Below, piece after piece: positions 1 to 42,675 of a stretch of DNA of 42,675 nucleotides. Position numbers and translations under genes: made by a program. Numbering within the stretch: the stretch's first letter is position 1; each line of letters starts with the position of its first letter. Where the stretch lies: positions 1 through 42,675 of the forward strand of contig JACWAN010000096.1 in the NCBI GenBank assembly GCA_014874255.1, given 5' to 3'. The notes under the pieces were generated by a model. The model ran no database searches. It had not been told where the DNA came from and saw nothing but the letters and a program-made list of their open reading frames with translations. This DNA is from Candidatus Woesearchaeota archaeon. Its GTDB lineage: Archaea; Nanobdellota; Nanobdellia; Woesearchaeales; UBA525.

Positions 1-8474: not shown

Positions 8475-8505
8475 CATCATCCTCACCAGCTTCCTCTTCA
8501 ACGCG
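8475..8505 (+). repeat. 31-bp direct repeat, right copy (orphan arsP 3' end)
   Basis: Matches 5171-5201 at 30/31 positions and reads IILTSFLFNALLG. Confidence 0.85.
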
Positions 8506-8550
8506 CTGCTCGGCTGGCCACGGCTTGTTTTTGCTTCTCTCCTCCGTTCC

Positions 8551-8665
8551 GCGGCCGCCGCGGAGAAATTGTCCTCCCTCCGGTCCGGGGCTTTGTCGGG
8601 CGCTCACCATAATGGCGCCGCGGCGCCATGTTCGCGTCCAGGTCTTGTTCCAAGGCGGCGGCCGC
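8551..8665 (-). repeat. Family A structured repeat, copy A1
   Basis: Reverse complement shares CCTTGGA...GCGAACAT and CGCCCGACAAAGCCCCGGACCGGAGGGAG...CTCCGC with 12809-12986 and 32025-32173; perfect 11-bp closing stem. Confidence 0.8.
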
Positions 8666-8770
8666 AGCGCTGAGTGTGCAGACTGCTCTTTGAAGATGGC
8701 CGTGTATTTCAGGGCGGATAGGAAATCAAGAAGAGAAAGGAAAATCTGAAAAAAAGGGTTTCTGGAGGCC

Positions 8771-8908
8771 TTACTCGTAGACCGACCAGATGCCGAAGAC
8801 GATGGCTACAATGGCACCGAGCGGAACAGCCCAGGAAGCCATCGACGTGTAGTACCCGAGGGCGAGCAAGCCGCCAACGGCCGCAACCCAACCAGTCCAT
8901 CTTGCCAT
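8771..8908 (-). CDS. 45-aa two-TM membrane microprotein (not in the ORF track)
   Basis: MARWTGWVAAVGGLLALGYYTSMASWAVPLGAIVAIVFGIWSVYE; GGGTGG SD, upstream TATATAT box (~8966-8973) and a T-rich tract downstream. Confidence 0.72.
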   Translation of the reverse strand: MARWTGWVAAVGGLLALGYYTSMASWAVPLGAIVAIVFGIWSVYE

Positions 8909-9111
8909 TATATACCACCCCATGGTTTTTTTGCAATATGTTTTCTCTCACTAAATCAAGAACCATATATATAGTTTCCGAAAAAAGGTTCGGAATCCGG
9001 ACAGGGATAAGGAAAAGAATCGCCTTTTCAGCTAAAATCTGTCTAGCTGCAGCCCGTCGTGGCGCCGCAATCATCCTCGCTAGCGTTCGGAGATTGTGGA
9101 TCCGACCTCGC

Positions 9112-12100
9112 TCAACTGCATCCGGTGGTCGCTCCACAATCCTCGCAGAGCGCGCAGCTCCCGTTCCGCTTCAGCCGCATCGACTGGCAGCCCGGGCATC
9201 TGTCCCCAGTATATCCTTTCGCCTTCGCCTCCGCGACTAAGCGTTCCTCTTCGGAGAGCACGCGTTCCGCCTTCTTCTTCGGCGCCTCTCCCGCACGTGC
9301 AGCGCGCGTCGGCTTGACCTCCTTCAGATGGACGAGGTCCTGGCGGCCGAGGTACTCATGGCCCAGCACCCGGTAGAGATAATCGACGGGTGACGTCGCG
9401 TTCTTGATGGCCGCGTCCCCGGTGACCGGCCCGCCGGGCGGGAAGTCAGTGAACGCGAACCGCTCCACCAGCTCTGAGAGCGGGATGCCGCGCTGCAGCG
9501 CGTAGCTGACGAGCTGGCTGTACGCGGCGAGCATGCCGCGGAACTCCTCAGGCTCCGCCTCCATGGATAATTCGACGGAACCGAGGCCGCCGTCCTGGTA
9601 TTCGGCGGTGAGGACCTGGACAGGCTTCCCGACGATGGCGGCAACGCGGACGACGCCTTCCCATTCCGGCGTGCCGACGTGCCGCGCGGCGATGCCGTGC
9701 TGCACCGCTTCCGGCGTCACGGCAGCTTCGTCCACGTCGTCCTCCTCGAACTGGCTCAAGTCCTCGGAGACGGTGTTGAGGGGCTGGCTCAGCTTCGAGC
9801 CGTCGCGGTAGAGCGCGTTCGCCTTGAGCATCAGCTTCCAGCTGAGCAGGTAGGCGTCCTCGATGTCCTTGAGCGTGGCCTCGTTCGGCATGTTGATCGT
9901 CTTGCTGATCGCGCCGCTGATGAACGGCTGGGCCGCGGCCATCGCCTTGATGTGCGCCTGGTACTCGAGGAACCGCTTCCCCTTCCGGCCGCACCGGTTC
10001 GCGCAGTCGAACACGGGCAGGTGCGCGTCCTTGAGGCCGGGCGCGCCCTCGAGCGTCATCGTGCCGCAGACGTACTCGTTCGCGGCCTCGATCTCCTCCT
10101 TGGAGAACCCGAGCGCGGCGAGGAGATTGAAGCTGGGGTCCTCATACTCCGCCTTCTTGAAGCCGAGCTTCTCGAGCGCCTTGTCGCCGAGCGTGAACCG
10201 GTTGAAGACGAAGCCGATGTCGAACGCGGCCGGCAACTGCTTCTCCGCGGCGACGAGCGCCTCTTCCGGCAGGCCTCTCTTCCGGAGCGCGTCGTGCGTC
10301 ACGCCCTTCTTCAGGCCGTCGAGCGTGCCGTGGCCGACCGCGTACGTGATGATCGCGTCGATCTCCTTCGACGGATAGCCGAGCTTCTTCAGCGCGGAAG
10401 GGACTGATTGGTTGATAATCTTGAAGTAGCCGCCGCCCGCGAGCTTCTTGAACTTGACGATGGCGAAGTCCGGCTCGATCCCCGTGGTGTCGCAGTCCAT
10501 GACGAGGCCGATCGTCCCGGTCGGCGCGAGGACGGTTGCCTGCGCGTTCCGGTAGCCGTGTTGTTCGCCCAGGCTGAGCGCCTCGTCCCAGCACGCCTTG
10601 GCCGCGGCGACGAGCGGCGCCGGACAGTGTTTCGGGTCGATGCCCATCGGCGTGACCGTCAGTCCCTCATACTCCGACTGCTTGGCGTTGTACGCCGCTC
10701 GCCGGTGGTTCCGGATGACACGGAGCATCTGCTCCTTGTTCTTCGCGTAGCCGGCGAACGCGCCCAGCGAGGCGGCCATCTCAGCGCTCGTCGCATACGA
10801 CTGGCCGGTCAGGATGGCGGTGACCGCGCCGATGAAGCCGCGCGCCTCGTCGCTGTCGTACGGGACGCCGGCGCGCATCAGCGCGCTGCCGATGTTCGCG
10901 TACCCGAGTCCCAAGGAACGGAACCGGTAGCTGAGCCGCGCCATCGGCTCGCTCGGGAACTGGGCCATGAGGACGCTGATCTCGAGCACGATCGTCATGA
11001 GCCGCACGGCGTGCCGGAACGCGTCCACGTCGAGCGTCCCGTCCTCCTTGAGGAACTTGACGACGTTGATGCTGGCGAGGTTGCACGCGGTGTCGTCGAG
11101 AAAGAGGTACTCGCTGCACGGATTTGACGCGTTGATCCTCCCGTCCGCGGGGCAAGTGTGCCACTCGTTGATTGTCGTGTCGTACTGGACGCCCGGGTCG
11201 GCGGAGTGCCACGCGGCGAGGCAGACCTTGTTCCAGAGGTCGCGCGCCTTGAGCGTCCGCCACTTCCCGCCGTCCGTGCGCTTGATCAGGTCCCACTCCC
11301 CGTCGTCCTCGACCGCCTTGAGGAACGCGTTCGGGATCCGGACCGTGTTGTTGGCGTGCTGTCCCGCCACGGTCTGGTAGGCCTCGCCTTCGTAGTGCGT
11401 GTCGAACACCTTGAAATCAGGGTCGTAGATCCCTTGCTCTCCGAGCTGGATGATTCGGAAGACGTAGTTGAGGGGGACGCCGAGCCGCTTCGCGTCCCTG
11501 ATCGCGTTCTTGAGCGCAGGGTTCGTGTTCCAGTTCGCGCCCGCTTTCGCCGCTTCTGCGACCTTCGTGAGCGCCGCCTTGGAGACCCTGCTGCCCGCGA
11601 CCAGGTCCGCCACTTTCTGCTCCTCGCGGTACTTCCACATGATGAAGGTCTCGATCTCCGGGTGGTCCATGTCGAGGCAGACCATCTTCGCCGCCCTTCT
11701 GGTGGTGCCGCCGGACTTGATCGCGCCCGCGCCCGCGTCGAAGAGCTTGAGGAAGCTCATCAATCCCGAGGAGGTGCCTCCTCCGCTGAGCGGCTCGCCC
11801 TTTCCCCTGAGCCGGGAGAAGTTGCTTCCCGTGCCGCTCCCGTACTTGAAGATGCGCGCTTCCCGGATCGCGAGGTCGAAGATGCCGCCTTCGTTGACGA
11901 GGTCGTCCCGCAAGGATTGGATGAAGCACGCGTGCGGCTGCGGCCGCGTGTACGCGTCCTCACTCTTCCTCGTCTCGCCGGTCGCGGGATCCGCGTAGTA
12001 GTGGCCCTGCGGGCTGCCGGTGATGCCGTACGCCCACGCCAGTCCGGTGTTGAACCATTGCGGCGAGTTCGGCGCCGTCATCTGGCTGAGGAGCATGAAC

Positions 12101-12495
12101 GCGAGCTCGTCATAGAACGCCTGCGCGTCCTGTTCGCTGGCGAAGTAGCCGTGGTTCTCGCCCCAGCTGCGCCAGCATCCGGCAAGGCGGTGCGCCACCT
12201 GCTTCACGCTCGTCTCGGAGCCGAGGACCGGCTTGCCGTCCGGCCCCTTCTTCATGTTCCCGTGCTCGTCTTTCTGCGGCACGCCCGCCTTGCGGATGTA
12301 CTTCTGCGCGAGGATGTCCGTGGCGAGCTGGCTCCACCCGGTCGGCACTTCCACGCCCTTGATTTCGAAGACGACGCTCCCGTCAGGGTTCCTGATGACC
12401 GAGTCGCGCCGCTCGTAGCTGAACCGTGCGTAGGGGTCCTTCCCCTCTTCCGTGAACATCCGCTTGACCGAGAGACCTTTCGAGACCATGACCAT
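9112..12495 (-). CDS. nrdJ: Adenosylcobalamin-dependent (class II) ribonucleotide reductase with intact active site and C-terminal TSCPD-like and Zn-ribbon domains
   Basis: PNSPQWFNTG, PQPHACFI (reducing Cys), ASNPCSEY (N-C-E), TACNLAS (second reducing Cys), APTGTIG, AISKTINMP, LYRDGSK, terminal CPGC..CALCEDCGATTGCS. GGTGG SD before ATG 12495; no ATP cone. Confidence 0.95.
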   Translation of the reverse strand: MVMVSKGLSVKRMFTEEGKDPYARFSYERRDSVIRNPDGSVVFEIKGVEVPTGWSQLATDILAQKYIRKAGVPQKDEHGNMKKGPDGKPVLGSETSVKQVAHRLAGCWRSWGENHGYFASEQDAQAFYDELAFMLLSQMTAPNSPQWFNTGLAWAYGITGSPQGHYYADPATGETRKSEDAYTRPQPHACFIQSLRDDLVNEGGIFDLAIREARIFKYGSGTGSNFSRLRGKGEPLSGGGTSSGLMSFLKLFDAGAGAIKSGGTTRRAAKMVCLDMDHPEIETFIMWKYREEQKVADLVAGSRVSKAALTKVAEAAKAGANWNTNPALKNAIRDAKRLGVPLNYVFRIIQLGEQGIYDPDFKVFDTHYEGEAYQTVAGQHANNTVRIPNAFLKAVEDDGEWDLIKRTDGGKWRTLKARDLWNKVCLAAWHSADPGVQYDTTINEWHTCPADGRINASNPCSEYLFLDDTACNLASINVVKFLKEDGTLDVDAFRHAVRLMTIVLEISVLMAQFPSEPMARLSYRFRSLGLGYANIGSALMRAGVPYDSDEARGFIGAVTAILTGQSYATSAEMAASLGAFAGYAKNKEQMLRVIRNHRRAAYNAKQSEYEGLTVTPMGIDPKHCPAPLVAAAKACWDEALSLGEQHGYRNAQATVLAPTGTIGLVMDCDTTGIEPDFAIVKFKKLAGGGYFKIINQSVPSALKKLGYPSKEIDAIITYAVGHGTLDGLKKGVTHDALRKRGLPEEALVAAEKQLPAAFDIGFVFNRFTLGDKALEKLGFKKAEYEDPSFNLLAALGFSKEEIEAANEYVCGTMTLEGAPGLKDAHLPVFDCANRCGRKGKRFLEYQAHIKAMAAAQPFISGAISKTINMPNEATLKDIEDAYLLSWKLMLKANALYRDGSKLSQPLNTVSEDLSQFEEDDVDEAAVTPEAVQHGIAARHVGTPEWEGVVRVAAIVGKPVQVLTAEYQDGGLGSVELSMEAEPEEFRGMLAAYSQLVSYALQRGIPLSELVERFAFTDFPPGGPVTGDAAIKNATSPVDYLYRVLGHEYLGRQDLVHLKEVKPTRAARAGEAPKKKAERVLSEEERLVAEAKAKGYTGDRCPGCQSMRLKRNGSCALCEDCGATTGCS

Positions 12496-12569
12496 CGTAC
12501 CACCGTCGCTGCATGCCCTGTCGCTGCTGCCCGCCTCCCGGACGGTCCCCTTCCTGCCGTCCCGGCGAG

Positions 12570-12617
12570 ACACAAGATGTTGTGGTTCGTCGAGAATCCA
12601 CACCCTATATGTGCCGT
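12570..12617. promoter_or_regulatory. Tandem NrdR-box-like operators upstream of nrdJ
   Basis: ACACAAGATGTTGTGG (12570-12585) and ACCCTATATGTGCCGT (12602-12617) versus consensus acaCwAtATaTwGtgt; starts 32 bp apart. Confidence 0.7.
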
Positions 12618-12635
12618 TCCGAGACGGCCCCCGAG

Positions 12636-12645
12636 TTTTATAAAG
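12636..12645 (-). promoter_or_regulatory. Archaeal TATA box of nrdJ
   Basis: CTTTATAAAA on the minus strand, an AT island in GC-rich DNA. Confidence 0.65.
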
Positions 12646-12808
12646 ATTATTGTCTCGCAACGTATACGTTGACGGGGATGGAAAGGAAATCCCGTTCCGT
12701 TTCTCCGCTCACACCCCTTCGATTCGCGAGGGAAAGGTGACGAAAGGACGGCCCAACATCCCTTCCCTACCTCTCTTCCCGACATCTCGTCCCTACAGCT
12801 CTTCTCAT

Positions 12809-12986
12809 GAGGAATGCCGCCTTGGATTCGTGCCGGGCGCGAACATGGCCGAGCGTTTTTGCGAGACTCGTGTTCGGAGAACGCGAGGATCGAGAACGAA
12901 GCGTAGCTGAGCGACCGAGGCCATAATCGTAATCGCCCGACAAAGCCCCGGACTGGAGGGAGAATAGATTCTCCGCGGCATTCTTC
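12809..12986 (+). repeat. Family A structured repeat, copy A2
   Basis: Same conserved blocks as A1 and A3; closing stem GAGGAATGCCGC/GCGGCATTCTTC; long variable arm closed by ATGGCC/GGCCAT. Confidence 0.8.
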
Positions 12987-13028
12987 GGACTAACGACGAA
13001 ACACAGTTATTTTTCAATCAAGAATCCT

Positions 13029-15041
13029 CTACGACTCCTTCGCGAGCTGCTTCGTCCGCTTCCGGAGGAAGGTGTCCAAGGCGAGGATCATCCGCTCCTT
13101 CGAGGGGGTGTCGAGCTTCCGCGCCAGCGACTTCTCCTTCAGCTCGTTCCGGACCCAGAGCGCCACGGGGTTCTGGCCCTCCTTGCCCTGCGCGAGCGCC
13201 GCCTCGAACTCCGCGCGCGTCATCGCGTCGAGCGCCGCCTGGAGGTCGAAGAGGTCGCGCACCTCGCGCTCGCCGAGCAGCAGCGGCTTCGCCTGCTTCG
13301 CCGCCTGGGCGAACGCGTTCGCCGCGAGGTCCTTGGAACGCTGCCGGAAATAGCGCGCCTTGAAGCTCCGCTGGACGCCGAGGATGAGGAGGAAGAGCAC
13401 GAGGATGGCCGCGGCGAGCACGCCGATCTTGCCCGGTACGTACTGGATCCTCAGGCCGAAGAGCATGGACTGCTTGAGGAGCTCGCTCAGCACGACGTAC
13501 GGGTTGTACGCGCTCAGCGTCCGCACGATCGCGTTCATCGACTCCAGCGGCAGGACCAGGTTGCTGATGAAGAGGAAGACGCTCCCGATGCTGAGCGAGG
13601 AGATCATCGCCGCCTCCTGCGTGCCGGCGAGATAGCCGATGATCATGCCGAGGAACGAGAAGAGCGTGATCGCGATGGAGATGATGACGACGCTCACCCC
13701 GAAGTTCGCGAACAGCGGGGCTTTCACGAAGAAGTAGCTGATGCCGAGGATGACGCACGCCTGCACCATGAGGACCAGGAAGGTCGTGACGAAGCTGAGC
13801 AGCACGTGGTACTCGTCCCTCGTCGCCGTCGTGAAGTTCCGGAACGCGGCCTTGCTCGTCTTGTCCATCACGATGAGCGTGCTGCTCAGCATGAGGCCGA
13901 GGAACATGATGACGAGCATCAGGATGTACGGGTAGGTGAACGTGAGCTTCGAGTCCTCGGCGTTCACCGCCTGGATGCGCGTCGTGATGGGGGAGGCGAC
14001 GCTGCCCGCGCTCGTGCCGAGCGACTCCTGGAGCGATTCGTCCGTGTGCTGGAGCGTGCCCTGGAGCGTGGCGAGTTTGCCTCTCGTGGCCGTGAGGAGC
14101 GCCTTCGTCTGCCCGAGCCCCGCGTCCGCCTCCTGGGACGCGTTGACCAGCTCGCCGAACCGCTCCTGCACCTGCTGCATCGACGTCGCTGCCTGGTCGA
14201 TGATGTCGGAGACCTGCGACGCGGCGTCCGGCGCGGCGTCCGCCACCTGCGCGAGCTGCTCGCTCTCGTTCTGGAGCTGGAGGATGGTCGCGTCGATCTC
14301 GTCGCGGGTCGCGTTCTCCGCCTGATTGCGCGCGTCCTGCAGCGTCGTGACCGCCTGGTCGATGGCGTCGCTGCCCTGCTGCTTCACCTGAGTCACGATC
14401 CCGGCGAGGCCGTTCACCCTCCCCCTGATCTGGAGGAGGTCGACGTAGGAGACGTTCACGTCCACGCCTTCGAGCGCGCTCTGCCCCTGGCCGAGCTGGC
14501 CGATGGCGGCGCCGAGGTCCTGGTCGATGGACGCTGCGGCCGCGCGCTGGCTGTGAATCTGCTGCTGCGCGACCGCGACGCGCTGGAGCATCGTGCCTGC
14601 CAGGTTCTCGCTGATCGCGCTGCTCTGGATGTCGAGCTGCTTGCTCAAGCCGTCGATGATCTGGTAGACAAGGTTGATCCTCGAGTAATCCACCGCGAAC
14701 GTCACGGTGTTGGTGCCGTTCTCCTTGACGCTGAAGTCCGCAGGGAAGAGGATACAGGTATGCACCTCTCCCGTCTTGATCCGGTCGGTGCACTCCGTCT
14801 CGTTCGCGAAGACGTTCACCTGGTAGTTCTGCGCCTTGAGCGTGTCGATGACGCTGTTCACGAGCGGCGTGTACTCGGGCGCATGGACGCCGACGACGAT
14901 CTGGCCCTTCTCGCTGCCGCCCGTGTAGGCGGCGCTGACGAGGAGGATGATGAGGAGCGGGCCGAAGATGATGGTGAAGGCGCTCTCCCGCGAGCGGAAG
15001 AGGAGCTTGAGGTTCTTCGCGATGACGGCCGGCCATTTCAT
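13029..15041 (-). CDS. ABC-2 type exporter permease with a long extracellular coiled coil and a C-terminal cytoplasmic (DUF5752-like) domain
   Basis: KNLKLLFRS..FTIIFGPLLIILL N-terminal TM, Q/A-rich heptads, C-terminal TM bundle with SNLVLPLE..YNPY, tail VRDLFDL...NPVALWVRNELKEKSLARKL. Confidence 0.85.
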   Translation of the reverse strand: MKWPAVIAKNLKLLFRSRESAFTIIFGPLLIILLVSAAYTGGSEKGQIVVGVHAPEYTPLVNSVIDTLKAQNYQVNVFANETECTDRIKTGEVHTCILFPADFSVKENGTNTVTFAVDYSRINLVYQIIDGLSKQLDIQSSAISENLAGTMLQRVAVAQQQIHSQRAAAASIDQDLGAAIGQLGQGQSALEGVDVNVSYVDLLQIRGRVNGLAGIVTQVKQQGSDAIDQAVTTLQDARNQAENATRDEIDATILQLQNESEQLAQVADAAPDAASQVSDIIDQAATSMQQVQERFGELVNASQEADAGLGQTKALLTATRGKLATLQGTLQHTDESLQESLGTSAGSVASPITTRIQAVNAEDSKLTFTYPYILMLVIMFLGLMLSSTLIVMDKTSKAAFRNFTTATRDEYHVLLSFVTTFLVLMVQACVILGISYFFVKAPLFANFGVSVVIISIAITLFSFLGMIIGYLAGTQEAAMISSLSIGSVFLFISNLVLPLESMNAIVRTLSAYNPYVVLSELLKQSMLFGLRIQYVPGKIGVLAAAILVLFLLILGVQRSFKARYFRQRSKDLAANAFAQAAKQAKPLLLGEREVRDLFDLQAALDAMTRAEFEAALAQGKEGQNPVALWVRNELKEKSLARKLDTPSKERMILALDTFLRKRTKQLAKES

Positions 15042-16102
15042 CTGCGTCCGCCTCCCTCATCCTTCTTTTCCTTCGCATTCGCCGCCTGTTCCGCGCCGCC
15101 CTTCCCTTCGCCGTTCTCAAGGCCTTCTTTCGGCTGCTGCGTGCCGTTCTTGTAGATGCTCACGAAGACGTCGTCCAGGTTCGGCTTGTTGAGCCTGATG
15201 TCGAGGAGCTGCTCGCCCGCCTTCTCGAGGAGCGTGAGCACCTCCTTGATGATCCGCTCCGGCTCCTCGGTCCGGATGGTGAGATAGGTGCCTTGCCGCG
15301 CCACCCCGGTGATGTTCTTCCCCTTCAGCTTCGGCACGATCTTCGCGTAGCTGCCAGGGTAGCTCTCCACCATGATCTCCTGCTCCTTGTTGTACTTGAG
15401 CTTCAGCTTGTCCGGCGTGTCGACGTCGACGAGCCGGCCGTCCTTGACGATCGCGATCCGGCTGCAGAGCGTGTCCAGTTCGTTGAGGTGGTGGCTGCTC
15501 AGCACGACGGTGGTGCCGCGCATGTTGATGCGGCGCACGACCTCCCAGATCTGGTTGCGCAGCACGGGGTCGAGATCGGCCGTCGGCTCGTCCAGGATCA
15601 GGACGGCAGGGTTGTGGACCATGGCGCACGCGATGTCCAGCCGCCGCTTCATCCCGCCGCTCAGGTCCTTCGCCATGACGTACTGGCTCGCCTTGAGGCC
15701 CATCAACCGGAGGAGGACGTCGACGTTGGAGCGGATGGCGCGGCCGCTCAGGTCGTACATCTGCGCGAAGTACTCGAGGTTCTCCCGCACGGTGAGCTTC
15801 TCGTAGAAGCTGGGCGTCTGCGCCGCGAAGCCGTAGCTCTTGTTCACGACGAGCGGCTTCAGGAGGATGTTGAACGCGCGGCCGTTGCCTGCGGCGTCGT
15901 ACTGCGTGTAGGTCACCATGCCCCTGTCGGGCCGCAGGAACCCGACGAGCAGGTTCAGGAGCGTGGTCTTGCCGCTGCCCGAGGAGCCGATGATGCCGAG
16001 GATCTCCCCCTGCTCCACCTTGAGCGAGACGTCCCGCAGGACGTGGTTCTCGCCGAAGGACTTGGAGACGCCCCTCACCTCGAAGACGGCCCTCGACCCC
16101 AT
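15038..16102 (-). CDS. ABC transporter ATP-binding protein
   Basis: GSSGSGKTT, LSGGMKRR, LILDEPT, SSH; overlaps the permease start. Confidence 0.95.
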   Translation of the reverse strand: MGSRAVFEVRGVSKSFGENHVLRDVSLKVEQGEILGIIGSSGSGKTTLLNLLVGFLRPDRGMVTYTQYDAAGNGRAFNILLKPLVVNKSYGFAAQTPSFYEKLTVRENLEYFAQMYDLSGRAIRSNVDVLLRLMGLKASQYVMAKDLSGGMKRRLDIACAMVHNPAVLILDEPTADLDPVLRNQIWEVVRRINMRGTTVVLSSHHLNELDTLCSRIAIVKDGRLVDVDTPDKLKLKYNKEQEIMVESYPGSYAKIVPKLKGKNITGVARQGTYLTIRTEEPERIIKEVLTLLEKAGEQLLDIRLNKPNLDDVFVSIYKNGTQQPKEGLENGEGKGGAEQAANAKEKKDEGGGRR

Positions 16103-16207
16103 GCCAGCCGTTGCGTCCCCGCGTTTTATAAATGTTGTTCAAAGGGCGGTTTTGCCGTCGGCTCCTTTTATTTTTTCAGTCTCCGTTTCCCGTCTCGTCC
16201 TTGAGAA

Positions 16208-16338
16208 CATCATCGCCGCCGTCCACAGGGTGAGCGTCCCGGCCGAGAAAGAAGCGGGTGCGGCGGAGGTCGGCCCCTTCGGGGAGGACCCGCACCTTCG
16301 GGAAAAAAGCGGAGAGCGAACAGGACGCGGCGATGATG
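16208..16338 (+). repeat. Family C rod-hairpin repeat, copy C1
   Basis: CATCATCGCCG...CGGCGATGATG closing stem, apical CCCC-TTCG-GGG; colinear with the reverse complement of 28646-28778. Confidence 0.8.
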
Positions 16339-16347
16339 CGAAAAACA

Positions 16348-17001
16348 TTATTTCCGTCCGACGAGCGCCCTCTTCAGCGAACGCAAGTAGAGATTGCGTG
16401 ACGGCACGACGATCTCTTCCAGCCGCATGCCGAAGGCGTCCGCGAGCCGTCCGGTCTCCAGCAGCCGGAAGCCCCACGCTTTGCTCGCGGCCTTCCCGAC
16501 GGGATCGTCCTTGATGGTCACGAGGAGGAGCGTGCCGCCAGGCCTGAGGACGCGCAGCAGCTCCCGCGCCGCGCGCTCCGTGTCCGGGACGTATTCGAGC
16601 ATGCCCGCGCTCATCACGAGATCGAACTCGCCGTCTCCGAACGGGTGCGGTCCTCCGTCCGGATAGGCGCGTGCCGCGCGCAGGTCGAGCGCGTCCGCTC
16701 CGTAGAGCGCGATCCCCTTCTCTTTCGCGCGCCGCTCCGCCAGTCCGAGCATCTGCGGCGAGCGGTCGAACGCGTGGATGCTCGCGAGCTCGCCCCGTTC
16801 GCGCAGCACGTCGTCGAGCGCGAAGGAGAGCGGGCAGTGGCCGCAGCCCGCATCGAGCACCCTCGCTCCGTCGAGGATGCGCTTCCCGGGCTGCCGGAAC
16901 AACGAGCGGTAGAACCCCTCGTAGCCCGCGAGCGCAGCGCACGCGGCGTAGGTCTTCGAAGCGAACGAACCGTATGCCATCCTCTCGCCCCTTTCGCTCA
17001 T
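16348..17001 (-). CDS. Class I SAM-dependent methyltransferase (UbiE/Methyltransf_11-like)
   Basis: RVLDAGCG, AFDRSPQML, PFGDGEFDLVMS, RVLRPGG. Confidence 0.9.
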   Translation of the reverse strand: MSERGERMAYGSFASKTYAACAALAGYEGFYRSLFRQPGKRILDGARVLDAGCGHCPLSFALDDVLRERGELASIHAFDRSPQMLGLAERRAKEKGIALYGADALDLRAARAYPDGGPHPFGDGEFDLVMSAGMLEYVPDTERAARELLRVLRPGGTLLLVTIKDDPVGKAASKAWGFRLLETGRLADAFGMRLEEIVVPSRNLYLRSLKRALVGRK

Positions 17002-17005
17002 CCCT

Positions 17006-18040
17006 TCATCCTTTGAGCCGTGTCGGCAGCAATCCGCACCCCTCGCATCCGGGCGGCGTCGTCCCGGCGAGCATCATCCTCGCCGCGCGCCTCATCTCCC
17101 CGGCAGGATCCTCCACCGTCGTCTTGTGCCTGATCTGGCAATAGGCCGCGCTGCCGTTGTAGTGGATGTAGGCCATCCTCGTCTGCTTGCACACGTTTCC
17201 CGCGTTGCTCAGGCCGGAGGCGGTGAAGATGACCGCCTTCACTCCGCGCGGCCGCGGCAGCACGAGCCGGTCGAGCGTCTCCTCCTTGAGGCCTGGGCCG
17301 TACCAGTTCGTGTAGTCGCCGTGCGCCGCGTCGCACGTCGCGAGCGGCGCGAACACCATGAAGTCCGGCTCGATCTCGCGGTCGAGGGCGAGGATCCGCT
17401 CCTCAAGATGCTGCCTGTCGCTCTTCCGGACGACGCCGGAGATGCCGATGAGCATCGTGCCGTCGCGCGCCTCCCGCGCCTCCCGCAATGCGCGGACGTT
17501 CTTGACGACGAGATCGTAGTCGAGCCCTCTCCGCATCCGTTCCATCTCCTCTGGCCGTGAAGCGTCGAGCGAGACGAGGTAGGCATCGAGCCCGCTTCCC
17601 AGCACTTCCTCGCGCCGCTCTTCGTCCAGGAGCGTGCCGTTCGAGACCGTGTAGGTGAAGATGCCTCTCCGTTTCGCTTCCTCGACGAACCGCGCGAATT
17701 GCGGATGGAGCAGCGGCTCTCCCTGTCCCTGGAGCTGGAGTGCGACGACGGAAGGATGGTCGTCGAGAGCTTTCCGGTAGGCGCTCTGGCTCATGTTGCC
17801 TGAGCGCGTGCCTGCGCGATGGAGCTCGCCCGGCCCCTTTCCCGCGTGCTGGAGGCAGTAGCCGCATCCGAGGTTGCAGAGCGAGGTGAGCTCTATCTGG
17901 AGGTATGCGGCCGGATCGCCGCGCGCCGCGTCGCCGAGCAGCGCGTTATACAGCCGGCCGGGGTGGCGAGCGATCGGGTGTTCCAATATCCTCGCTTTCA
18001 TCCCGAGCCGGGCGAGTCCCGTGATTGTCCTGATCCTCAT
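17006..18040 (-). CDS. Radical SAM protein with short C-terminal SPASM/twitch-like Cys motif
   Basis: ELTSLCNLGCGYC (CxxxCxxC), GQGEPLLHP, SNGTLL, VSLD; C-terminal C..YIHYNG..AYC...CEGC. Confidence 0.92.
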   Translation of the reverse strand: MRIRTITGLARLGMKARILEHPIARHPGRLYNALLGDAARGDPAAYLQIELTSLCNLGCGYCLQHAGKGPGELHRAGTRSGNMSQSAYRKALDDHPSVVALQLQGQGEPLLHPQFARFVEEAKRRGIFTYTVSNGTLLDEERREEVLGSGLDAYLVSLDASRPEEMERMRRGLDYDLVVKNVRALREAREARDGTMLIGISGVVRKSDRQHLEERILALDREIEPDFMVFAPLATCDAAHGDYTNWYGPGLKEETLDRLVLPRPRGVKAVIFTASGLSNAGNVCKQTRMAYIHYNGSAAYCQIRHKTTVEDPAGEMRRAARMMLAGTTPPGCEGCGLLPTRLKG

Positions 18041-18248
18041 GATCGTCTTCCTCGTCTGCTCTTCAACATATAACCACTTTCTAGTAGTATGTTCGTTTGA
18101 GTATTACTTCCTTTCTCTTGTATTTTCTCGTATTATGTCAAAAAGACGAGATTCTTTGATGATATCGACAAAAATAGGCTTGAGAATCAAGGGTGTTGCG
18201 TAGTGCGAGAAGAAGCAGAAAAACCGTTTCCGGATCGACGCGATTCTT

Positions 18249-18503
18249 TCAGCACGCGTTGAGCAGCAGGAGGCTTCCGACCGCGACGGCACCCAAGGCG
18301 TAGCGGGGATGGCTCTTCGCCGTTTCGTACGCCCTCGCAGCGAGGTCCCGTGTGCCTGACGCGAGCAGCCGCAGCCCGTGCGAGGCGGTGACAGGCAGGG
18401 ATATCCCGTTCTCGGTCCGTTGCCCGCCGACGGGTCCGCTCCGTGCATTCCCTGAATACGCATCCCCTACTGATCCGTCCAGCGACTCATATCCTTGTGT
18501 CAT
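18249..18503 (-). CDS. 84-aa protein with a single C-terminal hydrophobic helix (tail-anchored)
   Basis: GGAGATGAG SD-like sequence upstream; polar N-terminus, then HPRYALGAVAVGSLLLLNAC. Confidence 0.55.
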   Translation of the reverse strand: MTQGYESLDGSVGDAYSGNARSGPVGGQRTENGISLPVTASHGLRLLASGTRDLAARAYETAKSHPRYALGAVAVGSLLLLNAC

Positions 18504-18643
18504 GTTCTCATCTCCACATCATATGTTCCCGTCTGTTTTGTCTGTTTTCCGGAGGTGTTCTTTTTTACATAGATAATACTTATGACTGTGAAATATACAT
18601 TAATATCAGAAAACTTAAAAATATTGATATGTTTCAACATAAA

Positions 18644-19600
18644 ATGTCCATCGATTTGCTTGACCGGAAGATCCTCTACGAGCTCGACCGGAACTGCCGC
18701 GCGACGCACGCACAGATCGCGAAAGCCGTGAAGAGCGGCCGCAACGTCGTCGCCTACCGCATCCGGAAGCTCGAGGAGCAAGGCATCATCCGCGGCTACT
18801 TCGCCGAGATCAACAACCACGCGCTCGGCCTCACCGGCTTCCGCGCCTTCTTCCGTTTCGCCCATCACGACCCTGCCCGGATCGCGGCGTTCTTCGGGGA
18901 AGCGCTCAAGGACCCCCGTGTCGCGTGGTGCTTCTCGGTCAAGGGACAATGGGACGCGGACATCGTCTACTGGGCGAAGAGCCGCTTCGAGTTCTACCGC
19001 CTCCTCGCAGGCCTCAAGACCGCGTTCAGCGATCTCCTCGCCGAGGAACGCGTCGCGGTCATCGTCGACATCTGGCACTTCCCCAAGCGCTACCTCGTCG
19101 GCGACAAGCGAGACAACCACTACCTCTTCAGCGAGACCGACGCGACCGTGACGCCGGAAGAAGGGGCAATCCTCCGAGCGCTCGCCTTCGACAGCCGCAA
19201 GGACATCCTCCGCCTCAGCCGCGAGACGGACCTGAGCGTCAACACCGCGAAGAAATATCTCGCCTCGCTCCTCAAGAAGAAGGTGATCCTCGCCTTCCGC
19301 CCCTTCATCGACATCGCCGCCCTCGGCTACCGGTATTCGCGGCTCCACCTCACGCTCCGCGATCACACCGAGGAGCAGCGGCGCAGCATCCTCACCTTCC
19401 TCTCCCTGGACCCCGACGTCGTCTATCTCGACTTCTACATCAACGGCGCCGACGTCGAGATCGAGTATCACGTGCCTTCGGAGGACGCGCTCGACGCGAA
19501 GATCGACGTGCTCCTCTCGCGCTTCGGCGCCGTCATCGCGGCCTACGAGACCGTCAAGTTCGAGAAGGAGCACGTCGTCCGCTACCTGCCAGGAGCATAG
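18644..19600 (+). CDS. Tandem (double HTH-RAM) Lrp/AsnC family regulator
   Basis: LDRKILYELDRNCR..IAK..VAYRIRKLEEQGII and a second HTH ILRALAFDSRK...KKVILAFRPFID. Probable leaderless start downstream of CTTAAAAATA at 18614-18623. Confidence 0.88.
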   Translation: MSIDLLDRKILYELDRNCRATHAQIAKAVKSGRNVVAYRIRKLEEQGIIRGYFAEINNHALGLTGFRAFFRFAHHDPARIAAFFGEALKDPRVAWCFSVKGQWDADIVYWAKSRFEFYRLLAGLKTAFSDLLAEERVAVIVDIWHFPKRYLVGDKRDNHYLFSETDATVTPEEGAILRALAFDSRKDILRLSRETDLSVNTAKKYLASLLKKKVILAFRPFIDIAALGYRYSRLHLTLRDHTEEQRRSILTFLSLDPDVVYLDFYINGADVEIEYHVPSEDALDAKIDVLLSRFGAVIAAYETVKFEKEHVVRYLPGA

Positions 19601-19604
19601 CGCC

Positions 19605-19769
19605 GGCTCTTCGGCAAATTCGCTTTGCGGTGTTGCCGGCTGCGACCCGTGTCGCTGTGTTCTTCGCGTCAGCGGAGCTCCCCGTAGGGGGCAACCCCCT
19701 CTCCTCCTTCGCTTCATTCTCTGCTACGGGTCGCCCTTTGGCCGGCAACACATCATTTGCCTAAGAGCC
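19605..19769 (-). mobile_element. MITE family B, copy B1 (165 bp)
   Basis: 15-bp TIR GGCTCTT(C/A)GGCAAAT; 9-bp TSD CATAGCGCC at 19596-19604 and 19770-19778. Confidence 0.92.
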
Positions 19770-19825
19770 CATAGCGCCGCAATCTTTATATTGCTCTCGG
19801 AATCCGCTCCGGACAGGTGGGGGCG

Positions 19826-21079
19826 ATGTACGGTCATCTCAAGGAAGCGGACCCGGCGGTCTACGCGATTATGCGGCGCGAGCTCGCCCGCCAGCGCGAA
19901 GGCGCAGAGCTGATCCCGAGCGAGAATCTCGTCTCTTTGCCGGTGCTGGAAGCGCTGGGCAGCGTCTTCACGAACAAGTACAGCGAGGGCTACCCGAAGA
20001 AGCGCTATTACGGCGGGAACGAGTTCATCGACCAGTCAGAGGAACTGGCGATCGAGCGCGCCAAGCAGCTCTTCGGGGCTGAGCACGTCAACGTCCAGCC
20101 CCTTTCCGGGAGCCCGGCGAACATGGCCGCGTACTTCGCGCTGATGGAGCGGGGCGACAAGCTCATGGGCTTGAAGCTCGACCACGGCGGCCACTTGACG
20201 CACGGTCACCCGGTCAACTTCAGCGGCAAGTACTACACGATCGTGCCGTACGAGGTCGACCCGACGACGGAACGTTTGAACTACGACGCGATCGAGGCGC
20301 TCGCGATGAAGGAACGGCCGAAGGTCCTCCTCGCAGGCTTCACCGCGTACCCGCGGGACATCGACTACAAACGTTTCCGGGAGATCGCGGACAGGTGCGG
20401 CGCGTACCTCATGGCGGACATCAGCCACACCGCCGGCCTCATCGCCGGCAAGCAGCTCATGAACCCGGTGCCGTACTGCGACGTCGTCACGACGACGACG
20501 CACAAGACCTTGCGGGGACCGCGCGGCGCGATGATCCTGTGCCGGCAGCAGCACGCGCAAGCGATCGACAAGGCGGTCTTCCCGGGTTTGCAGGGCGGGC
20601 CGCACGAGAACGTCATCGCCGCGAAAGCGGTAGCGTTCGCCGAGGCGCTCAAGCCCGAGTTCCAGGCGTATGCGAAACAAGTCATCGCGAACGCGAAAGC
20701 GCTCGGCGAAGCCCTGACGGCGAGAGGGGTCCGTCTCGTGACCGGCGGCACGGACACGCACCTGCTGCTCGCCGACGTCAGGCCGTTCAGGATCACCGGG
20801 AAAGCCGCCGAGTCGGCGCTCGACAAGGCGGGCATCTACGTCAACAAGAACACGATCCCTTACGACCCGGAGAAACCCTTTGTCACGTCCGGCATCCGGA
20901 TGGGCACTCCCACCTTGACGACGCGCGGGATGAAAGAAGGGGAGATGAAGGTCCTCGGCGGCCTGATCGTCGACGTCCTCGAGAACGCGGAGAACGGAGA
21001 GCGGCTCAAGGGCATCCGGGAACAAGTGCTCGCGCTCTGCAAGCGGTTCCCAATCTACTCCGAGATACAACTCAGTTGA
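19826..21079 (+). CDS. glyA: Serine hydroxymethyltransferase (bacterial type)
   Basis: ELIPSEN, NKYSEGYPKKRYYGG, GGHLTHG, TTTTHKTLRGPRG PLP-lysine motif; AGGTGG SD. Confidence 0.97.
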   Translation: MYGHLKEADPAVYAIMRRELARQREGAELIPSENLVSLPVLEALGSVFTNKYSEGYPKKRYYGGNEFIDQSEELAIERAKQLFGAEHVNVQPLSGSPANMAAYFALMERGDKLMGLKLDHGGHLTHGHPVNFSGKYYTIVPYEVDPTTERLNYDAIEALAMKERPKVLLAGFTAYPRDIDYKRFREIADRCGAYLMADISHTAGLIAGKQLMNPVPYCDVVTTTTHKTLRGPRGAMILCRQQHAQAIDKAVFPGLQGGPHENVIAAKAVAFAEALKPEFQAYAKQVIANAKALGEALTARGVRLVTGGTDTHLLLADVRPFRITGKAAESALDKAGIYVNKNTIPYDPEKPFVTSGIRMGTPTLTTRGMKEGEMKVLGGLIVDVLENAENGERLKGIREQVLALCKRFPIYSEIQLS

Positions 21080-21270
21080 ATGATCAATGCTCCAGAACCG
21101 AAATTCCCAGACTAAAAAGAACCAATACCGAAAAAAAAGAACAATCCGAAACGTAGAACACGAAAATCATTTATTATTACTGATACTCATTATTACTAAT
21201 ATTTTATCATCACCATCATCATTTGATTCATTATCACGAACGTCCACATGACTGACTCCAGGGAACGACG

Positions 21271-22860
21271 ATGAAGCCGCAGAACCAGGACGAGTACACC
21301 GCCGGCGAGCGCGCCATCCTCGCGAAGCACGTCACAGCCATTGACGGCAATGTCTACTGCGTCAAGAACCTCCCGGAAGAAGTGGTCGCCGTCCTCTTCG
21401 CGTACGTCAGCAGGAGCCCGTTGAGCTTCCGCCGCAACCTCCTCAAGCTGATCGGCGAGGGCGAGCTCTACGTCAGGAACGTCACGGACGTCTACGGCGA
21501 GGACGACGCCGGCTACGCGTCCGCGAAAGAGAAGGCGATGAAGTTCCACGACAAATGGGTCGTCGGGTACGGCCACGGCTCGGTCGCGGAGCACGCGGAC
21601 ATCAAGTTCGCCCTCGAGGACGTCTCGATACTCTTCACGAAGGTCCTGGAGGACAACCGGCTCGGCCGCTACACGGAGAAATCGACGCGCTATGTCGAGT
21701 TCGACAAGCAGCATTATCACCGGCCGCACGCGCTCCTCGACGACCCCGTTCTCGGAAAACTCTACGTCGAGGCGTGCGACGCGCTCTTCGACCTGTACGA
21801 GGCGCTCCTCCCGAAGGTGCGCGATTACGTCCGCAGCCGATGGCCCCGCCCCGCGGAGATGCCGGAGCGGCCGTACGAGGCTTCCGTCAACGCGAAGGCG
21901 TTCGACGTCGTCCGCTACGTCTTACCGGCGTCGACGTACACGATGCTCGGCTGCTCGATGAACGCGCGCGTCGCGGAGCACGCGATCACGAAGCTGCTGA
22001 GCCACCCGCTCGAAGAAGTGCGGCTGGTCGGCGAGCGGATGCTCGCAGAAGGCCGCAAGATATGCCCGACGCTGCTGAAGCACGCCGCGCAGAGCGAGTA
22101 CCACACGGAGACGCGCATCGTCATGGACGCCCTCACGAAGAAGCTCCTCACGGGCACGGCGCCGAAGAACGGGAAGCCCGTCACGATCGTCCACTTCGAC
22201 CCGGAAGCCGAAGAGAAACTGATCGCGGCGATGCTCTACGAGCAGACCGAGATGTCGTACGCGGAATTAGTAATCAAAGTAAAAGGACTCGACCAGGAAC
22301 AGAGAAAATCCGTCATCCAATCCTACGTTGCGAAGAAAGGGAAGTTTGATTGGCCGCAGCGCGCGCTCGAGTCCGTCACGTTCACCGTCGACATCCTCAT
22401 GGACTACGGCGCGTTCCGCGACCTGCAGCGTCACCGGATGAACACGCAGCTCAACCAGCGCGTCACGACCGCTCACGGCTACGAGGTCCCGCAGGAGATC
22501 GCGGACGCCGGCCTCGAGAACGAGTTCGCCGTCGGGATGGAGCGCGCGCGGAAGGCGTACGAGACGATCGCGAAGACGCATCCGTTCGAGGCGCAGTACG
22601 TCGTCCCGCTCGCGTACCGGAAACGGACGCTCTTCGTCCTCAACCTGCGGAACCTAGAGCACATCGTCCGCCTGCGTTCGACGCCGCAGGGCCACATCTC
22701 CTACCGGCGGATCGCCCATCAGCTCTATGATGAAGTGGCCGCGCGGAGCCCGCTCCTCGCCTCGCTCCTCACCGTCGACAAGACGGAGCACTACCTCGGC
22801 CGCCTCGACGCGGAGCTCGCTACCGAGAAGAGACGGGAAGCGCTCGAGAAAAGGCAATAA
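21271..22860 (+). CDS. thyX: Flavin-dependent thymidylate synthase, two-domain long form
   Basis: GHGSVAEH, NRLGRYTEKSTRY and RYVLP in domain 1; YGAFRDLQRHR, QYVVPLAY and LRS..QGH.SYR in domain 2. Confidence 0.9.
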   Translation: MKPQNQDEYTAGERAILAKHVTAIDGNVYCVKNLPEEVVAVLFAYVSRSPLSFRRNLLKLIGEGELYVRNVTDVYGEDDAGYASAKEKAMKFHDKWVVGYGHGSVAEHADIKFALEDVSILFTKVLEDNRLGRYTEKSTRYVEFDKQHYHRPHALLDDPVLGKLYVEACDALFDLYEALLPKVRDYVRSRWPRPAEMPERPYEASVNAKAFDVVRYVLPASTYTMLGCSMNARVAEHAITKLLSHPLEEVRLVGERMLAEGRKICPTLLKHAAQSEYHTETRIVMDALTKKLLTGTAPKNGKPVTIVHFDPEAEEKLIAAMLYEQTEMSYAELVIKVKGLDQEQRKSVIQSYVAKKGKFDWPQRALESVTFTVDILMDYGAFRDLQRHRMNTQLNQRVTTAHGYEVPQEIADAGLENEFAVGMERARKAYETIAKTHPFEAQYVVPLAYRKRTLFVLNLRNLEHIVRLRSTPQGHISYRRIAHQLYDEVAARSPLLASLLTVDKTEHYLGRLDAELATEKRREALEKRQ

Positions 22861-22978
22861 AATATAAATCAGGAGATTCTCGTCCCGCCTACCCATAACC
22901 GCGTCTCATCACTGAACGGCATCTCCCTGATGTGCTCTCTCCGAGAAAAAGAGGAATATTTCCGAATAACTCGGAAGA

Positions 22979-23605
22979 CTACTTCTTCCTGACATACATC
23001 CCGACGCCGATGATGAGCAGCACGAGCACCGCTCCCCCGAGGAAGAAGAGGAGCGCGTCGTTCGGGATGAGCGGACCTGCGCTGTTGACGGCGGCTGTGG
23101 GCGCGGCCATCGGCGCCGCGAATGCCGCCGCCTTGGGCGCGGCCTCTGCCGTGAGCGTCGGAGCCGCCTCTCCCGCCATCATCAATCGCGGTAGCTGCGC
23201 GGGCGTGAGGAGGTCGCTCGCGATCTTGAGGATGATGGCCGCCGCCGCGGTGATGAGCGCCGCGGGGAGCAGCCCTTTCAGCTTGTGGAGAAAAGACTCT
23301 TTCTCCTCTTCCGGCGCGATGATGATGTACTTGTTCGCGAGCCGGTAGTGCAGTACCTCTTTCCCCTTCTCGCTGTAGTGGTACTCGTCCGCGACGACCA
23401 GCTTGGCGTCGACGAGCTGCTTCAGGTTGTAGTGGACCGTGCTCAACGGGAGGCCTAAAGCCCTCGCGATCTCGGTCTCCGTGCCGTCCTTGCCGCCGCT
23501 GAAGTGCTTGAGCAGCTTCGTGCACGTCTCGTTGCTGATGACCTGCGCGAGCTTCTTCGCTTTCTCCTCGTTGAGGGAGACCAGCATGAAGGGTTCGTCC
23601 GCCAT
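22979..23605 (-). CDS. ArsR-like winged-HTH regulator with two C-terminal TM helices
   Basis: LAQVISNETC..LL..TETEIARALGLPLSTVHYNLKQL..YSEKGKEV..Y; TM, Ala/Pro-rich linker, TM, then RKK. Confidence 0.85.
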   Translation of the reverse strand: MADEPFMLVSLNEEKAKKLAQVISNETCTKLLKHFSGGKDGTETEIARALGLPLSTVHYNLKQLVDAKLVVADEYHYSEKGKEVLHYRLANKYIIIAPEEEKESFLHKLKGLLPAALITAAAAIILKIASDLLTPAQLPRLMMAGEAAPTLTAEAAPKAAAFAAPMAAPTAAVNSAGPLIPNDALLFFLGGAVLVLLIIGVGMYVRKK

Positions 23606-23708
23606 GCCGCCGGAGAAGCGCAGGTGATATTTAAAGCGGTCGATGGGTGCGGACCTGCTTGAAGCCTTGCCGCAAGACATTTAATCGCGGAGCCGTTCCC
23701 CTTCTCCG

Positions 23709-24317
23709 ATGATAACGCTGTCGACGCCTCCTTCGGTGCTGCGCGACAACCGCTTCAACGAGGATGGCCTCGCTGAGACTGAGCAGGGGCTGCTCGTCCC
23801 GGCCTACATAGGGAGCCAGCTCGGCTTCAACGTGCCTGGTCGGTTCTTCTTGGAGAAGGAGTTCCATCCCCGGCTCCGCGCGGCAGGCGTGCTGCCCCTC
23901 TGCCCGTTCACGGCCTGCGCCGAGTACCTCGACGCCGGGCAGCGCGCGCGGGCGAAGACGTTCGCCGAGGCGTATGAGTTCTGGGACGCCTTCAACCACC
24001 TCATCGGCCCGGTCAATTACGGGATGCTGATGCCGCGCGCCAAGTTCATGATCGCAATCCTCGACGGCGGCCACGTGGTGGACGATGGCGTCGCGGCGGA
24101 GATCGGCTACTTCGCCGTCAAGCAGGGCTCGGCGTTCGGCATCCGGAGCGATTTCCGTCTCAGCGAGAACCTCGCGTCTTCGGTCAACGCGGCGGTACGC
24201 AACTTCCTCGACTATGATCCCCAATATCACGGACGCTATTTCGTCGGCGACGACGCGTACGACGAGGCGTTCGTCGGGATCGCGGATCTCTCCCGTCGCC
24301 TGCGCAACGCCGCGTAG
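23709..24317 (+). CDS. Nucleoside 2-deoxyribosyltransferase/DNPH1-like protein
   Basis: AYIGSQLGF, AILDG..VDDGVAAEIGY (catalytic Glu motif), GIRSDFR. Confidence 0.8.
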   Translation: MITLSTPPSVLRDNRFNEDGLAETEQGLLVPAYIGSQLGFNVPGRFFLEKEFHPRLRAAGVLPLCPFTACAEYLDAGQRARAKTFAEAYEFWDAFNHLIGPVNYGMLMPRAKFMIAILDGGHVVDDGVAAEIGYFAVKQGSAFGIRSDFRLSENLASSVNAAVRNFLDYDPQYHGRYFVGDDAYDEAFVGIADLSRRLRNAA

Positions 24318-24343
24318 CGGTCCCTAGATGGAGCGTTGTTCTT

Positions 24344-25450
24344 CTACTTCCGCATCTTGCGGTGCATGGCGAGGCTGAACGCGAGGAGCAGGAGGATGAC
24401 GCCCACGACGAAGACGGAGAGCTCGATGAGGCTCCGTGCCGACGTGCCGGGGAGCTGCTGCTTAATCCGCGCGGTGAGCATCTCCTGCTTCGCGTCCGTG
24501 TTCGACTTGATGGTGAGGACGAAGCCGTGCTCGCCGGTGGCCCCTTTGTCCGCGTAGATGGTGAGGATGCCCTGCTGCGAGCCGCCCGCCGGGACGACGA
24601 TCAGCGAACGCGGCTTGATCTCGTAGCTGCCCCAGCCGTCCGTGCCCTGCACGCTGAGCACGTAGGCCTGGCTCTCCTGCTCGTTGTTCTGGATCGTGAA
24701 GGGGTAGTCGCCCCCGTTCACCGGGTCGATGTCCTGGATGTTGAGGATATTGACGATGGATTTGCCCGCGGTGGGCGACTCGGCGGCGCACAGCCCCGAC
24801 TGCGCAGTCCCCATCTTCGTCGGGATGTAGAACGACTCCTGCACCCCCGGAGATTTCGGCCAGTCGACGTAGAACACCACGTCGTACTCGCTCTTCGGGA
24901 CGCACGCGGGCAGCCGGAGGAAGAACTGCTCGTGCACCTGGTCGCCGCTCTTGATGACGTCGAGGTACTGCTTCTGCTCCAGCCCCAGCTCGGGCACCTG
25001 GACCGTGAACTCGAGGTTGCGGAGGTCGTACGAGCGGTAGTTGGTCAGCGTGGCTGTGACGGTGAACGCCCGCCCTTCCAGCACGACGGGCGGGTCGATC
25101 GCGATGCTGTCCACGACGAGGTCGCATGCGTCGCCCAGGCCGTTGTGGTTCTGGTCCGCCTGGTCCGGGTTCGCGACGCCGACGCAGTTGTCCACGATGT
25201 CCGGCACCTTGTCGCAGTCCAGGTCGGCGAGGAGCGCGCCTTTCGCGTCGGCGATGTAGCACCCGCCGAAGGTCTGCTGCGGCGCGAAGGGCGGCGTGGC
25301 GTGGCTCTTGTTGTTCAGGACGTAGTCTTGCTGCCAGCTCGGCACGGTGTCGCCGCCGTATGGGCCGTAGTAGTCGCTGTAGACTGCCGCGGCGACGGGC
25401 GCTGCCGCTACGATGAGCAGGACGATGACCGCGAGGAGCGTGCGCATCAC
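24344..25450 (-). CDS. Secreted, membrane-anchored surface protein with thrombospondin type 3 repeats and Ig-like (CARDB-like) domains
   Basis: Signal peptide; DLDCDKVPDIVDNCVGVANPDQADQNHNGLGDACD; beta-rich domains; C-terminal TM and basic tail. Confidence 0.85.
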   Translation of the reverse strand: MMRTLLAVIVLLIVAAAPVAAAVYSDYYGPYGGDTVPSWQQDYVLNNKSHATPPFAPQQTFGGCYIADAKGALLADLDCDKVPDIVDNCVGVANPDQADQNHNGLGDACDLVVDSIAIDPPVVLEGRAFTVTATLTNYRSYDLRNLEFTVQVPELGLEQKQYLDVIKSGDQVHEQFFLRLPACVPKSEYDVVFYVDWPKSPGVQESFYIPTKMGTAQSGLCAAESPTAGKSIVNILNIQDIDPVNGGDYPFTIQNNEQESQAYVLSVQGTDGWGSYEIKPRSLIVVPAGGSQQGILTIYADKGATGEHGFVLTIKSNTDAKQEMLTARIKQQLPGTSARSLIELSVFVVGVILLLLAFSLAMHRKMRK

Positions 25451-25594
25451 CTTCCTGATTAAAGGGCTAGTATTTAAAAACTTTTCTAATAAATAGTCAC
25501 TTTAGAGTGGTATATAACTTACTCCTTCCTCTCCTCTCGTGCCCTCCAGCCCCCTGAGGGAATCCTTTTAAATGACGCTTCCTCCCTGCCGTGC

Positions 25595-26503
25595 ATGAGG
25601 ATCCTCATCACCGGCGGCGCGGGCTTCATCGGCTCGAATCTGGCGGAGCACCTCCTCGCGAAAGGGCATGCCGTCACAGCGTTCGACAATCTGAGTTCCG
25701 GGAAGAAGGAGAACCTCCCTCCCGGAGCCGTGCTCATCAAGGGCGACGTCAGGGACACGAACGCGGTCGCGAACGCGATGGCGGGCCAGGACGCGGTCGT
25801 CCACCTGGCGGCGGAGGTCTTCGTCGCCAAGACGATCGAGGACCCTGCGCTCGCAGAGCAGGTGAACGTCCTCGGCACGATCAACGTCCTCCAGGCGGCC
25901 AGACAAGCGGGCGTCAAGAAGGCCGTCCTCGCTTCCAGCGCCGCCATCTACGGGGACGAACCGACCGTGCCGACGACGGAATCGGAACGGCCACGGCCGA
26001 TGAGCCCGTACGCGATCACGAAGCTTGCGATGGAGGACTACGCCGTGTTCTACGCATCCAACGGTTTGCCGACGTGCTGCCTCCGGTTCTTCAACGTCTA
26101 CGGGCCGAAGCAGGACCCGAAGAGCCAGTACTCGGCCGCGATCCCCGCGTTCATCACGCGCAGCCTGGAAGGCGAGCCGCTCACCGTCTACGGCGACGGC
26201 CTCCAGACGCGCGATTTCATCTCCGTCGGCGACGTCTGCCGCGCCGTCGAGCTTGCCTTGACGAAAGGGAGCGGCACGTGCAACGTCGCCACCGGGAAGA
26301 GCGTCACGGTCAAGGCGCTCGCCGGGATGATCGTCAGGCTCACCGGGAGCAAGAGCGCGATCGTCCACGCCCCCGCGCGCGCCGGCGACCCGCGGACGAG
26401 CCTCGCCGACGTCACAAAGGCGAAGAAACAGCTTGGTTTCGTCGCGGCGACGAGCCTCGAGGAAGGGCTGAAGAAGACGGTCGCGTCCTACAAGAAGCGT
26501 TGA
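25595..26503 (+). CDS. NAD-dependent epimerase (UDP-glucose/GlcNAc 4-epimerase-like)
   Basis: ITGGAGFIGS, ASSAAIYG, SPYAITK (YxxxK), RFFNVYGP, GDGLQTRDFI. Confidence 0.93.
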   Translation: MRILITGGAGFIGSNLAEHLLAKGHAVTAFDNLSSGKKENLPPGAVLIKGDVRDTNAVANAMAGQDAVVHLAAEVFVAKTIEDPALAEQVNVLGTINVLQAARQAGVKKAVLASSAAIYGDEPTVPTTESERPRPMSPYAITKLAMEDYAVFYASNGLPTCCLRFFNVYGPKQDPKSQYSAAIPAFITRSLEGEPLTVYGDGLQTRDFISVGDVCRAVELALTKGSGTCNVATGKSVTVKALAGMIVRLTGSKSAIVHAPARAGDPRTSLADVTKAKKQLGFVAATSLEEGLKKTVASYKKR

Positions 26504-26552
26504 GCCGCTGTTCGTCTTGGGTCTTCGCTCTTTTCTTTTTTTCTTATTCGTC

Positions 26553-26720
26553 GGCTCTTAGGCAAATGAGGTGTTGCCGGCCAAAGGGCGACCTGTAGCG
26601 ATAAGAAGAAGCGGAGAGTTGAGGGGGATGCCCCATCCGGGGCTTCAACGATGCAGCGAAGAACGCAGCGACACGGGTCGCAGCCGGCAACACCGTCGAA
26701 GGCGAATTTGCCTAAGAGCC
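26553..26720 (+). mobile_element. MITE family B, copy B2 (168 bp)
   Basis: Perfect 15-bp TIR GGCTCTTAGGCAAAT; 9-bp TSD TTATTCGTC at 26544-26552 and 26721-26729. Confidence 0.93.
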
Positions 26721-26874
26721 TTATTCGTCGCTGCACGAGCACGTACCGCAGTCGCTGCTGCTCCTGCGCACGAATCAAAGATTCGTTGCGCCGCTGTGCG
26801 CGGATATCGTCACGACGCGAGGAAGGACAGTGTCTCGTGCAGAAAAAGTCGCTTCTTAAAGAAAGACGGTCTGC

Positions 26875-27579
26875 TCAGCTCTTTATCTCCCGTCCTTTCC
26901 TGCGTTTCATCCGGATGATATCCCGCAGGATGCGGAACGCGCCGAAGACGGACTGTCCCTTCTGCGTGGCGTACTCGTCGTACGTGATCGTCACGGGCAC
27001 CTCGACGTGGCGCAGCCCTTTCAGCTTCACCTCGTAGACGATCTCCGAGGCGTGCGCCATCCGGTCCTGCGCGATCTCGATCTTCTCGGCAGCCGTCCGC
27101 GAGAGTGCGCGGAACCCGTTATGCACGTCCGTCAATTTGACGCCGAGGAGGACGCGCTCGACGAGAAGCGAGCCCTTGAGCGTGACCCATTTGTACCACG
27201 GGATGCCCGGCGCTTTCCCGAGGAAGCGCGAGCCGAGCGCGATGTCCGCCTCGCCGTTCAGGACGGGCGCGACCAATCGTTTGATCTCTGCCGCTTTGTG
27301 CTGGCCGTCGCCGTCGAACGTGACGATGACGTCCGCTCCTTTCTTGAGGGCCGCCCGGATGCCGGTCCGCAGGCTGGCGCCCTGGCCCTGGTTGACGGGA
27401 TGCCGGATGACGGTCGCGCCGGCCTTCCTCGCCGCCGCTCCGGTCTCGTCCTTGCTGCAGTCGTCCACGACGATGACGTCCCGGTAGCCGTGTTTCGCGA
27501 GGCCCTTGACGACCGTCGAGATCCGCTTCTCCTCGTTGTACGCGGCGACGACGATGAGGATGCGTGGCTTCGTCATCAT
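26875..27579 (-). CDS. GT2 glycosyltransferase (DPM1-like, lipid-phosphate sugar transferase)
   Basis: AYNEE, VVDDCSKD, NQGQGASL, TFDGDGQH, GSRF, TDVHNGFRA. Confidence 0.92.
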   Translation of the reverse strand: MMTKPRILIVVAAYNEEKRISTVVKGLAKHGYRDVIVVDDCSKDETGAAARKAGATVIRHPVNQGQGASLRTGIRAALKKGADVIVTFDGDGQHKAAEIKRLVAPVLNGEADIALGSRFLGKAPGIPWYKWVTLKGSLLVERVLLGVKLTDVHNGFRALSRTAAEKIEIAQDRMAHASEIVYEVKLKGLRHVEVPVTITYDEYATQKGQSVFGAFRILRDIIRMKRRKGREIKS

Positions 27580-28040
27580 TCAGCCTCCACCCCGCGTCGT
27601 ATCGTCGTGATCCGCTCTTCCGTCAGCGTGCGGACGAGACGCTTCATCTCCAGGACGAAATCGACGAGCGCTGCGTGGTCGAGCGGCACTTCCTTGTTTT
27701 TCAGGTAGTATTGGTTGTCAATGCGAAGCTCCTTGTCCGCGATGAGCATCGCCGCGGTCCCTTTCGTGAGCAGCCCTTCCTGTTCGAGGGCTTCTGCGAC
27801 GGCGAGCGTGCATTCGTGGATCTCCGATCGGATGCCGAGCCGCATCATCACCGCGTAGAACGCGAAATACTCACAGTAGTATTTCGTCGTGGCAAGCCAC
27901 ATCCGCGAGCGCCCTTCAATCCGTTCCAGTATTTCGAGCGTCTCCTCCGAGTTCCGGAGGTATTCCTGCGCGAGGTTCCCGTTCGGCCTGACGAGGCGGA
28001 TGCCCCTCTCTTTCTTCCTGCACCAGTCCAGCGTCACCAT
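27576..28040 (-). CDS. HEPN domain protein
   Basis: YYCEYFAFYAV..LGIRSEIHECT, KELRIDNQYY; coupled downstream of the MNT gene. Confidence 0.8.
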   Translation of the reverse strand: MVTLDWCRKKERGIRLVRPNGNLAQEYLRNSEETLEILERIEGRSRMWLATTKYYCEYFAFYAVMMRLGIRSEIHECTLAVAEALEQEGLLTKGTAAMLIADKELRIDNQYYLKNKEVPLDHAALVDFVLEMKRLVRTLTEERITTIRRGVEAE

Positions 28041-28594
28041 GCCAGCCACCGTACCGCATCCTCGCTCCCGCGGAGGAGCAGATGGTTCTTAATGATTTCG
28101 CGCTTCAGGGCGGAGGTTATCCGGTCGAACCGTTTGACGTGGATGAGATGGACCTCTTTCCGGTAGCGTTCGGAAAAGGCGGTGAACGGGATGCTCTCCC
28201 CAATGAGCAGCAGGTCGAGGTCGTGCGCTTTCTTGACGCTCGTGGTCGCGGAGCCGAAGAGGATCGCGGCCGTCCCGTCCGGGAGCTTCTCGCGGAGCAG
28301 CGTCACGAGCTCGAGGAGGAGCGGTTCCTCTTCGCAGCGCGCGAGCAGCTTTGTCTTCTCCGCGATGATGAGGTGCTCTGTCAGGCCGGGGTGCTCCTTG
28401 TTGAGTCGGAAGAACGTCATGTTTCCTTTCTGCCGCTTCTTGAGGATGCCGTCGGCGACGAGCGGCGCCAGCTTCAGCCGGAGCGTCGTGTGCGGCATCC
28501 CTTGCTCTTTCGCGAGCGCGGAGAGGTGGAGCTCCTCGTCCGGGTTTGAGAGGAACGGTTCGAGGACAGATTTTTCTGTCATTTTTTTGACCAT
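28034..28594 (-). CDS. HTH-fused minimal nucleotidyltransferase (MNT)
   Basis: N-terminal wHTH (ELHLSALAK..HTTLR..LVADGIL), then ILFGS.....DLDLLLI and EIIKNH. Confidence 0.85.
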   Translation of the reverse strand: MVKKMTEKSVLEPFLSNPDEELHLSALAKEQGMPHTTLRLKLAPLVADGILKKRQKGNMTFFRLNKEHPGLTEHLIIAEKTKLLARCEEEPLLLELVTLLREKLPDGTAAILFGSATTSVKKAHDLDLLLIGESIPFTAFSERYRKEVHLIHVKRFDRITSALKREIIKNHLLLRGSEDAVRWLAW

Positions 28595-28645
28595 TCTGTT
28601 AATATAATGACAATTACTATTTAAGATTGTCGGTTCGAGCAGGGG

Positions 28646-28778
28646 CATCATCGCCACGCCCGGTTCGCTCTCCGCTTCAGTCTCGGATAGTGCGGGTCCT
28701 CCCCGTAGGGGGCATCCCCGACCGCACTCGCTTCGTTCTTCGCTTCACCACTCACCCCTAAGGGCGGCGGCGATGATA
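28646..28778 (-). repeat. Family C rod-hairpin repeat, copy C2
   Basis: Reverse complement aligns to 16208-16338 (GGGTGAG, GAAGCG.GTGCGG, CGGGGAGGACCCGCAC, AAGCGGAGAGCGAAC, GGCGATGATG). Confidence 0.8.
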
Positions 28779-28828
28779 CCTGAGAGAAGAATGAAGAGAG
28801 AAAAATAAAAGCTGTTTTTCACTCAGGT

Positions 28829-31762
28829 TCACGCGAGGCCGAGCGCCTGCATCTTCGACCAGTCGACCTTCCAGACGATGATCCGCGTGCCCATGAAGTC
28901 CGTGACGTCGCTGAACTTCTGGAACGCGCCGGTGCCGTCGCCGTCGAGGAAGAAGAGCCGCGTGAAGAGCGAGCCGGCGTTCTCCGGCGCTGTCAGGAGG
29001 ACGCGCGGGTTCGCGGGGTCGCGCAGGTCGACGAGGAACGATTCGCCGAGCGTGCCGCCGGTCTCCACCGTCTCGACGGTGCCGTTCAGCGCGAGCACGA
29101 TGCTCGTCGGCCTGACGTCGTTGTTCTGCCCGGTGAGCTGGCCCTGGGCGTTGTAGAACCCGAGCGAGACGAAGGACCGGTTCACCGCGGACTCGTTCAG
29201 GACGAAGCCGTTGAGGACGATGTTCACGCCCTGCTGCTGGCCCACCTGGACGTTGAGCGTGCAGAGGTAGACGGAGTCGTTCTGCTGGGAGTGGACGCAG
29301 TTGCTCCACGAGGAGGACGGGTAGCCGGGCCACGGCGCGATCCAGTTGTTGACCGAGGTCTGGTCGCCGAGGGTCTGCAGCTGGTAGTAGAGGTTCTTCG
29401 CGTCCGCCTCGCTCAGGTTGTACTTCGCCGCCATCGCCGGGATCGCGGTGTCCTGCGGCTGGGCGCGGAAGTTGACGTACGCGTCGGCCCGCGTGAAGTT
29501 CCAGGAGCCGAAGTGGCCCCAGACGCCGCCCTTGCCGACCATGTCGCCGCTCGTGATGAAATAATCGTCCGGCGGCTGGCAGACCGTGTGGTTCAGCACG
29601 GTCTGCGCCTGTTCCTCTGAGAGGCCGTTGGCGAGGAGCGTCTGGTGCGCCTGCGCCGGCGGCATCATGATGATCCGCTTGGTGAGCATGATCGCTTGGT
29701 ACTGGTCGTGGCCGGGTAGGCCGTCCTGGACGTCCTGCGCGCCCTGGTAGTTGCCGCAGTCCATCATCCGGAGGATGCCGAGCGCCTCGGTCTCGTTCGG
29801 CGTGAGGAGCGCCTCGCCGATCCAGTGCGCGTCCGATCCCATCTGGGAGGCGCCGTCGAACGTGACCCGCCGGTCCGCGATGTCCTTGAACCAGTGGCCG
29901 AAGTCCCACCACGAGTTGATGATCGCGTCAGGCGCGGTGTTCTGCTTGATGTTCGTGAGCGTGTCGTACCATGGCTTCGTGATGATTGGCGCGGACTGCT
30001 GCCCGGCCTGGTAGCCCTGGATCGTGATCGGGATGAGCGCCAGCGAGAGGATGACGAAGAGCGCCGGCACGACCCACGCCTTCGAGAGGTTGAGATGCCC
30101 GACCAGCCAGTCCTTCAGGATGCTGTAGACCGCGCCGGCGGAGATGGCCGCTCCCACGATGAGCGGCGGGAGCACCATGATGATGAACCGGACGCCTTTC
30201 GTCATGGTGAAGATCGACGCTGCCAGCCAGACGGCGATGAAGATCGCGTACTTCACGTCGATGGCGCGGTCGTCCTTGAGGAGGAGGAGGCCGCCGACGA
30301 TGACCGGCAGGCCCATGACCGCGAGGAACCAGAGGATGGAGAGCGACGTGCCTGCCGGGGAGGTGAGGTAGAGGAAGACCGCGAGGCCGAAGCCGAGCAG
30401 CGTCCAATCCTTCCACCGCAGCTCTTTGCGCGGCACGAGGGAGAAGAGCATCCCCATCAGGCCGAGGATGAAGATGAGCTCGCCCCCGGTCGCGTTGACG
30501 ATGTCCGCGATGCTCGGCTGGTTCAGTTCAGCGACGGTGGTGAGGACGTTCGGCCAGATCTGCCCCGCCTGCGCCGCCGCCTTGAAGTCTGCGGTGACCG
30601 CGAACGCGCTGACCGGACCCTGGATGAAATTCGGGAGCCCGACGAAGAGCGCGATGAAGAGCCCGTCGACGATGAGGAAGCCGGCGAGCATGATGAGCGA
30701 CCACGTCACCTCCTTGTTCCTGGCGAGGCTCTTGAGGTCGCCTTTCTGGAGGAAGTGCCGCAGGACCTGGTAGATGAAATAGGAGACGACGACGATGAGG
30801 AAGATGTCGAAGAAGAACCACCAGTACCCCCACGTCAGGGCGAACAGCCCGAAGACGAGGCCGGAGGCGACGAGCCAGATGGAACGTTTGAGCCACGTCC
30901 CCGCTTCGAACGCCTCGAGGAAGAGCCACGCGATCGTGATGGGGAAGAAGAGCTGCAGTACGTGCGTCGACGCGTAGCCCGCTGCCGATTGGGTGATGTA
31001 CGACGGATGCACGGCGAGGAGCAGCGCGGCGAAGAAGCCTGCGAAGAGGCCTTCCCGCCAGCCCATGAAGAACGCGGGGATGACTGCGAGTGCCGCGAAC
31101 AGGAGGGGCATCCAGAAGAGGGTGTACATCGGCGTCGTCTGGAAGCCCAAGGCAGTTTCTGCCTTGTAGACGTACGCGGTGAACGTGGTGTACGCGTCCC
31201 AGTTCGTCGGGACGCCGAGCGGGGCGAGCATGTGCATGTTCCACGGCACCCCGTCGACCACCTTGTCGCCCGGGTACCCGTTCTTGACGATCTGCTCGAC
31301 CTTGAGGAGGTTGTAGTACGTGTCGATGTCCGGCAGGAGGGTGTGGCCGTTGCTGTCCTCCAGCTGCGACTTGAAGTAAGCCGCTGTTTGTGTGATCTGG
31401 CTGTCGATCTCCTTCTTGGTGGCGGGGTCCGCCAGCGCTTTCTGGTACTGCTGCGTGACGAGCTGCTGCTTGTTCGCCGACGGGAGGTTGGGGTACTGCT
31501 GGCTGATCTGCGCGCCGATAGAGTTCTGGATGTTCGCGTCGACCGAGCTCTTCGCCCATTGCTGCGTGACCGGCAGCCAGTACGTGGGGGCGCGGAACAG
31601 GACGGAGACGAGGAGGGGGAGGAGGAGGAGCGCGATGGTGAAGCCGACGACAATCTTCCGCTCGTGCCGCTCGACGAACGCGCCGGTCTTCTCGGCGAAC
31701 GCCGAGGGCTCGTGCCGCTTCGGCTTCTCCTTGCTCTCCGTCAGCAGTCTCTTGCGTGCCAC
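28829..31762 (-). CDS. aglB: Archaeal oligosaccharyltransferase (STT3 family)
   Basis: DIDTYY (DxD), TTVAEL (TIxE-like), SWWDFGHW (WWDYG motif), DG, DMVGK; many TMs; GTG start with GGGGTGG SD and TTTTAAA box. Confidence 0.95.
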   Translation of the reverse strand: MARKRLLTESKEKPKRHEPSAFAEKTGAFVERHERKIVVGFTIALLLLPLLVSVLFRAPTYWLPVTQQWAKSSVDANIQNSIGAQISQQYPNLPSANKQQLVTQQYQKALADPATKKEIDSQITQTAAYFKSQLEDSNGHTLLPDIDTYYNLLKVEQIVKNGYPGDKVVDGVPWNMHMLAPLGVPTNWDAYTTFTAYVYKAETALGFQTTPMYTLFWMPLLFAALAVIPAFFMGWREGLFAGFFAALLLAVHPSYITQSAAGYASTHVLQLFFPITIAWLFLEAFEAGTWLKRSIWLVASGLVFGLFALTWGYWWFFFDIFLIVVVSYFIYQVLRHFLQKGDLKSLARNKEVTWSLIMLAGFLIVDGLFIALFVGLPNFIQGPVSAFAVTADFKAAAQAGQIWPNVLTTVAELNQPSIADIVNATGGELIFILGLMGMLFSLVPRKELRWKDWTLLGFGLAVFLYLTSPAGTSLSILWFLAVMGLPVIVGGLLLLKDDRAIDVKYAIFIAVWLAASIFTMTKGVRFIIMVLPPLIVGAAISAGAVYSILKDWLVGHLNLSKAWVVPALFVILSLALIPITIQGYQAGQQSAPIITKPWYDTLTNIKQNTAPDAIINSWWDFGHWFKDIADRRVTFDGASQMGSDAHWIGEALLTPNETEALGILRMMDCGNYQGAQDVQDGLPGHDQYQAIMLTKRIIMMPPAQAHQTLLANGLSEEQAQTVLNHTVCQPPDDYFITSGDMVGKGGVWGHFGSWNFTRADAYVNFRAQPQDTAIPAMAAKYNLSEADAKNLYYQLQTLGDQTSVNNWIAPWPGYPSSSWSNCVHSQQNDSVYLCTLNVQVGQQQGVNIVLNGFVLNESAVNRSFVSLGFYNAQGQLTGQNNDVRPTSIVLALNGTVETVETGGTLGESFLVDLRDPANPRVLLTAPENAGSLFTRLFFLDGDGTGAFQKFSDVTDFMGTRIIVWKVDWSKMQALGLA

Positions 31763-31825
31763 ACAACCACCCCGCTTGGTTGTTTCCGGCAGCGACAGAC
31801 GATTTAAAAACTTAATGAAAAGGTT

Positions 31826-31990
31826 GGCTCTTAGGCAAATGGTGTGTCGCCAGCCAAAGGGCGAGGCATGCAAAGAAAACGGCGGAAGAGGTCGGGGGGT
31901 TGCCCCATCCGGGGGTGACCGGTGCAGTGACTTTCCGAGCGATTGCCGAGCAGCCGGAGACACCGCCGGAGGCGAATTCGCCTAAGAGCC
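31826..31990 (+). mobile_element. MITE family B, copy B3 (165 bp)
   Basis: TIR GGCTCTTAGGCAAAT / ATTCGCCTAAGAGCC; 9-bp TSD GAAAAGGTT at 31817-31825 and 31991-31999. Confidence 0.92.
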
Positions 31991-32024
31991 GAAAAGGTTC
32001 TTGTTAGGAAGTTCTCTTTCGAAG

Positions 32025-32173
32025 GGGCGCTGCCTTGGAACGATTTGCCGGGCGCGAGCATACTCGCTCCGTTCGTAGTGTTCGCTTCGCGAACAGATGC
32101 GGCCGCGGCCGCATAATCCTGAGCGTCCGACAATGCCCCGGACCGGAGGGAGGATAGATACTCCGCAGCACCC
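32025..32173 (+). repeat. Family A structured repeat, copy A3
   Basis: Conserved blocks as in A1 and A2; closing stem GGGCGCTGC/GCAGCACCC. Confidence 0.8.
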
Positions 32174-32240
32174 GAGAAAGCCTGTTCAACAGGCCGCGAG
32201 GCAGGCAGATTTAAAAAAGAGCCCGTCCCTTCCGCCAGCG

Positions 32241-33371
32241 ATGGCGAGGGGAAAACCGGCGTCTGCGTCCCGGCGCAGGGAAGACCGCGAAAACGGCAAG
32301 CGCGTCCTCCTCTGCGCGAACTACTTCCTGCCGCACCGGGACGGCGTCGCGAACTACGCTTCCAGTCTCGCACGCCACCTCTCGAAACTCGGCAACGATG
32401 TCACGATCCTCACGTTCAACACCGATAATGTCGCTTCTGATGAGCGATGGGAAGGGATGCGCGTCGTCCGTCTCCCGTGCAGGAACCTCCTCTCCGGGAC
32501 GTACACGCTGCCGAAGAAGAACGAGGAATACTCGCGTCTCTCCTCCTCCCTCGGAAAATTTGATACGATTATCACGAACACGCGGTTCTTCCCGATGACA
32601 TGGCTCGGCGGCCGGCTCGCAAGGAAGACCGGCGCACGTTGGATCCACGTCGAGCACGGCAACCGGTTCGTGAAGCACCAGAACCCGTTCGTCTCGCTCG
32701 TCGCGTGGCTCGTCGACCAGACGCTCGGCAAGTGGGTCTTCCGCTCGGCAAACATCACCGTCGGCATCGCGCCAGCGAACGTCGCGTTCGCGCGCCGCAT
32801 GGGCGCGAAAAAAACAGCCTACATCCCGAACGCGATTGAGCTCGAACGGTTCAAGAAGGTGAAGACCGACCTCCGCGAACGGCTCGGCATCGCTCCTGAA
32901 GAGAAGGTTGTCGTCTTCACCGGCCGGCTCATCAAGATGAAAGGCGTGCACGACCTCATCGACGCGATGAAAGGCGTCGACGCCTGCCTCCTCGTCGTCG
33001 GCGACGGCCCAGAACGCCCGCGGCTGGAAACGCAGGCGAAGGAAGCCGGCGTCCGCGCACATTTCCTCGGCAAGCAGGACGAGCACGGCGTCATCGAAGC
33101 GCTCTCCATCGCCGACGTCTTCGTCAACCCATCCTACAGCGAAGGCATGCCGACAAGCGTCCTCGAAGCCGCGGCGATGGGACTGCCGATCGTCGCCACC
33201 GACGTCGGCGGGACAAAGGAGATACTCACGAAGGAGGAACTGATCACACCCGGTGACTCTCAGGGACTAGTCCGGATAATCAAGAACAAGCTCAAGGAGC
33301 GAGGGCGGAAGAGGAACCTGACGCGCTTCACATGGGATGAGAACGCGAAACGGTTCGAGGGGATACTGTGA
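32241..33371 (+). CDS. GT4 family glycosyltransferase
   Basis: YFLPHRDGV, FTGRLIKMKG, VGDGP, NPSYSEGMPTSVLEA (EX7E), ATDVGG; TTTAAAAA box at 32210-32217. Confidence 0.93.
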   Translation: MARGKPASASRRREDRENGKRVLLCANYFLPHRDGVANYASSLARHLSKLGNDVTILTFNTDNVASDERWEGMRVVRLPCRNLLSGTYTLPKKNEEYSRLSSSLGKFDTIITNTRFFPMTWLGGRLARKTGARWIHVEHGNRFVKHQNPFVSLVAWLVDQTLGKWVFRSANITVGIAPANVAFARRMGAKKTAYIPNAIELERFKKVKTDLRERLGIAPEEKVVVFTGRLIKMKGVHDLIDAMKGVDACLLVVGDGPERPRLETQAKEAGVRAHFLGKQDEHGVIEALSIADVFVNPSYSEGMPTSVLEAAAMGLPIVATDVGGTKEILTKEELITPGDSQGLVRIIKNKLKERGRKRNLTRFTWDENAKRFEGIL

Positions 33372-33393
33372 GCGCCAATAAAACAGATGAGAT

Positions 33394-34182
33394 ATGAGCG
33401 ATATGAATTTCTCTGCTTTACGGGAAAAGTTTCGATACGGCCGGGGCCTCATCCGAATAGCTCGGAACTGGCCCGAGCTGCTTCTCTGGAACTTCGGCGT
33501 CCTCAAAGGGCAGTTCCGTGTGGCCCATCTGCGTTCAGGATTGCGTTTCAAGCTTCGATGGCGGAACGCGGATCTTTCCATGCTCTCGGAAGTTATTGGA
33601 TTGGGTATTTATGATCAGGTCCTTCCTCCAGGAAACGAGGTTGAAGGGGTAATCATCGACATCGGCGCTCATCTCGGGTTCTTCTCCTTGGAGATGGGTC
33701 GCCGTTTCCCTTCCGCGAAAGTCTACGCTTTCGAGCCGTTTCCGGAGAACTATGCTTTGCTCCGAGAGAATCTTGGTCTGAACGAGGTCTCGAATGTCAC
33801 CGCACACAATCTCGCCGTCGCAGGCAAGACAGGCAGCATATCGTTCTTTCCCGTCGAAGAGCATTCTGGTTGCCACAGTATGTACGACCGTGAAGGGGCG
33901 GGTGCCCCTATCAAGGTCGAGGCGACGACGCTCGCTACAATCTTCAAGCGAGAGAGGATACGCCGGTGCTCTTTTCTGAAGATGGATTGCGAAGGCGCAG
34001 AATTCCCGATACTGCTCAGCTCTTCGGACGCGACGCTCCATAAAGTAGATCGGATCGCGATGGAATTTCACGAGTATCTCGCGAAGAAACCTGTGGAATC
34101 GCTCGTCAAGCGGCTCAGGAACGCGGGGTTCTCTGTGCGCCTCGATAGAAAATACAGTTTTCTCTATGCGCGGAGAAAATAA
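33394..34182 (+). CDS. FkbM family methyltransferase
   Basis: IIDIGAHLG.FS, YAFEP, LKMDCEGAE, MEFH. Confidence 0.92.
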   Translation: MSDMNFSALREKFRYGRGLIRIARNWPELLLWNFGVLKGQFRVAHLRSGLRFKLRWRNADLSMLSEVIGLGIYDQVLPPGNEVEGVIIDIGAHLGFFSLEMGRRFPSAKVYAFEPFPENYALLRENLGLNEVSNVTAHNLAVAGKTGSISFFPVEEHSGCHSMYDREGAGAPIKVEATTLATIFKRERIRRCSFLKMDCEGAEFPILLSSSDATLHKVDRIAMEFHEYLAKKPVESLVKRLRNAGFSVRLDRKYSFLYARRK

Positions 34183-34260
34183 CAATCTCTTTTTGGATAA
34201 AAAGCAACGTTATAAATATGCAGATAAACACTGTTGGTGAGGATATATGGGGCGTTGACG

Positions 34261-35193
34261 ATGAAGGTCTTGGTGACTGGCGCGACCGGCTTTGTCGGTG
34301 CGAATCTCGTTCGGGCGCTTGTACAGCGCGGCGATGATGTGTTTGTTGTTGTCCGTCCTGAATCGAACCGCTGGCGCCTCTCGGACGTCGCCTCCAAGCT
34401 GACCTTCGTCACGTGCGACCTGCTCGACGCGAAAGCCGTCGAACGCGTCCTCGACGAGACGAAGCCGGAGATCATCTTCCACTGCGCGGTCTACGGCGGC
34501 TTCCCTGAAGAGAAGGACCTCGACAGGATATGCGCGACGAACATCACCTCCACCATCCTGCTGTTCAACGCGGCGGCGAAACGGAACGTGAAGTTCATCA
34601 ACATCAGTTCCTCATCGGAATACGGCCTGAAAGAACATCCCATGAAGGAGGATGACGCGCTCGCTCCGACGACCGATTACGGCGTGTCGAAAGCGACGGC
34701 AACCAGGTATGTCAGCCTGATGGCGAAGAAGGACGGCACGCCCGCGATCACGCTACGCCTCTTCTCCCCGTTCGGCTATTACGAATCCAAGAACCGGCTT
34801 TTTCCTTCCATCCTGTTGAACATCGTCCGCGGCCAGGACATCACGATCGGAGACCCTTCCTCCGCGAGGGATTTCATCTTCATAGCCGACGCGGTGGACG
34901 GCATTCTCACCCTCGCGGAACGCTGCGCTGAGTATCCGGGAGAGGTCTTCAACATCGGCACCGGCACCCAGCGCACCGTGGGCGAGATCGCCGAGCTCGC
35001 GCTGAAGGCGTCGGGCAAAGACCTCAAGATCGTCTCGGGGAACTCGACGACGCGCGCGTACGACGCGCGCACATGGGTTGCGGACATGGACAAGACGTTC
35101 AGCCGCGTCGAGTGGCGGCCAGAAACGCCAATAGAAGAGCATATTGCGGAATTACTCAGATGGTTTGAGGAGAACGAATCATTGTACCCCTAA
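34261..35193 (+). CDS. NAD-dependent nucleotide-sugar epimerase/reductase
   Basis: VTGATGFVG, SSSSEYG, YGVSK, LRLFSPFG, RDFI. Confidence 0.9.
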   Translation: MKVLVTGATGFVGANLVRALVQRGDDVFVVVRPESNRWRLSDVASKLTFVTCDLLDAKAVERVLDETKPEIIFHCAVYGGFPEEKDLDRICATNITSTILLFNAAAKRNVKFINISSSSEYGLKEHPMKEDDALAPTTDYGVSKATATRYVSLMAKKDGTPAITLRLFSPFGYYESKNRLFPSILLNIVRGQDITIGDPSSARDFIFIADAVDGILTLAERCAEYPGEVFNIGTGTQRTVGEIAELALKASGKDLKIVSGNSTTRAYDARTWVADMDKTFSRVEWRPETPIEEHIAELLRWFEENESLYP

Positions 35194-35247
35194 ACATCCC
35201 CTCTCGAGGATGCATTCATCCATAGGGGTTTGTTGTGTCTCCCGTAT

Positions 35248-37071
35248 TCAGCCGTCATAATATGCGTCTGCAGCGTTCACTCCTTTCGCTTCTTTCTTTC
35301 CCTCGTCGAGAGCGGACAGAAAGCCGTCAACGAGCGACTGTTCCTCGGGCGCTATCTGCGGTTCGGGGTCGTCGATCGTCCTGTCGAAGCGGAGCTTGGG
35401 AAAGACCTTCGTCTCATAGTCGAGCGTGATGTGCACGAGGAAAGGCCACTTCCTGCTGAACGCGTCGTCGATTTTTTGTCGCCAATCAGGATCGTCGTGC
35501 CGGATTCTCATCGCGGGAACTCCATATGCTTCTGCGATGGCGGCGAAGTCGCAGCTGAAGTAGCCGTTCTTTTCGTCCGTGCCGTAATATCGCTGGTCGA
35601 AATAGAGTTCTTGGAACTGCTTGATCATCCCCAACGCCTTGTTGTCGAACACGATGATAAGCACCGGCGCCCGCATCTTCGCGAGGATGTTGATCTCCTG
35701 GATGTTCATCTGCATTCCGCCATCCCCATTGATGGAGATCGTCTTCCTTCCCGTCTCCAAAGCTATCCCTATTGCGGCGGGGAGCGCATAGCCCATCGGC
35801 GCCATGCCTCCGCTCGTGACAAACTGTTGTTCCTCGCGCAGTGATAGTGCCTGCGCGGCAATCATCTGCACTTGTCCTATGTCCGCGCACGCGACCGCAT
35901 CGGAAGCCATATGGTCGGATATTGCTTGCATGGCCTCATACTGGAAAGATTCTGCCTTGGCCCTCACGAGTTCCGACATCGGCGTGAACGTGGAACGTAA
36001 TCTTTTTAGGAAATCATTCCATCGGTCGACAGCGATGCGCGCGGGAGCGCGCCGCAAACGGCCGTTGAGCGCACGAAGGAACACGCGGACATCCACGAGC
36101 AGAGATTTTGTGACGGCAAGGTTGACCCCTATCTCGTCATTGTCGATATCCACTTGGACGATTGTCTTCCCCTTGTAGAGATCGCGCTTGTTGCCGGTCT
36201 GCCGCGAGTCGAGTCTCGAGCCCAAGACAAGGATCGTGTCCGCTTTGGCCAGGGCGATGTTTGCATACCTGTTCCCGTATGAGCCGATGAAGCCGAGGAA
36301 GTCGGCGTGGTCTTCAGGTATACTCCCTTTTCCGAGGAGCGAAACGACCACCGGGATGTGTAGCTTGTCCATCATCTTCAGCAGTTCTTGCCGTGCTTCG
36401 GCGATCTTGCATCCGTTTCCGAGGAGGATCAGGGGCGCTTTAGCGGATTCCAAGCACTTGACCACATACTCTATATCGGCATCCTTCACCGTAGTGTCAG
36501 TCAAGGTCGGCGCGGGCATCTCTGCAGGGACATCGATGTCTGCCCGTTGCAGGTTCATCGGGATATCGAGCACCACCGGACCCGGACGGCCATCCAAGGC
36601 GATGCTGACCGCCCGGTGTAGCTCTGCAGGAATCTGCTGCGCATCGTCGATAAGCTTCGCGTATTTGGTGATGGGGCGTACGACGCTGACGATGTCGGTC
36701 TCCTGGAAACCGAGCTGGCGGCATTTCTTGTCCCATTTGAAATCATACGTGTTGACCTGGCCGGAGATGATGAGGATGGGGACTGAGTCGAAGTATGCTT
36801 CACCGATGCCTGTGATGAGATTGGTCGCTCCCGGGCCGCTCGTCACGACGATGACGCGTAGCTGATGGTCGACCTTGGTGGCGCCGCTGGCGGCGAAGAT
36901 CGCGCCCTGCTCATGATTGAAGTTCCTGAACCTCATGCCGCGCGTGCAGAAAGAGTCTATGGTGTGCGTGATGGCCCCGCCAGTATAGCCATATACCGTC
37001 TTGATGCCCAAGCTCTTGAGATAGTCCGCTATATAATCGCTCGCCTTCACGTTTCTCGCTAACAGAGGCAT
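35248..37071 (-). CDS. Thiamine-pyrophosphate-dependent acetolactate-synthase-like enzyme (possible YerE-type)
   Basis: GYTGGA, HEQGA, TSGPGATN, GFQETD, RPGPV, SGGMAPMGYALPAAIG, GDGGMQMNIQE...N TPP motif; located inside a sugar cluster. Confidence 0.85.
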   Translation of the reverse strand: MPLLARNVKASDYIADYLKSLGIKTVYGYTGGAITHTIDSFCTRGMRFRNFNHEQGAIFAASGATKVDHQLRVIVVTSGPGATNLITGIGEAYFDSVPILIISGQVNTYDFKWDKKCRQLGFQETDIVSVVRPITKYAKLIDDAQQIPAELHRAVSIALDGRPGPVVLDIPMNLQRADIDVPAEMPAPTLTDTTVKDADIEYVVKCLESAKAPLILLGNGCKIAEARQELLKMMDKLHIPVVVSLLGKGSIPEDHADFLGFIGSYGNRYANIALAKADTILVLGSRLDSRQTGNKRDLYKGKTIVQVDIDNDEIGVNLAVTKSLLVDVRVFLRALNGRLRRAPARIAVDRWNDFLKRLRSTFTPMSELVRAKAESFQYEAMQAISDHMASDAVACADIGQVQMIAAQALSLREEQQFVTSGGMAPMGYALPAAIGIALETGRKTISINGDGGMQMNIQEINILAKMRAPVLIIVFDNKALGMIKQFQELYFDQRYYGTDEKNGYFSCDFAAIAEAYGVPAMRIRHDDPDWRQKIDDAFSRKWPFLVHITLDYETKVFPKLRFDRTIDDPEPQIAPEEQSLVDGFLSALDEGKKEAKGVNAADAYYDG

Positions 37072-37184
37072 ATATATAAATTCTATGAATGAGTTGCATG
37101 AATAGTCGAGGAACTTGCCAGCGTTTCTCCTTGCGCTTCCTTTCGGGAAAATATATATAAGAGCCCTTTCAGTTTGTCCTGACC

Positions 37185-37994
37185 ATGGTTCAAGAACGCC
37201 CTTCCTCGGAAAAACAAAAAATCAAGGTTGTCATCCTCTGCGGCGGCTTCGGCACGCGGCTCAAGGAGCAGACGGAGTTCATCCCGAAGCCGATGGTGCG
37301 CGTCGGCGACCAGCCGATCCTCTGGCACATCATGAAGATCTACGACCACTTCGGCTTCAAGGAGTTCGTCCTCCCGCTCGGCTACAAGGGGGAGATGATC
37401 AAGGACTTCTTCGTCAACTACAACTGGAAGCAGGCGGATTTCACGCTCGACATACGCAAAGGGACCCCGCTCATCCATGATGGCGGAAGGTGCGAGGACT
37501 GGACCGTCCATTTCGTCGAGACCGGCCTCAACACCAAGACCGCGCTCCGCGTCAAGCTCGCGAGCCGCCTCCTCAAGGACGACGAGCGCTTCATGCTCAC
37601 CTACGGCGACGGCGTGGCGGACATCGACATCGGGAAGCTCCTCGAGTTCCACAAGAAGAAAGCGAAAGAGGGCGCGGTGGCGACGATCTCCGGCTTCGCA
37701 CCGACGCACCGCTTCGGCATCGTCGAGCACAAGGACGGCCTCGTGGTCGAATTCAAGGAGAAGCCGCGCATGATCGACCGAGTCAACTGCGGCTTCATGG
37801 TCTTCGAGCGCGCCGCCCTGGAATACTTCGACGGCGAGGACATCATGCTCGAGGAGCTCCTGCCGCGCATCGCCGCGGACGGCAAGCTCGCCCTCTATGC
37901 GCACGAAGGCGAGTGGCACGCGATGGACACGCAGCGGGACTACGAGGAGCTGAACAGGCTCTGGAACGAGGAACCCGACTGGAAGGTCTGGTGA
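37185..37994 (+). CDS. rfbF: Glucose-1-phosphate cytidylyltransferase
   Basis: ILCGGFGTRL.E.T..PKPMV..G..PILWHIMK, LTYGDGVAD, WHAMDT.RD. Confidence 0.9.
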   Translation: MVQERPSSEKQKIKVVILCGGFGTRLKEQTEFIPKPMVRVGDQPILWHIMKIYDHFGFKEFVLPLGYKGEMIKDFFVNYNWKQADFTLDIRKGTPLIHDGGRCEDWTVHFVETGLNTKTALRVKLASRLLKDDERFMLTYGDGVADIDIGKLLEFHKKKAKEGAVATISGFAPTHRFGIVEHKDGLVVEFKEKPRMIDRVNCGFMVFERAALEYFDGEDIMLEELLPRIAADGKLALYAHEGEWHAMDTQRDYEELNRLWNEEPDWKVW

Positions 37995-38092
37995 GGCCGT
38001 CCGTCCGGACGGGAGATCGTTCTCGCTCTCAGCAACGGGAATCTCGCGCCGCGACCTGAAAATATATAAACCGCGGGAGAGCACCATTTCCC

Positions 38093-39184
38093 ATGAGCGT
38101 CGACGGTCCATTCAACGGTTTCTTCCGGGGAAAGAAGGTCCTCATCACCGGCCACACGGGGTTCAAGGGCTCGTGGCTCGCCCTCTGGCTGACCGAGCTC
38201 GGAGCGGACGTGACCGGCTTCTCGCTCGACCCGCCCACCGAGCCGAACCTCTTCAAGGAGATCAGGCTGAAGAAGCGGATAAAGGATGTGCGAGGCGACA
38301 TTCGCGACCTGGCAGCCCTCGAGAAGGCGTTCTCGGAGAGCCGGCCGGAGATCGTGTTCCACCTCGCCGCCCAGCCCATCGTCCGAACGTCATATGACGA
38401 TCCCATCACGACCTATACGAGCAACGCCATCGGCACGCTCAACGTCCTCGAAGCGGTGCGCCGCACGCCCAGCGTGGCCGCCGCGATCATGATAACGACC
38501 GACAAGGTCTATCGCAACGAGGAAACCTTCTACGGCTTCCGCGAGCTCGACCCCCTCGGCGGACATGATCCCTACAGCGCGAGCAAGGCCTGCGCGGAGA
38601 TCATCATCGAGTCGCACCGCAAGTCGTTCTTCGCGGGGAAGCGGGTCGCTTCTGTCAGGGCGGGCAACGTCATCGGCGGCGGGGACTGGGCGAAGGACCG
38701 GATCATCCCCGACCTCGTCCGGGCATTCGCCGAAGGGAAATCGCTTGAGATGAGGAACCCGTCGGCGACGCGGCCCTGGCAGCACGTCCTCGAGCCGCTC
38801 AGCGGCTACCTCTGGCTCGCCGCGCAGATGGTCACGGGGAAAGCCGAGGCCGGCGCTTGGAACTTCGGTCCCGCCGAAGAGGACGCGATCCCTGTCGAGC
38901 GCATCGTCAAGAAGGCAATCGATGCATGGGGCGGCGGTTCCTATTCCGTCGCGAAGGACGCGGCCGCGGTCCATGAGGCCGCCTTCCTCAAGCTTGATTG
39001 CAGCAAGGCGCACGCGCTCCTGCATTGGCACCCCGTCTACGGCGTCGACGACGCCGTCAGTGAGACGATTGGCTGGTACAAGGCGCATCTCGACGGCCGG
39101 GACGTGCTGGCCCTGACGCTGAAACAGATAGCGGACTATACTGCATGTGCACGCGCGAAGGGCCTCGCGTGGGCGGGAAGATGA
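38093..39184 (+). CDS. rfbG: CDP-glucose 4,6-dehydratase
   Basis: ITGHTGFKGSWL, HLAAQPIVR, TTDKVY, DPYSASK, RAGNVIGGGDW, RPWQHVLEPL. Confidence 0.95.
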   Translation: MSVDGPFNGFFRGKKVLITGHTGFKGSWLALWLTELGADVTGFSLDPPTEPNLFKEIRLKKRIKDVRGDIRDLAALEKAFSESRPEIVFHLAAQPIVRTSYDDPITTYTSNAIGTLNVLEAVRRTPSVAAAIMITTDKVYRNEETFYGFRELDPLGGHDPYSASKACAEIIIESHRKSFFAGKRVASVRAGNVIGGGDWAKDRIIPDLVRAFAEGKSLEMRNPSATRPWQHVLEPLSGYLWLAAQMVTGKAEAGAWNFGPAEEDAIPVERIVKKAIDAWGGGSYSVAKDAAAVHEAAFLKLDCSKAHALLHWHPVYGVDDAVSETIGWYKAHLDGRDVLALTLKQIADYTACARAKGLAWAGR

Positions 39185-40503
39185 GCGGCGAAACGCGCTC
39201 CGGCCTCCGGGAGCGCATCCGGAAGCTCGTCCGCGAGTACCACGAGCGGTTCCCGCCCCGCATCCCGGACAGCCTCGTCCCGGTGAGCGGCAAGATCTAC
39301 GGCGACGAGGAGCTCGTCAACCTCGTCGACGCCGCCCTCGACGGGTGGTGGACGGACGGACGCTTCGGCCAGGAGTTCTCGGACGCCCTCGCGTCGTACG
39401 TCGGGCTCAAGGAGGCCGTCCTCGTCAATTCCGGCAGCTCGGCGAACCTCATCGCCTTCATGACGCTCACCTCGCCGCTCCTCTCGAAACGCAGGATACT
39501 CCCTGGCGACGAGGTCATCTGTACCGCCGCCGCCTTTCCGACGACGGTGAACCCGATACTCCAGGCGGGCTGCGTTCCCGTCTTCGTCGACGTACGCCTC
39601 GAGACGCACAACATCGACACGACAAGGCTCGAAGCGGCGCTCTCGCCGAAGACGAAAGCGGTCTTCATCGCCCACACCCTCGGCAACCCGTTCGACCTTG
39701 CGGCGGTGAAAGCGTTCTGCGAACAGCACGGGCTGTGGCTCATCGAGGACTGCTGCGACGCCCTCGGCGCGCGGTTCGACAGCCGTCCGGTCGGGACCTT
39801 CGGCGACCTCGCCACCTTCAGCTTCTACCCCGCCCACCAGATAACTGCCGGCGAAGGCGGCGCCGTCGTCACGGACAACGCGCTGCTCGCCAAGATCGCC
39901 CGTTCCTTCCGGGACTGGGGACGCGACTGCTGGTGCCCGACGGGGAAGGACAACACGTGCGGCGCCCGCTTCAACCAGCAGCACGGCACCCTGCCGTTCG
40001 GCTACGACCACAAGTATGTCTACTCGCATCTCGGCTACAACCTCAAGCTCACCGACTTCCAGGCCGCGATCGGCGTGGCGCAGCTCAAGAGGCTGCCCGG
40101 CTTCGTCGAGCGGCGGAAGCAGAACCATGCCGCGCTCTCCGCGTTCTTCACGGAGAACGGGTTCGACCGTTTCTTCATCCTCCCCGAAGCGGATGCGCGG
40201 GCCGAGCCCTCCTGGTTCGGCTTCACGCTCGTCATCAAGGACGGGGTGCCGTTCACCCGCGCCGAACTCCTGGCGCACCTCAACGAGGAAGGCGTCCAGA
40301 CGCGGCTCGTCTTCGCCGGGAACGTCACGCGGCAGCCGTATTTCGTCAAGAGCGCATATCCGTACCGCGTCGTCGGCGGGCTCGTCAACACCGACCGGAT
40401 CATGAACGACGCGTTCTGGATCGGCGTCTACCCCGGCATCGACGAGGAGAAGATCAACCGTATCCGTGATGCATTCGCGACGTTCCTTGAGAGATATCCA
40501 TAG
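39181..40503 (+). CDS. rfbH: CDP-4-keto-6-deoxyglucose 3-dehydrase (E1, DdhC/RfbH)
   Basis: VNSGSSANL, IEDCCDALG, SFYPAHQIT (His in place of Lys, PMP type), RDWGRDCWC..KDNTC, YDHKY. Confidence 0.93.
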   Translation: MSGETRSGLRERIRKLVREYHERFPPRIPDSLVPVSGKIYGDEELVNLVDAALDGWWTDGRFGQEFSDALASYVGLKEAVLVNSGSSANLIAFMTLTSPLLSKRRILPGDEVICTAAAFPTTVNPILQAGCVPVFVDVRLETHNIDTTRLEAALSPKTKAVFIAHTLGNPFDLAAVKAFCEQHGLWLIEDCCDALGARFDSRPVGTFGDLATFSFYPAHQITAGEGGAVVTDNALLAKIARSFRDWGRDCWCPTGKDNTCGARFNQQHGTLPFGYDHKYVYSHLGYNLKLTDFQAAIGVAQLKRLPGFVERRKQNHAALSAFFTENGFDRFFILPEADARAEPSWFGFTLVIKDGVPFTRAELLAHLNEEGVQTRLVFAGNVTRQPYFVKSAYPYRVVGGLVNTDRIMNDAFWIGVYPGIDEEKINRIRDAFATFLERYP

Positions 40504-40512
40504 GCCTTGACG

Positions 40513-41493
40513 ATGAGACCGCTCCTCACCATCGGCATCCTCGTCTACAACAAGAAGCCATACCTCAAGACGCTCCTCGACCAGACGATCGCCCAGATCG
40601 CCGAGGGCGGCCTCGAACGCGAGGTGGAGATTGTCGTCTCGGACAACGCCTCGACCGACGGCACTCAAGCGCTGATGCGCGGCTACATGCGCAGGAAGCT
40701 CCCCTATCTCCGCTCCAACCGGAACCCGCGCAACCTCGGGTTCCACGGCAACATCCTCAAGGAGGTCGAGCTGGCCCGCGGCAAGTACCTCTGGTTCATG
40801 GGCGACGACGAGCTCCTCCCCGGCGGGCTGGCGCGCCTGCTCGGCATCATCAAGGAGAACGACCGCAACGACCCGGTCTTCCTCATGTCCATCGCGAACT
40901 CGAAGGAACGGAAGGTGTGGCGTTCCACGCTCTTCAAATCGCTCGGCTTCATCCTCCCGAACAGCGCGAACATGAGCACGACCATCCTGCCGGTCGCGCC
41001 GGCAAAACAAATCAGGAAGGACCTACTCCGAAAACGCGAGGTCAATAAGATATGGACGCACAACCAGTTCAGCCTCCTCCTCGGCGCCAGGCCGGGCTCG
41101 GAATATGTCCTCTTCACGAACGACGTCTTCACGTACATGACGCACTTCGCGAAGGGGACACGGCCCGGGGCGTACGGCCACCTCACGAACAAGGAGGACT
41201 ATTACGACCTGCTGCTCTATGTCGACCAGCACGCAGGCACCGACCTCTTCCGACGGCTGCCGAAGGCGTTCGAATTCCTCGTCTTCGTGCCCGTCGTCGA
41301 GGCCTTCAACCCGGAAGGGGAGAAGGTGCGCGCGGAGATCCGCGAGATGCGCAAGAGATACGGCTTGCCGCTGCTCTTCCTGACCTCACTCATCCTCCTA
41401 CTGCCGCACTGGTTCCGGAGGCTCCTAGCGGACACCGGCTACCTCGTCTACGGCCAGAGATACGCGACGTTCAGGCGACGTCTCCTGAGCTAA
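40513..41493 (+). CDS. GT2 glycosyltransferase (abequosyltransferase RfbV-like)
   Basis: LLTIGILVYN, VSDNASTDGT, NLGF..N, YLWFMGDDE. Confidence 0.85.
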   Translation: MRPLLTIGILVYNKKPYLKTLLDQTIAQIAEGGLEREVEIVVSDNASTDGTQALMRGYMRRKLPYLRSNRNPRNLGFHGNILKEVELARGKYLWFMGDDELLPGGLARLLGIIKENDRNDPVFLMSIANSKERKVWRSTLFKSLGFILPNSANMSTTILPVAPAKQIRKDLLRKREVNKIWTHNQFSLLLGARPGSEYVLFTNDVFTYMTHFAKGTRPGAYGHLTNKEDYYDLLLYVDQHAGTDLFRRLPKAFEFLVFVPVVEAFNPEGEKVRAEIREMRKRYGLPLLFLTSLILLLPHWFRRLLADTGYLVYGQRYATFRRRLLS

Positions 41494-42566
41494 TCGTCGA
41501 ACAGGATGTCTCTCGCACCCTTCTCCTTGTTTTCCTTCAGGAATTCTTGTACGCCGACCACTTTCCGTCTCCTGAACAGGTTCATGAACTTGACGTAGAT
41601 ATATCTATAAGTGAGATTCGCGGCTTTCATGAGGGTTTTCACCTTTATGAGGATGAACGTTACCCTGTACGGAAAGGTGTATTTCCCTACGCTCGAAAGA
41701 TATCCTTTTGTCTCGTCGAGTATCATCTGCAGCTCCTTCCGCTCGCAACCATCCTCCTCGATGGTCGCAAAATAGAAGATGACATACACGAGGAAATTAT
41801 GGTATGTCGCGCGTACGGCTGTTTTGTAGTCCTCCTCTGAGATGAAGCCTGTTTCCCGCAGTTGTTTGAACGTGCGCGAAAGCTTCACATGGATGAGCAA
41901 GGCCGTCCGCTTGCTCGCTACAGATCCCTCCTGCGTCGCGAGGATCTTTGGATGGACTATCACATACGCCGTTCTCACGGTTTTGAGCGCGTAGAATTGC
42001 AGGGCGACGTGCATGAAATCATGGTATCTCTCCGGCAAATCGGCTTTTATCGTCTCATAGGACGCTTTACTGATGATGTTCGCCCCGATGAACGACATAG
42101 GCATAGGGTTCTTGACGAAGAAGTCCTTGATGCGGCCTTTCCCACGAAGCTCGGGAGGTCCTTTCCAGAAAAGGGTCCCTTCTCGGTGCAGAGTCCTGAA
42201 CTCCACCATCGCGTAGTCCGGACGCCTTCTGCGCAGCGTCTTCACAACTGAGCCTATCGCTCCCTTCATGAAATAATCATCGTCTCCGATGAACCAGCAA
42301 TATTCGCCCCGTGCTTTCTCCAATACCGCGATGAAATTCCGGTCGAAGCCGATGTTCTCCCCGTTCCGGTGATACGATATGAATTTGTGCCGCTTCGAAT
42401 ATCCTTTGACCATCTCTTCCGTTCCGTCTGTCGAGGCGTTGTCGGAGATGCAGAGCTCGACGGCGGTATTCATGGACGATGCTTCTCTTATCACACTTGC
42501 TATCAGCCGCTCCAAGAACCGCTTCCGGTTGTACGTGGGGACGCAGATGGAGAGTATCTTTTTCAT
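41490..42566 (-). CDS. GT2 glycosyltransferase (RfbV-like)
   Basis: LSICVPTYNR, ISDNASTDGT, NIGFDRN, YCWFIGDDD; visibly lower GC. Confidence 0.88.
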   Translation of the reverse strand: MKKILSICVPTYNRKRFLERLIASVIREASSMNTAVELCISDNASTDGTEEMVKGYSKRHKFISYHRNGENIGFDRNFIAVLEKARGEYCWFIGDDDYFMKGAIGSVVKTLRRRRPDYAMVEFRTLHREGTLFWKGPPELRGKGRIKDFFVKNPMPMSFIGANIISKASYETIKADLPERYHDFMHVALQFYALKTVRTAYVIVHPKILATQEGSVASKRTALLIHVKLSRTFKQLRETGFISEEDYKTAVRATYHNFLVYVIFYFATIEEDGCERKELQMILDETKGYLSSVGKYTFPYRVTFILIKVKTLMKAANLTYRYIYVKFMNLFRRRKVVGVQEFLKENKEKGARDILFDD

Positions 42567-42592
42567 CTTGGACCACTCGTCAGCGGTTCTTT

Positions 42593-42667
42593 ACGCGCGC
42601 TTCGCCTCTGCACGTGAACGCCGCGTTGCTTCAGCTCGTGGAAGGAGTGCGAGGGCGAAGCGCGTGT
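42593..42667. repeat. Long imperfect inverted repeat
   Basis: ACGCGCGCTTCGCC-TCTGCAC pairs with GTGCGAG-GGCGAAGCGCGTGT (about 20-bp stem). Confidence 0.55.
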
Positions 42668-42675
42668 TACGAACG

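Follow-up and report, generated by a model that had tools for sequence, protein, structure and literature searches.

A lineage-restricted family of three-armed structured repeats, possibly REP/BIME-like, in a Woesearchaeota genome

The window, a 42,675-nt stretch of DNA from Candidatus Woesearchaeota archaeon, carries three copies of a non-coding, intergenic element, one on the minus strand and two on the plus strand. A 26-nt core of the element occurs in all three copies (3/3) and nowhere else in the window, against 0.00 occurrences expected from 100 shuffles; the copies are therefore real and lie where a sequence-only reading of this DNA had placed them. Copy 1 is a minimal form, and its parts are listed together with those of copies 2 and 3.

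8548..8670, minus strand: whole copy 1, a type A element in its minimal form (covariance model R1, 117.3 bits, E 2.1e-26)
8655..8665, minus strand: copy 1, 5' strand of closing helix P1, GCGGCCGCCGC, pairing with 8551-8561 (12 of 13 P1 pairs change on both sides; alignment A2, columns 7-19:126-138)
8649..8654, minus strand: copy 1, CUU bulge (8654-8652) and 5' strand GGA of helix P1b (8651-8649) (A2 columns 20-25)
8597..8640, minus strand: copy 1, inner domain of type A, containing P2, tandem G.A and P3 hairpin (helices 3 and 4 of the alignment)
8640-8634 with 8603-8597, minus strand: copy 1, helix P2
8633-8632 with 8605-8604, minus strand: copy 1, tandem G.A, followed by two Watson-Crick pairs and a 4-nt bulge
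8629-8612, minus strand: copy 1, P3 hairpin
8574..8587, minus strand: copy 1, core CGGACCGGAGGGAG, the short helix P4 closing the 12-nt loop GGACCGGAGGGA
8551..8564, minus strand: copy 1, 3' strand UCC of P1b (8564-8562) and 3' strand of P1, GCGGCGGCCGC (8561-8551)
12805..12988, plus strand: whole copy 2, a type A element whose P3 arm holds a nested hairpin module (R1, 90.8 bits)
12809-12820 with 12975-12986, plus strand: copy 2, P1; CUU bulge at 12821-12823; core at 12949-12962
32018..32178, plus strand: whole copy 3, a type A element whose P3-arm insert is a different one (R1, 69.1 bits)
32025-32033 with 32165-32173, plus strand: copy 3, P1 with one C.A; CUU bulge at 32034-32036; core at 32139-32152

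The closing stem differs in sequence among the copies yet always pairs, as had been claimed, over a perfect 11 bp in copy 1, 12 bp with one G.U in copy 2 and 9 bp with one C.A mismatch in copy 3. Copy 1 has a 12-nt hairpin as its central arm P3; in copy 2, this arm extends to about 75 nt and holds a nested hairpin module that recurs in other copies of the family. The P4 helix of copy 1 consists of a C-G pair followed by the pair at positions pre-2:post+1 relative to the core. Single copies fold better than their shuffled counterparts, with z values of -3.0, -4.0 and -2.2.

Across the family, the frame of the element is the closing helix P1, which spans 9-19 bp (median 13 bp) and has a copy-specific sequence; in the innermost 10 nt of P1, most copies have a sequence of their own, and the most frequent 10-mer is shared by 4 of 77 copies. 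P1 ends at a nearly universal junction, 5'-GC[CUU]GG...NCC-GC-3', in which a 3-nt bulge precedes the 3-bp helix P1b. Two arms emanate inside the junction, an exchangeable inner domain and the hairpin P4, whose loop displays GGACCGGAGGGA in the source genome. The inner domain is of type A (P2, tandem G.A and P3), or of type C or D, and extra hairpin modules sit in the P3 loop, before P4 and after P4. This three-armed fold is strongly supported by covariation. In the alignment, 94.1% of the cells are paired compared with 76.1% in shuffles, a value reached by 0 of 500 shuffles, and 22 of the 29 pairs change on both sides, which bears out the earlier description of a conserved junction whose stems vary freely yet stay paired. 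In helices 3 and 4 of the inner domain, 96.8% and 98.8% of the cells are paired, with changes on both sides in 8/9 and 1/4 pairs, respectively. The stems are long and GC-rich, and 1079 of 1222 stem cells are Watson-Crick. G.U exceeds A.C in the stems (49 versus 30 in 45 copies), in an alignment that was fitted to the model and leans toward G.U.

The two short helices are supported by individual columns. In copy 1, the GGN of P1b pairs with the NCC at 8562-8564. P1b is paired in all 21 aligned copies, and its variable pair (A2 column 25:123) is A-U in 9, C-G in 9, and G-C, G.U and U.G in one copy each. The hairpin that had been proposed between GGAG and CTCC must be redrawn accordingly: CTCC pairs with the 5' GGA that follows the CUU bulge, not with GGAG. 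GGAG never varies across the 21 copies and finds no partner in the GGCC or CGCC present in about half of the copies; thus, the GGAG/CTCC pairing is not general. In P4, the pair pre-2:post+1 is U-A in 60 of 90 copies, C-G in 20, C.A in 6, U.G in 3 and A.A in 1, with the highest mutual information (0.40) among the column pairs scanned. In relatives, 39 of 43 J regions fold into a hairpin of 4 bp or more, the stems being unrelated, and the P4 loop sequence varies freely. The tandem G.A is invariant in the 21 aligned copies of the source genome and is kept in most of the displayed type-A copies of relatives. The bulged junction is the only part conserved across the wider family.

Several known motifs and alternative architectures were considered and discarded. 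A search with Rfam 15, including twister, hammerhead, HDV-like, hatchet, pistol, HEARO and IS605-orfB RNAs, gave no match at gathering score and 12 matches at E up to 10, none of them on the three copies, in agreement with the earlier reading, which did not recognize the motif. Neither Rfam nor the pairing pattern confirmed resemblances to twister, HDV-like ribozymes, the sarcin-ricin loop 'GGACCGGAG', the K-turn and the bulge-helix-bulge. A K-turn has a 3-nt bulge directly followed by tandem sheared G.A and A.G, whereas here two Watson-Crick pairs that covary (columns 43:80 and 44:79) lie between the tandem G.A and a 4-nt bulge, which does not fit the L7Ae-binding form. A pseudoknot between GAGG of the P4 loop and CCUU at the bulge could form in the source genome, and one relative has CCGU with ACGG; however, several relatives carry ACCG, GGA or UCU loops, so that this interaction is not general. 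The right-hand sequences beginning GTTCCGG and ACTCTGG, considered as an IS inserted after GGAGGGAG, are hairpin expansions within the element, behind which the frame closes. No 'empty frames' that might be pre-existing targets were found, the shortest frames (81-84 nt) being complete elements.

Covariance model R1, built and searched as had been suggested, finds 117 matches in the source genome (1.29 Mb, 81.5% complete), a density of ~90 per Mb. Simpler searches agree on a large family: 17 core matches with at most three mismatches, 95 matches to a looser core versus 10 for a reversed control, and 166 frames in a structure-based scan versus 32 in the reversed-genome control. The elements occur as single units of 110-400 nt among housekeeping genes, for example RNR and STT3, and occupy roughly 1-3% of the genome; the longer forms hold only extra hairpin modules and no ORFs. 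The distribution among kin is patchy, with R1 copy numbers from 0 to 117. R1 copies are present in 6 of 7 genomes of the same genus and 5 of 9 of a second genus; none were found in one congener, in several genomes of the same family or in the other families of the order (0/22). A scan of 185,579 species yielded 23 loci in 5 Woesearchaeota MAGs, while the other 61 loci were single matches, and 0 of the 57 tested matched R1. Among the genomes scanned, the repeat family is thus found only in one Woesearchaeota family. Several contigs of the source genome and of a sister genome end in or beside an element; in practical terms, the elements break assemblies.

The sister genome, with ~91% DNA identity to the source genome, provides a view of turnover at individual sites. 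Both flanks could be mapped for 16 of its elements, and 15 of these 16 sites are also occupied in the source genome; most sites are old and common to the two. The content of the sites is different. Some orthologous sites differ in inner type (A versus C), part of P1 also differs, and just 1 of 15 orthologous pairs has an intact core that is identical in both genomes, whereas paralogs within one genome stay alike. Copies are overwritten in place. On contig C100, nearly identical inner parts lie within different P1 frames in two copies and, conversely, one P1 (GGAATGCCGC) encloses different inner parts. Shared sites with differing modules and cores suggest concerted evolution, and the pattern agrees with module replacement or with gene conversion between ectopic copies. 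Degeneration and truncation affect many copies. At the site of copy 2, the sister genome retains a 57-nt remnant, and the same form of remnant occurs in one contig of sequencing run X4; at the site of copy 3, the spacer of the sister genome is unalignable, and no clean boundary was seen. Neither a clean empty-versus-filled pair nor an excision product was seen in the sister genome or in contigs of four DNA sequencing runs. In 6 congeners, a syntenic spacer separates the upstream 700-aa gene from the RNR gene, and R1 finds no match in it, which marks a gain in the source lineage. Purifying selection on orthologous copies was not found, given the single intact core among 15 pairs and the inner modules swapped in some. 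The overwriting in place, the decay and the deletions argue against a function required at each locus.

No enzyme that might mobilize the elements was found in the source genome, and at 81.5% completeness its gene may be missing from the assembly. The sole Y1/HUH gene is truncated at its N-terminus (a 116-aa ORF covering profile positions 46-120 of 121) and is located in a low-GC island beside a tRNA; the only elements near it are a degenerate copy of type C, ~1 kb upstream, and a partial match of 17 bits at the contig end. Y1 genes are present in 2 of 12 element-bearing genomes and in one family member without elements, all of these genomes being incomplete. The source genome encodes one reverse transcriptase, presumably of the DGR type as judged by its motif, and a reverse transcriptase is present in 4 of the 12 element-bearing genomes. 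Both candidates were rejected as mobilizers, the Y1 protein as truncated and unlinked to the elements and the reverse transcriptase as DGR-like and not co-distributed with them. The TnpB zinc ribbon has no match in the source genome. The linkage to Y1/IS200, reverse transcriptase or TnpB genes that had been proposed as a check is thus not seen. Nor was an intact single-copy RAYT flanked by elements found, or a parent IS with the same ends among the longer forms and TnpB. The direct repeats flanking 77 copies do not exceed a mismatched-flank control, and P1 differs between copies; with neither target site duplications (TSD) nor fixed terminal inverted repeats found, the elements are not classic MITEs, as had been recognized at the outset.

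The orientation of the elements relative to neighboring genes is near random. The upstream neighbor lies on the same or the opposite strand in 33 and 25 cases and the downstream neighbor in 32 and 27, such that elements are intergenic in all configurations. No promoter-like (TATA-like) peak was found at a fixed distance upstream, and runs of at least five T show no excess downstream (16/77) over upstream (18/96). The element strand coincides with local GC skew in 42 of 70 cases and with the strand that carries most of the nearby genes in 25 of 70; these trends were given no weight because they are weak, at odds with the neighbor counts and based on crude gene calls.

The best reading of these data, held with about even confidence, is that the three elements belong to a REP/BIME-like family of selfish structured repeats: lineage-restricted, non-coding, non-autonomous and structure-dependent, an archaeal counterpart of the bacterial REP/BIME/REPIN-type selfish palindromic DNA. 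The high copy number and the covarying fold, the lack of signs of a gene-linked or autonomous transcription unit, the patchy distribution within one lineage, the gain in the RNR spacer and the turnover in place speak for it. BIMEs are mosaic combinations of modules, as are the elements described here. REP elements are high-copy, extragenic and hairpin-forming, with compensatory changes in their arms (PMC3116915), and the Woesearchaeota family shares these properties, being short, extragenic and devoid of coding capacity, with ~100 copies or more that take up about 1-3% of the genome, hairpin-forming with compensatory changes, and largely persisting by vertical descent at fixed sites. The Woesearchaeota element is a three-way junction of 110-400 nt rather than a 20-40-bp palindrome or inverted doublet, its closing helix is copy-specific rather than conserved, it has no conserved GTAG/CGTC-type tag, and no intact single-copy RAYT (Y1 HUH) was found that is flanked by the elements or co-distributed with them. 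An HUH-nuclease (REP-like) substrate was one of three roles offered by the sequence-only reading and fits best of the three; however, the nuclease itself was not found in intact form.

Other mobile systems provide partial parallels. Integron attC sites and IS200/IS605 ends are single-stranded DNA hairpins read by shape and extrahelical bases; there, too, structure is kept, the stems are free in sequence and the base of the hairpin carries a small conserved bulge, a pattern that by analogy would fit recognition of a folded single strand. Unlike attC sites, the elements lie outside cassette arrays, between housekeeping genes, and unlike IS200/IS605 ends, they are accompanied by no TnpB and only the truncated Y1 gene. 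They resemble prokaryotic and archaeal MITEs in being non-autonomous, intergenic, taxon-specific and terminally inverted-complementary, and differ from them in having terminal inverted repeats that change from copy to copy and an interior whose structure is conserved and whose modules are exchangeable; nor are TSD or a parent IS seen. One census gives 105 cMITEs/Mb for 'a Woesearchaea genome' (PMC11602168), close to the density of R1 matches reported here. The Rickettsia palindromic elements are likewise dense, lineage-specific hairpin repeats with covarying stems in small-genome, host-dependent microbes, whereas the present sequence and fold are specific to one Woesearchaeota family.

If the elements are REP-like, one strand, as single-stranded DNA or as a transcript, would have to fold before a copy could be propagated, or repaired from another one. 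Variants unable to fold would then fail to spread, and the covariation would follow; the bulged junction would be the likely recognition site of a putative trans-acting enzyme. Against this reading count the missing mobilizing enzyme and the absence of TSD, excision products and clean empty/filled pairs in the material searched. The three-way junction with its conserved tandem G.A is more elaborate than any REP and typical of RNA, the excess of G.U over A.C is expected of a strand-specific, wobble-tolerant structure, and concerted evolution also occurs in RNA gene families.

The fold and the G.U excess also speak for the principal alternative, namely that the elements make up a large family of structured RNAs functioning at the RNA level, the dispersed copies being genes or cis-elements themselves. 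Such RNAs could, for example, stabilize or insulate neighboring transcripts, or serve as decoys or scaffolds for a putative RNA-binding protein that would read the tandem G.A, the CUU bulge or the purine-rich P4 loop. The very strong covariation of a multi-helix junction, the near-invariance of the tandem G.A, the G.U excess, the folding of single copies beyond shuffles and the sites kept between two species all agree with it. However, near-random orientation, the lack of promoter-like or T-run signals at a fixed distance, copy numbers of 0 to 117 among close kin with none in one congener, the rarity of identical cores at orthologous sites among many decayed copies, and a P4 loop that is not conserved in sequence across the wider family make a role as RNA somewhat unlikely.

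The elements might instead be DNA sites used by the host, at which chromosomal proteins such as a topoisomerase, a nucleoid protein or replication and recombination factors bind or extrude the hairpins, the role proposed for BIMEs in E. coli. Their even spread over all types of intergenic spacer in either orientation, the occupancy of 15/16 sites kept between species while the content is replaced, and the long, GC-rich, mostly Watson-Crick stems agree with such a use, but the complete lack of copies in a congener and in several genomes of the same family, and the restriction of the sequence common to all copies to a short bulged junction, render it improbable. The least probable explanation is an element mobile or processed at the RNA level, either a ribozyme, as had also been suggested, an intron-like unit cut by the splicing endonuclease at the bulge-helix junction and possibly circularized, or a retro-mobile unit: the frame base, where a short helix adjoins a 3-nt bulge, loosely resembles bulge-helix-loop splice motifs and the source genome has its one reverse transcriptase, but no self-cleaving Rfam family matches even at E up to 10, the supposed invariant core is a hairpin loop that varies in relatives, the helix after the bulge has 3 bp rather than 4, a second 3-nt bulge is absent, and the DGR-type-looking reverse transcriptase occurs in only 4/12 element-bearing genomes.

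DPANN archaea have very small genomes, and roughly 1-3% of the DNA is here devoted to one structured repeat family. Persistent intragenomic replicators of the REPIN kind were not detected in Archaea according to a preprint; a REPIN-like nature of the family would extend this class to Archaea and, because the usual RAYT is missing, would indicate a new structure-reading enzyme. As an RNA family, it would represent a new three-way-junction fold with more than 100 genomic copies. In their strongest form both prospects are doubtful: either the first archaeal REPIN-like 'replicator', more than 100 vertically inherited three-way-junction elements that would be copied without a RAYT, in a structure-dependent manner, into occupied sites through module exchange at the bulged junction by a putative enzyme, or more than 100 expressed structured RNAs of a new fold. 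Under either reading, the overwriting of modules at orthologous sites makes this uncultivated archaeon a tractable case for the concerted evolution of non-coding DNA.

The three element copies in the window were confirmed by direct reading of the sequence, as the sequence-only reading had placed them, and three occurrences of their common 26-nt core were counted in the window, versus 0.00 expected from 100 shuffles.

Element copies in the window
8548–8670, minus strand: copy 1
12805–12988, plus strand: copy 2, with one extra hairpin module in P3
32018–32178, plus strand: copy 3

Folding of copies 1–3 is more stable than that of shuffled sequences (z of −3.0, −4.0 and −2.2, respectively). An alignment of 21 short copies (A2) yielded a consensus of 29 pairs, in which 94.1% of the cells are paired versus 76.1 ± 1.1 in shuffles and 22 of the 29 pairs exhibit changes on both sides. 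All 500 shuffles fall short of these values, and sliding the partners by 1–3 columns, as a control, lowers the pairing to 26–53%.

Components of the element fold
P1: closing helix, median 13 bp, 9–19 bp in most copies, sequence copy-specific
CUU: unpaired stretch between P1 and P1b
P1b: 5′ GGN pairs with 3′ NCC (A-U 9, C-G 9, others 3), paired in 21/21
Joining stretch: variable, after P1b
Type A inner domain: P2 (7 bp), tandem G·A/A·G, two covarying Watson-Crick pairs, then a 4-nt 3′-strand bulge and hairpin P3
Type C inner domain: covarying hairpin, loop CGAUUCAUGCAG
Type D inner domain: third form
P4 (studied genome): 2-bp helix comprising an invariant C-G and the pair pre-2:post+1, closing the 12-nt loop GGACCGGAGGGA

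The copy-specific P1, supported by covariation in the alignment, bears out the earlier proposal that the closing stem differs between copies yet pairs. The tandem G·A/A·G of type A is without variation across the 21 aligned copies. The P4 pair pre-2:post+1 exhibits the highest mutual information among all scanned pairs (n = 90: U-A 60, C-G 20, C·A 6, U·G 3, A·A 1). The GGAG/CTCC hairpin that had also been proposed is not upheld: GGAG is invariant, the partner of the 3′ CTCC is the 5′ GGA, and copies with GGCC or CGCC are unable to form the GGAG/CTCC pairing, which is therefore not general.

The inner domain adopts at least three forms, types A, C and D, and extra hairpin modules sit inside the P3 loop, 5′ of P4 and 3′ of P4. 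An inserted IS was considered for two right-hand sequences and rejected, as both are hairpin expansions and the frame closes beyond them. Among relatives, P4 takes the form of a plain 4–10 bp hairpin with stems unrelated in sequence and loops of 3–12 nt, and 39 of 43 distinct joining regions of relatives fold to at least 4 bp. Because the P4 stems and loops vary among relatives, the 'invariant core' of the sequence-only reading holds for the dominant subfamily of the studied genome and fails in the wider family, where conservation is limited to P1 and the bulged junction GC[CUU]GG / NCC-GC.

The elements match no Rfam family: copies 1–3 give no hit at the gathering score, and the 12 weak window matches obtained with E up to 10 all lie outside them. 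The one noteworthy match among the 12 is a C/D-box sRNA-like sequence with boxes C, D′, C′ and D at window 485–542 (minus strand; Rfam sR1, 30.8 bits, gathering score 45, E 0.0004), a match consistent with an archaeal genome. The window is one entire contig of a 1.29 Mb assembly (122 contigs, 61.7% G+C, completeness 81.5%). In this genome the core has 17 matches with up to three mismatches versus 0 with the reversed control, and a 13-nt core with at most one mismatch has 95 versus 10 with the reversed pattern. The covariance model that had been called for (R1, from the 21-copy alignment), run on the genome and its relatives, revealed a large family, with positives in 12 of 41 genomes including the one studied. 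The latter contains at least 117 matches at E ≤ 0.001, a count that rests on 150 scored out of ~1,550 first-look candidates. A structure-only scan (CCYYGG ... CC, enclosed by 8 or more contiguous pairs) identified 166 frames versus 32 in the reversed genome, amounting to an uncorrected 2.9% of the genome, and no 'empty frame' lacking inner content was found in the genome.

Six of the seven other genomes of the same genus are R1-positive, with 5–78 copies, and one has none; five of nine genomes in a second genus are positive, with 1–23 copies. Two further genera of the same family and 22 other families within the order yielded no R1 match. An exact-pattern scan covering 185,579 species, with one genome each, returned 84 stretches. 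Five MAGs bearing the label Candidatus Woesearchaeota account for 23 of them, the remaining 61 being single matches in unrelated bacteria, mostly GC-rich. R1 matched 5/5 of the Woesearchaeota loci tested and 0/57 of the others tested. The sequencing runs X1–X3, which contain window DNA, are labelled mine drainage metagenome. A literature search on repetitive intergenic elements of Woesearchaeota found no papers, and among the papers listed on palindromic repeats of Woesearchaeota none describes such elements by title or abstract; a MITE census gives a density of 105 cMITEs per Mb for 'a Woesearchaea genome', the elements being undescribed in its passage on that genome (PMC11602168).

The suggested linkage to TnpA-REP/IS200, reverse transcriptase or TnpB genes did not emerge. 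The profile search found no TnpB Zn-ribbon domain in the studied genome and one Y1_Tnp match, a 116-aa ORF covering profile positions 46–120 only. Y1 occurs in 2/12 element-bearing genomes and in one element-free family member, and the ortholog in the sister genome G006 contains a TAG. The single reverse transcriptase of the studied genome (400 aa; stretch L039 1183–2385, minus strand, G000:C109) contains an LGNWTSQ motif, which we take to be typical of DGR reverse transcriptases. Reverse transcriptase genes occur in 4/12 element-bearing genomes, and no link to the elements was found, the type-A element nearby lying ~1.1 kb away. With Y1 truncated and sparse, reverse transcriptase sparse and TnpB not found, no mobiliser is identified; all genomes compared are incomplete. 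At stretch L038 505–1779 (G000:C103), an intron-bearing tRNA-like gene is followed by a low-GC island with a methyltransferase and the N-terminally truncated IS200-type Y1 gene; the island is probably a remnant of an integrated element.

According to our own crude gene calls, the upstream neighbour is on the same/opposite strand as the element in 33/25 cases and the downstream neighbour in 32/27, and element-bearing spacers are 14 divergent, 14 convergent and 27 tandem. No TATA-like peak occurs at a fixed upstream distance, and T-runs are not enriched 3′ of the elements (downstream 16/77 versus upstream 18/96). Direct repeats at the flanks are not above the mismatched-flank control, in agreement with the TSD-free ends noted earlier.

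The order of an upstream 700-aa gene followed by RNR is kept in six congeners (~72% protein identity), and R1 has no match in their spacers between the two genes; thus copies 1 and 2 were gained in the lineage of the studied genome and G006. The RNR upstream region (window 12640–12675 and orthologous spacers, five or more genomes in the genus) has a TATA-like box followed by the near-palindrome AACGTATACGTT, possibly a conserved operator for RNR. In G003, the RNR upstream spacer contains four tandem 27-nt purine-rich units where the element would be (stretch L069 ~1150–1320). In congener G001, the RNR gene lies in a 1516-aa open frame (L074/L076, G001:C75) with a ~1-kb gap between matched parts, which may correspond to an intein-like insertion.

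G006 and the studied genome share ~91% DNA identity. The G006 copy-1 site contains a type-C copy, and the copy-2 site retains only a 57-nt remnant, the 3′ part of the frame, with the same form on a contig of run X4. The copy-3 site, where the spacer alignment is not clean, is without the element and the adjoining TIR-type MITE. This MITE, immediately 5′ of copy 3 at window ~31826–31990, is a repeat different from the elements, and its terminal inverted repeats, GGCTCTTAGGCAAAT ... CCTAAGAGCC, are 15 bp long. Window ~5201–8476 (~3.3 kb, five predicted genes) is missing at the orthologous G006 place, the homologs of 4814–5201 and 8476–9027 adjoining on G006:C29. Repeats of other families, with many G006 matches, are at window 16208–16343, 19604–19770, 26542–26724 and 28644–28785.

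For the reverse comparison 23 G006 elements were taken, 16 with both flanks on one contig of the studied genome. Fifteen of these 16 sites are occupied there (13 R1 matches and, by alignment, two type-C copies), and the remaining one holds a different repeat. Type A is opposite type C at two orthologous sites, P2 and part of P1 differ in blocks of compensating changes, and only one of 15 orthologous pairs has an intact core that is the same in both genomes. A one-base insertion variant in six copies of the studied genome is missing in their G006 orthologs. Within the studied genome, near-identical inner parts are enclosed by differing P1 frames, and a single P1 sequence surrounds different inner parts. 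From the shared sites with swapped content and the similar paralogs it follows that the sites are old, that paralogs overwrite their content (concerted evolution) and that individual copies decay.

A putative RNA function would accord with the elaborate three-way junction, the tandem G·A motif and the stem cells of 45 distinct copies (1079 Watson-Crick, 49 G·U, 30 A·C, 64 other), where the excess of G·U over A·C is modest and the model-fitted alignment is biased toward G·U. However, such a function is less likely in view of the random orientation, missing transcription signals, patchy copy number, decay and overwriting. The elements are not classic MITEs, as already argued from the sequence, for they have neither conserved TIRs nor a TSD. 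Membership in the REP/BIME/REPIN family proper was also rejected, because a conserved palindrome, doublets and a RAYT are lacking. Nonetheless, the elements and that family share a hairpin with compensatory changes, documented for REP-type elements in a paper whose relevant part does not decide between ssDNA and mRNA as the folded form (PMC3116915). The features that speak against an RNA function suggest, at about even confidence, that the elements are selfish DNA of REP/BIME/REPIN type that depends on its structure.

Follow-up and report, generated by a model that had tools for sequence, protein, structure and literature searches.

The usual view of MITEs is that they are gutted insertion sequences with an interior that drifts freely. 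In the elements analysed here the conserved part is the interior, contrary to that picture, and the conserved interior fold and apex indicate that selection in a non-autonomous DNA transposon acts on something besides the TIRs; the elements offer a concrete system for asking what that is. The CORE-type SINE superfamilies of animals are also non-autonomous, with a conserved central core and exchange of the parts that the machinery recognises, but they are retrotransposed eukaryotic RNA elements, unlike the TIR- and duplication-bearing DNA transposons considered here, and the analogy is conceptual only.

The passage on the Chunjie MITE of Geobacter uraniireducens (Delihas 2011, PMC3184786) describes an element that is short and non-coding, carries TIRs of ~20 bp together with 9-bp direct repeats, and is present in many copies with very stable predicted folds, all of which it shares with the present elements. 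Chunjie is, however, bacterial and A+T-rich, and that passage reports no common core across end types and no covariation. In the account that the same paper gives of bcr1 from the Bacillus cereus group, a mobile repeat of ~155 bp makes target duplications and keeps its double-stranded fold by compensatory changes, again as here, but bcr1 is bacterial, has 5-bp duplications and is transcribed with the constraint acting at the RNA level (PMC3184786), whereas the pair statistics of the present elements look strand-symmetric. The Correia/NEMIS elements of Neisseria, as portrayed in the relevant part of PMC10969869, are alike in being abundant MITEs of ~100-160 bp that lie beside promoters and have a functional central site; they differ in their TA duplication, their IHF site and their own promoters, and an order-wide covarying rod is undescribed in that text. 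Our literature search returned no description of the present element. The supplementary MITE catalogue of PMC11602168, which lay outside that search, may contain it, and the census figures quoted from that paper include a 'Woesearchaea genome' with 105 cMITEs per Mb.

Family B in the window and in the host genome

The window, which is the whole stretch of 42,675 nt that was analysed, comes from the genome of a DPANN archaeon, a 1.29-Mb draft that is 81.5% complete. It contains three elements of 165-168 bp (family B), each with 15-bp TIRs and its own exact 9-bp duplication, at the positions where the preliminary description had placed them, and two weaker rod-core elements. The features are as follows.

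16196..16355, + strand: weaker rod-core element with CATCATCGCCGCC-type ends (CM E = 2e-4), having the same apex and stem plan
19596..19604, no strand: left target-site duplication of copy 1, CATAGCGCC, which includes the stop codon (TAG) of the HTH_24 gene upstream
19605..19769, - strand: family B copy 1, 165 bp, from a subfamily of n=6, with TIRs at 19605-19619 (1 mismatch) and 19755-19769
19770..19778, no strand: right target-site duplication of copy 1, CATAGCGCC
19785..19792, + strand: TATA-like box TTTATATT, 6 bp past the copy 1 duplication; the SHMT (glyA) start at 19817 is 25 bp on
26544..26552, no strand: left target-site duplication of copy 2, TTATTCGTC, with a T-rich run (26530-26537) before it
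26553..26720, + strand: family B copy 2, 168 bp, from a subfamily of n=13, both TIRs exact, apex at 26623-26642
26721..26729, no strand: right target-site duplication of copy 2, TTATTCGTC
28646..28774, - strand: weaker rod-core element with CATCATCGCCGCC-type ends (CM E = 5e-5)
31803..31810, - strand: TATA-like box TTTAAAAA, 6 bp from the copy 3 duplication and conserved in the relative G006
31817..31825, no strand: left target-site duplication of copy 3, GAAAAGGTT
31826..31990, + strand: family B copy 3, 165 bp, with a stem 2 of the tandem G.A type and the apex at 31894-31914
31991..31999, no strand: right target-site duplication of copy 3, GAAAAGGTT

The 15-mer GGCTCTTAGGCAAAT occurs six times in the window at 0-1 mismatch, a count reached by 0/100 shuffles (shuffle mean 0.62). 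Copy 2 lies in the spacer between convergent epimerase and GT2 genes, and copy 3 in that between the divergent aglB/STT3 and GT4 genes, where the box at 31803..31810 is probably the aglB promoter. The weaker elements show no recognisable target duplication at 16196..16355 and none at 28646..28774; the latter adjoins a small gene on one side and the 3' end of aglB on the other. Copy 1 points the other way from copies 2 and 3 (its alignment scores 112 reversed and 36.5 direct; CM match on the minus strand), so that on the + strand its apex (19680-19699) is seen reverse-complemented. The interiors, which had been described as strongly differing, are divergent but still alignable, at 63-75% pairwise identity. 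The quoted apex is found in the window copies, as are the quoted stems GTGTT/AACAC against GTGTC/GACAC and GGAG/CTCC, GTTGA/TCAAC and GGTC/GACC. GCGACCCGT/ACGGGTCGC and GCGAGGCA/TGCCGAGC, also offered as compensated arms, are both present, but the arms of the latter can pair only around a tandem G.A/A.G mismatch in mid-stem. RNA folding predicts the rod for copy 2 (-85.5 kcal/mol, z -7.3) and copy 1 (-81.0 kcal/mol, z -6.7); stem 1 of copy 3 carries two uncompensated changes, and the minimum-energy fold of that copy is not the rod. A small ORF inside the element was rejected, as the only ATG-led frames stop after ~10 codons (copies 2 and 3).

The 1.29-Mb assembly contains 127 exact and 230 loose (≤3 mismatches) end motifs, which form 76 end pairs, with an exact 9-bp duplication at 33 and a duplication with one mismatch at 8 more. 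Family B ranges from 160 to 172 bp across 54 copies. Related hairpin-core loci number ~238 and make up 2.7% of the assembly, and 53 internal-only profile matches have other ends, or none; these counts come from profile and CM searches, a loose apex regex having been dropped because it matched 225 times against 81-100 in shuffles. The proposed diversification is seen in at least five subfamilies of at least three copies each, but the activity ascribed to them we infer only for family B and for the not-distant past.

The orthologous aglB-GT4 spacer of G006 is free of copy 3, with the flanking aglB 91% identical; the spacer there matches the first 7/9 target bases but has also diverged past the site, so that the empty site is not perfectly clean. 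At the copy 1 locus the alignment to relatives begins only at the glyA start, the upstream HTH gene being missing there, and the G006 contig ends before the orthologous site of copy 2. Being short and non-coding, with TIRs, a fixed 9-bp duplication and presence/absence between relatives, the elements are MITEs. Numerous contigs end inside copies. In contigs from four DNA runs of two studies, breaks fall at elements, and no contig was seen to join the flanks of an element directly; in run X1 the depth in element bins is 13-27x that of the flanks, which is not a copy number. The elements have caused at least one inversion. With at least 2.7% of a ~1.5 Mb genome involved, this fragmentation and inversion matter for DPANN genome binning and comparison.

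The core and its ends across the order

The core spans ~130 nt and consists of three Watson-Crick stems with a 5-7 nt bulge in the left arm and a purine-rich internal loop. Its apex is invariant, G5-N3-C4-NTNC-G4 (G5-C4-G4), and contains two overlapping short palindromes, G4-N3-C4 and C4-N4-G4. The outer 15-20 bp vary between families and correspond to the termini of different IS from the clade described below. CM searches matched the core in four relatives (G001, G003, G005 and G006) and in 21/150 other genomes of the order. Among the order-level loci that were read, the apex is present in 11/11, and an exact duplication with TIRs was found automatically in 4/11. Copies in G003, G005, G016, G025 and G033 carry their own ends and their own duplications, and IS ends in L141, L160 and L162 differ from the G025 end by at most 2 mismatches. 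Fold and apex are kept, in at least 20 published genomes of the order, despite full turnover of the stem sequence, GC contents from 43% to 73% and exchanged ends, and we consider it very likely that one core with exchanged ends is shared across the order. The preliminary description covered a small part of this distribution: the rod core also occurs in families with other ends and in other genomes of the order. The exact end-pair pattern has no match in viral contigs, and the element gave no blastn match to phages and plasmids. Rfam 15 gave no match at gathering score in the window and none for 10 cores even with E relaxed to 1.

Transposase and target sites

The preliminary description attributed the MITEs to a DDE transposase that makes 9-bp duplications, and the exact duplications and IS5-family-like ends support this; that an IS5-family transposase moves the MITE we hold with high confidence. 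A PF01609 search agrees with the earlier statement that the window has no transposase; the sole match in the genome lies on another contig (C66), in an 894-bp IS (69.4 bits) that has a 9-bp duplication and the ends of MITE family A. Homologues occur in 12/41 genomes, and 57 of the 80 metagenome loci encoding relatives have a candidate TIR pair, with 9-bp duplications at 11 of these 57. Most candidate TIRs start with GGCTCT/GGCT and continue into an A-rich, AAAT-type tract; termini of the GGCCGC... type also occur. The clade is made up of IS of ~0.9-1.0 kb with a protein of ~280 aa, GGCTCT...AAAT termini and 9-bp duplications, a consensus that the family B ends fit. No autonomous IS with the exact family B ends was found in the host draft (81.5% complete), 40 relatives or the 80 metagenome loci, so the partner is assigned from the end consensus only, and the DDE_Tnp_1 transposase is established for the clade, not for that partner.

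IS903 termini are GGC. The comparison with the IS5/IS903 group that had been drawn holds for the IS5-family clade, the 9-bp duplication and the GGC ends, but not for IS903 by transposase sequence. The best NCBIfam model for the clade transposases is IS5_2, at 124.7, 139.1 and 118 against a cut-off of 140, and when the C66 protein was compared by tblastn with 72,556 plasmids, the one match was haloarchaeal and none was to IS903. Placement in the IS903 group draws only on the duplication length, the GGC termini and a target pattern that is similar in part, and we do not regard it as supported. The elements do not fit the hairpin-end type moved by Y1/HUH enzymes (REP/REPIN, IS200/IS605 derivatives), which has subterminal hairpins and neither a target duplication nor a TIR, because 9-bp duplications and true TIRs are present.

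An AT-rich 8-mer stands at a fixed offset in 40/45 sites, against 4.5% of 8-mers genome-wide, and insertions lie 6-7 bp from TATA-like boxes. A gene start follows 0-60 bp beyond 17/47 boxes, on gene calls that here and in the orientation counts below are crude, home-made ORF scores. At least seven pairs of elements are exactly 9 bp apart with a common duplication. A weak TTY / AA signal also adjoins the duplication (T/T/Y at -4 to -2, A at +11/+12). The IS903 target given in Table 1 of PMC2577343 is palindromic and AT-rich, WTTYA-N9-TRAAW; the element shares the 9-bp duplication with this IS5-family member, and its TTY/A flanks resemble the inner part of that target, but its strong AT box is 6-7 bp off the duplication rather than adjoining it. 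The pattern points to targeting of promoter edges. The transposase would insert immediately upstream of core promoters, 6-7 bp away from a TATA-like, AT-rich box, a spacing that would leave the promoter intact and make the same 9 bp a repeated target. If confirmed, promoter-edge targeting would represent a safe-haven strategy of a new kind for archaea, and a possible route to promoter rewiring.

Covariation and the constraint on the fold

The stem covariation first noted in the three window copies passes shuffle and slide controls in three alignments (A1, A3 and A6), the observed score being reached by 0/500 shuffles in each; the shuffle control takes no account of relatedness, and the copies are non-independent events. 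In A1, a MAFFT alignment of 54 family B copies, 86.5% of cells are paired and the score is 0.248, vs 0.105 shuffled and ≤0.078 in slides. The structure that RNAalifold returned for the raw MAFFT alignment was poor, and a hand-built one was used instead. In A3 (90 cores with several end types), 23/32 pairs changed on both sides (score 0.401 vs 0.127 shuffled), and in A6 (30 cores from other genomes) 28/32 did so (0.628 vs 0.171 shuffled; slides ≤0.139); both were aligned to the model's own structure, and their pair counts thereby lean towards it.

Selection on an RNA or single-stranded DNA fold had been proposed from the window copies. The covariation bears out a constraint, but several statistics speak against selection on an RNA fold. 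Wobble is rare (~30 of the 802 paired cells in A6), and G:U accounts for 75 cells against 68 for A:C. Orientation is random: relative to the gene that ends alongside an element, 41 copies have the same and 37 the opposite direction, and relative to the gene that starts alongside, the counts are 57 vs 53. Private substitutions are indifferent to structure, at 0.22 per stem column and 0.25 per loop column, and 13/14 stem singletons weaken a pair, from a small singleton total of 47. Taken together, these observations favour a strand-symmetric constraint on transposing DNA. Folding back of the DNA may be the reason for the covariation, a reading that we hold tentatively and think somewhat more apt to be wrong than right.

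As a whole, the account that we favour, if only slightly, is that of a MITE moved by an IS5-family transposase, with an order-wide fold-back core, a constraint on the DNA and insertion at promoter edges. The gene-less element would be moved in trans by a DDE transposase of the IS5-family clade, and family B would be one branch of an order-wide MITE superfamily with a common fold-back core. This core would act as DNA that forms either a cruciform when supercoiled or, on either strand, a hairpin when single-stranded; the element being too short to loop, snap-back would set both ends side by side for the transposase, and the G/C mini-hairpin of the apex would start the fold. Cruciform extrusion is not ordinarily expected to be helped by a G/C-rich centre. 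Selection would act only on copies that keep transposing, so that founders would keep compensated stems and inserted copies would decay neutrally. The subfamily consensus pairs better than its members in 4/5 subfamilies. In that of copy 2, all 47 consensus pairs are Watson-Crick against an average of 45.0 among members; the fifth subfamily has 4 copies, which average 34.5 Watson-Crick pairs against 34 in their consensus.

Other features distinguish the strands. Unpaired regions are 68-81% purine on the forward strand, in B and non-B cores alike, and this strand is predicted to be more stable in 74/92 cores, the mean difference under RNA parameters being 5.3 kcal/mol; the purine-rich loops and the more stable forward strand are evidence that one strand matters. 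Tandem G.A/A.G in a CGAG context occurs in 48/90 cores and would read C.T/T.C on the other strand, and the bulge is on the same arm throughout. The purine-rich loops, strand stability and tandem G.A pairs would suit a core that is a functional structured RNA, whose transcribed forward strand would fold into the rod and whose covariation would be RNA pairing. Transcription would come from neighbouring promoters or read-through, and the apex and purine loops would bind a protein to the benefit of host or element. The strong covariation in all three alignments and an apex sequence invariant across the order while all else changes also argue for such an RNA, and bcr1, transcribed with RNA-level compensatory changes in the account of PMC3184786, is a precedent. 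We nevertheless regard an RNA function as unlikely, in outline and in these details: wobble is rare and G:U does not exceed A:C, orientation to adjacent genes is unbiased, private mutations are as frequent in stems as in loops and disrupt pairs almost every time, Rfam gives no match even at E up to 1, and the elements lie mainly upstream of promoters, outside obvious transcripts.

The absence of strand asymmetry in the mismatch types would also be expected with no structural selection at all, if template switching, gene conversion between arms or rebirth by inverted duplication of one arm mimicked covariation. Such processes would suit the changes, which affect both sides in nearly every case, with hardly any one-sided intermediates, and the inserted copies, which show no purifying selection on stems. 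However, compensation is seen for only 1/14 private changes in stems, so conversion is infrequent over the time in which copies decay. Copying of arms would, moreover, symmetrise the left-arm bulge, the purine loops of both arms, the extra hairpin close to the right end and the G-C-G apex, yet these asymmetric features persist across families and genomes, and the apex sequence is conserved where the stems have turned over completely. A purely mutational origin of the pattern is, in our judgement, improbable.

The apex, with its two overlapping palindromes, is the sole part whose sequence is conserved across the order, and it is equidistant from both ends and, in either orientation, from the adjacent promoter, a centrality that fits the lack of orientation bias. 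It could accordingly be a double-stranded site for a dimeric DNA-bending protein, of the host or associated with the transposase, with the stems secondary; like the IHF site described as functional in Correia elements (PMC10969869), such a site might unite the ends or tune the neighbouring promoter. The protein is hypothetical, however, and 28/32 covarying stem pairs would be left unexplained, and we think this explanation highly improbable in either form. A broader reading makes the rod an ancient, self-propagating structured module of DPANN archaea that would repeatedly acquire the ends of an active IS5-family transposase and home to promoters. This we find doubtful, and equally so the proposal that the module is a folded ligand, DNA hairpin or RNA, whose G5-C4-G4 apex would be read by a transposase-associated or host protein. 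If true, the module would be a prokaryotic counterpart of the conserved-core SINE superfamilies and the first promoter-targeting transposon system described in archaea.

Some further observations concern the shape and placement of the core. The forward-strand features (purine loops, stability, G.A pairs and bulge arm) are not predicted by a purely strand-symmetric model. A kink-turn at the bulge was rejected, as two bp separate the G.A pairs from the bulge and the position is Watson-Crick in half of the families. A role as terminator was likewise rejected; orientation bias is absent, and convergent spacers are under-represented among the sites, at 14/94 vs 180/890.

Family B copies in the window and across the host assembly

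At 0-1 mismatch the window contains six occurrences of the 15-mer end motif (shuffle mean 0.62; 0/100 shuffles reach six), and all three family B elements, miniature elements with 15-bp terminal inverted repeats (TIRs), are confirmed at the positions first described. Two further elements with the same fold-back interior of ~130 nt (the rod core) are probably older superfamily members.

Rod-core elements in the window
16196-16355, + strand: CATCATCGCCGCC-type ends, without target duplication
19605-19769, reverse orientation relative to copies 2 and 3: family B copy 1, CATAGCGCC flanking each side
26553-26720: family B copy 2, flanks TTATTCGTC
28646-28774, - strand: CATCATCGCCGCC-type ends, without target duplication
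31826-31990: family B copy 3, flanks GAAAAGGTT

The inversion of copy 1 is evident from the alignment and from a minus-strand match to a covariance model (CM) of the core, and its apex on the + strand is accordingly the reverse complement; the stem comparisons made earlier are unaffected because the stems are palindromic. Interiors of the three copies are 63-75% identical in pairwise comparison. Copies 2 and 1 are predicted to fold as RNA into rods (-85.5 kcal/mol, z -7.3, and -81.0 kcal/mol, z -6.7), and copy 3, with two uncompensated changes in stem 1, has a predicted fold that differs from the rod (z -4.1). Flanking genes encode an HTH_24 regulator, serine hydroxymethyltransferase, ThyX, an epimerase, glycosyltransferases and the STT3/AglB oligosaccharyltransferase. 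The stop codon that closes the upstream regulator gene falls within the copy 1 duplication (19596-19604), so that the element starts 4 nt past the stop.

The host assembly, G000 (1.29 Mb, 122 contigs, 61.7% G+C, 81.5% complete), belongs to a setting labelled mine drainage metagenome in the DNA sequencing runs that contain this stretch. The genome-wide TIR search proposed in the preliminary description yielded 127 end motifs by exact match and 230 by loose match, with 76 end pairs, 54 of them 160-172 bp long; the 9-bp duplication is exact in 33 pairs and has a single mismatch in 8 more. An iterated profile search gives 238 loci (34.6 kb, 2.7% of the assembly), and many contigs begin or end within a copy. 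Exact ends are much scarcer in relatives (29 in G001, 5 in G006, 3 in G018, 1 in G003) and were found in none of 36 others searched; among 185,579 species representatives, the exact end-pair pattern matched one other, with four matches, all in Candidatus Woesearchaeota archaeon UBA153. In the nearest relative, G006 (aglB 91% identical), an empty site could be recovered in part: the orthologous spacer lacks copy 3 and keeps 7/9 target bases, but the spacer beyond has also diverged. On contig C69, inverted family B copies at 10562-10726 and 15638-15802 have swapped, reverse-complementary flanks (AACCCAAGA/CCATCAATA vs TCTTGGGTT/TATTGATGG), the signature of a ~5 kb inversion via recombination between the two.

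A structured core separable from its ends

In G000, 53 profile hits are confined to the interior and include families with other ends. Family A has ends GGCCGCGATGAAAA and 9-bp duplications, a variant has ends GGCCGCGTTGAAAG, a third family, with two members in the window, has the CATCATCGCCGCC-type ends, and several further end types occur. All share one plan. Stems 1 and 2 are separated by a left-arm bulge of 5-7 nt that faces a single A on the right arm; between stems 2 and 3 lies a large internal loop rich in purines, and stem 3 leads to the apex G5-N3-C4-NTNC-G4. Conversely, family C places family B ends, with exact 9-bp duplications, around a 134- or 223-bp interior that is unrelated (C54:923-1056, C82:860-993, C98:5269-5491, C108:3951-4174 and others). 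The ends and the core thus form separable modules. Longer variants of 204-280 bp (C17:10252-10470, C28:4436-4713, C89:567-846, C30:1926-2107 and others) carry extra sequence at the apex or central loop or nearby, in some cases a GAGTCATACGAG-containing segment also found in the 223-bp family C elements.

The stem covariation noted in the preliminary description is real and holds in three alignments.

Covariation over 32 interior pairs
A1, MAFFT with a hand structure: 54 family B copies; 86.5% of cells paired; double-sided changes in 13/32 pairs; score 0.248 (shuffles 0.105, slid registers <=0.078)
A3, CM alignment: 54 family B copies and 36 with other or no ends; 88.9% paired; 23/32 pairs; score 0.401 (shuffles 0.127, slid registers <=0.086)
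A6, CM alignment: 30 cores from other genomes; 87.3% paired; 28/32 pairs; score 0.628 (shuffles 0.171, slid registers <=0.139)

In each alignment the observed score was matched by 0/500 shuffles, a control that takes no account of relatedness among the sequences; A3 and A6 are biased towards the model structure, and family B itself contains few independent events. The cross-genome covariation is the strongest of the three results because the stems are wholly turned over while the fold is kept.

By CM search the core is present in 4/7 congeners and was not found in G002, G004 and G007 (93%, 82% and 86% complete). Of 150 further genomes sampled throughout the order, at least 21 carry it, or at least 20 of 149 leaving out the unpublished G149, lower bounds set by strict filters and the scoring of 19 candidates per genome. 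The apex is present in 11/11 order-level loci examined; an exact 9-bp duplication with TIRs was found automatically in 4/11, and TIRs by eye in others. Copies range from 43% to 73% GC, and those of G003, G005, G016, G025 and G033 each have their own ends and duplications. In the apex of L221 (a G025 locus) and L247 (G122), the outer C4/G4 hairpin pair is changed on both sides (TCCC...GGGA), the only compensatory hint for the second of two alternative apex hairpins.

The structured core is unexpectedly deep and wide. Among described elements, Chunjie is a MITE that shares 9-bp repeats and strong folds with family B, and bcr1 is likewise mobile and has compensatory changes (PMC3184786); Correia elements are known to have central protein sites and promoter effects (PMC10969869). 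A census mentions one MITE-dense "Woesearchaea genome", on which its text gives no details (PMC11602168). Our literature search returned no report of a conserved, covarying core that families with different ends have in common across an order, of the apex motif or of TATA-adjacent targeting in archaea.

DNA or RNA as the level of constraint

In its RNA part, the original inference of selection on an RNA or ssDNA fold overreaches. G:U cells show no excess over A:C cells (75 vs 68; binomial p = 0.62), wobble pairs make up only ~30/802 paired cells across genomes, and element orientation is random relative to neighbouring genes (41 vs 37; 57 vs 53). Stems are no better protected than loops from private substitutions (0.22 vs 0.25 per column; Fisher p = 0.86), and 13/14 stem substitutions weaken a pair. 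The consensus pairs better than its members in 4/5 subfamilies, the exception being a 4-copy subfamily (34 Watson-Crick pairs vs a member mean of 34.5). These sequence statistics speak for a strand-symmetric, DNA-level constraint on transposing lineages. Other features set one strand apart: in 74/92 cores the forward strand has the higher predicted stability, its unpaired regions are 68-81% purine, tandem G.A/A.G occurs in half of the cores, and the element has a fixed polarity through its bulge and G-C-G apex. Our best single reading is that fold-back DNA would bring the ends side by side; a constraint acting on RNA stays alive as a reading. Separately, the 15-bp ends in A1 have roughly double the per-column frequency of private substitutions (15 in 30 end columns vs 32 in 135 others; Fisher p = 0.02).

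Transposase and target choice

A PF01609 search of G000 found one gene, on contig C66, in the sole transposase-bearing IS of the assembly (L005/L006, 125-1018; 894 bp, 277-aa ORF). The description of family B as a DDE-mobilised MITE with real covariation proves right in kind. The search for an autonomous IS succeeded only in part: the C66 IS has family A's ends, with duplication ATCACCGGC, and none was found with exact family B ends. The C66 IS begins 9-10 bp past a solo family-A-type right end, and 700 bp downstream of it there is a copy of family B. Homologues in relatives (35-41% identity) belong to IS that are ~0.9 kb long and have different ends. Of 80 metagenome loci that encode relatives, 57 gave TIR pairs in a scripted search; these IS measure 888-1060 bp, typically end in GGCTCTGTTGAAAATC, GGCTCTGTCCTAAATC or GGCTCTGTAGAAATCC, and show 9-bp duplications in 11. 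Family B ends GGCTCTTAGGCAAAT match this end pattern, the exact sequence occurring at none of the metagenome loci; a G025 end lies within 2 mismatches of metagenomic IS ends. The suggested IS903 affiliation goes too far. We file the putative family B partner as IS5 family and IS903-like in behaviour, not as an IS903-group member, because the clade proteins are nearest NCBIfam IS5_2 at scores slightly below the cut-off and tblastn against plasmids gave no IS903 match.

Pre-insertion sites were reconstructed for 45 elements with duplications. At 40/45, the 9-bp duplication has an AT-rich, TATA-like 8-mer 6-7 bp away, on one or both sides (both 7, left only 18, right only 15), compared with 4.5% of 8-mers equally AT-rich genome-wide (p about 5e-37); weaker T/T/Y and A signals directly adjoin the duplication. 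In 17/47 boxes a gene start, from crude calls, follows 0-60 bp past the box, the arrangement that archaeal TATA boxes have. This suggests that core promoters are targeted for insertion at their upstream edge.

TATA-like boxes in the window
19785-19792: before glyA
31803-31810: before aglB

Copy 1 ends 15 bp short of the glyA box and occupies nearly the whole spacer.

In at least seven element pairs, often drawn from different end families, the two members are separated by exactly 9 bp and have one common duplication (G000:C114:1126-1465, C30:3001-3340, C69:10562-10901, C20:9775-10155, C72:1-349, C98:5269-5621 and C77:14241-14582); the same target has therefore been used repeatedly. The C66 IS and its solo neighbouring end are another same-target arrangement. 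Divergent spacers are enriched for elements (30/94 vs 162/890).
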